This document shows positions 1 to 64,000 of a DNA stretch of 64,000 nt, piece after piece (within the stretch, counting starts at the first letter, position 1; every line of letters starts with the position of its first letter). Source of the DNA: Rebecca billardiae RCC1528 (lineage: Eukaryota; Protista; Haptophyta). Location of the stretch: positions 3,038,001-3,102,000 of the forward strand of contig OZ251225.1 in assembly GCA_965240325.2 (NCBI GenBank), in the 5' to 3' direction. The notes below the pieces were generated by a model. It ran no database searches. It had not been told where the DNA came from and saw only the letters and a program-made list of their open reading frames with translations. Made by a program: the position numbers and the translations under genes.

Positions 1-3000
1 GGGCGGGCGGTTCATCAGCACCTTCACCTCCGCGAACGCCGGCTGCTCGCCCCCCGTCACCGTCAGCGCGAACGAGTAGAGCGCGCCGGCGCGCAGCACG
101 CCCGAGCGGAAGGCGAGCGTCGGCCCGGCGGCGCCGGTCGTCGTGACGGCGGCGGACGCGAGGTCGAAGGGCGCGGGCACCTCGACGCCGGAGACGATGG
201 TGGACGCGCGCCACTCGTACGCGAAGCTCACCTCGCCGCGCGCCGCGAGCGCCGCCGAGCGCGCGTCCACGCTCGTCTCCAGCGCCACGCGCTGCGTGCC
301 CAGCTCCCAGCTCGGGTTGTACTTGAGCGCGGCCAGCGGCGCAAACGAGATCGTGGGCACGAGCCCAAGCACGACCTCGACGTTGACGGAGGCGGAGACG
401 CGCTGCACGGGCCAGCCGGCCTTGGAGAGGGTGAGCGTCACGCTCCAGTTCCCCACCTCGAGCTCGCCGCGCGGCACGAACAGCACGCGCGCGCTCGCGT
501 TCACGGCCGCGCCGAACGCCGACTCGAAGACGCCGGTGCCGTTCACGCGCGCGAGCGACCAATCAAACTCGAGCTCGGCGTCGACGGGCGCGCCGGCGTC
601 GTCGAGGACGAGCGGGACGTTGGGGTCGTACGAGGCGGACGCGTCGATCGCGACGTCCGACTCGGTGGAGACGCGCCGGTCGCCGCCCGAGACAATCGCC
701 TGCAGCGGCTGCGACTCCACGACCAGCAGCACGGTCGCGCTCGACGCCGCGCTCGGGTCGGCCGCCATCGCCGCGCGCAGCCGCAGCTCGTACGTGTACG
801 TGGGGAGCAGCGTGTACGCGTCGAGGAGGAGGGAGGGCTGGTCCGGCTCGAGCAGCCGCAGCGCGGGCAGCGCGGCGGGCTCGCCCGTCGCCGTCACCGT
901 CGCGTTGAGCTGCGCCCACGAGAAGTCGATCGTGGCGGAGTCGTTGGCCGGCCAGCAGTCGGCGAGCCGCGCGTTGCCGAGCAGCAGCACCTCGGACGAG
1001 GGGCGCGTGGTCAGCCGGTACGGGCCGTCGATCACGAGGGAGGGGTTGGCGCCGCCGGAGCGCGTGACGGTCCAGCGCTCCACCGCCGACTCGAACCCGA
1101 GGAACGACGCGACGCGCAGCAGGAACACGTACTGCGAGCCGTCGCCCGCCAGCCGGAAGTTGGCGCCCAGGTCAGACGGGATGCGCAGAACGTCGCGGTC
1201 TGGGGGCAGGCTCGCCAGCCGCGCGTTCAGCTCGTCGGCGATGTCGGAGAGGGCGGGGTCGACGCGCCACGTGTACTGCAGCGCCTTGATCCCGCCGCCG
1301 GACGACGCCGACGCGTCCAGCCGGATCTCCGCGTCGGGGCAGTTCGAGACCAGCGTCGGGCCGTTGAGCGCCGCGACCGGCCGCACGCACGCGGCGCACG
1401 GGAAGTCGACGTCGATGGTCGCGCTGAGGCCGACGGCGCACTCGACGGCGCCGGGGCACGCGCGGCCGAGGCCGAAGGGCCAGAGGACGTTGTCGCGCAG
1501 CGAGACCGTCGAGCCGGGCGCGAGCCCCGTCTGCGCGTTCAGCTGCGCCACCAGCGTCACGTCGTCGCGCCAGAAGCACTCGGGCTCGCTCTCGGCGGCG
1601 CCGCGGATCAGCGCGACGGTCGCGTCGTCAAAGACGACGGCGCACGGCGCGACGGAGGTCATGCCCGCGCGGTTGGTGGGCTGCGGGTCGAAGGTGAGGA
1701 CGAGCGTGGTCGCCGCGTCGTTGAACAGCGCCGAGACGATCGCCGGCTCGTGCAGCCCGTCGAAGCGGTACGCCAGCGCCGCGTCGGTGTACTGCTGCCC
1801 GTTGAGCGAGACGCTCACGGCCGCGCCGCCTTGCTTGCCGTACGACGTCACCTGCACGATCGAGGCGTCGGTGTACGACTCGGGCGCGGGGCCGACGGTG
1901 GGGCCGTAGCGCACGCGCAGGAACGAGGCCGTCGGCGCGCCGTACCCCACCTCGGCGTCCGCGAGCGCGCGGAACCCCGAGCCGCTGATCGTGGTGCGCG
2001 CGCCGCCATTCGCGTCGCCAAACGTGGGCGAGATTGCGCCGAGATCGGGCTCGTCATAGTACACAAACCGGATGGACGAGTCGGTGGTGGAGCCGGGGTC
2101 GCCGCGGTTGAGCGTGACGTCGAGCGTGGTGTTGCCCGGCGCGCCCGCCGCGCCCGTCGTGCAGAGCAGCCGCGTCGAGTCGAGCAGCGTCGCCACCGCG
2201 TCGCAGCCGCCCGAGCCGCCGAACGAGCAGCACAGCTGCCGCTCGCTGTCGGCGCCCGCCGCGTCGCCGTACTCGGCAAAGCCCGCGCCAAACACGGTGA
2301 CGACGGTGCCGCCGCCCACCGGGCCGCCGGGCGGGACGAGCGCGGTGACGCGCACGCTGCCGATGGCGTACAGCCGGAAGCGGATCTCGTCGAAGAAGTT
2401 GGGCACGAGCGACACGCCGTTGAGCAGCAGCCGCACCGCGTACTCGCCCACCGCCGTGCGCGCGGGCGTGGCGCACGCGGCGAGGCTCGGCGAGAGGACG
2501 GTGGCGCGCGAGCTGAGGACGCGCGCGAAGCCGGCGGGCGGCGCGCTCGTGCGCGTGAAGCGGCAGCGCGCGGCCGTGCCCAGCTCGACGAACCCCGTGC
2601 CCGACAGCGTCACCGACGTCCCCGCCGTCAGCGGCCGCCCCGCCGGGCTCCCCGACGTGACCGTCGCCGTGTAGAAGTCGAACGGCAGCGACGACGCGGT
2701 GAACGAGCCGCCATCGTTGAGCGAGAGCGAGACGTTGAAGGCGCCGGGCGCGCGCGTGGGCGAGACGTACGGCGCGACGCAGCGCACCGCGTCCACCCCC
2801 GCGTCGGGCATCGTCGCCGCCACGTCGCCGCGCCCCTCGAAGCGCACGCGCAGCCCGCCGTAGTCGGCAAAGTTGGCGCCGGAGATGGTGAGCGCGAGCG
2901 ACGCGACGCCTTGCGGCCCGCCGGGCGGCGTGAGCGCGCTCAGCGTGACGGCGCTCAGGTCGAAGTAGGTGAAGGCGCTGAGCACGCCGATCGGCTCGCG

Positions 3001-6000
3001 CGTGCGCGTGCCGTTCGCCGACGTCTCCGTCTCGTTCGCCAGCAGCTGCACGCGCACCTGCCCGGCCGCCTGTGAGACGGGCACCGGGCACACGATGCGC
3101 GTGCGGTTGATCAGACTCACGTCCACGACCGAGCCGCCGCCAAACACGCACTTGATCAGCTCGCGCTTCGCCGCGGCGGCGCCGAAGCCGGAGCCGCGGA
3201 TCGTGAGGCTCGTTGCGTCGCCGATCGCCGCGCCCGTCGGCGTGACGCCGTCCACCTGCGCGTTGGCGAACGGGTCCTCCGGGTAGGTGACCGAGAGCGA
3301 CGCGGCCGACCAGAGCCGCGCGCGCTGGCCGGCGAACGCAAAACAGAGCTGCAGCGCGGACGCGACGTCGGCGAAGGTGAAGGTGGCGACGCCGGCGTCG
3401 CTCACGTTGGTCGGCGCGCCGCTGAGCGAGCCGCCGCCGCCCTCGTCGCACGCGCTCGCGCCCGCGGGCACCCACCACGCCGCGTCGCCCGGACCGACCC
3501 CCGGACCCTCGAACGAAACCGCCTCGGGCTGCAGCTGCACCGCGATCGTCGCAAACGGCCCGGTGATCTCGAGCACGTCGAGCGTGAAGTTGGCGTAGTG
3601 CTTGTACGGCTTGGCCGCGGTGAAGCGGTAGCACAGCTCGTACGCGAGGCCGCCCTGCCCGCGCAGGAACGTGAAGCTCGACGAGCCCGCGGCGGAGACG
3701 GGCTGCGCGCCGCCGAACGCGAGCCGCGCGCCGCCGTCGCACCCGGCCGAGCCCGCGGCCACCCAGAAGGCCGCGTCCGCGCTGCTCACGCCAAAGCCGA
3801 CGTAGCCGACGCCGACGGGCGCGCCGACGAGCGTGCGCGCCGCGCCGGTGGTGCCGAACAGCGCGAACGTGTCGAGCGTCACGTTGGCGTAGTGCACGAA
3901 CGGCTCGGCGCCGAAGCGAAAACAGAGCGACGCGCGCGCGCACGCGTCAGCGCCGCCACCGCACGCGTCGGCGCGCACCGTGAAGGCCGCGGCGCCGTCC
4001 GCGTCCACGGCGAAGAGGCCGCCGTACGCGGCGCGCGCCCGCGCGCCCGCGAGCGTGTCGGGCGTGCAGTCCGCGCCGTCGAGCACCCAGAACCCCGTGT
4101 CGTCCTCGCGGATCCCCACGCCCTGCAGCGGCAACGACTCGGCCGCGTCCGCGACCGCGAGCGTCTCTGCCGGTCCCTGCACCTGTGCGGCGACGAGCGC
4201 GCGGCCGGCGTAGTAGCGGTACGGCTCGTCGGCGTGCTTGTAGCACAGCCGCGCGTCGGGCTCGGGCGCAAGCAGCGCGAACGTCGCGGTGAGGTTCGCG
4301 TCGAGCGGCTGCTCGCCGCCCAGCCATGCGCGCGGCGCCTCCGCCGCGCACGCCACCTCAGCGGTGCCGTTGCGCGGCACCCAAAACGCTCGGTCGCCCG
4401 CGCGCAGCCCGACGCCTCCAAACGCGATGGGCTTGGGCACTGCGCCGACCACGCCGAGCGCGGAGGTGGGCGTCTGCACGCTCAGCGCGTCGAGCGTGAG
4501 CGACGGGTACAGCACGAACGGCTCGGACGGCGCGGCGGCGGTGTGCGCGAAACAAAGGCGCAGCCCGAGCCCGGCGAGCGTCGGCGCGAACGTCGCGCGC
4601 AGCGACGCGTCGAGCGTGCGCGTGCCGCCGTACGCGCTCGACGGCTCGCCCGCGCACGCCGTCGCGCCCGCGCGCACCCAGCGCGCGCGGTCGCCGGGCG
4701 CGACGCCGTACCCGCCGAACGCGAGCACCTCCGGCACGCGCGCCACGAGCACCGACTCGGCCGGAGATTCGACGCGGAACACCTCGAGCTGCACGCCGCC
4801 GTACTCGACGGTGCGCGCGGCGGCGGAGGGCGCGGCGGCGGCCGCGTGCGTGTAGCACAGCCGCGCGCGCCCGCCCGCCGTCGTGCCGGCCGGCGTGAAC
4901 GCCACGCGGCCGTGCCCCGCCGTCGGCGCGGGCACGACCGGCTGCGCGCCGCCCAGCGCGGCCGACGGTCCTTCCGCGCACCCGGCCGCGTCCGCGCGCA
5001 CCCAGTACGCGCTGTCGCCCTCCGCGCCCAGCCCGGCGCCCTGCAGCGTGAGCGTCTCGGTCGCGCCGACCACCGCGACGGTGAGCGCGGGCCCGCTCAC
5101 CGTCACCACGCCCAGCTCGAGCGCGGGCGGCGCGGCCGCGCCGTACAGCCGCGGCGGCTGCTGGCCGAAGCGAAAGCACAGGTGCAGGCCGGCGCCCGCC
5201 GCGCCGAGCGGCGCGCTGAACGACGCGGCGCCGTCGGCGCCGACGGTGGCGGGGCCGACGAGCGCGCCGGCCGCGTCGGCGGCGCACGCGGCCGCGCCCG
5301 CGCCCACCCACCACGCCTCGTCGCCCGCCGCGACGCCCACGCCCTCGAAGCCGATCGGCGCGGCCACGCCCGCGATCAGCGTCGTGTTGGTCGGCCCGCT
5401 GAGCGCGTACGCGCGCGCGCCCACGCCGCCAAACCGCGCGGGCGCCTCGCCCTCGAACGCGAAGCACAGCTCGAGCCTCGCGCGGCCCTGCCCGTCGAGC
5501 GGCGGCCGCGCGGCGAGCGTGAAGTTGGCGGCCGAGCCGTCTGCACCGAGCCGGCCCACGCCGCCGTACTCGGCGCGCGCGCCGCCGTCGGCGCACGCGG
5601 CCGCGTCGTCGGGCTCGACCCACCAGAACCGGTCGGCCGCGCCGAGGCCGACGCCGCCCAAGCTCAGCACCGCCTCGACGCCCACGACGGCGGCCGTCTC
5701 CGCGGGCGTGAGCACCGCGAGCACGTCGAGCGTGACCGCCGCGTACAGCACAAACGGCCCGCCATCGACCGAATAACAAAGGCGGCGGCCGAGGCCGGCG
5801 GCGCCGACGGCGTGCGAGAGAGTGGCGGTGCCGAGCGAGCTGTTGGCCGCCGTGGCGCCCACGGTCGCGCTCGCGCCCGCGTCGGCGCACGAGGCCGCGC
5901 CCGCCGGCACCCAGTACGCGCGGTCGGCGAGCGACAGCCCCACGCCCGAGTGCACCACCGCCTCCGCCACGCCCGCGACCGCGCGCGTGCGCGCCGGGCC

Positions 6001-9000
6001 CGTCACGCCGCGCGCCACCGCGGTGAGCTGTGGGTAAAGTGAGTACGCGCCCAGCCCGGCGAAGCGGTAGCAGAGGACGAGCTCGGGCCGCGGCGCGCTG
6101 AACGTGAGGCTCGCGCTGCCGGCCGCGCCCACGCTCGCCGCGCCGCCGTGCGCCGTGCTCGCCGCCGCGCAGCCCGCGCTCGCCGCGGCGTCGGGCGTCA
6201 CCCACTTGAGCGCGTCGCCCGCGCCCACGCCCACGCCGCCGAGCGCCAGCGCGCGCGGCACGCCGCGCGTGAACGCGAGCGCGGCGCCGCCGGGCAGCGG
6301 CTCGAGCCCGAGCACGTCCAGCGTGCGCGCCTCGTACGGGGCGAACGGCTCGCCCGCAAAGCTATAGCACAGCACGAGCCCGAGCTCGGCGCCGTCGGCG
6401 AAGACAAAGTCGGCGCGCGAGCCCTCCACGTCCGCGCTCGCCGCGAAGGCGGATGGGTCGGAGCAGTTGGGCGGCGCGCGGGCCCACGCGGCGCGGTCGC
6501 CGCTCGCGACGCCCGTGCCGCCGAACGAGAGCCGCACGCTGCCGCCCGGCGCGGTGGGCGCCGCCACGCGCGCCGCCGAGGTCGAGGCGAGGTGCAGCAC
6601 GTCGAGCACGATCGTCGGCTCGAGCGCCCATGCGGTTTCGGCCGGCGCTCGGTAGCAGAAGGCGTAGGCGAAGCCGGCGGTGTCGAACGCCCAGGACGTG
6701 CGCCCGTCGGCGGGCAGGACCACCCCGTCATCGCCGCCGAAGCTCGGCTCGGACGGCGCGGAGCAGTTGCGGCCCCAGCGCACCGCCGAGCCCGCCGGCA
6801 GCCACCACTCGGGAGGGATGGTGAGCGTCTTGGCCACGCCCTGCACCGCACGGTACACCGTCGTGTTGGCGCGCGCGGGCGGCGGCGGGCTGGGCGGCGG
6901 CGGCGCGGGGCTGGGCGGCAGCGGCGGCGGGCTCGGCGGCGGGCTCGGCGGCGCGCTCGGCGGCGGCGGGCTCGGCGGCGGGCTCGGCGGCGGGCTCGGC
7001 GGCGGGGCCGGCGGCGGGCTCGGCGGCGCGCCCGGCGGCGCGCCCGGCGGCGGCGCGGGCGGCGGCTCAAAGTAGACGCAGCCGGAGGGCGAGGGCTCGA
7101 AGGTGGCGCTCGAGTCGTAGTTGGTCGCGTTGGCATCGCGGCAGCCCGGGTGCAGCTGCGCCGGCGCCGCCGCGAGCTCGAAGCCCAGCTCCTCGCTCAG
7201 CGACGCCACGGTCGCGTTGGCGAGGCTCGCTGACACGTCCACCTGCTGCGCGCTCGCCGGCTGGTACGCACTCAGGACGACCTCGACCGAGGCGGGCGAG
7301 ATCGCCTCGACGCGCCACTGCGCGGCGGGGACGCCCGTCAGCCGCGACATCCCCGACTTGAGCTCGGCCTGCACCTGCGGCGTCACGTCCTCCGCCGTGC
7401 CCTGCAGCGTGAGGCCGACGTAGGTTGTGCTGCCCGGCGGCGGCGGCGCGGGCGAGGGCGGCGGCGCGGGCGGCGGCGGCGGCGGCGGCGCGGGCGGGCG
7501 CGGCGGCGGGAAGGGCTCGACGCGGGGCGGCGGCGGCGGCGAGCTCGGCGGCGGCGGCGTGGACGGTGGCAGCGGCGGCGGGGAGGAGGGCGGCGGCGGC
7601 GAGGGCGAGGGCGGCGGGGGCGGCGAGGGCGGCGGCGCGGGCACGGGCGGCGGCGTCGGCGGCGGCGACGGCGGCGGCGACGGCGGCGGCGTGGGTGGCG
7701 GCGGCGGCGGCGGCGCGCCTGGCGGCGGCGAGGGCGGCGGGCTCGGCGGCGCGCTCGGCGGCGGAGGGCTCGGCGGCGGCGAGGGCGGCGGCCGCGGCGG
7801 CGGGCGTGGCGGCGAGCCCGGCGGCGGCGGGCTGGGGGGTGGCCCTGGCGGCGGCGCGGGCGGCGGCGACGGCGGCAGCGCGGGTGGGCTCGGGCTTGGC
7901 GGCGGGCTGGGAGGCGGCGACGGCGGCGGTGAGGGCGGCGGCGACGGCGGCGGCGTCGGCGGCGGGCTCGGCGGCGGCGACGGCGGCGGGGTGGGCGGTG
8001 GCGGTGATGGCGGCGGCAGCGGCGGCGGCGAGGGCGGCGGCGAGGGCGGCGGGCTCGGCGGGGCCCGCGGAGGAGGCGAAGGGGGCGGGCTCGGCGGCGG
8101 CAACGGACGGGGCGGCGGGCTCGGAGGCGGCATGGGCGGCGGCAAGGGCGGCGGCGTCGGCGGCGGCGGCGACGGGGGCGGGCGGGGTGGGCTTGCCGGC
8201 GGCGGGCTCGGAGGCGGGGTGGGCGGCGGCGGCGAGGGCGGCGGGCTCGGTGGCGGCAACGGAGGCGGCCGCGGCGGCGGCGAGGGCGGCGAGAGCGGAG
8301 GCGGCGGGCTCGGCGGCGGAAATGGTGGCGGGCTGGGCGGTGGGCTCGGCGGGGAAGACGGAGGCGGCGGGCTGGGCGGCGGGAAGGGCGGCGAGCTGGG
8401 CGGCGGGCTGGGCGGCGGGCTCGGCGGCGGCGGGCTTGGTGGCGGCACTGGCGGTGGTCGCGGAGGCGGGCTGGGCGGCGGCTGCGGGCTCGGCGGCGGG
8501 CTCGGCGGCGGGCTTGGCGGTGACGCTGGCGGCGGGCTCGGGGGCGGCGCCGGCGGCGGCGCCGGCGGCGGCGACGGCGGCGGGCTTGGCGGCGGGCTCG
8601 GAGGTGGGCTCGGCGGCGGCGTTGGGCTGGGAGGCGGGCTCGGCGGCGGGCTCGGCGGGGGGCTCGGCGGCGAGCTCGGCGGCGGCGAGGGTGGCGGCGA
8701 TGGCGGCGGGCGCGGGCTCGGAGGTGGGCTCGGTGGCGGCGTGGGGGGCGGAGACGGAGGTGGGCTCGGCGGCAGCGATGGCGGCGGCGAAGGTGGCGGA
8801 GATGGTGGCGGCGGGCTCGGCGGAGGACTCGGTGGCGGTGCGGGGGGCGGAGAAGGCGGGGGGCTCGGAGGTGGTGACGGCGGTGGGGTGGGAGGCGGCG
8901 GCGGCGGAGGCAAGGGCGGTGGGCTCGGCGGCGGGTTTGGCGGCGGCGATGGCGGCAGTGACGGCGGGGGGCTTGGCGGGGGGCTTGGAGGCGGCGGCGG

Positions 9001-12000
9001 CGGAGGCAAAGGCGGTGGGCTCGGCGGCGGGTTTGGCGGCGGCGATGGCGGCAGTGACGGCGGGGGGCTCGGCGGGGGGCTTGGAGGCGGCGGCGGCGGA
9101 GGCAAGGGCGGTGGGCTCGGCGGCGGGTTTGGCGGCGGCGATGGCGGCAGTGACGGCGGGGGGCTCGGCGGCGGGGTCGGCGGCGGTGGCGGCGGAGGTG
9201 ACGGTGGCGGCCTTGGCGGCGGCACTGGGGGCGGCGATGGGGGCGGTGACGGCGGGGGGCTCGGCGGCGGGGTCGGCGGCGGCGGCGGCGGAGGCGACGG
9301 TGGCGGCCTTGGCGGCGGCGCTGGCGGCGGCGATGGGGGCAGTGACGGCGGGGGGCTCGGCGGGGGGCTTGGAGGCGGCGGCGGCGGAGGCAAGGGCGGT
9401 GGGCTCGGCGGCGGGTTTGGCGGCGGCGATGGCGGCAGTGACGGCGGGGGGCTCGGCGGGGGGCTTGGAGGCGGCGGCGGCGGAGGCAAGGGCGGTGGGC
9501 TCGGCGGCGGGTTTGGCGGCGGCGATGGCGGCAGTGACGGCGGGGGGCTTGGCGGGGGGCTTGGAGGCGGCGGCGGCGGAGGCAAGGGCGGTGGGCTCGG
9601 CGGCGGGTTTGGCGGCGGCGATGGCGGCAGTGACGGCGGGGGGCTCGGCGGGGGGGTCGGCGGCGGTGGCGGCGGAGGTGACGGTGGCGGCCTTGGCGGC
9701 GGCGCTGGCGGCGGCGACGGGGGCGGTGACGGCGGGGGGCTCGGCGGCGGGGTCGGCGGCGGTGGCGGCGGAGGTGACGGTGGCGGCCTTGGCGGCGGCG
9801 ATGGCGGCGGCGATGGCGGCAGTGACGGCGGGGGGCTCGGCGGCGGGGTCGGCGGCGGTGGCGGCGGAGGTGACGGTGGCGGCCTTGGCGGAGGCGATGG
9901 CGGCGGCGATGGGGGCGGTGACGGCGGGGGGCTCGGCGGCGGGGTCGGCGGCGGTGGCGGCGGAGGCGATGGTGGCGGCCTTGGCGGCGGCGATGGCGGC
10001 GGCGATGGCGGCAGTGACGGCGGGGGGCTCGGCGGCGGGGTCGGCGGCGGTGGCGGCGGAGGCGACGGTGGCGGCCTTGGCGGTGGCGATGGCGGCGGCG
10101 ATGGCGGCAGTGACGGCGGGGGGCTCGGCGGCGGGGTCGGCGGCGGTGGCGGCGGAGGCGATGGCGGCGGCCTTGGCGGCGGCGATGGCGGCGGCGATGG
10201 CGGCAGTGACGGCGGGGGGCTCGGCGGTGGGGTGGGAGGCGGCGGCGGCGGAGGCAAGGGCGGTGGGCTCGGAGGCGGGTTTGGCGGTGGCGATGGCGGT
10301 GGTGACGGCGGCGGCATCGGTGGTGGTGATGGCGGGGACGATGGCGGCGGCGACGGCGGTGGCCTCGGAGGCAGCGATGGCGGCGGCGACGGTGGCGGCT
10401 CTGGGCTCGGCGGCGGGCTGGGAGGCGGCGACGGTGGCGGTCTCGGTGGTGGCGATGGCGGTGGGCTCGGCGGCGGGCTTGGCGGAGGCGACGGCGGCGG
10501 CGGGCTCGGCGGTGGGCTGGGAGGCGGCGATGGCGGCGATGAGGGCGGAGGTGACGGTGGCGGCCTTGGTGGCGGCTGGGGCGGCGGCGATGGTGGCGGC
10601 TGTGGGCTCGGCGGTGGGCTCGGTGGTGGCGATGGTGGCGGCGATGGCGGAGGCATCGGTGGTGGTGATGGCGGTGGCGACGGCGGCGGTGACGGTGGCG
10701 GTGGGCTGGGCGGCGGGCTGGGAGGCGGCGACGGCGGCGACGATGGCGGCGGCGACGGCGGTGGCCTCGGAGGCAGCGATGGCGGCGGCGACGGTGGCGG
10801 CTCTGGGCTCGGCGGTGGGCTTGGCGGTGGCAATGGTGGCGGCGATGGCGGTGGCATCGGCGGTGGTGACGGCGGTGGCGATGGTGGCGGCAATGGCGGC
10901 GGCATCGGTGGTGGTGACGGCGGCGGCGACGGCGGCGGTGACGGCGGTGGCGGGCTCGGCGGCGGGCTGGGAGGCAGCGATGGCGGCGGCGACGGTGGCG
11001 GCTCTGGGCTCGGCGGCGGGCTTGGCGGTGGCGATGGTGGCGGCGATGGCGGTGGCATCGGCGGTGGTGACGGCGGTGGCGATGGCGGTGGTGATGGCGG
11101 CGGCATCGGTGGTGGTGACGGCGGCGGCGACGGCGGCGGTGATGGCGGTGGCGGGCTCGGCGGCGGGCTGGGAGGCGACGACGGCGGCGGCGACGGTGGC
11201 GGCTCTGGGCTCGGCGGCGGGCTTGGCGGTGGCGATGGTGGCGGCGATGGCGGTGGCATCGGCGGTGGTGACGGCGGTGGCGATGGCGGTGGTGATGGCG
11301 GCGGCATCGGTGGTGGTGACGGCGGCGGCGACGGCGGCGGTGATGGCGGTGGCGGGCTCGGCGGCGGGCTGGGAGGCGACGACGGCGGCGGCGACGGTGG
11401 CGGCTCTGGGCTCGGCGGCGGGCTTGGCGGCGGGCTTGGTGGCGGCGATGGCGGTGGCATCGGCGGTGGTGACGGCGGTGGCGATGGCGGTGGTGATGGC
11501 GGCGGCATCGGTGGTGGTGATGGCGGTGGCGATGGCGGCGGCGATGGTGGCGGCGGGCTTGGCGGCGGGCTGGGAGGCGGCATAGGTGGTGGTGACGGCG
11601 GTGGCAATGGTGGCGGTGGGCTCGGCGGCGGGCTAGGCGGCGGCAGCGGCGGTGGCGATGGCGGGGGTACAGGTGGCGGCAGCGATGGTGGCGGCGGCAG
11701 CGGCGGTGGACTGGGAGGCGGTGCTGGCGGCGGTGATGGCGGTGGTGAGGGCGGCGGCAGCGATGGTGGTGGCGGCAGCGGCGGCGGGCTGGGCGGCGGC
11801 GCTGGTGGCGGCGATGGCGGGGGCGACGGCGGCGGCAGCGATGGTGGCGGCGGCAGTGGCGGCGGGCTGGGCGGCGGCGAGGGCGGTGGCGACGGTGGCG
11901 GGCTGGGCGGTGGGCTCGGCGGCGGCACCGGTGGCGGCGGCGACGGCGGCGGGCTCGGCGGCGGGCCAGGCGGTGGGCTCGGCGGCGGTAGCGGCACAAT

Positions 12001-14601
12001 GGGCGGCGCGCTGGGCAGCGGTGGCGGCGATGGCGGCGGCGATGGCGGCGGAGATGGCGGTGGCACGGGCGGCGGCGATGGCGGTGGCGACGGCGGTGGC
12101 GCTGGCGGCGGCGATGGCGGCGGCGACGGCGGCGGCAGCGGCGGTGGACCGGGCGGCGGCGAGGGTGGTGGCGAGGGCGGCGGCGACGGCGGTGGCGACG
12201 GTGGCGGGCTGGGCGGTGGGCTCGGCGGCGGCACCGGTGGCGGCGGCGACGGCGGCGGGCTCGGCGGCGGGCCAGGCGGTGGGCTCGGCGGCGGTAGCGG
12301 CACAATGGGCGGCGCGCTGGGCAGCGGTGGCGGCGATGGCGGCGGCGATGGCGGTGGCGATGGCGGTGGCGCTGGCGGCGGCGATGGCGGCGGCGACGGC
12401 GGCGGCAGCGGCGGTGGACCGGGCGGCGGCGAGGGTGGTGGCGAGGGCGGCGGCGACGGCGGTGGCGACGGTGGCGGGCTCGGCGGTGGGCTCGGCGGCG
12501 GCACCGGTGGCGGCGGCGACGGCGGCGGGCTCGGCGGCGGGCCAGGCGGTGGGCTCGGCGGCGGTAGCGGCACAATGGGCGGCGCGCTGGGCAGCGGTGG
12601 CGGCGATGGCGGCGGCGATGGCGGCGGAGATGGCGGTGGCACGGGCGGCGGCAGGGATGGTGGCGGCGGCAGCGGCGGAGGGCTGGGCGGCGGCAGCGGC
12701 GGTGGCGACGGCGGGGGCACGGGCGGCGGCAGCGATGGCGGTGGCGGCAGCGGCGGCGGGCTGGGCGGCGGCGATGGCGGGGGCAGGGGCGGCGGCAGCG
12801 ATGGCGGCGGCGGCAGCGGCGGTGGGCTCGGCGGCGGCGCTGGCGGCGGCGATGGTGGCGGCAGGGGCGGCGGCAGCGATGGTGGCGGCGGCAGCGGCGG
12901 CGGGCTGGGCGGCGGCAGCGGCGGTGGCGATGGCGGCGGTACTGGCAGAATGGGCGGCGCGCCGGGCAGCGGTGGTGGCGAAGGCGGCGGCGATGGCGGC
13001 GGCGATGGCGGGGGCAGGGGCGGCGGCAGCGATGGCGGCGGCGGCAGCGGCGGTGGGCTCGGCGGCGGCAGCGGCGGTGGCGATGGTGGCGGCAGGGGCG
13101 GCGGCAGCGATGGCGGCGGCGGCAACGGCGGCGGGCTGGGCGGCGGGGACGGCGGTGGCACAGGCGGTGGCAGCGATGGCGGCGGCGGCAGCGGCGGTGG
13201 GCTCGGCGGGGGCGCCGGCGGCGGGGTCGGCGGCGGCTGGGGCACAACGGGCGGCGCGCTGGGCAGCGGTGGCGGCGAAGGCGGCGGCTCCGGGCTCGCT
13301 AAGGAGGCGCCCGAGAGCGTGAGCACGTACGCTGCTCCCCGCTTGTCGCCTCCGTCGTCATCCCCCCACGCGCCGACGAGGATCTCGGGGTAGAGATCGC
13401 CGTCCAGGTCGCCCAGCATCGCCACGCCGGTGCCGAAGACGTCGCCGCCCTCCGTGGGGCCTACAAACCCGCCCGCGCCGCCCGTGATGCGGTCCGAGTG
13501 CTTGACGGTGCCGTCCGTGTTGAGGTAGAGCAGGTACGCCGCGCCGTGCTCCGTGCCGGCGCGCACCTGGTACGTCCCCACCAGCGCGTCCGGCACGCCG
13601 TCGAGGTCGAGGTCGCCGAGGAAGGAGGCCACCGAGTTTCCGAACTCCTCCTTGTCGAAGATGCCCGGCACGCCGCCGCCGTCGGAGGAGGAGATCTTCT
13701 GCTCGCTCTTGACCGTGCCGTCGGCGTTGAGGAAGAGCACGTACACGGCGCCGCGGTCGTCCCCGCCCGTGTTGTCGTACGACGCGCCGACCATCACGTC
13801 GAGCAGCAAGTCGCCGTCCACGTCGCCGAGCGCGCCGACGCCGGCGCCAAAGCCATCGCCGGCGGAGAGCACGCCGTTGGGGAAGCCGTTCAGGCCGCTC
13901 CTGATCTTGGTCGACTCCTTGACGGTGCCGTTGCTGTTGAGCATGAGGAGGTAGACCGCGCCGCCCGCGGGGGAGTCCCGCGCGCCGACGATGACGTCGG
14001 GCACCTCGTCCTCGTCGAAGTAGCCGAGCGATGCCGCTGAGAGGCCAAAGCTGCTGCCAGCGGGTGGCAGCGGAGAGGGTAGCGTCCCCGCCTCGCTCGA
14101 GAGGAGCACGTGCGACTTGACCGTGCCGTCGCGATTCATGAAGAGCACGTACGCCTCGTCCGTGGCCGTCCCAGTGATCACCTCGGTCACGTTGTCGCCG
14201 TCGAGATCGCCCAGGTAGTCCAAGCCGCCCGAGCCAAACTTGTCGCCGTCAGCGAGCGGCGCGCTGAAGCCGCCCGTGTTGTTGGCGATCTTGGTGTGGT
14301 GCTTGATCGTGCCGTTCGCGTGCAGGAAGAGCACGTAGAGGGCGCCCCGTTGGAACCCGCCCGTGTTGTCGTGCCGTGCGCCCACGATCGCGTCGGGGAT
14401 GCCGTCCTCGTCCAGGTCGCCGAGCGCGCCGACTCGCACGCCAAAATGCATCATGTTCTTGAGCGAGAGCTCGGCGCCCCCGCCCTCCGTCGAGGATATC
14501 TTCTGCTCGGAGAGCACCGGCACTGCGCCCGCAGGCATGACCAGCGAACACGCGGCGAGAATCGGCACGAAGAGCCGCGCGTGCGCGCGGTGGTGCACCA
14601 T
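1..14601 (-). CDS. Giant secreted/surface polycystin-1 (REJ)-like protein, >=4867 aa, 3' end outside window: signal peptide, FG-GAP propeller, Ser-Pro stalk, SEA-like unit, 12 Cys/Trp modules, 5 IPT/TIG, REJ
   Basis: ATG at 14601 gives MVHHRAHARLFVPILAACSLVMPAGAVP (signal-like). The same register reads PPGSTTYVGLTLQ at ~7420, LCFRFGAEP at ~3920 and AFAEVKVLMNRPP at base 1. The ORF track lists no terminated minus-strand ORF in this register, consistent with no stop. REJ-type motifs: LDASASSGGGIKALQYTW, IDASASYDPN, LAFRSGVLRAGALYSFALTVT, NRPP. Confidence 0.9.
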   Translation of the reverse strand, partial: MVHHRAHARLFVPILAACSLVMPAGAVPVLSEQKISSTEGGGAELSLKNMMHFGVRVGALGDLDEDGIPDAIVGARHDNTGGFQRGALYVLFLHANGTIKHHTKIANNTGGFSAPLADGDKFGSGGLDYLGDLDGDNVTEVITGTATDEAYVLFMNRDGTVKSHVLLSSEAGTLPSPLPPAGSSFGLSAASLGYFDEDEVPDVIVGARDSPAGGAVYLLMLNSNGTVKESTKIRSGLNGFPNGVLSAGDGFGAGVGALGDVDGDLLLDVMVGASYDNTGGDDRGAVYVLFLNADGTVKSEQKISSSDGGGVPGIFDKEEFGNSVASFLGDLDLDGVPDALVGTYQVRAGTEHGAAYLLYLNTDGTVKHSDRITGGAGGFVGPTEGGDVFGTGVAMLGDLDGDLYPEILVGAWGDDDGGDKRGAAYVLTLSGASLASPEPPPSPPPLPSAPPVVPQPPPTPPPAPPPSPPPLPPPPSLPPPVPPPSPPPSPPPLPPPPSLPPPLPPPSPPPLPPPSPPPLPPPPSLPPPLPPPSPPPSPPPSPPPLPGAPPILPVPPPSPPPLPPPSPPPLPPPPSLPPPLPPPSPPPAPPPSPPPLPPPPSLPPPLPPPSPPPSPPPLPPPPSLPPPVPPPSPPPLPPPSPPPLPPPPSLPPPVPPPSPPPSPPPSPPPLPSAPPIVPLPPPSPPPGPPPSPPPSPPPPVPPPSPPPSPPPSPPPSPPPSPPPSPPPGPPPLPPPSPPPSPPPAPPPSPPPSPPPSPPPLPSAPPIVPLPPPSPPPGPPPSPPPSPPPPVPPPSPPPSPPPSPPPSPPPSPPPSPPPGPPPLPPPSPPPSPPPAPPPSPPPSPPPVPPPSPPPSPPPSPPPLPSAPPIVPLPPPSPPPGPPPSPPPSPPPPVPPPSPPPSPPPSPPPSPPPSPPPLPPPPSLPPPSPPPSPPPAPPPSPPPLPPPPSLPPPSPPPSPPPAPPPSPPPLPPPPSLPPPVPPPSPPPLPPPSPPPSPPPPLPPPSPPPMPPPSPPPSPPPPSPPPSPPPSPPPMPPPSPPPSPPPSPPPMPPPSPPPSPPPSPPPSPEPPPSPPPSSPPSPPPSPPPPSPPPSPPPSPPPMPPPSPPPSPPPSPPPMPPPSPPPSPPPSPPPSPEPPPSPPPSSPPSPPPSPPPPSPPPSPPPSPPPMPPPSPPPSPPPSPPPMPPPSPPPSPPPSPPPSPEPPPSPPPSLPPSPPPSPPPPSPPPSPPPSPPPMPPPLPPPSPPPSPPPMPPPSPPPLPPPSPPPSPEPPPSPPPSLPPRPPPSPPPSSPPSPPPSPPPSPPPPSPPPSPPPSPPPMPPPSPPPSPPPSPPPSPQPPPSPPPQPPPRPPPSPPPSSPPSPPPSPPPSPPPPSPPPSPPPSPPPSPPPRPPPSPPPSPPPSPEPPPSPPPSLPPRPPPSPPPSSPPSPPPMPPPSPPPSPPPNPPPSPPPLPPPPPPPTPPPSPPPSLPPSPPPSPPPRPPPSPPPPPPPTPPPSPPPSLPPSPPPSPPPRPPPSPPPPPPPTPPPSPPPSLPPSPPPSPPPRPPPSPPPPPPPTPPPSPPPSPPPSPPPSPPPRPPPSPPPPPPPTPPPSPPPSLPPSPPPSPPPRPPPSPPPPPPPTPPPSPPPSPPPSPPPAPPPRPPPSPPPPPPPTPPPSPPPSLPPSPPPNPPPSPPPLPPPPPPPSPPPSPPPSLPPSPPPNPPPSPPPLPPPPPPPSPPPSPPPSLPPSPPPNPPPSPPPLPPPPPPPSPPPSPPPSLPPSPPPAPPPRPPPSPPPPPPPTPPPSPPPSPPPSPPPVPPPRPPPSPPPPPPPTPPPSPPPSLPPSPPPNPPPSPPPLPPPPPPPSPPPSPPPSLPPSPPPNPPPSPPPLPPPPPPPSPPPSPPPSLPPSPPPNPPPSPPPLPPPPPPPTPPPSPPPSPPPSPPPAPPPSPPPSPPPPSPPPSPPPSLPPSPPPSPPPTPPPSPPPSPRPPPSPPPSPPPSSPPSPPPSPPPSPPPSPTPPPSPPPSPPPSPPPSPPPAPPPAPPPSPPPASPPSPPPSPPPSPQPPPSPPPRPPPVPPPSPPPPSPPPSPPPSSPPFPPPSPPPPSSPPSPPPSPPPFPPPSPPPPLSPPSPPPRPPPLPPPSPPPSPPPPTPPPSPPPASPPRPPPSPPPPTPPPLPPPMPPPSPPPRPLPPPSPPPSPPPRAPPSPPPSPPPSPPPLPPPSPPPPTPPPSPPPSPPPTPPPSPPPSPPPSPPPSPPPSPSPPALPPSPPPAPPPGPPPSPPPPGSPPRPPPRPPPSPPPSPPPPSAPPSPPPSPPPGAPPPPPPPTPPPSPPPSPPPTPPPVPAPPPSPPPPPSPSPPPPSSPPPLPPSTPPPPSSPPPPPRVEPFPPPRPPAPPPPPPPAPPPSPAPPPPGSTTYVGLTLQGTAEDVTPQVQAELKSGMSRLTGVPAAQWRVEAISPASVEVVLSAYQPASAQQVDVSASLANATVASLSEELGFELAAAPAQLHPGCRDANATNYDSSATFEPSPSGCVYFEPPPAPPPGAPPGAPPSPPPAPPPSPPPSPPPSPPPPSAPPSPPPSPPPLPPSPAPPPPSPPPPARANTTVYRAVQGVAKTLTIPPEWWLPAGSAVRWGRNCSAPSEPSFGGDDGVVLPADGRTSWAFDTAGFAYAFCYRAPAETAWALEPTIVLDVLHLASTSAARVAAPTAPGGSVRLSFGGTGVASGDRAAWARAPPNCSDPSAFAASADVEGSRADFVFADGAELGLVLCYSFAGEPFAPYEARTLDVLGLEPLPGGAALAFTRGVPRALALGGVGVGAGDALKWVTPDAAASAGCAAASTAHGGAASVGAAGSASLTFSAPRPELVLCYRFAGLGAYSLYPQLTAVARGVTGPARTRAVAGVAEAVVHSGVGLSLADRAYWVPAGAASCADAGASATVGATAANSSLGTATLSHAVGAAGLGRRLCYSVDGGPFVLYAAVTLDVLAVLTPAETAAVVGVEAVLSLGGVGLGAADRFWWVEPDDAAACADGGARAEYGGVGRLGADGSAANFTLAARPPLDGQGRARLELCFAFEGEAPARFGGVGARAYALSGPTNTTLIAGVAAPIGFEGVGVAAGDEAWWVGAGAAACAADAAGALVGPATVGADGAASFSAPLGAAGAGLHLCFRFGQQPPRLYGAAAPPALELGVVTVSGPALTVAVVGATETLTLQGAGLGAEGDSAYWVRADAAGCAEGPSAALGGAQPVVPAPTAGHGRVAFTPAGTTAGGRARLCYTHAAAAAPSAAARTVEYGGVQLEVFRVESPAESVLVARVPEVLAFGGYGVAPGDRARWVRAGATACAGEPSSAYGGTRTLDASLRATFAPTLAGLGLRLCFAHTAAAPSEPFVLYPSLTLDALSVQTPTSALGVVGAVPKPIAFGGVGLRAGDRAFWVPRNGTAEVACAAEAPRAWLGGEQPLDANLTATFALLAPEPDARLCYKHADEPYRYYAGRALVAAQVQGPAETLAVADAAESLPLQGVGIREDDTGFWVLDGADCTPDTLAGARARAAYGGLFAVDADGAAAFTVRADACGGGADACARASLCFRFGAEPFVHYANVTLDTFALFGTTGAARTLVGAPVGVGYVGFGVSSADAAFWVAAGSAGCDGGARLAFGGAQPVSAAGSSSFTFLRGQGGLAYELCYRFTAAKPYKHYANFTLDVLEITGPFATIAVQLQPEAVSFEGPGVGPGDAAWWVPAGASACDEGGGGSLSGAPTNVSDAGVATFTFADVASALQLCFAFAGQRARLWSAASLSVTYPEDPFANAQVDGVTPTGAAIGDATSLTIRGSGFGAAAAKRELIKCVFGGGSVVDVSLINRTRIVCPVPVSQAAGQVRVQLLANETETSANGTRTREPIGVLSAFTYFDLSAVTLSALTPPGGPQGVASLALTISGANFADYGGLRVRFEGRGDVAATMPDAGVDAVRCVAPYVSPTRAPGAFNVSLSLNDGGSFTASSLPFDFYTATVTSGSPAGRPLTAGTSVTLSGTGFVELGTAARCRFTRTSAPPAGFARVLSSRATVLSPSLAACATPARTAVGEYAVRLLLNGVSLVPNFFDEIRFRLYAIGSVRVTALVPPGGPVGGGTVVTVFGAGFAEYGDAAGADSERQLCCSFGGSGGCDAVATLLDSTRLLCTTGAAGAPGNTTLDVTLNRGDPGSTTDSSIRFVYYDEPDLGAISPTFGDANGGARTTISGSGFRALADAEVGYGAPTASFLRVRYGPTVGPAPESYTDASIVQVTSYGKQGGAAVSVSLNGQQYTDAALAYRFDGLHEPAIVSALFNDAATTLVLTFDPQPTNRAGMTSVAPCAVVFDDATVALIRGAAESEPECFWRDDVTLVAQLNAQTGLAPGSTVSLRDNVLWPFGLGRACPGAVECAVGLSATIDVDFPCAACVRPVAALNGPTLVSNCPDAEIRLDASASSGGGIKALQYTWRVDPALSDIADELNARLASLPPDRDVLRIPSDLGANFRLAGDGSQYVFLLRVASFLGFESAVERWTVTRSGGANPSLVIDGPYRLTTRPSSEVLLLGNARLADCWPANDSATIDFSWAQLNATVTATGEPAALPALRLLEPDQPSLLLDAYTLLPTYTYELRLRAAMAADPSAASSATVLLVVESQPLQAIVSGGDRRVSTESDVAIDASASYDPNVPLVLDDAGAPVDAELEFDWSLARVNGTGVFESAFGAAVNASARVLFVPRGELEVGNWSVTLTLSKAGWPVQRVSASVNVEVVLGLVPTISFAPLAALKYNPSWELGTQRVALETSVDARSAALAARGEVSFAYEWRASTIVSGVEVPAPFDLASAAVTTTGAAGPTLAFRSGVLRAGALYSFALTVTGGEQPAFAEVKVLMNRPP
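1770..3290 (-). other. Five IPT/TIG domains within the giant protein
   Basis: VDGVTPTG...GSGF, LSALTPPGGP...ISGANF, TSVTLSGTGF, VTALVPPGGPVGGGTVVTVFGAGF, AISPTFGDANGGARTTISGSGF, with VSLSLNDG/VSVSLNG C-terminal strands. Confidence 0.85.
3300..6870 (-). repeat. Twelve tandem ~100-aa modules (G-x-G...GD...W...C...LC[YF]xF) within the giant protein
   Basis: (L/F)C(Y/F) cores near 6652, 6362, 6067, 5772, 5461, 5172, 4852, 4548, 4240, 3920, 3628 and 3340, about 300 bp apart. Confidence 0.8.
7435..13295 (-). repeat. Coding Ser/Leu-Pro(n) extensin-like repeat tract (~1950 aa)
   Basis: (GGC)n-rich plus strand equals CCG/CCA/TCG codons in the giant ORF frame. Higher-order periods of 96 bp (8891, 8987, 9083) and 201 bp (10799, 11000, 11201, 11402). 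Confidence 0.95.
13300..14520 (-). other. FG-GAP / integrin-alpha beta-propeller region of the giant protein (six Ca2+-binding blades)
   Basis: GDLDEDGIPDAIVGA, GDLDGDNVTEVITG, GYFDEDEVPDVIVGA, GDVDGDLLLDVMVGA, GDLDLDGVPDALVG, GDLDGDLYPEILVGA, each preceded by FG and followed by a G/A-x-Y-V/L-L strand. Confidence 0.9.
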
Positions 14602-15049
14602 GGCGGTGTCGATGAGGCCCCACACAAGCTTCGCAACGGAGCGAACGGCGGCGTGGCGAGCGAGAGAACTAGTTCTCGGTTACGACGAGTCGGTCGGTTT
14701 CCGTTTCGATAGCGGCGCCTGCGCACGAAAATAGCACCCGAGCAACGGCATATCGTTTTGCGGGTACAGGTGGGTACTCCGTGCTGCCGAAACGCGGGCT
14801 TGTCGAGGCGGTCGCTCGGCATGCGCTTTTCTGGCGCGGGATTCTGACCATCAGGTTTCCGAACAGCCGAGGAAAGTTGCAGGAAATCTGTGGCTTCGTC
14901 ACCGCGTGCTAAACGCCCGCGGCGGAAGGCGGACCCTTTGTGTGTGGTACGATCGTGCAGCTCAAGAACAAGTAGCGCGGCCGGTTCTGCTCGGCGCGTG
15001 CCAGCGGGTGAATCGCGCGGATCAGCGCAGCCTCCCTCCCCCTCCGTTG

Positions 15050-18000
15050 ATGGAGACGCTCAAGAAGATGGCGAGCTCGCCTCGCTTCTCGCTCGGGAAG
15101 CGGCGCGGCAGCGCCGAGGACGCGACGCTCGACGGCGACGACCTCGCGCGCGGCGTCGCCCACCTCAACGACGCGACCATCCTCAAGACGCTGCACGAGC
15201 GGTACGACTCGGGCGTGATCTACTCGTCGGTGAACCGCATGCTCATCGCCGTCAACCCGTACGCCGACCTCGGCCTCTACACCTCGCAGCGCCTGGCCGA
15301 GTACGCCGAGCTCGCCGCCGAGCGCGCGCCGCCGCCGCACGCGTACGCGATCGCGGCCGCGGCGTACAAGGGGCTGCTGGCAGGGGGCTCGCAGTCGATC
15401 GTGATCACGGGCGAGTCCGGCGCCGGCAAGACCGAGACGGCCAAGCGCATGATGCAGTTCCTCGCGTACATGGCCGGCGCGCACGTGGGCGACGCGACCG
15501 CGAGCCTCAAGCTCGAGCTCGGACCGTCCGACGACCGCAAGTCGGCGGCCGCGCTGCACGTGACGCTGCTGCGCACGAACGCGGTGATGGAGGCGTTCGG
15601 CAACGCGCGCACGACGATGAACGACAACTCCTCGCGCTTCGGCAAGTTCCTCGCCGTGCAGTACGACGCGTCCGCCAAGCTGCTCGGCGCGCAGATCAAC
15701 ACGTACCTACTGGAGAAGACGCGCGTCGTGCGGCGCGGCGAGGGCGAGGCGTCGTTCCACGTGCTGTACATGGTGCTGCTCGGTCTCGGCCCGTCGGAGG
15801 CGGGGCAGCTCGCGCTCACGCCCGACCCGCACGCCTACCGCTACGCGCGCCTCCGCGGCGCCGAGCTCGACGGCTCGGGGCGCGAAGGCCTCTCATGGCC
15901 CGCGCAGCTCGCCGAGGTGCGCTCCGTGCTCACCGGCGCGATCGGGCTGGGGGCGGCGGACGTGTGGGCGATCCTCGGCGTGCTCGCGGCGGTGCTGCAC
16001 TGCGGGAACATCGACTTCGCCACGCCCGCCTCGGGCCACACCTCCACCGGCGCCGCGCTCAACGAGGGCGCGCTCCGGCCGCTGCGCGCGCTCGCGACGC
16101 TGCTCGGCATCGAAGCGGGCAAGCTGTGCGACGCGCTCACGACGCGCTGCATCCGCGCGGGCACGGAGTGGGTGACGAAGCCGAACACGACGCGCGAGGC
16201 GACGGACCTGGCGGACGCGCTGGCGAAGCAGCTGTACGCCCGCGTCTTCGACCGCGTCGGCGCGGCGATCAACGCCGCGATCGGCGTGGGCCGCGCGGCG
16301 GCGGACGGCGGCGCGCCCACGGCGTCGGGCGCGGCCGCGCCGGTCGCGCACTCGTTCATCGGCATCCTCGACATCTTCGGCTTCGAGCTGTTCGCGGAGA
16401 ACTCGCTGGAGCAGCTGCTGATCAACTACACGAACGAGCAGCTCCAGTCGCTCTTCAACGGCGTCGTCTTCGCCGCCGCGCTCGCCGAGGCGAAGCTCGA
16501 GGGCGTGTCGATGGCGGCGTTCGACGAGGGCTCGGTCGACAACCGCGACGTGCTCTCTCTCTTCAACGCAGAACGGGTCGGGCTGGTGCCCACGCTGAAC
16601 GAGGAGTGCATCTTCCCGAAGGGGTCGGACGAGTCGTTCGTGGCCAAGTTCAAGCGCGCCAACGCCAAGAACGCGCGGCTCGTCGACGACTCCTCCAACG
16701 CCAAGGCCGACCCGAAGGGCACGTTCACGGTCCGCCACTTTGCAGGGCTCGTCACCTACTCGGCGGAAGGGTTCCTGCTCAAGAACAAGGACCCGTTCTC
16801 GGAGGACCTGGCGGCGCTGCTGCGCGGCTCGTCCGAGCCGCTCGTCGGCGCGCTCTTCGCGCCGCCCACCGCCGAGCGCACCTCGTCCAAGCGCTCCGGC
16901 GCCTTCCAGCGCCTCGTCTTCCGCGGCGTCGCGCCGCAGTTTGAGGCCCAGCTGCAGCGGCTGCTGCGCGTGCTGCGCGCGTCCCAGGTGCACTTTGTGC
17001 GCTGCGTCAAGCCGAACGGCGAGAAGGCGGCGCGCAGGTTCGAGGACGAGCGCGTGCTCGCGCAGCTGCGCTGCGGCGGCGTGATGGAGGCCGTCCGCGT
17101 CTTCGCCGCCGGCTACCCCGACCGCATCCCCTTCGACACCTTTGCGGCGCGCTACGGCCTCTTGGCCGGGCCGGCGTGGGCGGCCGAGTGGGGCGCGCCG
17201 CCCGCGCCGCCCAGCCCGGCGTCGAGCGGCTCGGCGGGCGGCGGCGGCGGGAGCGGCGGCGGCGCGGCGGCGTCGGCGGAGCGCGTGCGCGCCCTCCTCG
17301 CCGCGATCGCCATCCCGCCCGAGCGCTACGCCCTCGGCCACTCGAAGCTCTTCCTCAAGTCGGGCGTGGCGCCCGAGCTCGAGCTGCGGCGCGAGCGCAA
17401 GGTTGCGGCGCGCGCCGTGCAGTGCCAGGCGGCCGTGCGCGGGATGCTCGCGCGCGCGCACGCGCGGAGGCTGGCCGCGGCGGCGCGCGAGAGCACCGAG
17501 CGCCGGCGCAAGGCGGACGAGTCCGCGCGCGCCCTCGACGAGCTCGAGCGCGCCACCGAGGCCGAGCGCGTGCGCGAGCGCGAGCAAGAGGCGGCGCGCG
17601 CTCGCGAGGAGAGTGCTCGCGCGGACGAGGCGGCGGCCGCGGCCGCGGCCGAGGCGGCGCGCTCGCGCGAGGCGGAGCGCGCGCGCGACGCGGAGCTGCT
17701 CGCCGCGCGGCAGCGCGCCGCCGAGCTCGAGGCGGCGCTCAGCACCGCGCGCACCGAGGCCGACGGCCTGCGCACGCAGGTGGCCGCCGCCGCGACCAAT
17801 CCCGCCGCGGCCGCGCCGCCGCCGCCGCCGCCGCGGCCGACGACGCCCCCGGGCGCGTCCGCCGCCGCCATCGAGGAGGCGAAGGCGACGGCGAAGCGCG
17901 CGCTGGAGGAGGTGTCCGAGCTGCGCGCCGCGCTCGAGCGCGCGCGCGACGAGATCGTGCGCGAGCGCGCCGCCAACGAGAAGCGACGCTCCGAGGCGGA

Positions 18001-19880
18001 GACCACCAACCGACGCTGGCAGGCGGAGGCGCAGCGCGCGTCCGCCGAGCAGCGGCGGCAGGCGGCGCTGCGCGACGCAGAGCGCCGGCTGTACCAGGAC
18101 AAGCTGGACGACCTGACGTGGGAGCGCGACTTCTGGCGCGAGGAGACGCACCGGCGGTACCTCCAGGAGGCCGCCGCCGCCGAGGCCAAGCGCCTCGACC
18201 TCGAGCGCGCGCAGCGCTCGACCGCGGGCGCGGTGGTCGACGCAGTCGTCGGCGCGGCGTCCGCGGCCGCGTCGGTCGCGGGCAGCATGCTCGGCCGCGG
18301 CGGCGGCGGCCCGGGCGGCGCGCGCGCGATCGGCGCGGCCGACCCGTCGGACGCGAGCATCGAGTTCACGCCGCTCGTGCCGCCCGGCGTGCAGGACGTC
18401 AACCCGGTCTGCCGCCCCAAGGGCTCGCCGGGCAAGGGCAAGCGCGGCGGCCGCGGCCGCGGCGGCCGTGGCGGCGGCGGCGCGGGCGGCGCGGGCGGCG
18501 GCGACGCAGCCGCCGCCTCCGCCGCCGCAAAGGGGGGCGCCGCTGCCTCCGCCTCGTCGAGCGTCGGCGGCGCGCCCGCGGCGGCGTCTCCGTGGTCGGA
18601 CGAGGTGCTCGAGTACGCCGAGTACATGGGCCTCGACCCCGCCACCGACGCCGAGCTCATGTGGATCGCAGACGATCTCCGCTCGGCGCCGCTCCCGCCC
18701 GGCTGGGCGCTGCAGCGCGACCCCACGGGCGGTCTGTACTTCTACAACGAGGTGACGGGCGAGTCGATGCTCAAGCACCCGCTCGACCTGCAGTACAAGC
18801 AGCTGATCTCGGAGCACCGGCTCGAGCGCGCGATGACCGGCGCCAAGCCGCCCCCCGCCGAGTCCTTCGGCACGATGACGATCCGCTCGATGGAAGACTC
18901 GCTCCTCGTCGTTCCAGGCGCCGAGACGCACGTGAGCGCGCGGCTGGCCGTGCCGTCCGCGCCCGCCGCCGGCTCGGCGTCGGCCGCCTCGCTGCTGCTG
19001 CCGCAGTACGTGCTGCACACGGTGCTGATGGCGCGGCTGATCCCGGACCGCACCGTCCCCGAGACCGTCCCCATCCTCTGGGCCTCCTGCCTGCAGCAGG
19101 ACGCGCACACAGTGATCTTCTCTCTCGCGCGAGAGGTGTACGCGGCCGCGCGCGCGCGGGCGGACTGGAGCGCGCGCGGAGGAGGAAGCGCGCGCGGAGG
19201 AGGAAGCGCGCGCGGATGCGCGGGGCGCGGAAGCGGAGGAAGGGTGGGCGCGTGGACCCCCGCGCCGCCGCGCCGCGCGCCGCCGTCTGAGCCCACGCCG
19301 CGCCCCCGCCCGCTGCGCGCGTTCGCGCGCGCACGCACATGCGCCGCAGGCGGACGGCTCCGAGTTTGCGTGCGTCGTCGCGCGCAACGCGTGCGCGCGC
19401 TCGACTCTGTACGTGACGGAGGAGGGCGCGGCGGTGGAGAAGGAGACGTCGGCGGTGGTGCTGCGCGAGCCGTTCAGCGGCGCGGGCTTCGCGCACGTCG
19501 ACGTCGTGCTGCCAATGCCGCGCGCCGACGGCAAGGCGGGCGGCGTGCCCTGCAAGCGGCGCGAGGAGCAGCTCCTCAAGCAGTACGAGGCCGGCAAGAA
19601 GGGGCAGCTGGTCGTGCTCTGCGGGCAGGTGAAGGCGGACAGCCGCTCGCTCGAGGCGACGCTCGCGCTGCCCAGCCGCGCGGCCGGCGCGGGCGGCAAG
19701 GCGAGCGCGCCGCTCATGCAGATGCGCCAGAGCGCGGGCGGCGCCGACATGGAGGTCAAGTACCGGGACAAGATCACGCCGGTGCAAGTGATGCACGTGG
19801 TGCTCACGCTCTCGCGCTGGTGGAGCATGCGCCAGGCAAGCCGGCCGCGCGGCGCGTCGCACTCGTCGCCCTCGCACTGA
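15050..19880 (+). CDS. Unconventional myosin heavy chain: motor, IQ, coiled coil, CEP164-like WW region, divergent Tubby-like tail. Exons 15050-19135 and 19350-19880
   Basis: P-loop GESGAGKT, switch I NDNSSRFGK, switch II DIFGFE, HFVRCVKPN, QLRCGGVMEAVR; IQ-like VQCQAAVRGMLAR; WW LPPGWALQRDPTGGLYFYNEVTGESMLKHP. Phase-0 intron 19136-19349 (GAG|GTGTAC...CGCAG|GCG) joins into the 19413..19880 frame. Confidence 0.93.
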
Positions 19881-20425
19881 GCGAGTGCGCGCGCGCGCCG
19901 TCAGCCCCGGCGAGGCTGGCAGCGCAGCAACTCAAGAGGCAGCGCAGCAACTCAAGATCAATTCAGCTGAACATCTCCGTACGACCATGTATTCGGCGCG
20001 CGAGCGACGCGCCTGTGCCGCGGCACTCCACGCCTGCCGCTCGGCGCTGAGCGCGCGCTGCACTGCAGTCTCAGCGCAGCTCGACTCGAAGCTGCCGCTG
20101 ATCGACAACGCAGCAGTATCCTATACGATCGAATGACACCACGATCATAAACGGCGTACAGTGTAGCAGTACTACGACATGTAGCGAGCAGCGCTCACGA
20201 CTATATCTACCGAGACCGAGTCTTAGCGCGCGGCGCGCCGCGCGGCCCGCGCGCGCAGCCGACGGGCCGCCACGCGCCAAGCGCCGCCTCGATATCATCG
20301 ATCACCAGGCTGCTCAGACGAGCTGCAATAGCGCAGCCAGCGCATGCATATACTGCTACGTATATACTACCGGCTTACCGCACGATATATGCTGCGAGGC
20401 CCGGGCGGCTCTCCGCCGGCCGGCG

Positions 20426-22783
20426 TCAGGCTGAGTCGCTCGTCGCGTGCTCTCTCATCACGCCCTCACGGCTCAGCGGGGCGCTCAGCCAGGCAGTAGT
20501 CCTGCTAGCAGCGGTAGTACCTGTGGCAGCGCGGGCTGCCGCCCGGCGGGCGGCGGCCGGCGTTGGCCAGAGCATCAGCATGCGCAGGTTCGTCGTGAGC
20601 GGCGAGAGGAGGTCGTCCACGTCCTCATCGCGACGGGTTTGCTCGCGCGACTTGCCTCCGCCCATGCCGAGCAGCGGAGGCGGCGGTGGGAGCCTGGGCG
20701 CGCCGACCACGTGCGGCGAGAAGGCGTGGTAGCAGAGCAGCCGGTCGGTGTCCGGCTCCGAGCGCACGGAGGCGTCGAGCCCGAGCGCGCGGCACTGCGC
20801 GAGCACAGCGTCGAGCAGGCGTACCGCCGCGCGGAGGTGCTCCTCGGTTGGCAGCACCTGCGGCGCGCTGCCACCGTCGGCGTCCGCGCTGCCCGGCTGC
20901 ATCTGCGCCGCATCGGCCGCGTCCTCCGCATCCTCTGCGCTCAGGACGACGCGCGCGCTCAGCACGGCGCGCGAGATGCGCACCCCCTTGGCCCGCAGCT
21001 TCTTGAGCTCTCTGACGATGCTGAAGCCGAGCCGTGCGGCAGTGTCGACGTGGCGCACGCCCACTCGCACCGGGACCACCAGCGTGTCCGCCGCCGCGGC
21101 CTCGCACCGCCCGTCCGCCATCCGCGCGCGCAGCGCGCCGAGCAGCGCCGGCAGCGCGTACTTGGACGCGCGCGCGAGCAGCACGCCGTTGCGCCCCTCG
21201 TAGCCGACGAGCCGGGCGTACCCTTTGAGCGAAGCGCGCTCGTCCGGCCGGGGCGAGAGCGTCGCCTCGAGGTGCGAGTCGTTCAGCTCGCGCATGGCCT
21301 GCCTGTCTATCGTGGCCGTGTTCGCCAGCGCCTCGCGCAGCGCGGTGCCGCGGTACTGCCGCTGGCAGAGCACACTGATCGCGTCGAGTCGCCACCGCCG
21401 GCCCGCGGCCTGCACGACGTGCGGCACGCGGTACGCGCCCTGCTCCGTGACGATCGCAAAGCGGAACGCCGGCGCGTCGGACGCGCGGTCCGCGTGCGCC
21501 GCGCTCTCGTGCCAGCGCGTGTTCGCGCTCAAGCAGCGCGCGATGGGATCGGCGCAGCGCGCGCGCGGGCCGGCCCTGCACGCGAGCGGGCACGCGCATG
21601 CGCTCGGCCGATCGTTCGGCGGCGGTTTTCTGCCCTTCTCGTCGGCCCAGGCGGGCCGGGCGAAGCCCACCTTGCCGCGCAGCAGCTGCACGAAGAGCGG
21701 GAACCCGCTGTGCACGCCCGTCACCACGTGCGGCGACATGGTGTAGTAGCACAGGTCCGCGTCCGCGTCCGGCTCGGAGCGCACGCGCGGCCGCAGCCCG
21801 AGGCCGCGCATGTGCTGCACGATCTGGTCGACGGCCTGCGCGGAGAGGGCGTCCTGGCTCGGCTTGCGCATGTACGTCGGCCGGCCGTGGTGCAGCATGA
21901 GCGGATTCGTCGCATAGTTCAGCACGCCCGACACCACCGCGCGCCGCACGACGACGCCCTTGCGCCGGAGCGTCGCCAGCTCGGCGTCCACTCGCTCGAG
22001 CAGCGGCGGCACGGAGTTTTTGTCGACCGCGTCGCCGAGTCGCGTGTAGATGACAAGCGTGTCGAGCGAGGCGGGCGCGCACCGGCCGTCGCGCACGCGC
22101 GGGCGCATGCCGTACACGAGCAGGCTCAGCGCCTTGGGCAATCGGAAGACAAGGCCGTTGCCGCCGTCCGTGCCGGTCAAACGCACATGGCCCGCTGGGG
22201 ACAAGCGCGGGTTGTCCGAGCGTGCGGCGAGGGCGGCCTCAAAGGCGTCGGCGCCGCGCTCGCGCACACGCGTCTGTACCGTCTGGTGGTCGAAGAGTGC
22301 CCACCGCTCCATCGCCTCGCGCAGCAGCGTGCCGCGGTACCGCTCCTCGCACAGCACGATCGCCGAGTCCAGCCGCCACCGCTGGCCGCGCCCGCGCGCG
22401 AGGTCAGAGATCCGATAGACTGTGTTCCAGTCGAGGATGGCGAGACGGTAGTGCAGCGCGTCGGCAGGGCGGCCGTCGCGCGGCGGCGTGTACCAGCGCA
22501 CGCGCGGCACGCACCGCGCGATCGGGTCGAAGCAGTGCGACGGGTCGAGCGTCGAGGTGGGCTCGCACGTGCGCGAGCACGCGCACGCCGTCGCGCGGAG
22601 CCGCAGAGACTGGTTGACGACGGTGGACGGGACGCCGTGCGTGCCCGGCTCGACAGTGAGGCTTACCGTCCCGTCGGGCAGGTAGACGCGCGGCTCGGGC
22701 GCGCGTGGTGTGCCATCCGCGAGACACCCCCACGCCAGCACGGTGGCCGCGAACAAGCGCGCCATCGTTGGTGGCACTGTCAT
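20426..22783 (-). CDS. Secreted/type II protein with two tandem fucosyltransferase-superfamily (GT11/GT23-like) domains
   Basis: 785-aa ORF with hydrophobic N-terminus. Internal duplication (RWRLDSAIVLC..YRGT, DTLV, VRSEPD, SPHVV each twice). DTLVIYTRLGD and DLCYYTMSPHVVTGVHSGF resemble the HxRxGD and D..S..SxF nucleotide-sugar motifs. Gene existence is more certain than its function. Confidence 0.6.
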   Translation of the reverse strand: MTVPPTMARLFAATVLAWGCLADGTPRAPEPRVYLPDGTVSLTVEPGTHGVPSTVVNQSLRLRATACACSRTCEPTSTLDPSHCFDPIARCVPRVRWYTPPRDGRPADALHYRLAILDWNTVYRISDLARGRGQRWRLDSAIVLCEERYRGTLLREAMERWALFDHQTVQTRVRERGADAFEAALAARSDNPRLSPAGHVRLTGTDGGNGLVFRLPKALSLLVYGMRPRVRDGRCAPASLDTLVIYTRLGDAVDKNSVPPLLERVDAELATLRRKGVVVRRAVVSGVLNYATNPLMLHHGRPTYMRKPSQDALSAQAVDQIVQHMRGLGLRPRVRSEPDADADLCYYTMSPHVVTGVHSGFPLFVQLLRGKVGFARPAWADEKGRKPPPNDRPSACACPLACRAGPRARCADPIARCLSANTRWHESAAHADRASDAPAFRFAIVTEQGAYRVPHVVQAAGRRWRLDAISVLCQRQYRGTALREALANTATIDRQAMRELNDSHLEATLSPRPDERASLKGYARLVGYEGRNGVLLARASKYALPALLGALRARMADGRCEAAAADTLVVPVRVGVRHVDTAARLGFSIVRELKKLRAKGVRISRAVLSARVVLSAEDAEDAADAAQMQPGSADADGGSAPQVLPTEEHLRAAVRLLDAVLAQCRALGLDASVRSEPDTDRLLCYHAFSPHVVGAPRLPPPPPLLGMGGGKSREQTRRDEDVDDLLSPLTTNLRMLMLWPTPAAARRAAARAATGTTAASRTTAWLSAPLSREGVMREHATSDSA

Positions 22784-23440
22784 TCATTGTGTTGCACTAC
22801 GACATTAAATATGAGTATACGGGTACTACTCACACACATATATATATTGCAAACATGGCGTACGTCTATCATAAAGGTCTCGCCGTCGTCGTCATACTGC
22901 TTGGCAAGGTAGACAAGCTTGATGATAGTAAAGCCCGCTACCTATACCTACCTTAATTATCAAATACCGCTCGGGCTCCCAAAAATAATGTACACTACTC
23001 ACTAGCTATCGCTGGTCATACTGATACTTCGTTACGATGATCGCTATGGCCCGCGGTGCAGGGCGGATCGCGTAGCGTGGAGCCCGGCCGGGGGACCTCA
23101 CTAATTCTATGATTTAAAGACACAGGCACGAGGGCGCAGCTCTCCTGATTCGTCTGTAGTGGTACTGGTCGAAGCTTGCAGCAGTGGCAGTGGTGTGAGC
23201 GCGTTGATGTTGGTCCCCATGGCGGATGTCGTTGTTGTCGTCGTCCGGACGTCGTCAGGCCCACCAGGAAGTGCATGGGTACGAAATCAAAGGCGAGTGA
23301 GCATGTTGGCGTCGGCCAGGCCGTCCCCTACTTGGTCAGCAGCTGGTGCGGATGATGTCGTCGCCTACTTGGTCAGTGGCAGGTCATGGTGGACGATGGT
23401 GTAGCCTGTTCTTGGTCAGCAGCTGGTGGAGGATGTTGTG

Positions 23441-23699
23441 GCCGAAGTTAGTAGTAGTTGGACTCGCCTGAGTTAGTAGTAGTTGGACTCGCCGAAGTTG
23501 GTAGTAGTTGGACTCGCCGAAGTTAGTAGTAGTTGGACTCGCCGAAGTTAGTAGTAGTTGGACTCGCCGAAGTTGGTAGTAGTAGTTGGACTCCCCGAAG
23601 TTAGTAGTAGTTGGACTCGCCGAAGTTAGTAGTAGTTGGACTCGCCGAAGTTAGTAGTAGTTGGACTCGCCGAAGTTAGTAGTAGTTGGACTCGCCGAA
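23441..23699. repeat. 25-bp minisatellite, 10 copies plus a partial (GCCGAAGTTAGTAGTAGTTGGACTC)
   Basis: Head-to-tail copies without spacers; one copy has an extra GTA. Confidence 0.97.
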
Positions 23700-24274
23700 A
23701 ATTACGTTGTCAACAAGATCTTTTATGATCAAAGAAAAGGGGACGAGGGACGATTTTGACGGTTTTCGCCGCTTTTTGAGGGGGCCCTATTGTACCCATC
23801 GGTCGACGAAAACAGGGCGTGCCCGGGGCCAATACGCCTATCTATGGACGGGCGTGGGATCACAGTACCCGGCCGTCAATTTGTCAGTATTTCTGGGTGA
23901 ACGAATCTAAGTTCTCATACGGTATTGCCAAATAGGACGAGGACCATGGAGGTCCTACGTACTGTTTCGGATCAAACTCAGCACGTGCGTATTGCGCGCC
24001 GGCTCGCGCCTCGCGGTTTGCCCACGCGCGGGTTATGACCCGCCGAACCGGACAGAACGTGGGCGGCGTTGTTTGTACTTGTGGTTACTACGGGTATTGG
24101 TCATTGGCGGTAGATCGATATTGGTAGTTTAAGAAGATCGACGCGATGCGATGACAAAACTAATACTAATGAGTACGACTCGACTTTACTAACGATGACG
24201 AACCTCACGAACCTGCTTTGCGCTGCCAAATAGGAGTGAATAGGACTTGATGCTGGTTGGTTAAATATCGACTG

Positions 24275-24277
<3 letters not shown>

Positions 24278-24368
<91 letters not shown>

Positions 24369-24369
24369 T
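24278..24369. repeat. Compound (TA)n(CA)n microsatellite
   Basis: Directly visible; flanked by near-direct repeats TCGACTTTACTAACGA at ~24180 and ~24394. Confidence 0.97.
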
Positions 24370-25243
24370 ACTACTCTGAGCTTAGTCAACTGCTCGACTT
24401 TACTAACGACGAACCTTTGCGCTCACCCTTCATTGCTTCAAGGGCCTGGCGATGGCGGCCCCGGGCGCTGCGCCAGCGCGCCGCAACGGACACGGTGAAC
24501 GGACCAAGTAATAGGACGAAAACACTCGGTTCTTACCCGCGCGCGCGCCACCTGCGTAGCGCGCCGCGCCGGTGCGCGGTGGTGACGGGGGCCGGCCGGC
24601 GGCGGCCGCTGGTCTCGCCATCGCGCTCCCTTGTACTACTCGCTTCCTCGCGTCGATCTCCCAGCGCCTCGCCTCGCGCACCAAGGTGGACAAGCTGGGC
24701 ACCGGCGGAGAGCTTGCCGCGCCCTGTTGGCGGCTTGAGAGACGCCGCCGAGCTCGGAGCTGCAGAAGACGATCGGCACGGCCGACACCGCAGTGAGGTT
24801 TCATGGTGGCGCGGACGGGTACTTCCTCAGCAGTGGCCGCCAACCACTACCATCGTCGGACAACCCGCCAAGACGTGGTCGTGGGGAATCGACGACCAAG
24901 CCGGTAGCTCGCCAGGCCAATGCCTCGCCAAGCGACGCATGGCTGCCAAACGTCACCAGGAACCCAGAACTTTGGGTGCTTAGGCCCAGGAGAGGCGGCC
25001 GCAAGCCGGGCAACCCCTGACGGCGTTGGGAGTGATGGCGGATGGAGCTGGTGGGCACCCAGGCCCAAGAAGATGATGACGTGAAGCAGGAGTGGTCGTC
25101 TTGCTCTGGCATCAATGATGCAAGCCATCAATGATGCAAGAGCAAGAGCTGCTGCTTTGAGGCAGATGCCATTCATTCAATCCAAGTCCAACTGGCGGGT
25201 GCAAGCTGGACACGGCCAAGCCCAAGCGCGCTTGACGAAGGCG

Positions 25244-25765
25244 TCACAAGCGTGTGAGGGCGATGCGTGTCACGATTGCGTCCAGAAGCGGCCCCACGCG
25301 AGTCTCGGCCTCGCTCACCTTGTACAGCTTGCGCACGAGTGCCTCGTCGCAAGCAGAGCTTAGAGTTGCCACATCCACTTGCGTGCCATGAACCCGCTCG
25401 CGGAGGCGATCTGCAGCTTGGCCTTCGAATGTCGCGAGCACTAGCCGGGTCGACGACTCGCTCGCACCGAACCTGCGGAAGGCGTCGTTAATTTGCTTGG
25501 ATGCTGACACCGCATACACGATCTCCGAGTGGACGTGGTGGGTCGCCAGCTTTCCATTCGCTGCTGCATGCACCGCCTGCAGAGCAGCCGCTGCGAGTTG
25601 CACTGGGTGCAAAATAGCGCGCGCATCCATGGCAGCAAAGTCCGCAGCGGGCTGCCGCACCCACTGGCAGACATCAGCGGCATTTGTCACCGACTCGAAC
25701 ACGAGGACGTGCAGCTGATGGCCTCCAGCGATCTCCATGACGGCAGTGTTAGCAGCCGCCGCCAT
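25244..25765 (-). CDS. CGI121: EKC/KEOPS complex subunit CGI121/TPRKB
   Basis: 173 aa; FESVTNA, DARAILHPVQL..AA..A, KLATHHVHSEIVYAVSASKQINDAFRRFG, VRKLYKV match the CGI-121 family pattern and size. Confidence 0.92.
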   Translation of the reverse strand: MAAAANTAVMEIAGGHQLHVLVFESVTNAADVCQWVRQPAADFAAMDARAILHPVQLAAAALQAVHAAANGKLATHHVHSEIVYAVSASKQINDAFRRFGASESSTRLVLATFEGQAADRLRERVHGTQVDVATLSSACDEALVRKLYKVSEAETRVGPLLDAIVTRIALTRL

Positions 25766-25939
25766 CGTCGCCTGAGCCGGAGTCGATGTCGTCGTCGTCT
25801 CGTCGATACTTTGGCATCAGTCTTTATTTTTTTCTAAATGTCGTCTGATCAAATTGATGAGCCTGCCACTGGTGAGCAGCCTCCTGGCTGATTATTGAGA
25901 CGATCGATCGACCGGCGATTCAGTCACTACAGTACTCAT

Positions 25940-27333
25940 TCAGCTCACATCTGGGTGGCAGGTCGGGCGCGAGATTTTGTACGCGAGCCCTCGCGTCTTC
26001 GCGGAGACGCCCGCCGAGTATCGCGCCCCCTTGTCGGCGGGCGGCCGCGGAATCGTGAACGGTGTGCGGCCCCTGACGAATTCTCGTCGCTCGTGCCTGT
26101 CGCGCGGCACGTGGCTCGAGCATGCGGAGTAGCACGGGAGCTTCTGCGTCTGCCTGAACACGCCATTGTCGTTCAGGCTCACGTGCCAGCACGCGGTGAA
26201 GTCCTCCATCGCGGGTGAGATGAGCAGGTAGGAGTCTGCACGCGCGAGCACACGGGTAGACGGCGCCGGGCTCGCGTGAGGCAGCGCGCCGCACCCGATC
26301 CCTGCGCCCACGCGGCACGCCCGCGCGCCCGCGCAGGCCGACGCGTCCCCGCGCGCCTCCGCGCGCCCGTGCACGCACAGCACATCTCTGTCAATATCGA
26401 GATCCCTGCGATCGTCAGCTCGCGCCGCGCGGTGGAGTTGTACTCGCACGTGACCTGCAGCGCATCGCCGGGGCGCACGATCACCGGCGGGTCGAGCAGG
26501 TCGACCGGCGCGGCGTGGTAGTTGAAGCGCGGGTACACGCCGAAGGGCGTCCGGCTGCCATCGGCGTGCACGACCTCTGTGAGCACGCGGTGGCCGAGCA
26601 TGTGCATGTGCTGGTTCACCGCGATCACCTCGAAGTGCGGTGCACGCGCGTGCGCGAGCCTGGTGCGAAAGCACTCGGGCGCGCACACCGAGGCCACCTT
26701 GAACGCAGGCGCGGCCGGCGGGATGTGGATCATCCCCCAGCGAGGCCCGAGCTCGAAGAACTGGTACGCGGTCACGGCCGGGCCGGGCTCGACCAGCTGC
26801 AGCTGGAAGCCGGACGAGTCGCGGAAGCTCGCACGGTGCAGCTGCTCGATCGCGGTGATGTTGGCGGCGTTGGGCGCCTTGTAGTGCACCTGCAGGAGCG
26901 CGCCCCTCGCGGGCAGCTTGATCGCCTTGCCCGGCGGGAGCGTCAACCCCTCGCCGCCGTTGTACGTGTACATCATGCGCTCGCAGCCCGGCCAGAACGG
27001 CTTCTTCGTGCACTCCCACGACTTGTCGCCGCGGCGCATCTGGTCGGTGAGCTCGGCGTCGTCTGCGCAGTGGTAGATCGAGATGTGGTGGACGTACCGC
27101 TGATTCTGCGGCGGGTCGAACACCGGCGTGACCTTTGTGAGGAGCAAGGGCGAGCTCATCTGCAGCGCGTCCATCCGCATATACGCGCACTGGTACACGT
27201 CCTTGCGCACTATGATGGGCGCGTCGTGGTGCGTGATTCGGACGGATCCGGCGCCCTCGACCTCGCTCCGGCCGATCGAGGCGAGGAGCACGGCCGTCAG
27301 CGCGGCCGACGCCTGCGGCGCCCGCGCAGCCAT
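25940..27333 (-). CDS. Copper type II ascorbate-dependent monooxygenase (DBH/MOXD1/PHM family). Exons 27333-26379 and 26235-25940
   Basis: Signal-like N-terminus; CuH ligands YVHHI and LQVHY; DSSG; CuM ligands QHMHMLG and TEMC; RPGDALQVTCEYNS. Intron 26378-26236 (T|GTGCG...TGCAG|AC) restores EMCYSYLL. Confidence 0.9.
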
Positions 27334-27684
27334 CGGTTCGACGGCGTGCTCGGAGATTACGGTAACCAGTACCGATCTACGCTAGTAATGTTTTCAAACC
27401 GTTACCCGCACAAGCGGTCCTTGTTCCTTGTTCGCCGCATGATCGGCAATGCCAATGTAATATGACGATGTAGTAGTGTGCTTGGGCAAACCCGCCGAGG
27501 CTTACGGGTTACGCTATATCGGTAGGCCTCAACGTAAGGAGTGTCGCGGAGTGTAGAACGCGCTTGGGCAATCCGAGGACTTACTGTTACTGCTACGGCC
27601 ACTGTCGTTGACGGTTGGTCAGGCGCGCGGGCGCCGTTCGAACAAAGCCGCACACGCCACGCGGCTGCCGCTGCCGCCGCAGCA

Positions 27685-29087
27685 ATGCCGCTTCGCGTGT
27701 ACACCGCGACCGATCGCAAGGAGCAGCGAGTGCTGATGGTGGTGGCGCTGAAGAAGATGCGCCAGCGCGAGGTGCAGAACAACGCCGTACGTCGCGCTCG
27801 ATGGCTGCGCGTCGCCCTTATGGTCGGGGCGATGCTCGTGTCGCCGGATCGCGACCAGTCCAACCCCTGGGGCAACCCCCTCCGCGCGCTTCAGCCGCCG
27901 TGGACCATCGACACGTACACCGACAACCAGATGTACGCGATGACTCGGTTCAAGGTGCACGAGGTATGCGAGCTCGTGGAGGCGTTCCGCGCGCACCCAA
28001 GCGTTCCAGACTACCTCGTGACAGACCGCCGCGAGAAGTTCTCTCTGCTCGAGGCGACGGTGGTCCTCCTGTACCGCATGCGTGCGTACGACCCGTGGGA
28101 GCTGCTCGTGGACAAGCTCGGTGGACGCTCGGTGCCGTCATACAACCGAGTGTTCTGGCGGATGATCCACCTCTTGTACGACCACTTCTCATGGTGCCTC
28201 AAGGATCTGACACGGTGGGCCTATCACCTGCGCAGTTGGGCTGATCTTATCCGCGCACACGGTGCGCCTGAAGCTGACGTCGTTGGCTTCGTCGATGGCA
28301 CCGCGCGGCGATGGTGCAAGCCACTCTGGATGGAGGACTTGATGTACAACAACTACTACAAGTTTCATGGGCTCAAATACGTGCGTGCCTGCGTGTGCAA
28401 ACACACGCCGCGCGCGCGCCGCGCGCGCGCAGAGCTGCACGTGCTTGCGCCCCGCGCGCGCCGCGCGCCACGCTATGCTGATCGCATGGCATCCTGCCCC
28501 TGACGCACGCAGCAAGGTGTGGGGTGCGTTCTCGGCCTGATCATCGACTTCTGGGGCCCAATCTCTATCCGCAACTCGGACGCGTTCATGTACGGCGAGT
28601 CGGGCTTGGACGGCAGGCTGGCTGCGCTGAGCGCGGTGTTGGGTTGGAATGTCGCCGTGTACGGCGACTCGGCATACGCCTACGGCAGGTGCGCCTGCGC
28701 GCACAGCGCGCTTCGCATCACCAGCGCACGCCTGACACTTCCCCACTCTGGACGCACGCTCGCAACGCGCGCAGGCACTGCAAGCGAGGGTACAAGGGCG
28801 CCATGTCAGCAGTCAAGCGGATGTACAACACTGCGATGAACACGCACCGCCAGGTCGCGGAGAACATGTACGGCGTGATCGTCCGTGACTGGCCGTACGT
28901 TGACAACTGGAAGGTGCAGAAGCTAGGCAGAGGCGTCCCGTACGGCAAGGTGTACTGGGCGGCAGCGTTGCTCTCCAACGTGAGGACGCTCAAGTATGGC
29001 AATAACGTGGCTGTCAAGTACGACTTGATGCACACGATGCCCAGCATCCACGAGTACTTGCACAACCAAGTCCTCCCCGCACCGTGA
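27685..29087 (+). CDS. Harbinger/HARBI1-like DDE transposase, 394 aa. Exons 27685-28380, 28513-28688, 28775-29087
   Basis: [50 protein letters not shown] give an intact D-D-E triad; both GT-AG introns keep frame. Confidence 0.92.
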
Positions 29088-29088
29088 T

Positions 29089-29099
29089 TATATATATAT

Positions 29100-29190
<91 letters not shown>
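29089..29190. repeat. (TA)n microsatellite right after the transposase stop
   Basis: Directly visible. Confidence 0.97.
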
Positions 29191-29193
<3 letters not shown>

Positions 29194-29339
29194 CGACGCT
29201 GCGCTGTATACTGCGCACGCACGACTCGATATGGCTATCACGCGGTTGCCGCCATCTATATAGTATTGATACCGTCATCGTCAGCCGACTGATCGATCAA
29301 CACCGCGCCGCGTCGTCAGCACATGCGAATCATTCTCGC

Positions 29340-29814
29340 TCGCAGCGCCTGCGCGCCGCGGCGGCGGCAGCAGCAGGCGCCGCGGCGGCGGCAGCAGCAG
29401 GCAGCGGCAGCAGCGGCGGCAGCAGGCGTCGGCGTCGGCGTCGGCGTCGCTGGCGGCAGCAGCGGCGGCGCAGGCGCGCGCGCACGCGCCGCGCCGCGCG
29501 GCGGCGGCGCGCGGCGCACGCGCCGCGCGGGCGCGCGGCGCGGCGGCTCCCGCGGCGCACGCGCGCCGCGGCGGCGGCAGCAGCAGGCGCCGCGGCGGCG
29601 GCAGCAGCAGGCAGCAGCAGCAGCGGCGGCAGCAGGCGTCGGCGTCGCTGGCGGCAGCAGCGGCGGCGCAGGCGCGCGCGCACGCACCGCGCCGCGCGGC
29701 GGCGGCGCGCGGTGCCTGCGCCGCGCGCGCGCGCGCGCGGCGCGGCGGCTCCCGCGGCGCCTGCGCGCCGCGGCGGCGGCAGCAGCAGGCGCCGCGGCAG
29801 CAGCGGCGGCAGCA

Positions 29815-29847
<33 letters not shown>

Positions 29848-30230
29848 GGCGGCAGCAGCGGCGGCGCAGGCGCGCGCGCACGCACCGCGCCGCGCGGCGG
29901 CGGCACGCGGCGCACGCGCCGCGCGCGCGCTCCGGCGGCGCGCGGCGCACGTGCCGCGCGCGCGCGCGCGCGGCGGCGGCTCCCGCGGCGCCTGCGCGCC
30001 GCGGCGGCGGCAGCAGCAGGCGCCGCGGCGGCGGCAGCAGCAGGCAGCGGCAGCAGCGGCGGCAGCAGGCGTCGGCGTCGGCGTCAGCGTCGGCGTCGCT
30101 GGCGGCAGCAGCGGCGGCGCAGGCGCGCGCGCACGCGCCGCGCACGCGCGCGCGCGCCGCCGCGCGCGGCAGCGGCGCGCGCGCGCGCGCGCGGCGCGCG
30201 TACAGCGGCGGCGGCCGCTGGCGGCGGCGG
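29340..30230. repeat. Extremely GC-rich imperfect tandem repeat (~200-bp units) inside the transposon
   Basis: Recurring GCGGCGGCAGCAGCAGGCG, (GGCGTC)n and GCTGGCGGCAGCAGCGGCGGCGCAGGCGCGCGCGCACGC blocks, four times. Confidence 0.85.
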
Positions 30231-31672
30231 CTACTCGCGCTGCTTCGCCTGCAGCAGCGCCATCAGCATGGCGTGCTGGTTCTGCTGCTGCTGCTGCTGC
30301 ATCGCCAGCTCCCTCGCCCTCAAGTCGAGCTCCTTCGCCTTCAGCTCGCGGTCCTTCTCGTCCTTCTCGCGCTGGTACGCTCGGTCCTTCTCCGCCTGCG
30401 CCGCGTCCTGCTCACGGTCCTTCTCCGCCTGCTCACGAGCGAGTTTCTCGTTCTCGGCCATGTCCTTGAGCATGCCGGCAATCTGCTGGTTGGCTCCGGC
30501 ACTCGTGCTCTTCACCTTCGCCTGTCCCGAGATGGTGACGTAGTCCTCGCCGTTCTGCGCGCACACGGCGGTCAGATCATCGAGCCTGACACCGTGGTCC
30601 AGGTACTGCATCCGCACCCTGCTGTTCAGATGGTACCTTGCGTCGAAGTCGTCCTCGATCTGCTCCTTCTTGCCAAGCTGCTCCTGCGTCAGGTCACCGT
30701 CCTTGTGCTGGAAGGAGGCGATCACGGCGAGCTTGCGGTCGGTGCCCAGTTTCAGCCGGTACTCCTCCCACTCCCTGCCCGTCAGCTGCTCCTGGAGCAC
30801 CGCGAGCTCGTTGTCGACCTTGTCGCTGCGCACCTGGCGCAGCGCGGCATCCTCCATGGCCCCCTGCGCGCGCTTCTCCACCGCCGACTTCCCCTTCGAC
30901 TTCGACTTCGACGGCTTGGGAGCATCGCCGACAGCCTCTCCGTACAACTTCTGTGCCTCCTTCTGCTTCTCGATGTACTGGTCCAGCTCGTTGTCGAGCG
31001 CGCGCTGGTTCTCGATCTCGTCCCCGGCACCGGTGACCTGCGCGTGCGTGCGCCGCGCGCGTGCGCCGCGCGCCGGGAGAAGCAATGGTGAGGCTGGCTC
31101 GCCGCCGTGCCGCGCAAGCCACGCGCCGCGCACGGAGCGCGCCGCACCACGGGGGGCTTGTTGTTGCCGTTCTTCTTCCACTGCGCCTGGCGGAGCTCGA
31201 GACTGCCGTTGAGCTTGCCCGCGATCCATGACGCCTTGGCCTCCGTCACTCCCGCACCCTTCAAGAAGTCGTCGTCTTCGTTCAGGTTCTCCGCAAGCAT
31301 GTTGTCGTAATCGGACACGAGCTTTGGCGGCGACGGCGCACCGGCGGGGAGCTTCACGTCACCGCGGCGCCAAGCTTCGTAGTACTTCTTCGCGAATTCG
31401 CGAAGGTAGTATTTCACGGCCATCGCAGACCTCAGCAGCTCCAGCAGCGACCCCAACGGGAGCTGCTTCGGCGCGCGCTGCCGCTCGTCCGGCGTCTTCG
31501 CCGTCTTCGCCTTCTTCGCCTTCTTCGCAGCGGCGCCGCCGCTGGGCGCCTGGCTAGTGAGGTCCAAGTCGACCGTCGTCGCGGCTGACGGCTCGCTCGC
31601 CGCCGCCACCGGCAGCTGCGCCTCCGGCAGCTGCGTCAGCAGCGGAAACGCGCCCTCCCCGGGATCCATCAT
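30231..31672 (-). CDS. Harbinger ORF2 accessory (putative DNA-binding, coiled-coil) protein, ~443 aa. Exons 31672-31148 and 31037-30231
   Basis: Second gene between the TIRs; basic NLS-like KKAKKAK; helical aromatic region; C-terminal charged coiled coil with polyQ (ELKAKELDLRARELAMQQQQQQ); phase-0 intron GTGCGG...CGCAG. Myb/SANT identity is inferred from position only. Confidence 0.75.
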
Positions 31673-34600
31673 CGGAGGCACGCGCGCGGACGCGCGCCCG
31701 CGTTCGGGCGAGCGGGCACGTAAGGGCCTCGGCTTACGATCCGGGGCTTACGGACGCCCCAAAGCCTTGCTTAAGGTTAGGGCGACGGAGCCGGGCTTTA
31801 CGGCGGGTTTCGTCGGCCAGCGTCCGGTAAGGTGTAAGGTAAGCTTTTCACCACATTTCGGCATTGCCCAAGCACACTAGTATGTTATGCCCACTGCTAC
31901 GCAGTCACCAGATCGGCGACGTCGTCGACAGTTGGGATACCTCCAAGTGGAGGCCCGAGTGGTTGCAGCCCACTGTGCCACCAGGGTACTTGCGGCTGCG
32001 ACGTGTTTGCCGCGCTGACGTTCCCCGCACACAGTAACCGCCCACCCGGGCGCGGACGCACTGCCCACAGTGCCGCCCGCGAGCCAGGGGCCCGCCGTCT
32101 TGGACCGCCAGCCGAAGCGCATGCGCCGGACCGGAGCTGCAACTGCGCAGGGCCCTGCGCAGAGCCCCAGCCGGCCACCTTGTACAGCAGAGGTGGTAGG
32201 AGCACATCCTGCACAATGCAGGGAATTCCGGCTCGGGCAGACTGCCCCTTCTGCATGCTGCTGCAGGAAACCGTGCGCCGACTGCCGCACGGGCGACTGC
32301 CGCACGTCCAGCATTGCAGGAAAGCAGCGGCTCCAGCCAAGCCAGGCAGCTGCCCAGTGACCTGCAGCAGGAAACCGCGCGTGCCGGTGTAACGAGCAGG
32401 CTCTGCTGCATGCTGCAGCGACCTCGGTCTGCAGAGGGCTTGCTGGGCTCTTGACACGAGGCACGAGGCACGATGCTCTCCAGCTGGCTTCTTGACCAGC
32501 AGCATCTGCGCCTGCTGCGGCCTGGCGGGCCGCTGGGGGAGAGTCGTAGCAGAACCCCCTTCCTGTGCCAGCTCCGAGAGCCTCAGGTCTGTCGTTCAGT
32601 GCGAGTGCACGACCCTGCACGGGCTCCAGCGGCCTGCGGGCCGGGTTCCGGCTGCCGGCTGCCTTACCGAGCAGGCTCTGCGGCCTGCGGCAGTGAGTGA
32701 GGACTGCCTGCAGAGGGCTTGCTGAGCCCTTGACACGGCGAGTGCGATATGTTCCGCGCCGGCTGGGCTGCTGCCCCTTCTGCACGCTGCAGGAAAGTCG
32801 CTCGGGCTGGGCTGCTGCCCGTCTGCATGAGCAGGAGCCAGGAAGGCAGCTCTGGTTGACCGCCCCTTCTGCATACTGCTGCAGGAAATCACATACAGTA
32901 TGCCTGTGTTGCCTGGCCGCTGCCTGCGGGTAGTGGCGCCTGCTGCGTGTTAGCCCCGGCAAGGCGAGTGCGATGTGCCGCGCCGTCTAGGCTGCGGCCC
33001 CTTGTGCATGCTGCAGGAAAGCAGCTCGGGCTGGCAGCTGCCTGCGGGCAGCGGCGCCTGCGGAGTGCTAAACCCTTACACTGCGAACGCGATGTTCCGC
33101 GCCGGCTGGGATGTGGCCCCTTCTGCATGCTGCAGGAAAGCCGCTCAGGCTGGGCTGCTGCCCCCTCTGCATGCTGCAGGAAAGCCGCTCGCGGGCTGGC
33201 AGCTGCCTGCGGGCAGCGGCGCCTGCGGAGTGCTAAGCCTTTGACACGCCGAACGCTATGTTCCGCGCCGGCTGGGCTGCGGCCCCTTCTGCATGCTGCA
33301 GGAAAGCCGCCCGGGCTGTACACGCCCACGGCGAGCGCGAGTTCCGCTCTGGCTGGGATGCTGCCCCTTCTGCATGCTGCAGGAACGCCGCTCGGGCTGG
33401 CAGCTGCCTGCGGGCAGCGGCGCCTGCAGAGTGCTGAGCTCTTGACACTGCAAGCGCGATGTTCCGCGCTGGCTGGGCGGCTGCCCCTTCTGCCTACTGC
33501 AGGAAAGCCGCTCGGGCTGGCTGCCCTTCTGCATGCTGCTGCAGGAAATCGCATCACAATGATGCCTGCTGTTTTGTAAGGCTGCTGCCTGCTGGCAGTC
33601 GCGCTTGCGGCTGCGGTTTGCTGAGCCAGGGGCTCGACACTGCCAGCGCGATGTGCCGCGCCGGCTGGGCAGCTGCCCCTTCCGCATGCTGCAGGAAAGC
33701 CGCTCGGGCTGGCGGCTGTCTGCGGGCCGAGCGGCGCCTGCTGAGTGCTAAGCCCTCGACACTGCGAGCGCGTGTTCGGCGCCGGCTGGGCTGCTGCCCC
33801 TTCTGCATGCTGCAGGAAAGCCGCTCTGGCTGGGCTGCTGCCCCTTCTGCATGCTGCAGGAAAGCCGCTTGGGCTGGCAGCTGCCTGCTGGCAGCGGCGC
33901 CTGTGGAGTGCTAAGCCCTTGACACTGTGAACGAGATGTTCCGCGCCGGCTGGGCTGCTGCCCCTTCACCGCGCCGGCTGGGCTGCTGCCCCTTCACCTG
34001 CTGAAGGAAAGCCGCTCGGGCTGGGCTGCTGCCCCTTCTGCCTGCTGCAGGAAAGCAGCTCGTGGGCTGGCAGCTGCCTGCTGGCAGCGGCGCCTGCGGA
34101 GTGCTAAGCCCTTGACACTGCAAGCGCGTTGTTCGGCGCCGGCACCGGCTGGGCTGCTGCCCCTTCTGCATGCTGCAGGAAAGCCGCTCTGGCTGGGCTG
34201 GGGCTCCTTTGCATGCCTCAGTGCTGCAGGAAATCACACATGCATGCCTGTGTTGCCTGGCAGCTGCCTGCGGGCATCGGCGCCTGCGGGGTGCTAAGCC
34301 CTTGACACTGCGAACGCGATGTTCAGCACCAGCTGGGCTGCGGCCCCTTCTGCATGCTGCAGGAAAGCAGCTCGGGCTGTACACGGCAAGCGCGAGTTCC
34401 GCGCCGGCTGGGCTGCTGCCCCTTCGCCTGCTGAAGGACAGCCGCTCCGGCTGGGCTGCTGCCCCTTCCGCATGCTGCAGGAAAGCCTCTCTCGGGCTGG
34501 CAGCGCCAGCTGCCCGCGGGCAGCGGCGCCTGCAGAGTGCTAAGCTCTTGACACGGCAAGCGCGAGTTCCGCGCCGGCTGGGCTGCTGCCCCTTTTGCAT

Positions 34601-36492
34601 ACTGCACGAAAGCCGCTCGGGCTGGCTGCCCCTTCTGCATGCTGCTGCAGGAAATCGCACCACATGCCTGTTTTGCCAGGCTGCTGCCTGCAGGCAGCCG
34701 CGCTTGCGGCTGTGGTTTGCTGAGCCAGGGGCTCGACACTGCGAGCGCAATATGCAGTGCCGGCTGGGCAGCTGCCCCTTTCTGCATGCTGCAGGAAAGC
34801 AGCTCGGGCTGGCAGCTGCCTGCTGGCAGCGGCGCCTGCGGAGTGCTAAGCCCTCCACACTGCGAGCGCGTTGTTCGGCACCGGCTGGGCTGCTGCCCCT
34901 TCTGCATGCTGCAGGAAAGCCGCTCTGGCTGGGCTGGCGGGGCCCCTTCTGCATGCCTCAGTGCTGCAGGAAATCACACATGCATGCCTGTGTTGCCTGG
35001 CAGCTGCCTGCTGGCATCGGCGCCTGCGGAGTGCTAAGCCCTTGACACTGCGAACGCGATGTTCAGCACCAGCTGGGCTGCGGCCCCTTCTGCATGCTGC
35101 AGGAAAGCAGCTCGGGCTGTACACGGCAAGCGCGAGTTCCGCGCCGGCTGCTGCCCCTTCGCCTGCTGAAGGACAGCCGCTCTGGCTGGGCTGCTGCCCC
35201 TTCCGCATGCTGCAGGAAAGCCTCTCTCTGGCTGGCAGCTGCCGGCGGGCAGCGGCGCCTGCAGAGTGCTGAGCTCTTGACACGGCGAGCGCGAGTTCCG
35301 CGCCGGCTGGGCTGCTGCCCCTTCTTCATACTGCGGGAAGGCCGCTCGGGCTGGCTGCCCCTTCTGCATGCTGCTGCAGGAAATCGCATCACAATGATGC
35401 CTGTTTTGTAAGGCTGCTGCCTGCTGGCAGTCGCGCTTGCGGCTGCGGTTTGCTGAGCCAGGGGCTCGACACTGCCAGCGCGATGTGCCGCGCCGGCTGG
35501 GCAGCTGCCCCTTCTGCATGCTGCAGGAAAGCCGCTCGGGCTGGCGGCTGCCTGCGGGCAGCGGCGCCTGCGGAGTGCTAAGCCCTCGACACTGCGAGCG
35601 CGTGTTCGGCGCCGGCTGGGCTGCTGCCCCTTCTGCATGCTGCAGGCGAGAGCCGCTCTGGCTGGGCTGCTGCCCCTTCTGCATGCTGCAGGAAAGCCGC
35701 TTGGGCTGGCAGCTGCCTGCTGGCAGCGGCGCCTGCGGAGTGCTAAGCCCTTGACACTGTGAACGAGATGTTCCGCGCCGGCTGGGCTGCTGCCCCTTCA
35801 CCTGCTGAAGGAAAGCCGCTCGGGCTGGGCTGCTGCCCCTTCTGCCTGCTGCAGGAAAGCCGCTCGTGGGCTGGCAGCTGCCTGCTGGCAGCGGTGCCTG
35901 CTGAAGTGCTAAGCTCTTGACACAGCGAGCGCGATGTTCCGCGCCAGCTGGGCTGCTGCCCCTTCTGCATACTGCAGGAAAGCCGCTCGGGCTGGCTGCC
36001 CTTCTGCATGCTGCTGCAGGAAATCGCATCGCCTGCTGGCAGTCGCGCTTGCGGCTGCGGTTTGCTTAGCCAGGGGCTTGACACTGCAAGTGCAATGTGC
36101 CGCGCCGGCTGGGCCACTGCCCCTTCTTCCGCATGATGATGCAGGGAAGCCGCTCGGGCTGACTGCACTTTCTGCATGCTGCTGCAGTAAATAAGGCACG
36201 CCTGTGTTGCTTGGCAGCTGCCTGCTGGCAGCTGCGCCTGTGGTGTGCTGAGCCCTTGGCACTGTGAGCGCGATGTTCCGTGCCATTGCAGGGCAGCTGC
36301 CCCTTCCTCTGCATGATCGATGATGCAGGAAATTAGCTCGGGCATCACGCATGCCTGTGTTGCCCCGCAGGCAGCTGCCTGTGGGCAGCGGCGCCTGCAG
36401 CTTGCAGGGCCCTCGAAACTGCGATCGCAGTGGTTCCTTGCCTGATTAGCGGCTTTGCACAGCCGAATGCCAGCGTCGGTTGCAACTTGTGA

Positions 36493-36670
36493 CTCCGACC
36501 CGTCATCGCTCCGACCCGTCATCGCGCCTCCGACCAGTCATCGCCTCGCCACTCTCCGACCTCAAACCCCCACCTTCGACCTGGAAGACTCGCCCTGCCT
36601 CCGACCCGTCATCGCGCTCCGACCAGCCATTGCGCCTCCAACCAGTCATCGCCTCACCACTCTCCGACCT
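36493..36670. repeat. Short imperfect repeats of CTCCGACC(C/A)GTCATCGC
   Basis: About eight CTCCGACC-like cores in two blocks. Confidence 0.8.
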
Positions 36671-38141
36671 GCCTCCGATGCGCCAACGTCGTCATCTCCT
36701 TCGTCAGCAAAGACAACATGAGGCCCTCAGGCCATGCTCAAGCACAAACTCGCGCCATCGGCATCTTGGAGTGAGCTGCTCGCTGGCGCCCAACCAGTGC
36801 CCTGTGTCGACTGCCTGCTGGCAGTGAGAGAGCCACCCTTGCGGTGGTAGTGCATAGCCAGCACTGGTGTCAGCTCCTGCTGGGGCCAGTGGTGAGCACC
36901 CTCAGCTGCTTGCCTGGTACAGTAGTCAGGGTGGGTGGGTGGGAAGATTTGCCACAATGAATGCCCTTTGCTGCTGCGGCGCTGCGTGCCGCCATTTGCG
37001 GCAACCTCGTGCCTGCTGCTTGGGGCGATAATCGCTGAGCTCTGGGCTCTGAGTCCTGCTGCTCCGGATTCTGCGGCTGGATTTGCACAGCGCTTGCGTC
37101 TCCAGTACATTGCGGACCCCTTGTGAGCTTCGCGCCAGACCCACCAAACCAACTGCACAACACAAGCGGTCCTTGTTCCTTGTTCGCCGCATGATCGGCA
37201 ATGCCAATGTAATATGACGATGTAGTATGTTATGCCCACTGCTACGCAGTCACCAGATCGGCGACGTCGTCGACAGTTGGGATACCTCCAAGTGGAGGCC
37301 CGAGTGGTTGCAGCCCACTGTGCCACCAGGGTACTTGCGGCTGCGACGTGTTTGCCGCGCTGACGTTCCCAATCGTTCCACAGGGGCGTCGGGTGGCTGT
37401 GCTTGTAGGGTCGGGGGCCGTAATCCGTATCCCAACTGCATGATGCGCACGGTGGCGGTGTTCGTTTTTCGATTGCTTTGCTGCCTTTGGCTTTGACGAC
37501 GCCGAGGCAGGCGTTGAGCGGCCTCTCGCCGGGCTGCGGCCTACGGGCACGGCCCGTGCTGCCTGGCCGGGCTGGCAGGCCAGTGCGCTGATAGCAACGT
37601 AGCGGCCCTGCTGTATACCCAGGTTCCAGCAAGTAAGCGGCGGTGCAGGCCTGCTGGTCTCCAGCGGCCTGCTGGGGCTAATTAGCAAGGCAGGCTCTGC
37701 CGGCCTTGCCCGTATGCTGCAGTGCAAAGTGGATCTCAGCCTGCTGCAGCCAGCGGGCTTGCGCCTTGCTGCTCGGCGGAGCTGCCTCACTGCACGGCGA
37801 GCGCCGGACAGTGACAGCCATGGTCCGCACCGGCTGGGCATCCACCCCTTCTGCATGACGATATGCAGGAAATCCGCGTATGCCTTATTGGGCGGCTGAT
37901 GAATGGCACCTTTCGCGTAGTACTGCTAGTGCAAGTACTATTGATGCTTAGCAGGAAGTCACACATGCCTGTGTTAGGTGTTGCCTGGCTGCTGCCTGCG
38001 GGCACAAGCGGCGCCTGCGGCGTGCTAAGCCCTTGCCTCGACGGCCTGCGGGCCGGAGGACGGTGGAGGACGCTTGCGAGTCCTGGGCAAGGCTCAGGCG
38101 GAGCTCTTGCGGGCCGGGTTCTAGGGCCCGGCGGGCCGCAA

Positions 38142-38461
38142 AGAGCAGCCTCGACGGCCGCAGGCCGGAGGACGGTGGGGCAGAGCAGCCTCGACGGCCG
38201 CGGGCCGGAGGACGGTGGAGCAGAGCAGCCTCGACGGCCGCGGGCCGGAGGACGGTGGAGCAGAGCAGCCTCGACGGCCGCTGGCCGGAGGACGGTGGAG
38301 CAGAGCAGCCTCGGCGGCCGCTGGCCGGAGGACGGTGGAGCAGAGCAGCCTCGACGGCCGCGGGCCGGAGGACGGTGGAGCAGAGCAGCCTCGGCGGCCA
38401 CTGGCCGGAGGACGGTGGAGCCGAGCAGCCTCGACGGCCGCTGGCCGGAGGAAGATGGAGG
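38142..38461. repeat. 40-bp minisatellite, 8 copies
   Basis: AGAGCAGCCTCGACGGCCGCGGGCCGGAGGACGGTGGAGC variants at 38142, 38182 ... 38422. Confidence 0.95.
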
Positions 38462-39241
38462 ACGTTTGCGAGTCCTGGGCAAGGCTCAAGCGGAGCTCTT
38501 GACACGTGCGCGATGACGAAGGCCTGCGGGCCTTTGGGAGCCTCCCTCGCCGCGCGAGAGGGTCTGAGCAATGCACGAGCGCCTGGCAGCGCTCGGTGCG
38601 GCGGCCGTGGGCCGAGAGAGCTGTTGAGGGGGGGGGCTGCTGCGGGCTGGGCTGCAGCCCCTTCTGCCTGCTGCAGGAAGCCGTGCGGGCTGGGCTGCGG
38701 CCCCTTCTGCATGCTGCAGGAAAGCCGCTCGGGCTGACTGGGCACCTGTCACTTCTGCACGCTGCTGCAGGAAATCACGCATGCCTGTGTTGCCCGGCCG
38801 CTGCCCGCGGGCAGCGGAGCCTGCGCCTGCGCGTGCGAAGGAATCGGCCGCCGACGCACGCGCACGGACGCCGACGCGATTTGCCACAATGAATGCCCTT
38901 TGCTGCTGCGGCGCTGCGTGCCGCCATTTGCGGCAACCTCGTGCCTGCTGCTCTGCGGCCTGCGGCAGTGAGTGAGGACTGCCTGCAGAGGGCTTGCTGA
39001 GCCCTTGACACGGCGAGTGCGATATGTTCCGCGCCGGCTGGGCTGCTGCCCCTTCTGCACGCTGCAGGAAAGTCGCTCGGGCTGGGCTGCTGCCCGTCTG
39101 CATGAGCAGGAGCCAGGAAGGCAGCTCGGGTTGACCGCCCCTTCTGCATACTGCTGCAGGAAATCACATACAGTATGCCTGTGTTGCCTGGCCGCTGCCT
39201 GCGGGTAGTGGCGCCTGCTGCGTGTTAGCCCCGGCAAGGCG

Positions 39242-39831
39242 AGTGCGATGTGCCGCGCCGTCTAGGCTGCGGCCCCTTGTGCATGCCACAATGAATGCCC
39301 TTTGCTGCTGCGGCGCTGCGTGCCGCCATTTGCGGCAACCTCGTGCCTGCTGCTTGGGGCGATAATCGCTGAGCTCTGGGCTCTGAGTCCTGCTGCTCCG
39401 GATTCTGCGGCTGGATTTGCACAGCGCTTGCGTCTCCAGTACATTGCGGACCCCTTGTGAGCTTCGCGCCAGACCCACCAAACCAACTGCACAACATTGG
39501 CGGCGAGTAGTACCCGTACGCCCCCTGTGGTTCCATAGTGCGATGTGCCGCGCCGTCTAGGCTGCGGCCCCTTGTGCATGCCACAATGAATGCCCTTTGC
39601 TGCTGCGGCGCTGCGTGCCGCCATTTGCGGCAACCTCGTGCCTGCTGCTTGGGGCGATAATCGCTGAGCTCTGGGCTCTGAGTCCTGCTGCTCCGGATTC
39701 TGCGGCTGGATTTGCACAGCGCTTGCGTCTCCAGTACATTGCGGACCCCTTGTGAGCTTCGCGCCAGACCCACCAAACCAACTGCACAACATTGGCGGCG
39801 AGTAGTACCCGTACGCCCCCTGTGGTTCCAT
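39242..39831. repeat. Near-perfect 295-bp tandem duplication
   Basis: AGTGCGATGTGCCGCGCCGTCTAGG starts at 39242 and 39537; both copies end TGTGGTTCCAT. Confidence 0.93.
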
Positions 39832-40509
39832 GTGGTTCCAGGCACTTTGCGGCCTCGCCGCGGACGCTGCGGAGGGCCGGAGGCGAGATGCGCGGCGGTG
39901 CACATCGTGCCCCCGAGCGGACCGCCTAGCCCCAGCCGGGCGTCGCTCGACTCGTCCATCGCGGCGAGTGAGAGCCGTCGCGCGAGGGGCGGGTCGAGGG
40001 GGGGGCGCCTGGTACATTGACGCCATCGTTTTGGACCGATTCTTTTTTTTTCGGGCGGTGCTCCCGGTGAAAAAGCAAGCAGGGGAGAATTCCGTCGGAG
40101 CAGTTTTATTTTGGGGCTTTTTACGCGTTTTGGCCGTATCATATTGTTTGCGTGCTGCTGCTGCTCACTGTCATGAATGCGTCGGCGATCAGACCGTCAC
40201 TCACCGCAGCGTGTAACAGTGGCGGTGGCGGAGCAGCGGACGATGCCGCATTGACGGGCGGCTGCCACGCGCACGAAGCGGCCGGTGACTACTTCTGATG
40301 CAGCGCACTGACACGCATTGCACTGATATTGATGCGACCGGTCGTCGATCACCCGGGCGGCGGGCGGACGACCGTCTAGTGCCGTCCTGCTTCTCCTGAT
40401 GAGACAGCAGTCGCGCGCAGCCGCGATCGCGCCGCGGGAGACAGGTGGCGTTGTCAAAACAACGCCTCGCCTCGCCGGTGGTCGCACGCCGCGCGCGCGC
40501 GCGCGCCGC

Positions 40510-42178
40510 ACCTCGACCACCTTCTGCGTCGCCCGCCAGTTCGTCGCCGCCACCACCGTCGACAGAATGGGCAACGTGAGTATGAAGCGGAGCAGCGCAA
40601 CGCCGAGAGCGCCGACTCCGTCCAGCGCCACGCCCACGAGCTTGCCCCGGCGCGTGACGAAGCCGTGTCCGGCTAGGTGCGCGCACAGCTCGCGGCTCGG
40701 CCATGGGGCCGCCTCGCTCGCGTGCCAGCCCCCGTCCTCGCGCTGTCACGCCCCCTTCTTCTTCACCGCTGCAATCTTGTCCTGCCGCCTCAGATCGTGC
40801 GCGCGGAGAGCCGCTGGCTGCACGGGCTCGCCACTCGCAGCGCCGACGCGCTGCAGCTCGTCCTGCATCTCACCCATGTCGAGCTCGACCCAGGCACCTG
40901 TCACTGGCTCGTGCCCGCGCTGCGCCGAGGTTGCCAGGCTCCGCCGCGCCCAGAGCATCACGCCGGTGGGCGCTCGCTGCGCTGCCACCTGCTGCCCTGC
41001 CGCAGCGGCGGCGGCCGCCGCCGTCGGCTGCGCGCTCGGCTCGGCTCGTCAAGCCAGCGCGCACCGACCTTGCCCTTGTGCAGGGCAGCAGCGACTGCGG
41101 GCCCGTGCATGACAAGCGCCGTTGCGTCGGCCCAATCCGACACATCACCGCCTGCCTCGCAGCGGCTCTGAGTCTCGAACGTGACCATGGATCTCGGGCT
41201 CATCACCGGCTTGCCCTTGGTCCACTCCTGCCAGTCCTCCTCCTTGAAGCGACGGGCCATCGCCGCGGGGTCAGCGCACATCTGCACCCTCGCTGGCAGC
41301 AGCCGCTCTGCGGCGGCCAGCTCGAGCGCGAGAAGGCGGAAGTCGTACGAGTCGCCGCCGTGCGCACACAGAATGCCATCAAACCCGGTGTCCGTGATGA
41401 TCTCCTTCATCCAATCCAGCAGACCGTCCACCTCCGATGCGAAGTCCGGCTTGGTCGCCACGGCCTCGGCCGTGAGCGCATGCCACTCCGGGTCAGGTGC
41501 GATGGACACTCCCGCCGTGTTGAACTTGCCCGCCCACGCACCCACCTTGATCGGCTCCAGCTCGGCCTCAGCATCTTCATCTGGCCCCGGAAGAAGTGTG
41601 TTGATGCTGGCGACGATATGGAGCTCGACCAGCCGATGCCTGGCTGCACCGGCGCTCCCGCACGCGCCGTGGTGCCGATCGCGCGGAGAGAGAAGTACAC
41701 ACACTCCTGCTTCGCGTCCGGCTTCACCGTCCCGCCCTCGCGCGACACAGGGACGCGCGCCGGCTCGGCCGCGAGTGCTGCTCGGCCGCGAGTGCTGCAG
41801 CCGGCAGAGTCAGGCCACCATCGGCGTCCTCCTCTGCGTCCTCGGCAACGACCATAGGCTCGGCAGCGTCGACGAACATGTGCTCGCCACTATCTGGCGC
41901 ATCGCCCTGAGCGCGCGCCATGTTCGCCTCCTCGACGCCGCATGTTCGTCATGCGAGCCGCAAGGCGGAGCGACGGGATCATCATGATGCTCGTCCGCAT
42001 CCATGTAGCCGGACACGTACGTGTTCTCCGCCTCGGGCTCCCCGGAACGATCGAGCACGTCGGACTCGTCGTCGTCAATCCCGCCGCCGCCAGCCGATGA
42101 CGGACTCAGCTAACCCGCCGCCGCGTGACCGCCGCCACCCAGCCATTGGCCGACACGTGCGAACAAGGTGCGCCATGA
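40510..42178 (-). pseudogene. Frameshifted DEDD/DnaQ-like 3'-5' exonuclease gene, possibly the N-terminal part of a piggyBac-like transposase
   Basis: WHALTAEAVATKPDF...LLDWM...LCAHGGDSYDFRLLALEL...CADP resembles ExoII of DnaQ-like nucleases. Acidic N-terminal segments lie in different frames; in-frame TGA at ~40746; FILTLPILSTVVAATNWRATQK precedes a GTGCGG donor. Confidence 0.55.
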
Positions 42179-42371
42179 TGCTCGTTCCCGCCCTCCGCCC
42201 GAAAAACGACCAACGATTTCCACGGAGCCTACGGATAGCGTGGCGGCGAGGCGAACCGGCGTCCGGCCGTTGTTTGCCGCGCTCGCGCGCTCGCCGCCGC
42301 CGCGACCCGTGCGCGTCCGTCGGCAGCGGCTCGGCAGCCTGAGCCCCGCACTGCCGTATCACGGCATCCAC

Positions 42372-43054
42372 CTACTGGCCGCCGCCTGCGTCGAGGTCGA
42401 TGACGTCACCATCGCCGCCAAAGTCGTCGCGCATGCGGCTGCGCCGCTCAGGTGCGCCTGTGCGCATCGCTTCGGCCGCGGTGGCAGGCTCTGAGTCGCG
42501 CAGCCCGTGCACCTGCGCAGCGAGTGCCCCCTGCTCCGTGAGCGCGCGGCTCTGCTGCTCGTTCGCTCGGTCCACGCTGCGGCCGATGCGCAGCAGGGCC
42601 TTGTGCACCGAGTCGGCGAAGCCGCCCGCCGGGTTTGTTGCGCCGGCGCGCTCGGCGTCCGGCGCGCGGAACTCCCGGCCGTACTTGCGCATCACGTGTG
42701 TCGCCATCACCGCGCCGAACAGCTCGGTCAGGTCGCGCAGGCCGAGGTGCGAGCCCTTCTTGAGCAGCGTCTGCTGCGAGCGCATGAGCACGCGCGCCAT
42801 GTGCGCATCGTCCACGGCCGTCGCTTCCTCCGAGAGAGCGGCGATCAGCTGCGCGCGCCGCTCGGCCGAGAGCGCGCCGCCTGCGGCCGGCTTGGCGGAC
42901 AGCCGGCTTCCGGGGCTGCGCACGCGCCGCAGGGAGCGCACGCGCGGCAGCCGGCGGGCCGCGTCGCCGCCCTCGGGCGCCGTGGTGGGCGCCGCCGCGC
43001 CCGCGCGAGCGTCGGCCCCGTCGGCCAGCGTCCCCTCGGCCGGCTTGACGGTTG

Positions 43055-43085
<31 letters not shown>

Positions 43086-43088
43086 GCC

Positions 43089-43119
<31 letters not shown>

Positions 43120-45976
43120 CCGCTGGCCCAGCGCGCGCGCGCGCGTGCGCACGCTGTGAGCGCCCAGCGCGCGCCCTCGCGCACGTCCTGGGCGAGGTTG
43201 ATGCCCACGTCCAACCCGATTGCAAAGAGGGTGGGCTCGTCCTCCGCCGACTGCCGCGCGAGGATGTACGCGTCGATGACGATCGCGAGCAGCACGTTGA
43301 GCAGCAGCAGGTAGCACGTGGCAATGTACAGCCTGGCGGGCAGCAGGGCGCGCGGGTGAGCGCGGCGCCGGTGCGTGTGCGCGGGGCGGCGCGCGTGCCG
43401 TGAGCGACGGCGGGCGCGGGCCGCCGTCCCCGGGGTGCCTCGCCCGCGCGCACGTGCGCGCCCGCGCGCCCCGGTGCCGTCTCCTCACCAGAAGAAGACG
43501 TGCCCGATCTGCGCGAACTCGAGGTCCGTGAACGCGCGGTGGTCGAACGCGCCGATCAGCACGAGCAGCAGCGTGGACACCGCGGCGCCGAGGGTGTTGA
43601 ACGCGTCGCTGCTGCCGAGCAGCAGCGTCGCCGCCACGCCGAAGCCGAGGGTGATCAGCGAGAAGAGGACGAAGAAGTAGGAGAGGTCGGCGCGCGCGTT
43701 GGCCACGATGCTCGAGATGGTCGACAGCCGGCGGTGGAAGAGGCAGTACTGCGGAGGCGGCGGGGCAGGCGGAGCGGTGGCGGCGCGCCAAGCAGCTCGG
43801 CCGCAAGGCGCGCGCGCGCACGCGCGGCGCGTGCGCGCGCGCGCACGCGCACCTTGAACATGCGCTGCAGCAGGCACACGATCGCGAAGCTGCCCGCGTA
43901 CGCCATGGACGAGGACACGGCGCTCGAGTCCATCACCAAGAACGTGAGCGTGACGAGCGCGCTCAGCAGCACGTTGTCGTCTGCGCTCAGGCTGCCGCTG
44001 CTGGACGTGCGCGCGTCCACGACGGTGAAGACGGCGTTGGACTGCGCGGTGTACGCCTCGAGCACGCCCGCGAGCACGGCGTACCCCCAGCACGCGCCGA
44101 GCGCGACGAGCTCGATGAGCAGCCAGAGCGGGTGCTGCGCCGCGTGCTCGGCGGCGCGCAGCGCGCGCGCCGCGCCGCCCGAAATGTGCGAGCCCCAAGT
44201 GCTCAGCCCGAGCATGTTTGAGCCGACTGAGGTGCCGAAGGCGGAGCGCTCGCGGAGGAGCAGCCGGCGGCCGCGCGACACGCGCTTGCGCAGCTGCGCC
44301 AGCCACGCCTTCAGCCGCGCCTCGAGCTCGGACTGGCACGCGACGAGCGCGCGGCCCGCGCGCAGCAGCAGCAGAACGGAGTCGAGCACGATCAGCCCAA
44401 ACACGACGATTGTCAGCGGCCGGCCGCGCACACGGAACTCGAGCGGCGTCGAGGCGACGTGGAGCGAGCGCTGCACGGCGCCGCCCGGGGTGTAGTCGAA
44501 GCGCGCGCGCGCGCTCGCGAACCGGCCGATATTGCCGTTGTACACGTTGAGCGTGAGGAAGATGGACGCGGTCGAGAGGTCGAGCCAGCCGTCCGCGCGC
44601 GACTGCGCGAGCACGCTCGCCGAGAAGCCGGGGGGCACTCCGCCAAACTGGCCGACGTCGAGCGGCAGGATGAAGAGGAGGCGGCTCGGGATGTCGTCGA
44701 TCAGCGCGTCCGTCGACTCGTACACCGTGCGCTCGCCGCCGATCTCGCCGAGCGGCCGCACCCCCGAGTCCTCGCCCTCGCCAAACTCCGCCGGCCGGTA
44801 CACCGTCCCAGACAGCTGCCCGCGGAACGGCTCGGACGAGAGCCGCGAAGGGTGGACGCACCGCTCGAGGAAGCGCTCGTACCGCGGGCACTCGCGCGTG
44901 TCGTACCGCGCCTGCCACACGAAGAGGCCGCCGATGATGCGGTTCGACTTGTCCAGCATCCCGCTCAGCAGCTCGCCCGCTGGCTCCGCCTCGAGCCGTC
45001 GGCGGCCGGGCGGCGTGCGCGGCGCGCGCGCGCTCGGCTGCGGCTGCGGCTGCGGCCGTGGCTGCGGCGGCGGCGGCGGTGGCTCGTCGGCCGAGGCGAG
45101 GGCGCGTGCGCCGCCCGAGGTGGCGTTGCTGCCACCGTCCCGCGCGGCGCACGCGGGCTCGGCCGGAAAGACGGTGCAGTGCGCGTCGATCAGCGCGGCA
45201 CAGGCCGTCGCGGCCGACGGCACTTCCTCGGCCGCGGCCGAGCTGTTGCCCTCCGAGCTCGCCGCGGGCGGCGCGCTGCCGTCGGCCGCCCACGGGGCGC
45301 ACACGGTGTTGGCGCACGGGTTGGTCGGCCCGGGCGCGGCATACGCGCACGGCGCGCCGCCACCGGCGCCCGCTGGCGGCGCGAACGTGGCGCAGGCCGC
45401 GTCGGACGGGTGCGCGGCGCAGTGCGCGCCGATCAGCCGCGCGCACGCGGCCGCGTCCGCGTCCACACGCGCGCCCTCGCCGAAGAGCGTGTGCGCGCAC
45501 ACGGCGTTGAGGCACGGGGACGTGGGCGCGCTCGCCGCGCCGAAGGGGCAGTACGTCGAGCGCATGAACGTGTCGTAAGACGCGCGGTCGCGCCGCGCCT
45601 GGCCCGTGTCGTACAGCGCGCGCGACAGCGCCTCGATGTACGCCCACGTGCTGTCGATGTCGACGACGTCCTCGCGCGTGGTGGGGAGCTGGTCCGAGTC
45701 GAACGCCTCGACCAACTGGCGCTCCATGCGGTACGCCGCCTGCTGGTTCGTCGTGATGCTCACGAAGCTGATGATGACCGAGACGTACCCGAGATACCCG
45801 AGCCAGCTCGCAAAACCGCTGCGCCGCCGCCGCGCGACGTGGATCGAGGCGAAGAGCACGGAGAGCGGCACGCGACGTGCGAGCATGCGCTTCCGTACCG
45901 CCTTCCCGCGCCACACCGCAGCCATGCGAGTGGCCGCCCGCACGCCCGGCTCGCTGGGCGTCGCGGGCGTCTCCAT
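42372..45976 (-). CDS. PKD2: Polycystin-2 / TRPP-family cation channel, paralog A, ~1114 aa. Exons 45976-43853, 43748-43489, 43332-42372
   Basis: TOP-domain DGWLDLSTASIFLTLNVYNGNIGRF...FDYTPGG; S4 LLQRMFKYCLFHRRL; S5-pore-S6 DLSYFFVLF...FNTLGAAVSTLLLVLIGAFD...FFWLYIATCYLLLLNVLLAIVIDAY. Two frame-preserving GT-AG introns. Symbol is family-level. Confidence 0.9.
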
Positions 45977-46171
45977 CGCGCCGCGCCGCCGGCTGGCAAG
46001 CTGGTAGTACGGCCGCGAGCGCGCGCGCCGCGCGGAGAAGCACTTGTGGTCTTAGTACGGTAACGCCCACCGTTTCTTTACAGGAGCATCTAGATACAGT
46101 TTACTAAGAATACAGGTGCATCTAATCTCCCGTCACGGTCGAGCACCCCTCGCTAGGCGAGGGGTGCGGCG

Positions 46172-46936
46172 GAAAGGACAGTGGGACACAGGGGACTTTG
46201 GTCCCGCGCCCCTCTCGCGGGCTCTGGCGCGCGAACGCTCTGTCACTACTGGCCGCCGAGCCGTAGATTGGCGCTCCGTGCACCAACAAAGACATCCCCA
46301 GCCGCATGTTGCCACTCGACACCTCGTCTCGCCTCGCGCGGAGCCAACTTGTGGTGTGCGGGAGCCACCTGTAGCACACTGGGCCGTGTAGCGACGCGCG
46401 TGGCGGGTCAACAGTGCATCGCGAGGGCGTCGCACGCGCAATCCGTTGAGTACATACTCATGTCTGTCCCATGGCACGTCATGCACCGCCTGTCGACACC
46501 TCGTCTCGCTTCGCGCGGAGCCAACTTGTGGTGTGCGGGAGCTACCCGAAGCACAGGCTTTGCTGCACGCGGCGCGTCGCGAGTCGGGAGTGCATCGGAG
46601 CACACGGCGGCGCATGACGTGCCATGGGACAGACATGAGTATGTACCCAACGGATTGCGCGTGCGACGCCTTCGCGATGCGCTGTTGACCCGCCATGCGC
46701 GTCGCTACACGGCCCAGTGTGCTACGGGTGGCTCCCGCCGAGGCTCCCGCACACCACAAGTTGGCTCCGCGCGAGGCGAGACGAGGTGTCGAGTGACAAC
46801 ATGCGGCTGGGGATGTCTTTGTTGGTGTACGGAGCGCCAATCTACGGCTCGGCGGCCAGTAGTGACAGAGCGTTCGCGCGCCAGAGCCCGCGAGAGGGGC
46901 GCGGGACCAAAGTCCCCTGTGTCCCACTGTCCTTTC
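46172..46936. mobile_element. Long inverted repeat / foldback (MITE-like) element, ~313-bp arms around an ~125-bp spacer
   Basis: 46172-46484 is the reverse complement of ~46612-46936, with about seven substitutions and one 12-bp insertion. No TSD found, so transposon origin is inferred; the palindrome itself is certain. Confidence 0.7.
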
Positions 46937-47089
46937 TGTTGGCGATGTCGCATCTGCACTCTGCAGGCGAGTAATCAAAGGAGTGCAAGGCAAGGCCGTT
47001 GTTTCACTTGTTTGTGATCACCGTTATTACGTCTATTTGTAACGCCGGCCGGGCGGGTGCCGAACTGCCGATCGGCCGACCGGGTTAGC

Positions 47090-48460
47090 ATGGGGTCATC
47101 CTCATCGATCGCACGCCCCTGCTCACTTGCCTACTACTGCGCACTCGTCGCGCTCGCAGTCGCGCGTCGCGATGGGATCAGCTTCCCCACGTTTGCAGCT
47201 GACGCAGCCGTCCATGCGCTCGTGGTTGATCCGCCGCGCGTGAGCGATCGCGGCCTGCACACCATCACGACGCACGCCACCGCGCTGCGCATCGTCATGC
47301 GCGAGCGCAAGCGCTGGCTGAGCGACACTGTGACGGTTGCAGCCGAGCATACGCCGATGTTTTGGCTATTCACGCCGCAGCGCAACGAGACCGAGCGCAG
47401 AGTCGAGTGCAACATGGGCTGCGTGTGGATGCGCCGCGTTGGCTCTGACACCCGAGCCAATGCGACTGCCTTCGTCCTCGACAAGCCGTACAGGCCTGGC
47501 CGGCTCAAGCACGTTCGGCAAAGCGCCCAACGCGTGATCTTTGCGAGCCCCGAGAACCGCGCCGGCCACGCGGAGGCGAGGACGCTCGCGCAGAAAGGCC
47601 GCCAGGGCGAGCGCGTCTTCGCGCCGCGCGACATCCTCGTCTCGTATGAGCTGGACGCGACGGTGCCGGGCGTCAATTACATGGGCTCGCTGCTGAACCA
47701 GTCGCCGGACCTGTCGCGGCAGCAGCCGTTGCCGGGCGCCGAGGCCGGGGCTCAGCCGACGGAGCGGCCCGGGGGGCGGGCGCCTCTCGGCGCGAGCGGC
47801 CTGCCGCTCCAGGACCCGCAGCGCAAGCGGCGCGACGCCGCCGTTGCCGCGTTCATCTCCAATTGCAATGGACCTGCCGGCGGCGGCGCGGGTCGACTCG
47901 ACGTGCTGCGCGCGTTGGCCTCGCACGGCGTGCCCGTGCACCAGTATGGCAAGTGTGAGCACACCCAGGGCCTAGCCGCGGACGACGGGCCAGCGCACCA
48001 CAGCTCGGCCGTCCGCTGGAGCGGCAAGGCGCGCCGCGCAGCCGACTACCGATTCTTTGCCGCGTTCGAAAATTCGCAGACGATCGACTACGTCACGGAG
48101 AAGGTATTCGACGCGCTCAGGTTGGGCACGGTGCCGCTGTACCTCGGCGCGCCCAATGTGCACGACCTGCTGCCGTGCGAGCCACCGGAGCGCTGCGTGA
48201 TCGAAGTCCGCCGCTTCGTCGATCGCGACGGCCTCTTCGACGCGCCGCAGCTGGCGGCGCACCTGCAGCACCTCGCCACCAACGACACGGCGTACCTCGA
48301 GTACCACAGCTGGCGCGCCAAGCCGCTCCCGCAGCGCGTGCTCGACCTGGCCGAGATCCACCGCCACGAGGTGGCATGCCGCGTGTGCCACTGCATCGCA
48401 GGTCGGCTGCCCGGCTGTCGCCAGACCACAGCCCTCGGGAAGGCTGCTGCTGTCATCTAA
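47090..48460 (+). CDS. Alpha-1,3-fucosyltransferase (GT10 family)
   Basis: N-terminal hydrophobic anchor; AAFISNC; VHQYGKC; signature YRFFAAFENSQTIDYVTEKVFDALRLGTVPLYLGAPNV; AYLEYHSWR. Confidence 0.93.
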   Translation: MGSSSSIARPCSLAYYCALVALAVARRDGISFPTFAADAAVHALVVDPPRVSDRGLHTITTHATALRIVMRERKRWLSDTVTVAAEHTPMFWLFTPQRNETERRVECNMGCVWMRRVGSDTRANATAFVLDKPYRPGRLKHVRQSAQRVIFASPENRAGHAEARTLAQKGRQGERVFAPRDILVSYELDATVPGVNYMGSLLNQSPDLSRQQPLPGAEAGAQPTERPGGRAPLGASGLPLQDPQRKRRDAAVAAFISNCNGPAGGGAGRLDVLRALASHGVPVHQYGKCEHTQGLAADDGPAHHSSAVRWSGKARRAADYRFFAAFENSQTIDYVTEKVFDALRLGTVPLYLGAPNVHDLLPCEPPERCVIEVRRFVDRDGLFDAPQLAAHLQHLATNDTAYLEYHSWRAKPLPQRVLDLAEIHRHEVACRVCHCIAGRLPGCRQTTALGKAAAVI

Positions 48461-49736
48461 CGTTAATTACGTTTACTGCGCGCGCGCCATTGCCATTGGT
48501 CAGTGACGTCGGACGTGTATGCGCGTGCGTTCATTCGTCCGTTCAGACTTCAGTTGGAGTCTGCTATTGACCACAGCAGCTTGGCCTACTTTTGACCGGC
48601 GCATCATCGTAGTCGCGAACTACTCCACTTGCATATGACACTGAGACTTTAGATCGACTGACGACGAGTATGACCGCGTTCCGCGGTCCGTCGGTCTCGG
48701 ACCGTAGACGGTAGAATTCGGACCAGTTGGGGGCCCGCGGTGCACCCAAGGGGCTCCCCTTGGTGCACGTTCCGTTTGAAGCAGGCAGCAGCTGATGTCG
48801 TCTGACATGTCGTAGTTCGCCTCGTCTCGGAGATAGAGCTGCCACCGCGCGATAACTGGCCGCCGGGCCGCCCGGGCCGCGCGGCCGCGGCCGGCGGCCA
48901 GTTATCGGCCGACCGGCGCGCAGGAGGCCAGTCCGCACGGAGGGGCCGCCCGCCGGCTCGCAGCCCGAGGGGGCGCACGCCTAGCACGCTGGCTGGCTAG
49001 TGCCTAGTCCTCCGGCGCGAGGTTGCGAGGTGTCGCCTCAAGACACTGCCGCACGAAGAAGTCTGGCACCGTTGAGCCAGCTGGCGGCTGCGGCCTCGAG
49101 TGAACAGACAGACAGTCACTCGGTCCAATAAACATCCCGTTGCCGCCACCCAGGAGAGCCAGCCGTGCTGCTGCGGCCAGACGATGGTGGGCAGGGGTGG
49201 CTGAGCAGGCTGCTGCGCGCGCGAGTCGTTTGCGTTGATCTGCCGGATGATCGCCTGCGCGTCGACGCGCCTTGAAACGCTCGACTTCTCGCTCACTGCT
49301 CGTGTCCACGCCGATGAGCGTGAGCACGCGCCGCGAGCTGCGCGAGAAGTTCTTGGCAGCAGGGATGCCTCGTCGCTGGGCCACGAGCAAGTGGTGTGCG
49401 CACGCACAGACGCGCACCTCCTTGAAATGCGGCTCCAGGAGCAGCGGGCGGCGGCGCCGCGGGCGGCGCGGGCGGCCGCCCGGCGAGCAGGACGATGTCT
49501 GCCCTCGCGTCGAGGTCGTTGAGGCCGGGCGCGCTGATGACGAGCCAGTGGACTCGGGCAAGTTGAGGAGCGGCACTCTGCGCGTGTACTGTACGCGATC
49601 GCTGGGTCGTGAATGCCGCACGCCGGGAGAGAGCACGCCGAGGCGGCGCTGCAGGTAGCGAGAGCGGTTGAGAATCATGCCCGACTGACACTGCTGCCTG
49701 TATTGTCGCGTTGCTTGCTGGAAGGGCTGGCTGCAG

Positions 49737-50062
49737 GTGCCACCCAGCCCACCGGCCTGCCAACCGCTGTCGCCACCACTATCGCCGCCGGCATGCCCAC
49801 CGCCATCAACGCCACCGTCTCCGCCGCTAAGCCCGCCGCGAAGAACGCTGCCGTCGCCGCCGCCACGCCCGCCGCCACCGGGCTCGCAGCCGAGCCCGCA
49901 GCCATCACCGCCACCGTCGCCCCCTCGTCATTGTCCGCCGCCGAGCCCACCGCAGATCCCACTACCACCATCGCTACCACCATCACCGCCGGCGTCGTCA
50001 CCACCTAGTCCACCGCTGTCATCACCGTCATCATCACCACCCAGTCCGCCGCCGAGCCCAGA
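49737..50062 (+). repeat. Degenerate Ser-Pro(n) coding-like tract
   Basis: Translates PPSPPACQPLSPPLSPP...PPSPPPSP; no convincing gene context. Confidence 0.5.
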
Positions 50063-51565
50063 ACGTCGTCGCCGCCATCGTCTCTGCCGTCATTGCCGCT
50101 GCCCAGCCAGTCTCTGGGTATGTTGTCGCGCGCGGTCGTCGCGCTTGAACACTGCTACATCAGCAGGCCGGGTGGCGATCCCAGGTGCGCATGGCAACGG
50201 GTGTCAAGCAGTGTCGTCCGCTGATCGACAGGTGTACGTTCCCTACACCCATGCTGCTGCTCGGGCTCTGGCGAGTCTGGCAGAGCTGTCGGCACTGCAC
50301 ACGCGCGGGCTCGCGCGTGCACACGCGCGAGCTCGCGCACTCGGACAGTGACACTGTTATTAGTCACTGTAGCATAGATTATTACAAGTGCAGCGCACTA
50401 CTGCTGCGGAGTGAACAGCACGCACACAGCCATGGGCTCGGCATGCCTAGCACGGCCGTGAGACGGGCGGGCACGGCTGCGCTAGGGCGGCCCAGGCTAC
50501 TGCATCAACTGCCCCTGTCGCTCGCCAACACTCTAGCTGGGCCTGCTAGCTCAGCTTGTACGCATGCGGGGCCGGCGCTCAGTCGGCTCGGCGCAGTCAC
50601 TGCAACGGGCAATAGCGCTTTGTGCCCCGCTGGCCCGCCTGCTGGCGCTGCGCCAAGGTCAGCAAAGCTGTGGGCCCAGTGGGCGCGGACAGCAGCACGC
50701 GCCGCGCGCCGCATGTCTGTGCGCTGCCAGCTCGCGCACTCAAGGGGCCGCAGCCAGTGGTCATGACTGCAGCAGAACTGCAGAAGGGCACTCCAGCACC
50801 GCCGGCATGAAGACGAATGAGCGCTGAGCATGGCGAGAAACGAGTGCGACCGGCTGAGCAGAGATGCCGGCTGAAAGGTAGGCTGCTGCAAATGCATTGC
50901 CCTCGCGTGCCGCTAGATGCCGCGCCGCCTTCGTGGGCCGACCGGGCGGGCACGGCGCCCGCGCGGCTCGTGCGGCCCACGCCCGACTCTAGTCGAGCGC
51001 CGGCGGCGAGGCGCGCGAGCGGTCGATGGGCAAGCCCTCCGTCACGAGGCGGCCCGGGCGCGGACAGAGCGGACTGTCGTACCTGCCACAGCCCTCCGCG
51101 CGGGATCCGCCGCCAAAAGCGCTCGAGAGCGCCCATCCAAGCCCAGCGGCCGTCCGTGCGCGAGCGCAGCCGCTGCGCCGCCAAAGACTAGCACAGAACG
51201 CGCGCGGCGCACCGCCTCGGGCGTCGAGGCGAGGGAGCCCGGCTCGCTAAAGCCTGTGGCGGACACGCTCGCCCAGGCGCCGCCGACCTGAAACGCCCGA
51301 CTCGCTCACGCGCCCGGCGAGCGGGCGCGCAAACCTCGCGCGCCGCGCCGCCCGGGTCGCGCGTGCCGCGTGCCGAGCGCACGGGCGGCGAGCAGGCCGT
51401 GAGCCGGGCTGAGCGCGCGCTGCGGGCTCCTACGCGCGGCTGGCAGCCCGCCCAGTCCGAGCGCGCGGCCTCGCGGTGGCGCCAGTGGCCGCGAAGCTGC
51501 GGCCAGCGCGGCGGCGCGCGGCCACCGCTGTGCAGCAAGCAAGAGTGGGTCGGTTGCCTCGCACC

Positions 51566-54500
51566 ATGGCGGCCGCGCTCCTGGCGCGGCGGCGATCCAA
51601 GGAGCGCCAAGAGCTCCAGCTGCAGAAGGAGCAGGAGGAGCGCCGCCTGCACGATGAGCAGGACATGCTCTACGCGGCCACCCGCATGGCCGCCGTGTGG
51701 CGCGGGAAGCTCGTGCGCAAGCACAAGGTGGAGCGCCGCGTGCCGGTGAGCGCGTTGATCACGTCCATCCACGTCGCGCGCGTCAGGCGCCAAGGCTTGG
51801 TGCAGTTCGTCGTGTACCTCGCGTACGTTGCCGTGCTCGCGGTGTTCACCTACACGAGCTTCGACCAAGGCACGGCGCTCGCCGTGGAGAAGCAGCTGCG
51901 CGCCGCGTTCGACTCCGACTCGCTCGGCACGAAGCGCTCGGACGTGGTCGACCTCGACTCCGCGTGGGGCTACATCGAGTCGGTGGCGACGACGCTGTAC
52001 GACGAGGGGCAGCACGTGCGCAATGCCGCGAGCTGGAGCGCGTTCCTCACCTCGGCGTGCCCCTTCACCGCCGACACACCCAGCTCGCCGTGCCAGAACA
52101 GGGCGTGCTCGACCACGCTGCGCGGCGGCACGCCCAGCGCCGCCGAGGCGGCGGCGTGCAACGCGCTGATCGGCTCGCACTGCGCGGCGCACGCGGACGA
52201 GTGGTACTGCGGCGTGCTGGCGGCACAGTCGCCCCCGGCCGGCGCCGGCGCCACGTTTCCGTGCGCGTACGCCGACGCCGGCCCGACCAACCCGTGCACC
52301 AACGCGGCGTGCGCGCCGTGGGCGGCCGACGGCAGCGCGCCGCCCGTTGACGGCGCCAACTCGACGGAGGACGGCTCGGCAGCTGCGCGCACGCCGGCGT
52401 CCGTCGCGTGCGCCGCGATCATCCGCGCGCACTGCGCGGCCTTTCCGGCCGAGCCCGCGTGCAACGCGAGCGCGCCCGCCGCGTCGAGGCGTCTGCTCGA
52501 GCGCCCAATCGAGGCGGCGCGGGGCAGGCAGGCCGGGCGCGCGGCCGCCGGCCGGAGGCTGAGCGGCGACGCTGACGACGACGACAAGCCCGACGACCAG
52601 GATCGCGTGGCGATGGTCGACGCGTCGAACAAGGCCATCGGCCCGCTGCTCGTGTGGCACGCGCGCTACCGCGTGGGCACCTGCGAGCGCTTCAGCACGT
52701 TCCTGCGCACGTGCGTGCGGGCGGGTGCGTACTCGCGCGCCGGCTTCACGGGCGCACTCACCGGCCGGAGGTACACACCCGGCCGCGTCGAGGACGCGGA
52801 CCTGGGCGTCGACATGAGCGCGCGGCCGGACGAGACGCTCCCGGACGGCACGCCCAGCGTGTACACCACCTTCGAGCCCCTCGTCGACGACATCTCGCCC
52901 GACGACCTGTACATGATGCCCGTGGACGTGGGTAATTACGGGGTGCCGTTGAGCACGGTGCTGACGCTCGCGCGGCGGCACAGGGCGGACGGGTGGCTGG
53001 ACGAGTCGCTCTCGGTGCTGCTGCTCACGCTGAACGTGTACAACGCGAACGTGCAGCGCTACGCCAGCGTGCGCGCGCGCTTCGACTTCACCCGCGGCGG
53101 GCTCGTCGAGCGCTCGCTCCGCATCGCCACCACGCCGACCGCCTTTTGGCTGCGCGCGCGCCCACTCGCGTGGGCGGTGCTGGTGCTTCTCTGGCTGGAC
53201 TCTGCGCTGCTGCTGGCGCGCGTGCTCCGCGCGCTCGTGGCGTGCTCGCACTCGCTCAACGAGCGCCTCGAGGCGTACCTCGAGAAGCTGCGCAAGCGGA
53301 TGGACCGGGGCGCGCGCGTGCTGCGCCGCCAGGCCACCTCCTCATCCTCGCTCGGCTCCGTGCAGAGCGGCGCGCTCCGGCGCTGGGGCGGCGCGGCCGA
53401 GCAGAGCGAGGCGGCGAAGGCGCTGCGCGCGGCGGAGCAGGCGGCGCAGCGGCCGTGGTGGCTCGTGGTCGAGGTGCTCGCGATCCTGGCCTTCTGGTAC
53501 TACGTCCTCCTCGCCTTCTCCGTCGAGGAGCTCACGGCCGAGACCAACACGCTCTTCGAGTTCATCGCGCGCCGCGGCACGTCGGACACGTCGGCCGCGG
53601 TGCTGAGCAAGATGGTGACGCTCACCTACCTGGTGATGGACACGGCGCGGAACGCCTACTACATGAGCTACTCCGCGAGCATCGCGATGCTGTGCCTGCT
53701 GCAGCGCATGTTCAAGGTGCGCCTGCGCGCGCGCGCGCGCGCAGCCCGCGGCCGCGCGCGCCCTGAGCAGCGCGCGGCCGCACTGCGCGGCGCTCTCCGC
53801 CTGCCCCGCCGCCTCCGCAGTTCTGCCTCTTCCACCGCCGGCTGTCGACCATCTCGAGCATCGTGTCCAACGCGAGCGCCGACATGTCCTACTTCCTCAT
53901 CCTCTTCGTGATGATCTCCGCGGGCTTCGCCGTCGCCGCGACCATGCTGTTCGGCAGCACAAACGCAAAGTTCACGACGATAGGGGCGTCCGCGTCGACA
54001 CTCTCTCTCATCCTGCTCGGCAGCTTCGAGCACGCCGAGTTCGTCGCCCTCGACCCGCCCGAGATGGGGCACGTCTTCTTCTGGTGCGCGCGCCACCGCG
54101 CCCTCGCCCCCGCGCCGAGCCGCCCGCGCGTCCACGCCCTCACGGAGCGCCCGGCTGGGCCGGCGCTCGCGCGGTGCCATCGTCCGCGCCGGCGCCGCCC
54201 TCGCGCGCGCGCCCCGCTGCCCGCCAGGCTGTACATCGCCATCTGCTACCTGCTGCTGCTCAACGTGCTGCTCGCCATCATCCTCGACGCGTACATCCTC
54301 GCCAAGCAGTCCGCGGTGGACGAGCCGACGCTCGGCGCCGTCGCGCAGGATGTGCTGATCAACTCTGCGCACGACGCGCACGACGGCTGCCGCTTCGTCG
54401 GCAAGCTGGCCGTGCGGCTGTGGGCGCGCCGCGCCCGGCGGGCCGAGGAGGCGGCGGAGGCGGGTGCCAAGGCAGAGCGCGGCGAGGCGGGGGGCGCGGG

Positions 54501-55167
54501 CGAGGGCATCGGCGCGCAGCCGGCTCGGCACGGGCCGGGCGAGGCCGCACCGTTACCCGCCTCTCCCAGCCTCACCGTCGGCGGCGGCGCCGACGCCGCA
54601 GGCGTGCGCCGCCCCTCGCTGCTGCGCCGTCTGCCACGCGTCAGCAGCATGGGCCGCGGCGCGCGGCTGCAAGGCACGCTCACGGCCGAGCGGCGAGCCA
54701 ACCTGATCGCCGCGCTCTCCGAGACGTCGAGCGCGGTGGACGACGCCAAGGTCGCGCGGGTGCTCATGCGCTCCAAGAAGGCGCTGCTCAAGAAGCGCGA
54801 CTCGCACCTCAGCCTGCGCGACCTGACTGAGCTCTTTGGCGCGCTGATGGCGACCAAAGTCATGCGCAAGTACGGGCAGGAGTTCCGCGACGAGACGCCG
54901 GAGCACATCCGGATGCTGCAGCTGGCGTCCTTCGAGGACTCGGTCGCGCACGCGCTGCTGCGGATCGGCCGCGCGATGGATCGCGTCAACGAGCAGACGC
55001 GCCGCACCATCAACGACCAGGAGAAGCTCGCTGCTGTGGTGAGCGAGCTGCACACGCCCGCATCTACGCCGCCGGTGTCGGCGACCCGCCGCGGCAGGGC
55101 AGGTGCTGGTGATGCTGCTGACGAGAGCGGCGTCATCGAACACAGTGCCAACGGGCTCTTTAGATGA
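51566..55167 (+). CDS. PKD2: Polycystin-2 / TRPP-family cation channel, paralog B, ~1117 aa. Exons 51566-53716, 53821-54083, 54228-55167
   Basis: DGWLDESLSVLLLTLNVYNANVQRY...FDFTRGG; LLQRMFKFCLFHRRL; LSLILLGSFE; LLLNVLLAIILDAY. Intron positions and phases identical to paralog A. Symbol is family-level. Confidence 0.9.
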
Positions 55168-55720
55168 CGACGATCGCGCGAGGGTGGTGTCTGAGGAATA
55201 GCGTAGCCGCGTGGAGCTGTGGCGGCAGTGAGACGGGGAGCCGCCCAGTGAGTCCACGTACTCTAAGTCTGCGACTCCAGCGAAATCGCGGGTCTGCCCG
55301 CGGCCTCCTCGCTCTCCAAATGCCCGCGGGGGGGCGGGCAGATTGCGGCGTGCCCGGCCTCCGTGCATGCACGCGGCGTGCGCGGAGATCATACGGCGAT
55401 CGCCCGACTCCGCCTGCATCGAGAGTGGCGGAGTAACAAGCAGCAGTCACTACCACGTCAAGACTCAGGTTGGACGCGCAGCTCGCCACTGTGTCTGTGA
55501 GTGCTGAGCAGCACGGATCGGGCCGGTTATTTATTGGAAGGCGGCAGACGTTCGCGCGGCCTGAATTCGCTTCTGGCTTCTATGAAGTCGCGCGGATCCA
55601 AGCGACCAAGCCGTCGTCGGACCCCCTTGATTCCTTTGGTCGGATCATGATGGCAAACAGCAGGCATTTACAGGTGATTCGAATAAAGAGCGATGGCGTC
55701 GTCCGGCCGGTGACTCGTTG

Positions 55721-55747
55721 CCCCCCCCCCCCCCCCCCCCCCCCCCC
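55721..55747. repeat. Poly(C) tract, 27 nt
   Basis: Directly visible, ending 15 nt before the ATG at 55763. Confidence 0.95.
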
Positions 55748-55762
55748 GCGCCCGCCGGGACC

Positions 55763-57256
55763 ATGACAAAGTCATGCCTTCTCCGCGTGCGCGGAGCCAA
55801 GGACGCCGTCCAAGTTCTCCCGACAGCAGTGTGGCCGATGATCGCCGGCGCTTTCTTCATCCTGCTCGACGCCGCCGGTGGCGTCGTCTCGAGCGAGCAG
55901 CAGCTTCCGCTCGGAAGCTCTACGGACACGGTGGACCTTGTCACCGTCCGCACAGGGCCTTCCGCAGTGTGGCAGCTGTGCAACCGCAGCACGGGGCTGG
56001 CGGCCTCGTCAGGCCACCAGTGCACTCCTCACAAGGCGCCGGTGGCTGAGGTCGGCGCGCTCGGTCCCGCTCGCTTTGCATTCGATCCCGTTCGGCAGAT
56101 TGGTGGCGGCCGTTGCGTGCACGTGCCAACCGATGGCGTGGTCGCGCTGCTGGCCAACGGCCGCGAGCACGCGGCTGAGCTGAGTCGCCACCGCCTTGCC
56201 AACTGGCATGAGCTTCTGCTCGCACCATTCAACCTCACGCTCGCCATCTTCCTCGGGCTGGGTCTGGACGGATACGAGCGCGCGCCGAATGGCTCCAAGC
56301 CCACGGCCGCTGAGGTGCACGCCTTCGCCCACTCGCTCGGACTGAGCAGAGTGGCTACTTGTGCTGACTCGGTCGCGAGCACCGGCACGAGACAAAGTGC
56401 GTGCGTGCACTTGCTCTCGCTGGACGAGGGCTACTCGGCCTACTCGCTCTCGACACCCAGCCGGCAGGACCCCTCTCTGGTGCTCATTGGTGGTGTGGCA
56501 CTCCCCCGCCCTGGGTGGGCCACAGGGATGAGCGTCGAGGAGCTGCGCGCGTGGCGGCCAACGTTGTTCACCCGAAAAGAGACCAACTTCGAGTACGTGC
56601 AGAGCACGACGTGGTACACGCTCCCGCTCTTTCGGCTGCGGCTGCTCGACTACTTTGACTACTTCCTCAAGGTGGACACCGACATCTGGATGAGGCGCGA
56701 GCAGAGGGTGCTCGCTCAAGGACAGCATCTGCTCACTGAGCTGCGCACCTCGGGCAAGAAGATGCTGTACACGTCACGCTGGCCTAAACGCGATCCTGCG
56801 GAAGTCGCCCAGGGCTCACTCCTGGCAGCCGAGGAGTTCCTTCGCGCTGAGTCCGAGCAGTGGTGCGGAGGGCGGCTGATCAAGCCAGCCGCGGGCAAGA
56901 AGCGATGGTGGCGGGACGAGCGGCTGATCTTCTACTCCAACTTCATGGCCGGTTGGCTGGGCTATTTCGCGTCTCCGCAGGTGATGCAGTTTGGGCAGGC
57001 GTGGAACGAGGCGCCGAACAAGTGGTCAGCGCGCTGGACGGACCAGCAGTTCTGGTGCAAGGCGCTCGGGCTTGTCGACGCAGTCCCATCCCACAATTGG
57101 GTTGACAGAGCTGATTGGCGGGAACAATTCTTCTGCCATCAGGCTTCCGTCAAAACATGCGATCCGCTGCTTGCGAGCACCATCACTAAGACAAGGCTGC
57201 GTGCGAACAAAAGCCGCCGCATGCAGCGCAGGCGTCGTACGACGTACTACTCGTAG
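55763..57256 (+). CDS. GT15-like (KRE2/MNT1-type mannosyltransferase-like) glycosyltransferase, 497 aa
   Basis: N-terminal hydrophobic anchor; LLDYFDYFLKVDTD (DxD); FYSNFMAGWLGYFASP; RWTDQQFW..ALGL, resembling the GT15 SNFEI and RWGD motifs. Confidence 0.7.
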   Translation: MTKSCLLRVRGAKDAVQVLPTAVWPMIAGAFFILLDAAGGVVSSEQQLPLGSSTDTVDLVTVRTGPSAVWQLCNRSTGLAASSGHQCTPHKAPVAEVGALGPARFAFDPVRQIGGGRCVHVPTDGVVALLANGREHAAELSRHRLANWHELLLAPFNLTLAIFLGLGLDGYERAPNGSKPTAAEVHAFAHSLGLSRVATCADSVASTGTRQSACVHLLSLDEGYSAYSLSTPSRQDPSLVLIGGVALPRPGWATGMSVEELRAWRPTLFTRKETNFEYVQSTTWYTLPLFRLRLLDYFDYFLKVDTDIWMRREQRVLAQGQHLLTELRTSGKKMLYTSRWPKRDPAEVAQGSLLAAEEFLRAESEQWCGGRLIKPAAGKKRWWRDERLIFYSNFMAGWLGYFASPQVMQFGQAWNEAPNKWSARWTDQQFWCKALGLVDAVPSHNWVDRADWREQFFCHQASVKTCDPLLASTITKTRLRANKSRRMQRRRRTTYYS

Positions 57257-59277
57257 TCGATGAGAGTTAGCTCATACATACACTAAGACTGCTTACACGG
57301 TCACTCTCGTCAGTCACATATCAGCTCGTCTTAGCTATATAGTACGTACGCTATACGCCCCGAGTACGCGCGTCAATCTTAACCGTGCGGCGCGGCGCCG
57401 TGGGGCGCGGCCTGCGGCGACTAGTTACAGAAATGCAGATCAGTGAGCAGTCGGAATATATATGTCATCGCAGAATTTATAATATGGCGGTACGGTCCGC
57501 CATCCGACCATCATGATCATCCAAAGGATCCGGGACGACGACGGATGAAAGGGGTCCATTCGTAAGTTCTCCGACGGCGCCCGTAGGGGCGTATTGGCGT
57601 ACCGCGTCGTGGCGTAGCTCAGTACCGGCCCGTCGTACGGCCGGGTGGAATTCCCATTTTCTGGCGCACTTCCGCACTGGGGAGGCGGAAAAGCGGCATT
57701 TAATACGCGAATAAGGATGAATAAAATAATAAAGGGAATAAAGCGCACGCAGTGCGAAGAAATTTTTTCGGGTACTGTGCACGTTAAATCATAGTAAACT
57801 GTAGTAGTATCAGCGTAGTTATTATGCGACGCACCAAGTGCTGCGAGGCGGCCTGCTTGCGCACGCGGCGTCCCGAGCACCCTCGGGGCTCAGCTGCGGC
57901 TCGGCCTGCGCACGCTCAGCAAGCTCGCGTGCGGCCTGCACCTTGCCCGCCGCCTCGACTCTCGAGCAAGAGGATCGACGTATGAGTGAGCGTGTGCCGC
58001 CGAGCTGCTGTCCGGCAGCTACCCGCGACTGCAGCCGCTGGCCGCGGTGCCTGGCCTCGGCGCGGCCCCACAGGCTCAGCGCTGGGAGCTCATCCTCCTC
58101 CTGCGCTCCTCCTCCAGGCGTTTGAGCCGCCGCCGTCTTGGCCGCCTCGTCCTCGTCGATCAGCTGAACGGCGGGAGTAATCCGACTGTGATGTCTCTGC
58201 TCAGCTGAGTGTGACGTGACAAGCGAGGCGACGAGCGACAGCAGCCCGATGACCAAGCCGACGAGCTCATCGTACGAGCCGTCACGCGTGCGCTCGTGCC
58301 GTGTCTGAGCTGGCTCGCGCTCGTACGCCGACCAGGCTTTGCTCGGACTGAACGCGTGTGCTCAGGCGTCCTTGCGTGTGCGCTTGGACGGCCGCGGGCC
58401 GTCATCTGGTCCGACCGCGCGCAGCTCGATCTCGGAAGCGTTGAGCTGCTCCGCGGTTGACTCACCCTCTGCCTCAGGCTCGACCACGGCAGCAGGCCCC
58501 GCAGCAGCCGCCAGGTAGCATCGGCAGGAGCCCCTGCGCCACCCGACGCCGTCCGCACATCGGCCAGCTTGCCGCACACGCGCTGGACCACGGCCTCGCC
58601 GCGCTTGACGCGGATGTGGTGCCAGGTCGTCGTGCCAATCGTTTGGCTATCGACAACGGGCACGGGCACCTCGATCACGACAACGCCTGTCGCGTAGGCT
58701 GTGTAGCGATGTCCGTCCACGACTCCGTCGTGGGTGGACGGCGCACGCCATCGCGGCCGTGGGCGCAAGTGTCTCGTGAATTGTTTTTTTAATTCACTAA
58801 TTCGCCCAGCCGCTACATCGAACTCGACAACGGTTGCTTTTACACCCGCGGTCTTTTGACTGTGCAAATGGGGCGCCGCCCCATGCTCAAATCCGAAGAG
58901 AACGAAGATGTAAAAGTGTCTGGTCCCTAGATACTGTGCTGTCCGGGTCCCAGTCCGGTCAGATCTGAGCAGCCGGATTTTCCGTCCGGACAGGCCAGAA
59001 AATGGGATTTTCACCCGGCCGCGCCCGACGCGTCACTCATCAGCCGCTGCTGCGCTAGACAGTGCTAACTAACTAGCGCTGGCCCGCCACAGTCGGCTCG
59101 GCATCACGGATCACCCGCGACCCCCGGGATCATCAGCACAGCAGTCGTCATCATCAGCGCGGCTGCTGGCCGACGACTTATTCTACGATTTAACTGTCGG
59201 GCCGGTCCGCATACTGTGAACTGCTCTGCTGCCCCTACAGCCTACGCTGGCAGCGTCATCGCCGGCCAGCCTCCTGC

Positions 59278-60387
59278 TCATCCGTCATCGGACTCATCCT
59301 CTGCACGTCTGCGCTTCTGCGCATCCAACGAGGCCCTGTGCACCTTGCTCAGCGCTATCCACAGCTTCCACGTGGTGTACGGCGCCTTGCGGCACAGCGG
59401 CACGAGCACCTGCGAGAAGATGTGCTCTCTCGGCGGCCGCCATTCGTGGGCTGGGATCGGAGCCTGGGCGCTGGCCGCAGCTTCTGCAGCAGGCACGTCC
59501 GACGGCCAACGGACCGCCGCGGCCATGGCCTCAGCGGCGGCCTCCGAGAGATCGAGCTCGGCCGCTTCCGCGCCGCTCGCCGCGCCACCATCGGGCCGTG
59601 CGCGCCAGGCGAAGTGGCCAGGCTTGACGAGCACCTCCTCCACGGCCTCGGCCTCGTCACGCTTGGGCAGCGCGAACGCGGACAGGGCCTCCCTGAAGTC
59701 GGACGCCGTCGCGTCACGAAGGTAGCAGGCGAGGGCCAAGTGCGGCACCTGCACGCACGCGGTGAGCGTGTGCAGGGCGATACAGTGGCCGATCGACGCC
59801 GGCGCGTCCCTGCCCGGCATGGCCATGGCGTTGGCCGCGCGCATCAGCTCGCTGACAAGGACCTTGGCCGTGGCGTCGGGCAGCGTGGCGCCGGCGCCCT
59901 TCAGCACGCCGAGCACCTGGGCGTGTAGGCGCCCCTCGAATATGGACTTGCCCGCCGGGATCGCGAGCGGCACCTTGCGAATCGTGTCGTACATTTCGGA
60001 GGCGGCGTCGGACACCGCGCGCCGAGTGTCGCGTCGCGCTCTCGCTGCGAGAGAGCCGGGGTCGGCAGCGAGGGCCTCGTCGAGACCATCCTCCATGGCA
60101 GCGTCGATGGCAAACTCGATGTTCCAGAAGGCTGACTCCGGGCTTTCGCCGAGGAGATCATTCAGCTCCATGATGGGATTGGTCAGACGAGTTGGCAGGC
60201 CGTCCCCAGCGGGCATCGCGGCCATCTGGATGTCTGAGTACTGCGCGGTGATGGTGTACTTCCAGGAGAGGAGCCGAGTCAGGTGCGTGCCAGTGCAGAC
60301 GCGCACACAGAGGTTGGAGCCATCCGGCGGGGAGACGGGCGCGGCGGAGTCGTACAGCCCCGCGGGCCCCGGCACTAGTCGCTGCAT
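59278..60387 (-). CDS. Hypothetical protein, 369 aa
   Basis: Single long ORF with globular composition and GC3-rich codons; no recognised motif. Confidence 0.6.
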   Translation of the reverse strand: MQRLVPGPAGLYDSAAPVSPPDGSNLCVRVCTGTHLTRLLSWKYTITAQYSDIQMAAMPAGDGLPTRLTNPIMELNDLLGESPESAFWNIEFAIDAAMEDGLDEALAADPGSLAARARRDTRRAVSDAASEMYDTIRKVPLAIPAGKSIFEGRLHAQVLGVLKGAGATLPDATAKVLVSELMRAANAMAMPGRDAPASIGHCIALHTLTACVQVPHLALACYLRDATASDFREALSAFALPKRDEAEAVEEVLVKPGHFAWRARPDGGAASGAEAAELDLSEAAAEAMAAAVRWPSDVPAAEAAASAQAPIPAHEWRPPREHIFSQVLVPLCRKAPYTTWKLWIALSKVHRASLDAQKRRRAEDESDDG

Positions 60388-60585
60388 GGAAGGACCCGGC
60401 CGGCGGGGCCGCGCTGTGTCTCGGCTCGGCGGTCACTCGGTTGCTCAGCGACCTCCGATCCGCCAAACGCGACTGCACGCTCACCTCTTTGAGTAGCCTT
60501 CCCGCGCTGGGCGGGACCCTTTTTTTCAAGCGGTTTTATTTGGTCAATGATGGTGAGGTCCATTTAAGAGAGAAGGCTGGCTCCA

Positions 60586-63196
60586 ATGACGGCTGCTCCG
60601 CCAGGGCAGTGGACGAGCGTCCACCAGGCGAGCTCCACCGATGGGGCGGACGACGACGCGCACGCCGCAGACCCACCCGCCACCGCCTCGCCAGAGGCTG
60701 ATGCCGCCGTAAGGCGGGTGCTCGGAGACGCGCGCAAGGCGGGACGGATCCGGCGGCTGCGCACGTCCGGCCCGCCCTTCGCCGTGGCCCTCACGCTCGT
60801 TATTTGCGGCGTGACGCTCTTCACGCGGATCCAGGAGGAGGGCTTCGAGGCTAGGGCGTACGAGGTGCCCTCGCAAGAGATCGCGACGTACTTCCTCTTG
60901 ATGGCCATGCCGTTCGCGCTGCTCAGCCTGCAGCCGTCCGACACGTTCGCCACGGCGTTCGTCCTGCTGGCGATAGCGGTGGCCGTGAACATGATCATCA
61001 TCACGATCCTGTCCGACCTCGACAACGTGCTCCGCGTCGGTCGCTCGTGCGCCGAGCGGCAGGCGCGGCTGATGCTGTACGGCCGCGCGGGCTTTGACTT
61101 TGCCGGCTACGGCACCGCCGCCGTCTTCTCTGCGAGCGCGGTGGCGCAGTGGGCGTGGCGGGAGTGGCGGCACCGGCGGCGGCGGCGGGGGGAGGCGGCC
61201 GGTCGGCCGCCCCCCTCCCCCGGAGCCCCCGCCGCCCCCGCTGCGCCGCTGCCCGAGCGCATCACCGGGCGCGCGCTGCTGCTCCGGCTGTGGGCGGCCA
61301 TCGCCATGCTGGCCGTCACCTCGTCCGCCTCCGCCTTCCTCTGGGGCGGCTTCCAGGCGGCGAGCTGCTCGGAGCACGTCGCGGGCAGCGGGTGCAGCTT
61401 GCGCCTGTCCTTCGCGAGCGGCGTGCTCTCGGCCGCCGTCGCGATCTTCGCGCTGCGCCCGTCCTCGCGCGTGTGGGTGCACTCGCTGCTCGCGCCGCAC
61501 ACACACGGCGTCGCGTCTGCGGCCGGTGTCGCCTCCATCATCGGCGGCGCCCGGCCCGAGGAGATCCTGGCGCGCGGGCGGCGGCGCATGCGCGCGATCC
61601 CGTGCGACCGGCTCGACCGCTCGCTCTTCGCCACGAACGGCCGCATGGACAACCGCTGGTTCAAGCTGCACTCCGTGCCGGCCGAGCTTGGCAGCGTGGA
61701 TGCCTTTGTGAGCCACTCGGTGCGGCGCCATCACCGCGCCGGGCGGCCGCGCGCTGGCCGCCCATGCCGCGGCGCGCGCGCCACCGCGCCGGGCAGCCGC
61801 GCGTCTGCGCGCGCCGGGCGCAGCGCGCGCGGCTTGCGTGTGTGCGCGCGCGTGCGACCTGTGCGCGCGCGAGGGGGCACGGGGCGGCGTGTCGACCCGA
61901 GCGGCTGTGCGCGCGGCCGCGCACTCATCGCATGCCCCGCGCGCACCCCTCGCCGCGCGCACGCGCGCACAGTGGCACGATGACCCGGAGGCGAAGTGGG
62001 CGGCGCTGCAGGCGTGGCGGCGCGACTTCAAGGCGCGCGAGGGCGGGCGCGAGCCGCGCATCTGGTTCGACCGCGCGTGCATCGACCAGGAGGACGTGAG
62101 CGCCGACCTGCCCTTCCTCCCGGTCTACCTCGCCGGCTGCCACCAGCTGCTGATCCTGTGCGGCACAACGTACCTGCAGCGCATGTGGTGCGTGGTCGAG
62201 CTGCTCGTGTTCGAGCAGATGGGCGGCGACGACGTGCAGATGTACCTGCTGCCCGGGCTGGAGGCGGAGGCGCTGGGCAGCTTCGAGCTGGCGGGCTGCC
62301 GCTGCGCGCTGCAGTCCGACTTTGAGCGGCTGCAGTCGGCGATTGAGAGCGCAGTCGGCTCCAAGGAGGACTTCAACCAGCTCACGCGCGCGCTGCTCGC
62401 GCGCTCGCGCACGGCGACGCTGACTCCGGCCGAGCTCGCGGCGGGCGCTTCGGATCAGCACGACGGGAGCTCGCGGCGCAGCAGCTCGAAGGCGCCCGTC
62501 TTCTCCGGCAACCGCCGCGCCTCGGCGCTGCGCGGCCGCTCGCCGGTCAAGTCGGCCAACCCCGGGCCCAGCGCGATCGAGGCAGGCACGGCCGCGGAGC
62601 CGAGCGGCGACTCGGCCGCGCTCGCCACGCCGCGCCGCCGGCTGCGCGACAAGCACCTCACCGCGATCGTGCTCGTCGTCGCGATGGCCCTCGGCTTCGC
62701 CGGAGGCGCGATCGGCGGCGCCGCGGGCTCGAACGCGGCGTGCGCAGAGTGCGAGCGCATGGTCGGCGCGCCGCCGCCGCGCGACAAGGCCCACGCCGTC
62801 CGGCTCGGCGAGCGCCGCTTCACCGTGTGGCGCACGCCGGCCACGTGGCGCGAGGCTCGCGCCGAGTGCGCGCGCAGGGGCGGCGGGCTCGCCACGGTCA
62901 GCTCGGACGCGCAGCGCGCCGCCGTGCGCTGCCTGCTTTTCGACGACGTGCGGCCATCGTGGATCGGGCTCTCCACGCGCGGCGACCCGGAGGACGAAGC
63001 GACGTGGCGCTGGACGGACGGCAGCCGGGCCGTGGCGCACAACAGCTGGAAGGCGGATCAGCCGCGCGAGCCCGACGAGGGCGGCGAGCCCGCCGCGGGC
63101 GACCCGAGCGCGTGCGCGAGCACGCTCGCCGGCTGGTGGGCCGCGGAGTGGTGCCAGCACGAGCGCAGCTACGTCTGCGAGTTCGCTATCGACTGA
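60586..63196 (+). CDS. Multi-pass membrane protein with TIR-like domain, further TM helix and C-terminal C-type lectin domain, ~785 aa. Exons 60586-61719 and 61973-63196
   Basis: About six hydrophobic helices. Splicing 61720-61972 creates DAFVSHSWHDD...IWFDRACIDQ...YLQRMWCVVEL. TM LTAIVLVVAMALGFAGG. CTLD TWREARAECARRGGGLATV...WIGL...WRWTDGS...C...C..ERSYVCE. Confidence 0.85.
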
Positions 63197-63233
63197 CACT
63201 GATAGTGGCAGCGGCTGATCACACGATGACTGC

Positions 63234-63635
63234 CTCGGATAGTGGTTTGAGGTTGGGTGAGGGTGGTGGTTGGTTGGGGGCTGGCCAGGGTAGGGCTGGA
63301 GGCTTCGGCCGCCAGTCTGATCACCCGGAGCCCGTTATTATATATTATAAAACTATAAAGGGGAAATTTAAAAACACCGTCACCGGTCGGCAGGACTTAT
63401 TAACGTGATCTCATCACGCGTATATTTGACTACCCCCCCCCCCCCCATACCCCCATATGTGTTTTTTCTGTATGTCGTCCGGTTCCACGGTATTTGATGG
63501 TCCTTTGGTTCCACTTTTAAATTCCCCTTTATAACGGGCTCCGGGTGATCAGGCTGGCGGCCGAAGCCTCCAGCCCTACCCTGGCCAGCCCCCAACCAAC
63601 CACCACCCTCACCCAACCTCAAACCACTGACCGAG
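63234..63635. repeat. Inverted repeat with ~100-140-bp arms around an AT-rich spacer, likely transposon-derived
   Basis: 63241-63338 is the reverse complement of 63531-63628 (one mismatch); the match extends through TATAAAGGGGAA(A)TTTAAAA after an indel. Confidence 0.88.
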
Positions 63636-64000
63636 ACACCTAGTGTCTTGACACCACTCCACTGTGGACAGCCCGCCTCCAGAGGGGGCGGGGGTATGCC
63701 ATTGCCAACAGCATACGAGCCCAACACTGTGGGGTGGTCCCAGGTACAAGCAGTGTACGGCCTTGCAATTCAAGATCACCGAGTTTGAGCCGAGTCGGCA
63801 GAAGGGGCACCCCCTAGGGTGCCCCAGTGTGGGCAGAGGGCCAGCCACTAGCCGATCCCTGCGCGGGGAAGGGAACTGAGGGGACTGTCATCGAGCCCAG
63901 TAGCTGGGCAGGGGTCTGGGCCACTGGCCCTGGCAGCGAGGCGCCTGTATTTCACTCGTGCAGCTATGGAGGCAGAGGGGGTCATGTCAGACATGTGTGC

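Follow-up and report, generated by a model that had tools for sequence, protein, structure and literature searches.

Results

The window analyzed here is a 64,000-nt stretch of the Rebecca billardiae RCC1528 genome (contig OZ251225.1), whose positions 1-55167 had been proposed in a sequence-only reading to hold a polycystin gene group. This interval contains a giant open reading frame with a REJ domain, a myosin gene with a Tubby tail, two polycystin-type (TRPP) channel genes and one GT10 glycosyltransferase gene; the proposed gene list thus stands except for its three glycosyltransferases. Judged by their sequences, the giant REJ gene, the myosin gene and both channel genes are genuine genes and probably functional. 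The REJ/myosin group and the channel group are separated by ~22 kb. The region from 20 to 42 kb holds a CGI-121 gene, a PHM-like copper monooxygenase gene, an unknown secreted protein and satellite DNA, with satellite-like repeats totaling ~11 kb. The ORF at 20429-22783 encodes a signal peptide and two halves that are 42% identical to each other, and it was assigned to no family in Pfam or PDB searches. ORFs between 29 and 42 kb gave no Pfam match, and this region is satellite-like.

The giant gene covers positions 1..14601 on the minus strand and encodes a stalked REJ-type surface protein, partial in the window. It is a single open frame (ATG at 14601, GC3 0.88) of at least 4,867 codons that runs off the window start at position 1, and the frame is backed by Pfam matches at both ends, FG-GAP at one and TIG plus REJ at the other. 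The N-terminal part (13192..14601, minus strand) comprises a signal peptide and an integrin-alpha-like FG-GAP propeller head with five DxDxDG-type loops, as seen from Pfam matches (FG-GAP_3 E 9.3e-15, FG-GAP E 5.2e-14, FG-GAP_2 E 1.7e-10) and motif positions. A Ser-Pro(3-4) extensin-like rod of ~1,940 residues (aa 424-2406; 7384..13332, minus strand) follows, composed of 72% Pro and 16% Ser and encoded by DNA with a strong GC skew and 80-84% GC; as a polyproline-II helix it would measure about 0.6 micrometre. Motif spacing then reveals ~11 tandem repeats of ~100 residues with an LC[YF]x[FH] motif (3202..6800, minus strand), for which no Pfam match at E<=1 and no known family was found. The remaining part (1..3201, minus strand) consists of five IPT/TIG stretches (TIG E 8.7e-28 in 5 stretches) and the REJ domain at nt 1-939, which matches profile positions 11-314 of 452 of PF02010 (E 1e-23, 84 bits vs a cut-off of 25) and is truncated by the window edge. 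The REJ match in frame with FG-GAP and TIG confirms the reported REJ-domain giant gene. Its description as PKD1-like holds for the presence of the REJ domain, and the resemblance lies in this domain only; the GAIN/GPS cleavage site, the PLAT domain and the 11 membrane helices of polycystin-1-type proteins, the last six of them channel-like, would be located before window position 1.

The myosin gene (15050..19880, plus strand) was delimited by Pfam and by alignment to P0005, a natural ortholog transcript that aligns from position 15050 and across the myosin intron. Exon 1 (15050-19135) and exon 2 (19350-19877, followed by the stop codon at 19878-19880) are separated by a GT..AG intron at 19136-19349. 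In order, the gene encodes a motor (~15155-17359; the N-terminal 875 residues, Myosin_head E 1e-167), one IQ motif, a coiled coil, a WW domain (18692-18766, E 3.2e-6) and a Tubby domain (~18866-19877). The WW unit with its preceding helical segment resembles the N-terminus of CEP164, and the match to frog CEP164 (E 1.6e-11, 42% identity) together with the Pfam WW hit bears out the CEP164-like domain that had been predicted on the myosin.

The second predicted tail domain, Tubby-like, was examined on the ortholog P0005 (64-75% identical), standing in for the spliced myosin tail, and profile search, AF2 model and Foldseek all agree with the prediction. Searched against PDB, the tail family profile matched only TULP1, TULP3 and Tubby (E 1.7e-6 to 1.8e-3). 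The AF2 model reached a pLDDT of 77.5 and a pTM of 0.79, and the best 7 Foldseek matches were all Tubby or TULP1 (E 2e-10 to 2e-8, TM 0.60-0.73), the next match having a TM of 0.16. As modeled, the myosin tail is a true Tubby barrel with 12 strands around a C-terminal helix. Neither the two tail exons of the window nor the tail of the ortholog was matched by the Pfam Tub model, from which this Tubby domain has diverged too far. The direct Tubby match replaced a reading of the tail as LOR/LURP1 and scramblase (Atlas 0.87), and a single-sequence fold of the tail was discarded (pLDDT 33). The TULP3 phosphoinositide residues K268/R270 fall on HMM alignment columns that are gapped in both P0005 and the window myosin; the basic 'RKRKRSK' strand of TULP1 had been considered as a lipid site and was dropped because the TULP3 residue count places K268/R270 elsewhere.

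The giant gene and the myosin gene are arranged head-to-head, as had been described, with their ATGs 448 bp apart (divergent intergenic region 14602..15049). Such a pair could share a promoter. Words common to the upstream regions of giant/myosin and channels were not found beyond chance, apart from GC-rich low complexity.

Channel gene a (42375..45976, minus strand, 1,114 codons) and channel gene b (51566..55164, plus strand, 1,117 codons) are each best described by a putative three-exon model: 45976-43853, 43748-43489 and 43332-42375 for a, and 51566-53716, 53821-54083 and 54228-55164 for b. Exons were searched one by one. In exon 2 of both genes PKD_channel (PF08016), the pore module of S4-S5 linker, S5 and pore helix, scored above its gathering score of 22.4 (25.5 bits in a, 26.2 bits in b), in agreement with the two TRPP channel genes reported before. 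The cut-off of Polycystin_dom (PF20519), 23.6 bits, was exceeded in a (26.8 bits) but missed in b (21.5 bits); a TOP/polycystin domain lies between S1 and S2 in both channels, that of gene b with this sub-threshold score. Among the PDB sequence matches listed, 17 of 18 were significant and all of these were polycystins (polycystin-2, PKD2L1, PKD1L3), while the remaining one was unrelated (E 0.96). Six hydrophobic helices per channel were recognized by eye from the translations. The selectivity filter of channel b reads L-G-S where human PKD2 has L641-G642-D643 (alignment to human polycystin-2), and that of channel a reads I-G-A (by paralog alignment); at the aligned position an acidic residue is absent from both. 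With 73-74% nucleotide identity, the two genes are, by sequence comparison, products of one old inverted duplication and consequently count as one event in any clustering statistic. A contig from a relative (L003) carries a channel gene with the same three-piece gene calls as channel b.

The GT10 alpha-1,3/4-fucosyltransferase-like gene (47090..48457, plus strand; Glyco_transf_10 E 9.5e-28) sits between the channel genes, head-to-head with channel a, and relatives carry PF00852 and PF17039. Just outside positions 1-55167, an ORF at 55763..57253 (plus strand) encodes a type-II membrane protein resembling GT15, the alpha-1,2-mannosyltransferase family (Atlas score 0.97; 204/256 Atlas features common, 20/20 matches in the Glyco_transf_15 set); having no Pfam match, it is treated as a lead. 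Three glycosyltransferase-like genes had been claimed nearby, and beyond these two no third was found.

Discussion

Our analysis suggests that the giant gene belongs to a large family encoding REJ receptors of the head-on-a-rod type, in which a calcium-binding propeller would be carried on a rod, probably hydroxylated and glycosylated, above a REJ-type base. Such a protein would most likely act as an adhesion sensor or form a hair on the cell surface or flagellum. In Chlamydomonas the giant Hyp-rich protein MST3 forms a complex with PKD2 (PMC11015965). As in the MST3/PKD2/SIP system, the giant of the window would be secreted by way of a signal peptide and would combine long poly(Pro/Hyp) rods with domains of the lectin or adhesin type, and its genome also encodes PKD2-type channels. 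MST3 is tied to polycystin-type membrane proteins; it has its own PKD2-like pore domain and no REJ, whereas the base of the giant is REJ-type and the window ends within it. Also unlike in Chlamydomonas, neither an MST1-like sheath gene nor an SIP-like gene was seen in the window. With animal polycystin-1, PKDREJ and sea-urchin REJ the giant shares Ig-like (TIG) domains followed by a REJ domain, but animal PKD1 is not known to have an FG-GAP head or a ~1,940-residue Ser-Pro rod.

The channels would be six-helix, polycystin-2-type proteins whose extracellular TOP domain contains a cysteine-rich insert. Animal polycystin-2 likewise combines six helices, a TOP (polycystin) domain and a PKD_channel pore module, but has D643 where the window channels have Ser or Ala. 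Given the missing acidic filter residue, we propose that the window channels either serve as non-canonical pore subunits or conduct with altered selectivity.

The myosin appears to be catalytically intact, probably dimeric and of the stramenopile/haptophyte WW/Tub-tailed kind, with a Tubby barrel that would dock at a membrane or cargo site. Class XXI myosins, for which WW/Tub tails are listed, occur in stramenopiles and haptophytes (PMC3942036). They resemble the window myosin in the order of head, IQ, WW and Tub-type tail, a likeness by tail architecture only, and differ from it in that the window's Tubby domain is beyond the Pfam Tub model. The tail also folds like TULP3/Tubby, as a barrel around a helix, and has their signature 'Y-x-x-P-[IL]-x-x-x-QAF' in the C-terminal helix.

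We consider it reasonably probable that the genes of the window are ordinary neighbours in a very GC-rich algal genome and that REJ receptors, WW-Tubby myosins and polycystin-2-type channels, three expanded families, are represented there by coincidence. The proximity of these genes most likely results from family size and local duplication and not from a dedicated module, and from this we infer that a functional link is lacking; taken by itself, a link among giant REJ gene, myosin and channels is neither supported nor refuted. A chance neighbourhood is favored by the 22 kb of unrelated genes and satellites, by the lack of common promoter words and by large families, and the haptophyte Emiliania huxleyi has 53 myosins (PMC3942036). 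If families of plausible assumed size are placed at random, REJ and TRPP genes are expected to pair within 55 kb roughly 0.16 to 2.7 times per genome, a REJ gene to adjoin a WW-myosin directly 0.01 to 0.37 times, and the specified triple, at minimum family counts, to occur 0.0002 to 0.017 times. These expected counts run from unlikely to expected, so that chance is neither excluded nor shown. The rarity of the triple at minimum counts and the 448-bp head-to-head pair are observations that point the other way, as does the MST3-PKD2 complex of Chlamydomonas. The sequence relatives found were transcripts or contigs of 1.5-5 kb; word searches with GT10, channel and myosin tail returned distant matches or transcripts only, and a metagenome scan gave relatives at 29-60% only.

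Rather than all genes of the group, the giant REJ gene and the WW-Tubby myosin could be co-regulated from the 448-bp promoter and act together, the motor positioning or anchoring the cytosolic end of the receptor, with the channels unrelated. This is unlikely in our view, even though the direct REJ-myosin adjacency is the least chance-prone element of the locus, the two genes stand head-to-head and the myosin ortholog is expressed in a relative (transcripts L001, L002). Compact genomes commonly contain divergent gene pairs, and the gene downstream of the tail in a relative's contig (L004) differs from that in the window. Far less probable still is a local unit, independent of the giant gene, in which the flanking GT10 and GT15-like enzymes modify the cysteine-rich TOP insert of the channel pair. 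The order channel a, GT10, channel b and GT15-like within 15 kb fits such a unit, but nothing beyond adjacency speaks for it and the GT15 assignment is a feature-based lead. On L003, the one relative contig compared, the only neighbour called beside the channel gene encodes a short product truncated at the contig edge, in which a glycosyltransferase would not be recognizable.

A module of all these genes was the original proposal: the giant REJ protein would be a mastigoneme-like glycosylated hair or sensor, its sugars added by the glycosyltransferases encoded nearby. It would be carried by the myosin to the base of the flagellum or haptonema, and its own base would join both PKD2-like subunits of the locus, in the way that MST3:SIP or PKD1 combines with PKD2. 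All components are present in the window, non-acidic filters would fit heteromeric or anchoring subunits, and precedents exist in MST3-PKD2-SIP (PMC11015965) and in the TULP3-dependent transport of polycystins (PMC5350516). We nevertheless regard this scenario as improbable, because 22 kb of unrelated DNA lie between the two gene groups and the N-terminus of the myosin is a motor, with no visible equivalent of the IFT-A-binding end of TULP3. In addition, to our knowledge GT10 and GT15 are not among the enzyme families that glycosylate Hyp/Ser-rich rods. The mechanistic analogies to TULP3 and PKD1-PKD2 are also weaker than they sound. TULP3 needs its N-terminal IFT-A-binding helix and K268/R270 (PMC5350516), whereas in the window protein a myosin motor occupies the N-terminus and K268/R270 fall on a stretch that is gapped in the HMM alignment. 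Any channel-like membrane half by which the giant might enter a PKD2 tetramer would lie outside the window. By analogy one might go further and see in the REJ rod, the Tubby-tailed myosin and the pair of filter-less PKD2-like subunits what in a haptophyte corresponds to the mastigoneme-PKD2 complex of Chlamydomonas. Delivery of this polycystin-type complex to the flagellum or haptonema would then depend on an actin motor carrying a Tubby domain for cargo instead of on IFT-A/TULP3; we rate this as very improbable.

If such a link were true, the anchoring of extracellular glycoprotein rods to polycystin channels would be older and more widespread than green algae, and a Tubby domain could couple to an actin motor instead of intraflagellar transport. 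In descriptive terms, the locus provides a myosin whose divergent Tubby domain is verified, a polycystin-2-type channel pair that lacks the pore aspartate and what appears to be a further stalked REJ receptor from a large family.

Results and Discussion

The genes and domains described in the sequence-only reading were largely rightly observed, while their proximity is probably that of a coincidental neighbourhood. GC content in the window ranges from 60 to 84%, and because DNA of such high GC yields long open frames in several frames, coding frames were selected by codon-position GC together with domain matches.

The clearest outcome concerns the myosin, which starts at ATG 15050 on the strand opposite to the giant REJ gene, at an ATG-to-ATG spacing of 448 bp. 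Its motor is intact (Myosin_head, E 1e-167), with the motifs GESGAGKT, NDNSSRFGK and DIFGFE readable, and is followed by one IQ motif, a coiled coil of about 300 residues and a WW domain (E 3.2e-6). The helical lead-in of the WW domain resembles frog CEP164 at its N-terminal end (E 1.6e-11), in agreement with the CEP164-like domain previously proposed. A 75%-identical myosin ortholog from a relative, P0005, is a 5.0-kb transcript-like contig (two JGI samples); its alignment begins at 15050 and omits 19136-19349 of the window gene, a stretch with GT..AG ends. Residues 1290-1535 of P0005 were used as a naturally spliced stand-in for the window myosin tail. In a Pfam search this tail was not recognised. 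A full-library HMMER search with it returned seven real relatives, every one a WW or myosin tail, and their alignment (A1) ends C-terminally in ‘Y-x-D-P-I-T-P-x-QAF-H-V-A-L’. Searched against the PDB, the A1 profile matched solely TULP1 (E 1.7e-6), TULP3 (1.8e-4) and Tubby (1.8e-3), covering the whole domain. The AlphaFold model built with A1 (pLDDT 77.5, pTM 0.79) gave Tubby or TULP1 as its best seven Foldseek matches (E 2e-10 to 2e-8, TM 0.60-0.73), the eighth dropping to TM 0.16. The profile matches, the model and Foldseek therefore confirm the claimed tail as a Tubby domain.

The functional likeness to TULP3 is thinner than this identity. TULP3 depends on a helix at its N-terminus that binds IFT-A, and its binding of PI(4,5)P2 requires K268/R270 (PMC5350516); the window myosin, in contrast, carries its motor where TULP3 has the helix, and K268/R270 fall on alignment columns that are gapped in it. 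Tails combining IQ, WW and Tub domains have already been recorded for class XXI myosins, in stramenopiles and haptophytes (PMC3942036).

The giant gene is a single minus-strand frame, open from 14679 to 1 with its ATG at 14601. Its translation begins like a signal peptide and continues with an FG-GAP propeller (FG-GAP_3, E 9.3e-15), which bears five loops of the DxDxDG type, and a rod of SPPP/SPPPP units (aa 424-2406; 72% Pro, 16% Ser). A short globular piece and another brief run of prolines then lead to some 11 repeats, each of roughly 100 residues and without known family, after which come five TIG stretches (E 8.7e-28) and, at the window start, a REJ domain (E 1e-23). With about 1,940 residues the rod would measure some 0.6 micrometre if it formed a polyproline-II helix. 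Of the 452 profile positions the REJ domain matches 11-314 before the window ends; the gene therefore extends beyond the window and its membrane part lies outside. Of the proposed PKD1-like adhesin, the REJ domain stands, and it is this domain alone that carries the PKD1-like label.

Both predicted polycystin-2-type channels were recovered. Gene a (45976-42375, minus strand) and gene b (51566-55164, plus strand) share the same three-exon layout, and their DNA identity of 73-74% points to an old inverted duplication. Exon 2 passes the Pfam PKD_channel gathering score in both; the TOP/polycystin domain, which contains a cysteine-rich insert in both, is above cut-off in gene a and slightly under it in gene b. 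PDB matches are polycystin-2, PKD2L1 and PKD1L3. The second-best of these is PKD1L3, a non-canonical pore subunit. At the filter position of human PKD2 (L641-G642-D643), gene b reads L-G-S (54010-54030, plus strand) and gene a I-G-A (43500-43560, minus strand), so that both are without the acidic residue D643. The sole channel relative found is 36% identical; on its contig of 5.2 kb the gene is likewise called in three pieces. An IQ-like motif, ‘AATRMAAVWRGKxVRK’, is kept near the cytosolic N-terminus of both channels (45800-45900, minus strand; 51670-51730, plus strand); it scores 13.9 bits against Pfam IQ, under cut-off, and is a possible candidate for a calmodulin or light-chain site.

As to the glycosyltransferase-like genes, a GT10 fucosyltransferase is present at 47090-48457 (E 9.5e-28). 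The GT15-like ORF (55763-57253) is no more than a lead from Atlas (score 0.97, with each of the 20 matches in a single set) and lies past the end of the proposed module. An intact 785-codon ORF for a secreted-type protein with signal peptide (20429-22783, minus strand) may be another gene so described, which nothing supports; its two halves of about 350 residues are 42% identical, with many conserved Cys, Arg and Trp residues, and no relative was found in Pfam or PDB.

Linkage of the genes

That the giant REJ protein, both channels, the myosin and the glycosyltransferases work together is a fair hypothesis of low probability. Its precedent is Chlamydomonas, where MST3 is associated with PKD2 and SIP (PMC11015965), and by this analogy a rod-to-polycystin link would be reasonable as biology. 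MST3, however, bears its own pore domain, whereas the base of the giant protein falls outside the window, and comparison of the three upstream regions revealed no common words beyond GC-rich low complexity. A link confined to the head-to-head pair of giant gene and myosin is likewise improbable. Relatives available for comparison were transcripts or short contigs only. Chance was estimated by random placement over about 73 Mb, taking as lower bounds the unchecked counts of at least 13 stalked REJ loci and at least 8 PKD2/TRPP loci, with many WW-myosins. Depending on true family counts, a genome would then be expected to hold 0.16 to 2.7 REJ-TRPP pairs no more than 55 kb apart, and 0.01 to 0.37 cases of a REJ gene directly beside a WW-type myosin. 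For the exact REJ, TRPP and WW-myosin triple the expectation is 0.0002 to 0.017, a count to be read knowing that the triple was picked post hoc among some 1,200 windows and numerous families that could pass as ciliary. We favour coincidental neighbourhood.

Other genes and repeats

CGI-121 was identified by Pfam at 25247-25816. The ORF at 26182-27381 (minus strand), which matches both domains of a PHM-like copper type II monooxygenase (E 1e-16 and 5e-12), was absent from the earlier account; the related amidating enzyme PAM reportedly has ciliary roles. The 29-40 kb region is satellite-like, with tandem 43-, 165- and 200-bp repeats at 29.3-36.3 kb, and gave no Pfam match; within 27409-37370, ORFs 27538-28500, 28482-29084 and eight others matched no transposase or other Pfam family. 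In the repeat-rich stretch, 39242-39831 consists of 2.0 tandem copies of a 295-bp unit at 100% identity, which points either to very recent duplication or to an artefact of assembly. Outside the proposed module, a multi-helix ORF (60568-61980) precedes ORF 61712-63193 (plus strand), which ends in a C-type lectin domain (E 2.9e-12).

Follow-up and report, generated by a model that had tools for sequence, protein, structure and literature searches.

The locus raises the question of what the C-terminal tail of a haptophyte myosin is, where it came from and what it may bind. The window, which is the whole stretch of 64,000 nucleotides from Rebecca billardiae RCC1528 that was analysed, contains on its + strand a myosin gene with two coding exons (CDS 15050-19135 and 19350-19880) encoding 1538 amino acids. 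The sequence-only reading proposed that the end of this protein is a divergent Tubby-like domain, visible only after splicing, and that the gene is a myosin-Tubby fusion with altered lipid or cargo specificity. In our preferred reading (probability about 0.88) the gene encodes a two-exon haptophyte unconventional myosin whose C-terminal Tubby barrel descends, in divergent form, from the Tub domain of its sister myosins, which are of class XXI type.

Coding exon 1 (15050-19135) runs from the Met of METLKKM to TVIFSLARE with no in-frame stop. The frame itself opens at 14906 and the start is placed at the Met at 15050; a single BLASTP HSP joins residues 49-1410 of the 14906-19135 ORF to residues 1-1370 of the orthologue P0001. 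The G+C content of the window is so high (60-84%) that little weight was given to open frames on either strand. The myosin motor domain (15155-17359, residues 84-818 of the 14906-19135 ORF) matches Pfam Myosin_head (PF00063) with an E-value of 6e-168. It is followed by a single weak IQ motif (17414-17464), for which the Pfam IQ E-value is 0.48 in the window and 0.0025 at the same position in P0001. The next segment (17465-18690) is an Ala/Glu/Arg-rich helical and low-complexity stalk, recognised from the composition of its translation and a gappy alignment to the P0001 stalk; this composition, rather than a coiled-coil computation, suggests that the stalk forms a coiled coil. A WW domain (18692-18766, residues 1263-1287) matches PF00397 with an E-value of 2.5e-6 and 27.9 bits, against a cut-off of 26.9. 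The helical segment EYAEYMGLDP...LMWIADDL (18595-18690), which precedes the WW domain, is conserved and is common to every tail-family relative reaching that far upstream.

The tail proper is divided between the two exons. Its N-terminal third (18872-19135), holding strands 1-4 of the predicted barrel, is 72% identical to residues 1278-1370 of P0001. The C-terminal two thirds (19350-19835), holding strands 5-12 and the central C-terminal helix ITPVQVMHVVLTLSRWW, are 67% identical to P0001 residues 1371-1531. A short basic extension and the stop codon (19878-19880) complete exon 2 at 19836-19880. A domain is thus present at 18990-19880, where it had been placed, but its real start lies upstream of 18990, the first barrel strand being VSARLA at 18932-18949. 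The peptides on which the proposal was built all occur in the frames given for them: LPQYVLH (18998-19018) and TVIFSLARE (19109-19135) in exon 1, ADGSEF (19350-19367) and CVVAR (19371-19385) in exon 2, and further exon-2 peptides STLYV, KETSAVVL, VDVVLPMPRADG, EEQLLKQYEAG, QLVVLCGQVKA, LMQMRQ, MEVKY and the stretch beginning ITPVQVMHVVL that ends at 19835.

Homology to Tubby is found with profiles built from the tail family and not with the curated model. Pfam Tub gives no match at E-values up to 10 for either exon or for the P0001 tail, and every tail-family member falls below its threshold, the best score in the family being 14.3 bits against a gathering threshold of 27. Such a sub-threshold score is a limit of the curated model and not a structural criterion. 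A phmmer search of PDB sequences with the tail likewise returns nothing at E 10, and the same search of 1.84 billion representatives returns six matches, none of which is a canonical Tubby protein; wherever one of the six extends sufficiently far towards its N-terminus, its tail is preceded by the same WW unit or by myosin sequence. When tail-family profiles of 9 rows (A1) and 18 rows (A6) are searched against PDB sequences, TULP3, TULP1 and Tubby are matched with E-values of 2e-5 to 1e-3, collinearly over almost the whole domain. Profile A1 has no match outside Tubby/TULP up to E 10, and the next match of A6 has an E-value of 0.07. When Tub domains recognised by Pfam in related myosins serve as hhalign templates, the probability is 96.6% (E 5e-10) for three of them and 98.1% (E 1e-13) for seven. 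An HMM of these seven myosin Tub domains gives exon 2 of the window, taken by itself, a score of 26.1 bits. The claim that the domain is revealed only by splicing is therefore overstated, since the spliced orthologue remains invisible to Pfam Tub while unspliced exon 2 is detected by the myosin-Tub HMM. A scan of metagenome contigs with the tail-family alignment A5 gave no confirmed locus.

The fold was predicted on P0001, which serves as a joined proxy for the two parts of the tail; the exons of the window were searched separately. The AlphaFold2 input was an 18-row, family-only alignment, from which canonical Tubby sequences and templates were left out. The resulting model (pLDDT 81.2, pTM 0.81; single-sequence AlphaFold reaches pLDDT 34, too low to be of use) has 12 strands and a C-terminal helix at residues 229-250. 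The seven best Foldseek matches of this model are all Tubby or TULP1 (E 5e-10 to 6e-8, TM 0.61-0.70), the next having a TM of 0.27, and a shape search of the ESM Atlas returns PF01167 clusters at TM 0.71-0.73. VIA-align superposes the model on Tubby and TULP1 with Z 20.4-20.9 over 186-213 residues at 2.9-3.7 Å, covering model residues 6-247. The prediction therefore bears out the expected 12-stranded barrel with a C-terminal helix, and because the P0001 model matches Tubby/TULP1 in all three comparisons, the finding that would have spoken against the proposal, a fold other than a tubby barrel, was not obtained. The collinearity with Tubby is real, since family profiles, hhalign and structure comparison agree. 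Together these results support the tail as a Tubby-fold domain homologous to Tub and fused to a myosin.

The tail and the C-terminal domains of Tubby, TULP1 and TULP3 (PDB 1c8z, 1i7e, 1s31, 2fim, 3c5n and 8fh3) have in common the 12-stranded barrel around a C-terminal helix and, in the collinear profile match, a terminal helix motif resembling Y-x-x-P-x-x-x-Q-A-F. At 12-18% identity they also differ, the tail having a shorter hairpin after the helix and neither an equivalent of K330 nor the basic patch at 301-305. The N-terminal partner is a myosin in this gene, whereas in Tubby/TULP proteins it is an IFT-A-binding or F-box region.

Two alternatives bear on the nature of the tail and on its connection to the motor. 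The barrel could fall outside Tub proper, in the LURP-one-related/DUF567 or scramblase branch of the Tubby-like clan. A language-model feature search does return LOR/LURP1 and scramblase clusters at 0.84-0.87, which is a lead only, and the LURP-one-related protein At5g01750 (PDB 1zxu) also has a Tubby-like barrel with a central helix. That protein is, however, a smaller domain, has no sequence-profile match to the tail and gives VIA-align Z 12.1 against about 20.5 for Tubby, on which ground membership of LURP1/scramblase was rejected; generic 12-stranded barrels remain below Z 9. The restriction of the profile matches to Tubby/TULP chains, the hhalign result for Tub domains and the presence of Pfam Tub at the same place in sister myosins also speak against this assignment, which we regard as very improbable. 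Equally improbable is that exon 2 forms a small gene of its own, or that the ORF reads through the supposed intron, so that this genome would hold no myosin-Tubby fusion. Gene callers do report the exon-2 part as stand-alone products (P0011 in the window, P0009, and a 181-aa 'hypothetical protein' of Pavlovales sp. CCMP2436), and the + strand frame of exon 1 meets no stop in the intron and runs on to 20050, but at 75% G+C chance alone would produce such frames. The barrel is complete only with both parts, its strands 1-4 being encoded by exon 1, and uninterrupted orthologous ORFs join the WW domain, the exon-1 tail and the exon-2 tail.

The fusion of the two exons into one reading frame, on which the preferred reading depends, is supported by these relatives. 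The proposed intron (19136-19349) is a phase-0 GT-AG intron of 214 nt (GTGTAC...CCGCAG). P0001, the single relative recovered by a word-based homologue search with the WW domain and exon-1 tail, is an uninterrupted ORF of 1535 aa on two 5-kb JGI contigs (L001/L002), from which the intron is absent. Exon 1 aligns to its end at P0001 residue 1370 and exon 2 resumes at 1371; residues are neither lost nor gained at the junction, which is thus exact. P0002 and P0008 likewise read uninterrupted across the junction. An intron interrupts the identical codon boundary in two other loci, L003 (1876-2000, 125 nt, with an in-frame stop inside) and L004 of Pavlovales sp. CCMP2436 (7046-7182, 137 nt). Position and phase are thus kept in three genomes while intron sequence and length vary: the three introns are unrelated in sequence, in contrast to the conserved exons, and no intron has a length divisible by 3. 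The window intron also contains 2.7 perfect copies of an 18-nt tandem repeat (19169-19216). The intron as originally modelled is in this way upheld, and the relatives strongly indicate that it is spliced in Rebecca billardiae itself.

The Pavlovales sp. CCMP2436 orthologue (GCA_026770615.1 MU631691.1, L004:3376-7683) is annotated in pieces, as a 495-aa Myosin_head model and the separate 181-aa protein carrying the Tubby tail, with runs of N between them (5678-6926).

Class XXI myosins, common to heterokonts and haptophytes, are known to carry tails with IQ, WW, PX and Tub domains (Sebe-Pedros 2014, PMC3942036). The motors nearest to that of the window are, in order, P0001 and P0017, then P0018 and P0019 of Prymnesium parvum together with P0020, then myosins of the WW, Tub, WD40 or PDZ kinds. 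P0018 and P0020 have tails of this divergent family, and the named relatives are haptophytes (Pavlovales sp. CCMP2436, P0010; Prymnesium parvum, P0018 and P0019). Among the next-nearest motors, the tails have WW and Pfam Tub, Tub and WD40, or the protein has an N-terminal PDZ. The domain order is the same in P0021, P0042 and P0034, with Myosin_head first, then WW, and always after WW the Pfam Tub domain (E 1.6e-23 to 2.3e-53); they resemble this gene in having a motor, a stalk, a WW domain and a C-terminal Tub barrel. In P0022, P0024, P0027 and P0030 the Tub domain is followed by a WD40 propeller, and P0034 has N-terminal EF-hands in addition to WW and Tub.

A quick maximum-likelihood tree of 32 motors, with SH-aLRT supports only and some long branches, places the divergent-tail myosins in one clade (100) that is sister (96) to Pfam-positive Tub myosins, and both clades nest within a WW/Tub/PDZ clade (99). 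The architecture, the nearest motors and the published description suggest that the gene is of class XXI type, the tree itself containing no labelled class XXI references. The proposed myosin-Tubby fusion is therefore real, but its architecture is one already described for class XXI (PMC3942036). Searches of the literature for myosins with Tub and WW domains, and for myosin together with tubby in haptophytes, returned no paper. Where the class XXI Tub domains pass Pfam, those of this clade reach about 14 bits at most. Most class XXI Tub domains keep the G-K-L-R motif (exceptions being P0024 and P0027 at the Arg and P0030 at the Lys-Leu), whereas this clade has sequences resembling V-V-A-R.

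This last difference concerns the ligand site. We take the mouse residue numbers used here to fall on the motif as placed from the mouse sequence and the cited paper. In mouse tubby the canonical PI(4,5)P2 pocket is formed by K330 and R332, and a second, basic PI(4,5)P2 patch at residues 301-305 is needed for cooperative binding (PMC10445746). The K330A/R332A substitution almost entirely abolishes PI(4,5)P2-dependent clustering of tubbyCT in animal cells (PMC10445746). G-K-L-R is not recognisable in the tail, and three alignments give three different registers. The hairpin of model strands 5 and 6 and the EAFCGKLRC of the sister clade favour aligning VVAR with GKLR, which places the motif in the strand-5 segment CVVAR (19371-19385); the register there rests on the model strands and a by-eye comparison with the sister-clade GKLRC, and differs from those of hmmsearch and hhalign. 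In the favoured register the Lys position is Val and the Arg is kept, being conserved throughout the family; every tail-family member has Val, Leu or Met in place of the Lys. In the collinear alignment the position of the 301-305 patch would be occupied by the loop QQDAH (19094-19108), which has no basic residue. The earlier statement that K-L-R is missing thus holds for the motif as such and for its Lys, but the Arg may remain, given the ambiguous register.

A second feature reported as missing was the NFHGRV block. The tail family indeed lacks an 18-residue hairpin after the helix that is present in P0042, P0034 and animal Tubby, the site of the deletion in the window being CGQV (19620-19631) by the hhalign gap. 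The Gly of that block is kept, however: the residue following the deletion (G176; GQV, 19623-19631) is nearly invariant in the family. The same 18 residues are also absent from the Pfam-positive sister clade P0021/22/24/27/30. The deletion consequently predates the divergence of the tails, is not the reason why Pfam fails and is not special to this gene. The family has its own conserved motifs, namely P-M-P-R-A-D-G, L-S-L-P and R-Q-x-A-G-G-A-D-M-E.

What the barrel binds can be read in more than one way. With the Lys and the basic patch lost, we lean slightly towards a tail clade in which canonical PI(4,5)P2 binding has been given up and another lipid or a protein may be recognised; an altered ligand specificity is plausible on the basis of these substitutions. 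Since the register around K-L-R varies between the three alignments, loss of lipid binding is a tentative reading. Less likely, the tail is a genuine Tubby domain with its PI(4,5)P2 binding intact and docks the motor on the plasma membrane in the manner of the canonical tubby domain, its divergence having no functional effect. The fold is preserved in the model, an Arg conserved across the family stands at the place of R332 in the favoured register, and the domain is still net basic, at about +5. The hydrophobic residue at the Lys position in all members, the QQDAH reading of the cooperative-binding patch and the effect of K330A/R332A in mouse tubby (PMC10445746) argue against this reading. 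The position of R332 varies even in accepted Tub domains, P0024 and P0027, both Pfam-positive, reading GKLS. Net charge and pI were dropped as a proxy for lipid binding, accepted Tub domains spanning pI 5.3 to 9.4.

A bolder and improbable form of altered specificity is that in this haptophyte-wide subclade the barrel has ceased to sense PI(4,5)P2 and become a receptor for a different ligand, and that the protein is an actin-based motor for Tubby-mediated transport of polycystins. It draws on two weak matches to polycystin channels within 35 kb of the myosin gene and on the fact that animal TULP3 and TUB carry polycystins into cilia (PMC5350516). The family-specific motifs P-M-P-R-A-D-G and L-S-L-P-(S/K) would be candidate sites for a new ligand. 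The adjacency of polycystin-like matches by itself shows no functional link. These matches, PKD_channel (20.7 bits) and Polycystin_dom (21.2 bits), are below the Pfam threshold, at 43488-46070 (- strand) and 51476-53908 (+ strand).

Returning to the class XXI-type myosin with a divergent Tubby barrel, the motor is followed by one IQ motif, then by the long helical stalk and the WW domain, and the protein ends in a predicted barrel whose 12 strands surround a helix. By analogy with tailed myosins, the motor is probably a dimer held together by the stalk. A partner with a proline motif would be recruited by the WW domain, and the barrel, by comparison with tailed myosins and tubby domains, may anchor the motor to a membrane or cargo. 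The myosin-WW-Tub design has been known since 2014 (PMC3942036) and this myosin reveals no new kind of system; what appears to be new, from sequence comparison, is a monophyletic, haptophyte-wide subclade in which Tub is invisible to Pfam and both G-K-L-R and the basic patch seem to be lost. A domain catalogue that relies on Pfam counts too few Tubby tails among haptophyte myosins: P0018 of Prymnesium parvum is named only as myosin-motor or hypothetical, and the tail in Pavlovales sp. CCMP2436 is a separate 'hypothetical protein'. The myosins also form a natural series for the residues that make a Tubby barrel a PI(4,5)P2 reader, from full Tub (P0042 and P0034), through Tub that lacks the hairpin but has G-K-L-R intact (P0021 and P0022; the motif is altered in other members of the sister clade), to Tub that lacks both the hairpin and G-K-L-R in this clade.

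Two further observations concern the DNA beyond the myosin gene. An ORF of 785 aa that begins with ATG lies directly downstream on the opposite strand (20426-22783, - strand); it has no Pfam match and shows an apparent internal two-fold repeat. Just past the myosin stop codon, the 3' UTR contains a perfect tandem duplication of 20 nt (two copies, 19918-19957).

Follow-up and report, generated by a model that had tools for sequence, protein, structure and literature searches.

The TIR-fold domains are the most widespread signalling modules of immunity and cell death known, and little is known, to our knowledge, of their use by unicellular eukaryotic algae. Viral infection terminates haptophyte blooms, and TIR genes have recently, it is reported, been linked to viral resistance in Gephyrocapsa huxleyi. 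A locus in a 64-kb window (the whole stretch of haptophyte DNA that was analysed) raises the question of whether membrane helices, a TIR-like domain and a C-type lectin-like domain (CTLD) are joined in one protein there and, if so, whether such a protein may act as a receptor. The gene is a concrete member of a large uncharacterised family (6TM-TIR/HET) and carries a recognisable, putatively external binding domain. It offers an entry point for three questions, concerning NAD+ cleavage by HET/TIR-like domains, the switch that activates them, and the existence of algal surface pattern-recognition receptors, whose plan could differ from those of animals and plants. The analysis was computational and established the structure of the gene, the identity of its domains, the fold, and how far residues and architecture are conserved.

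Structure of the gene

The open reading frames (ORFs) and splice signals define a gene of two exons on the + strand (60586-63196 of the window), the product of which comprises 785 aa. The start ATG (60586) is preceded, seven codons upstream, by an in-frame TAA, and the stop codon occupies positions 63194-63196. The G+C content of exon 1 at the three codon positions is 0.69/0.58/0.92, and alignments A2 and A4 show the homology of this region with the N-terminal portions of family members known in full length. The intron lacks codon periodicity (0.83/0.86/0.83), and its flanks are likewise aperiodic. Its removal joins DAFVSHS to WHDDP, which are contiguous in all homologues, and regenerates the invariant DAFVSHSWHDDP at the splice junction. 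The motifs listed in an earlier note on this DNA (FVSHSW, WFDRACIDQ and RMWCVVEL) are all present and match near-invariant positions in more than 100 family cluster representatives. The features of the gene are collected in Table 1.

Table 1. Features of the gene and its product (coordinates are those of the window; sidedness is predicted)
Feature	Position	Strand	Remarks
Exon 1, 378 codons	60586..61719	+	N-terminal tail, six-TM module, cytosolic helical linker, first TIR/HET-like strand (...FVSHS)
Six-TM helical module, residues about 63-290	60772..61455	+	AlphaFold2 model, hydropathy
Cytosolic helical linker, residues 292-362	61459..61671	+	Family motif AAGxAxxxGG ... RxRAxPxDxL
TIR/HET-like domain, spliced residues about 374-538	61706..62452	+	Intron after first strand; alignments A1, A3, A6
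Intron, 253 nt	61720..61972	+	GT..AG, 84% GC, phase 0
Exon 2	61973..63196	+	Begins WHDDP
GAG codon of Glu454, E of WCVVEL	62198..62200	+	Presumed catalytic-Glu position of enzymatic TIR domains
Ser/Arg/Ala-rich cytosolic linker, residues about 535-605	62441..62653	+	RRxS-type motifs, terminal basic RRRLRDKH
Seventh TM helix, residues 607-630	62657..62728	+	Hydropathy peak 2.36
Juxtamembrane CxxC, C635 and C638, outer side	62741..62752	+	
CTLD (PF00059), exon-2 residues 289-404	62837..63184	+	Pfam Lectin_C
QPR, Q741-R743, at EPN/QPD position	63059..63067	+	Alignment A5
W-A-A, W767-A769, at WND position	63137..63145	+	Alignment A5

Since stop codons are rare at 75-80% GC, the long ORF could be a by-product of base composition, with the CTLD or the six-TM part belonging to a separate gene; other frames in this region also hold long ORFs (e.g. 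one of 424 aa on the minus strand, 61925-63199). However, a GC3 of 0.92-0.98 is confined to the proposed frame and runs without interruption from the TIR-like domain through the Ser/Arg/Ala-rich linker and the TM helix to the CTLD. Furthermore, the TM helix, the CxxC and the CTLD are homologous, and occur in the same order, in four proteins of other organisms (P0100, P0032, P0024 and P0022). The first of these (722 aa) is a single ORF within genomic DNA (a contig of 8.9 kb) and gives one continuous alignment to exon-2 residues 3-403, while P0003, derived from a transcriptome assembly, carries the six-TM module and the domain in one ORF. An artefact of the gene model is therefore extremely improbable. 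The unbroken frame-specific GC3 and the equal architecture of the four homologues support the assignment of the six-TM, TIR-like and lectin parts to one gene, as the earlier note had assumed.

Contigs of one sequencing run (sharing 6% of words) cover only positions 60957-61162 and a repeat at 63241-63342. Two genomic contigs from Logan show 99.9% identity, the differences being one non-synonymous and one synonymous change; with only these two changes a selection test was out of reach. The 64-kb window has one other tblastn match (14849-15010, E = 0.025); it falls within a myosin gene and was rejected as a second copy, being a chance match.

The TIR/HET-like domain and its conserved glutamate

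Since the intron splits the domain in the window, its fold was modelled on a homologue of 49% identity (P0002, residues 69-234), using as input an alignment of 128 sequences that included the window protein. The model reached a pLDDT of 94. The best 50 PDB matches were all TIR domains, both with Foldseek (E-values of 1.2e-3 and above; TM-scores of approximately 0.5) and with VIA-align (Z 9.9-8.0 over 100-136 residues; rmsd 2.7-4.4), and they include RPP1, RUN1, SNC1, MyD88, SARM1, SPARTA and AbTir. A TIR fold is thus supported by the homologue model, at a Foldseek E-value that is marginal (1e-3).

The sequence profiles gave a different picture. The window protein has no match to Pfam TIR or TIR_2 at E ≤ 1, and its match to HET (13.5 bits versus a cut-off of 22.5; E = 0.092) covers 17 residues at profile positions 46-62; Lectin_C is the sole Pfam match above cut-off in the two exons. 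Among the 128 relatives, matches below the cut-off were obtained with HET (89), TIR_2 (71) and TIR (14), the best E-values being 1.8e-6 for TIR_2 and 1.3e-4 for HET. Profile searches of PDB sequences with alignments A1, A3 and A6 yielded TIR matches that are non-significant (SIGIRR, E 0.08-0.6; SNC1, 0.47; TLR15, 0.22) and mixed with unrelated proteins. Judged by sequence, the domain lies between Pfam HET and TIR_2 and is best called HET/TIR-like. The TIR-like domain of the earlier note is therefore retained as regards its fold, but it does not reach the Pfam cut-offs for TIR and TIR_2, and the name had to be amended. HET is a cell-death domain and a remote relative of TIR, and HET-like sequences occur in Haptophyceae (PMC4986451).

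The glutamate of the WCxxEL motif, reported earlier as retained, is E454 of WCVVEL, and it is conserved in 126 of the 128 family members; residues W450, R448, C414, D411 and W409 are invariant in all 128. In the P0002 model this residue falls in helix 92-103. In a HMMER alignment of non-significant E-value, the WCxxE of the family falls on WCQYE in the TIR domain of TLR15 (7ylf). In enzymatic TIR domains, as in the window protein, a Glu at the start of helix C follows a conserved Trp by four residues (WCxxE), and we take position 454 to be that of the catalytic Glu of SARM1 and plant TIRs. This equivalence is suggested by the motif and by HMMER alignments of non-significant score.

Membrane topology, lectin-like domain and family

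The earlier estimate of about six N-terminal TM helices agrees with the AlphaFold2 model of exon 1 (pLDDT 83.8, pTM 0.79), which contains six long helices (36-84, 94-113, 120-151, 155-204, 228-260 and 266-290). A hydropathy scan recovers five of these, together with the later single helix at residues 607-625; the fourth is weakly hydrophobic in the window protein and present in homologues. When the module was compared with the PDB, Foldseek returned nothing below E 0.3, and the matches of a wide VIA-align search were all helical hairpins and bundles of a generic kind (Z ≤ 9.7, too low to be meaningful for helical proteins), so that neither a convincing relative of solved structure nor a transporter or channel fold was found by these two programs. 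A Pfam match of exon 1 to MauE (E = 0.47) was dismissed as noise. The nearest ESM Atlas clusters consist of haptophyte family members. The module is followed by a linker modelled as three helices (292-302, 307-320 and 324-334), in which A312 and A313 are almost invariant among 54 sequences. The second, Ser/Arg/Ala-rich linker (in-frame GC3 as above) is probably disordered, and its counterparts are not conserved among homologues.

A further TM helix and a C-terminal CTLD, both postulated earlier, were confirmed by hydropathy and by Pfam Lectin_C, respectively. A TM helix lies at the equivalent place in P0100, P0032, P0024 and P0022, and in each of them it precedes a CTLD. Because one TM helix separates the TIR-like domain from the CTLD, the two are likely to lie on opposite faces of the membrane, in line with the earlier proposal. 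Five Lys/Arg residues precede this helix and one follows it, the first helix of the module is preceded by a Lys/Arg-rich stretch (6 of 15 residues), and the loop between helices 4 and 5 reads RHRRRRR. By this positive-inside pattern, we infer a cytosolic TIR-like domain and a CTLD on the outside; the seven Cys residues of the latter would fit an oxidising compartment.

The CTLD matches the whole length of Lectin_C (profile positions 2-107 of 107; E = 2.2e-12; 48.1 bits versus a cut-off of 22.6). It contains the four canonical disulfide Cys (C677, C759, C772 and C780), the columns of which are invariant in alignment A5, and the juxtamembrane (A/E)(D/E)CxxC motif is common to all five C-terminal CTLD proteins. 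The same alignment bears out the earlier observation of QPR and a missing WND. At the first position P0022 has EPN, while P0024 and P0141 have QPD; at the second, P0024 has WHD and P0141 WDD. With a canonical residue set at neither position in the window protein, a non-canonical sugar site is supported, and a simple Ca2+-bound monosaccharide would be an improbable ligand in view of the missing sugar and Ca2+ ligands of EPN and WND.

The six-helix module, an AAGIAxLLxG linker and the motifs SHSWHDD, WxDxxCIxQ and RLWCxxE occur together in one protein (alignments A1-A4). Matches of the domain family to independent proteins have E-values of 1e-17 to 1e-38, and 118 representatives (typical length about 500 aa) were found at E ≤ 1e-30, which argues against chance similarity. 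By sequence, the gene is one of a large 6TM-TIR/HET family, predominantly from haptophytes, and is placed there in a small subgroup whose members possess a C-terminal TM helix and, usually, a CTLD. The ESM Atlas clusters of the family are commonest in Haptophyta; in one cluster of 116 haptophyte proteins, 22% have Lectin_C. UniRef lists a relative from G. huxleyi (P0009, 41% identity) as 'TIR domain-containing protein', and searching IMG/VR for the family patterns revealed no viral relatives. In a tree of the 128 sequences, the seven C-terminal-TM proteins form one seven-row group of low branch support (SH-aLRT 8), which is compatible with a single origin. Nearly every family member has the six-TM module and its conserved LxLLPxD motif, and most of them have no ectodomain. 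Since most members lack a CTLD, this domain would be dispensable for the core function. One correction follows for the picture of a singular receptor: the layout is not unique to the window gene, and the CTLD is an add-on that need not be the sole sensor.

Proposed function and comparison with known systems

We tentatively favour, at slightly less than even chances, a polytopic surface receptor in which an external CTLD controls cytosolic HET/TIR-type domains, with defence, stress or death as the output. From the features described above we infer its membrane orientation, ligand binding, oligomerisation, enzyme activity and biological role as follows. A cytosolic N-terminal tail would lead into the six TM helices, which form one module, and then into the cytosolic helical linker and the HET/TIR-type domain with its catalytic-type E454; the disordered Ser/Arg-rich linker and the seventh helix would connect this domain to a disulfide-rich CTLD facing the outside or an organelle lumen. 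The CTLD would capture an external ligand, probably other than a simple Ca2+-bound monosaccharide, and thereby alter the mutual packing of the membrane-tethered TIR/HET domains. In known TIR enzymes, oligomerisation-dependent packing turns on NAD(P)+ cleavage or the synthesis of signal nucleotides, and a membrane receptor could control such assembly. The altered packing may have the same effect here and so evoke a defence, stress or cell-death response.

A bolder form of this proposal, which we regard as rather unlikely, is a self-contained receptor-enzyme of the cell surface with a polarity inverted relative to Toll-like receptors (TLRs), in which the ligand-bound CTLD would assemble the HET/TIR domains into an NAD+-consuming or signal-nucleotide-making enzyme that leads to defence or death. 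The ligand might belong to a viral, bacterial or conspecific surface; the CTLD loops vary among relatives. If true, the receptor would itself set off defence or death in a lineage of bloom-forming algae, and within the TIR superfamily the HET branch would gain its long-sought enzyme activity.

That the domain is an enzyme at all may be questioned. It could be a scaffold that only makes homotypic TIR/HET contacts, with a structural Glu, by analogy with the TIR domains of animal TLRs and adaptors. Many Glu-bearing TIR domains are scaffolds rather than enzymes, HET domains are without demonstrated enzyme activity (PMC10197012), and an adaptor-type action of HET was proposed by Dyrka et al. (PMC4986451). 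Pure adaptors such as MyD88 match the model at a Z equal to that of enzymes, and the top sequence-level PDB matches (SIGIRR and TLR15) are non-enzymatic; yet the top structural matches are enzymatic plant TIRs, and a Glu present in 126 of 128 proteins, together with the invariant W, R, C and D, suggests an active site over a surface patch. On balance we consider the scaffold unlikely. A non-immune role, in which the six-TM module is the working part (a channel, a transporter or a protein that handles lipids) under control of the cytosolic domain, and the CTLD serves adhesion, binding to the cell covering or a mineral surface, or gamete or self recognition, would accord with the near-universal module and its LxLLPxD in a family mostly devoid of ectodomains, and with a CTLD in which, as in non-lectin CTLDs, the residues of the sugar site are missing; fungal HET domains, too, serve self/non-self recognition (PMC4986451, PMC10197012). 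This role is nevertheless distinctly unlikely, given that the module matched no transporter or channel fold, that TIR/HET domains are known nearly exclusively from defence and death signalling, and that the loops at the EPN/WND positions vary (EPN, QPD, QPR), which suits diversifying ligand recognition.

The receptor that we favour combines features of several known systems. The remark of the earlier note that it knew of no receptor built in this way stands in so far as a literature search found no paper describing a 6TM-TIR/HET-TM-CTLD protein, but multi-TM TIR proteins as such are known. Both multi-TM and single-TM TIR proteins of G. huxleyi have been reported (New Phytol 2025; PMC12489294), with multi-TM genes that respond to virus infection and a proposed receptor-like role. 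As in the window protein, their TIR domain retains the Glu, and it comes after several N-terminal TM helices or an extracellular region; lectin-type extra domains and a C-terminal TM helix with an ectodomain, present in the window protein, are unreported for them (PMC12489294).

With the enzymatic TIR domains (RPP1, RUN1 and SNC1; SARM1; ThsB, AbTir and SPARTA TIR-APAZ), the domain has an alpha/beta fold in common at a sequence identity of 10-17%, but it is tethered between two membrane-spanning parts, and the additional invariant motifs of the family (SHSWxDD, WxDxxCIxQ and LPVYLxGC) are HET-like, unlike TIR. The first strand, DAFVSHS, resembles FDAFISYS of TLR15 (TIR box 1), and the WCxxE block is nearer to TIR than to HET. 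In comparison with fungal HET (PF06985), it is the WxDxxCIxQ block that accounts for the Pfam matches of the 89 relatives, all of them below the curated cut-off; fungal HET proteins are soluble or carry the domain N-terminally in NLRs, whereas the window protein is predicted to be a polytopic membrane protein.

Animal C-type lectin receptors (type II, e.g. Dectin-1) likewise place an external C-terminal CTLD after a TM helix whose N-terminal side faces the cytosol, and share the four canonical Cys. They differ in signalling via ITAM-type motifs and kinases in place of a fused TIR-fold domain, and the window CTLD carries QPR, WAA and an extra CxxC beside the membrane. The TLR/IL-1 receptor family resembles the window protein in connecting an outer binding domain with an inner TIR fold across one TM helix, and its members SIGIRR and TLR15 gave weak sequence alignments to the domain. 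Their ectodomains consist of LRR or Ig domains, neither of which is present in the window protein (no Pfam match to LRR), and the TLR plan of LRR-TM-TIR is thus not followed. Relative to this plan, the order of the window protein is reversed: its predicted ectodomain is C-terminal, six further TM helices bring the total to seven, and the TIR-fold domain bears a HET-like sequence signature.

Gene structure and flanking DNA

The two exons of the gene lie in different frames, and their joining takes out 253 nt to yield a 785-aa protein. The position of the junction is fixed by the sequence DAF(V/I/L)SHSWHDDP, since this is unbroken in every relative. An in-frame TAA is located seven codons 5′ of the ATG.

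Features of the gene, its product, its surroundings and one relative
Feature	Position	Strand	Description
Exon 1	60586–61719	+	start ATG; 378 codons, ending ...DAFVSHS; GT next
Exon 2	61973–63196	+	begins WHDDPEAKW... directly behind AG; TGA stop 63194–63196
Linker	62441–62653	+	predicted cytosolic, between TIR-like domain and TM7; SRRSSS, NRRAS, RGRS
Six long helices	residues 36–84, 94–113, 120–151, 155–204, 228–260, 266–290		AlphaFold2
Shorter helices	residues 292–334		AlphaFold2; behind the long ones
TM7	residues 607–630		strongly hydrophobic helix; then ACAEC, then CTLD
Inverted repeat arms	63231–63338, 63531–63638		108 nt each, 96% complementary, 192 nt apart
Divergent ORF	59278–60387	-	369 aa
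Between start codons	60388–60585		~200 bp
P0141 layout	residues 33–156, 559–715		signal peptide; CTLD (33–156) with QPD; several TM helices; TIR/HET-like domain (559–715)

The G+C content of the window is 70.6%, and the minus strand of the exon-2 stretch also holds a 424-aa ORF. Codon periodicity matters here, because an open frame alone means little in DNA so GC-rich. The G+C content at codon positions 1/2/3 is 0.69/0.58/0.92 in exon 1 and 0.71/0.58/0.96 in exon 2; the intron (0.83/0.86/0.83) and the flanks are flat. Measured in 150-nt windows, GC3 stays at 0.92 or higher throughout 61973–63172, a stretch that takes in the lectin part as well as the linker and the TM helix.

The case for a single gene is built on this periodicity and on the relatives. 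With exon 2 as the query, an exhaustive HMMER search gave 118 representatives at E ≤ 1e-30. P0100 (722 aa) matched residues 3–403 of exon 2 in a single stretch, while P0032 (732 aa), P0024 (833 aa) and P0022 (563 aa) matched the query at both ends. Each of the four has a C-terminal Pfam Lectin_C domain and shares with the window protein the order TM helix, (A/E)(D/E)CxxC, C-type lectin domain (CTLD). P0100 is encoded by one uninterrupted ORF; its neighbour on the genomic contig (8.9 kb) is a cyclin gene, apparently split by an intron. The contigs of P0032 and P0024 (2.5–2.9 kb) contain nothing except the ORF of the respective protein, a layout that resembles a transcript. In P0003, which comes from a Trinity transcriptome assembly (EukProt, under Gymnodinium smaydae), a single ORF comprises the six-TM-helix (6TM) module and the following domain. 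Judged from the unbroken GC3 and the order common to the four relatives with Lectin_C, which support the single gene proposed in the earlier note, it is highly improbable that the lectin part belongs to a gene of its own.

Two public Logan genomic contigs (L001 and L002, 99.9% identical) differ from the window gene by the sole amino-acid change seen, N135T in TM helix 3 (A at 60989, C in both contigs). An inverted repeat with a lower G+C content (about 52%) begins 35 nt past the stop codon. Copies of its arm sequence in another run, on several unrelated contigs, mark it as a repeated element of MITE-like type that lies at, or within, the gene's 3′ end. On the other side, a bidirectional promoter shared by the gene and the divergent ORF, for which no Pfam family is on record, seems to occupy the stretch between their start codons.

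The six-helix module and the TIR/HET-like domain

The six long helices come from an AlphaFold2 model of exon 1 (54 aligned relatives; pLDDT 83.8, pTM 0.79), in agreement with the approximate count made previously; hydropathy detects five of them in the window protein and the fourth in relatives. Conserved sequences are (i) RRxRxxGP ahead of helix 1, (ii) LxLLPxD behind helix 2 and (iii) AAGIAxLLxG in the helical linker that follows the six helices. Comparison with the PDB revealed no convincing resemblance of the module to any solved structure. In ESM Atlas the clusters closest to it belong to the family and are most frequent in Haptophyta; of the 116 members of one such cluster, 22% have Lectin_C.

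The middle domain of the window protein has no Pfam match above cut-off, and its sole sub-threshold match is to HET (13.5 bits vs the cut-off of 22.5; 17 residues). Sub-threshold matches among 128 relatives are to HET (89), TIR_2 (71; best E 1.8e-6) and TIR (14). Because an intron splits the window domain, we modelled the closest compact homologue (P0002:69-234; 49% identical), with the window sequence as part of the alignment. In the resulting model (pLDDT 94, pTM 0.89) strands and helices alternate. Its best 50 Foldseek matches in the PDB are all TIR domains (best E 1.2e-3, probability 1.0, TM ~0.5), and the best 50 of VIA-align are likewise TIR domains without exception (Z 9.9–8.0, 100–136 residues), including those of RPP1, RUN1, MyD88, SARM1, SPARTA, AbTir and TLR15. 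The fold is thus predicted to be TIR, as suspected earlier, although the window protein does not reach the Pfam cut-off for TIR or TIR_2; its sequence signature lies between HET and TIR. Such a combination agrees with published reports that the two are remote homologues and that Haptophyceae have HET-like sequences (PMC4986451).

In most relatives, at a length of ~500 aa, the 6TM module and the domain make up the whole protein, and there is no ectodomain. A C-terminal TM helix without a CTLD occurs in P0075 and P0078. In a tree of the TIR-like domain (128 rows), the seven proteins with such a helix form one seven-row group, with weak support. P0017 (1110 aa) comprises two complete tandem copies of the multi-TM module and TIR/HET-like domain (domains at ~312 and ~810), and in P0141 (734 aa; its cluster comprises 14 ENA, Logan and JGI sequences) the parts stand in another order than in the window protein.

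Membrane topology and the lectin domain

The TIR-like domain and the CTLD are placed on opposite membrane faces, as the earlier note had it, because just one TM helix separates them, whatever the upstream helix count; the hydropathy peak at 424–442 is a buried core strand of the TIR fold. The distribution of K/R and the cysteines on the CTLD side suggest that the N-terminus and the TIR-like domain are cytosolic, with the CTLD outside or in a lumen. The region ahead of TM1 and the 4–5 loop are K/R-rich, the 1–2 and 5–6 loops are K/R-poor, TM7 has five K/R before it and one after, and seven cysteines lie on the CTLD side. The single feature at odds with this orientation is the 3–4 loop, with five Arg.

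Behind the middle domain there is a Ser/Arg/Ala-rich stretch with RRxS-type motifs, terminating in RRRLRDKH. These motifs could be phosphorylation sites; the linkers of homologues are unrelated. The CTLD (Pfam E 2.2e-12) has all four canonical cysteines, and its loops differ among relatives. Homologues have EPN, QPD, WHD or WDD at the EPN/QPD and WND positions. Comparison with them confirmed QPR, already read in this copy, and WAA in place of WND, so that classical Ca2+-dependent monosaccharide binding is unlikely. On its own, the lectin part has its closest relatives (26–32% identity) in giant environmental proteins (P0018–P0040 and others, 1300–3300 aa) with 7–15 C-type lectin repeats.

Possible function and known systems

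We tentatively favour a receptor at the surface or an endomembrane whose CTLD would bind a ligand; binding would alter the packing of the membrane-tethered TIR/HET domains and turn on an activity that depends on the Glu and consumes NAD(P)+ or makes a signal, with defence or death as the outcome. The Glu of the WCxxEL motif, whose retention had been pointed out before, is E454 of WCVVEL (codon 62198–62200) and is E in 126 of the 128 relatives; W409, D411, C414, R448 and W450 are invariant. In a HMMER alignment to the TIR domain of TLR15, the E-value of which is non-significant, DAFVSHSWHD is paired with FDAFISYSEHD and WCxxEL with WCQYEL. In SARM1 and in the TIRs of plants and bacteria, the Glu at this position is established as catalytic.

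That the domain is purely scaffolding is rather unlikely. It is also unlikely that the protein acts outside immunity, with the 6TM module doing the work and the CTLD used for adhesion or self-recognition, and an artefact of the gene model is highly improbable. The probability left belongs to something not considered.

The literature searched holds no description of the 6TM-TIR/HET-TM-CTLD layout, as the earlier note had supposed, nor does it report an algal protein in which a lectin ectodomain is joined to a TIR-fold domain. The gene offers a well-defined, testable way into a large unstudied family. Already known are the combination of TIR domains with many partners, the HET–TIR relationship (PMC4986451, PMC10197012) and TIR proteins of haptophytes that respond to virus and have ectodomains or TM helices at the N-terminal side (PMC12489294).
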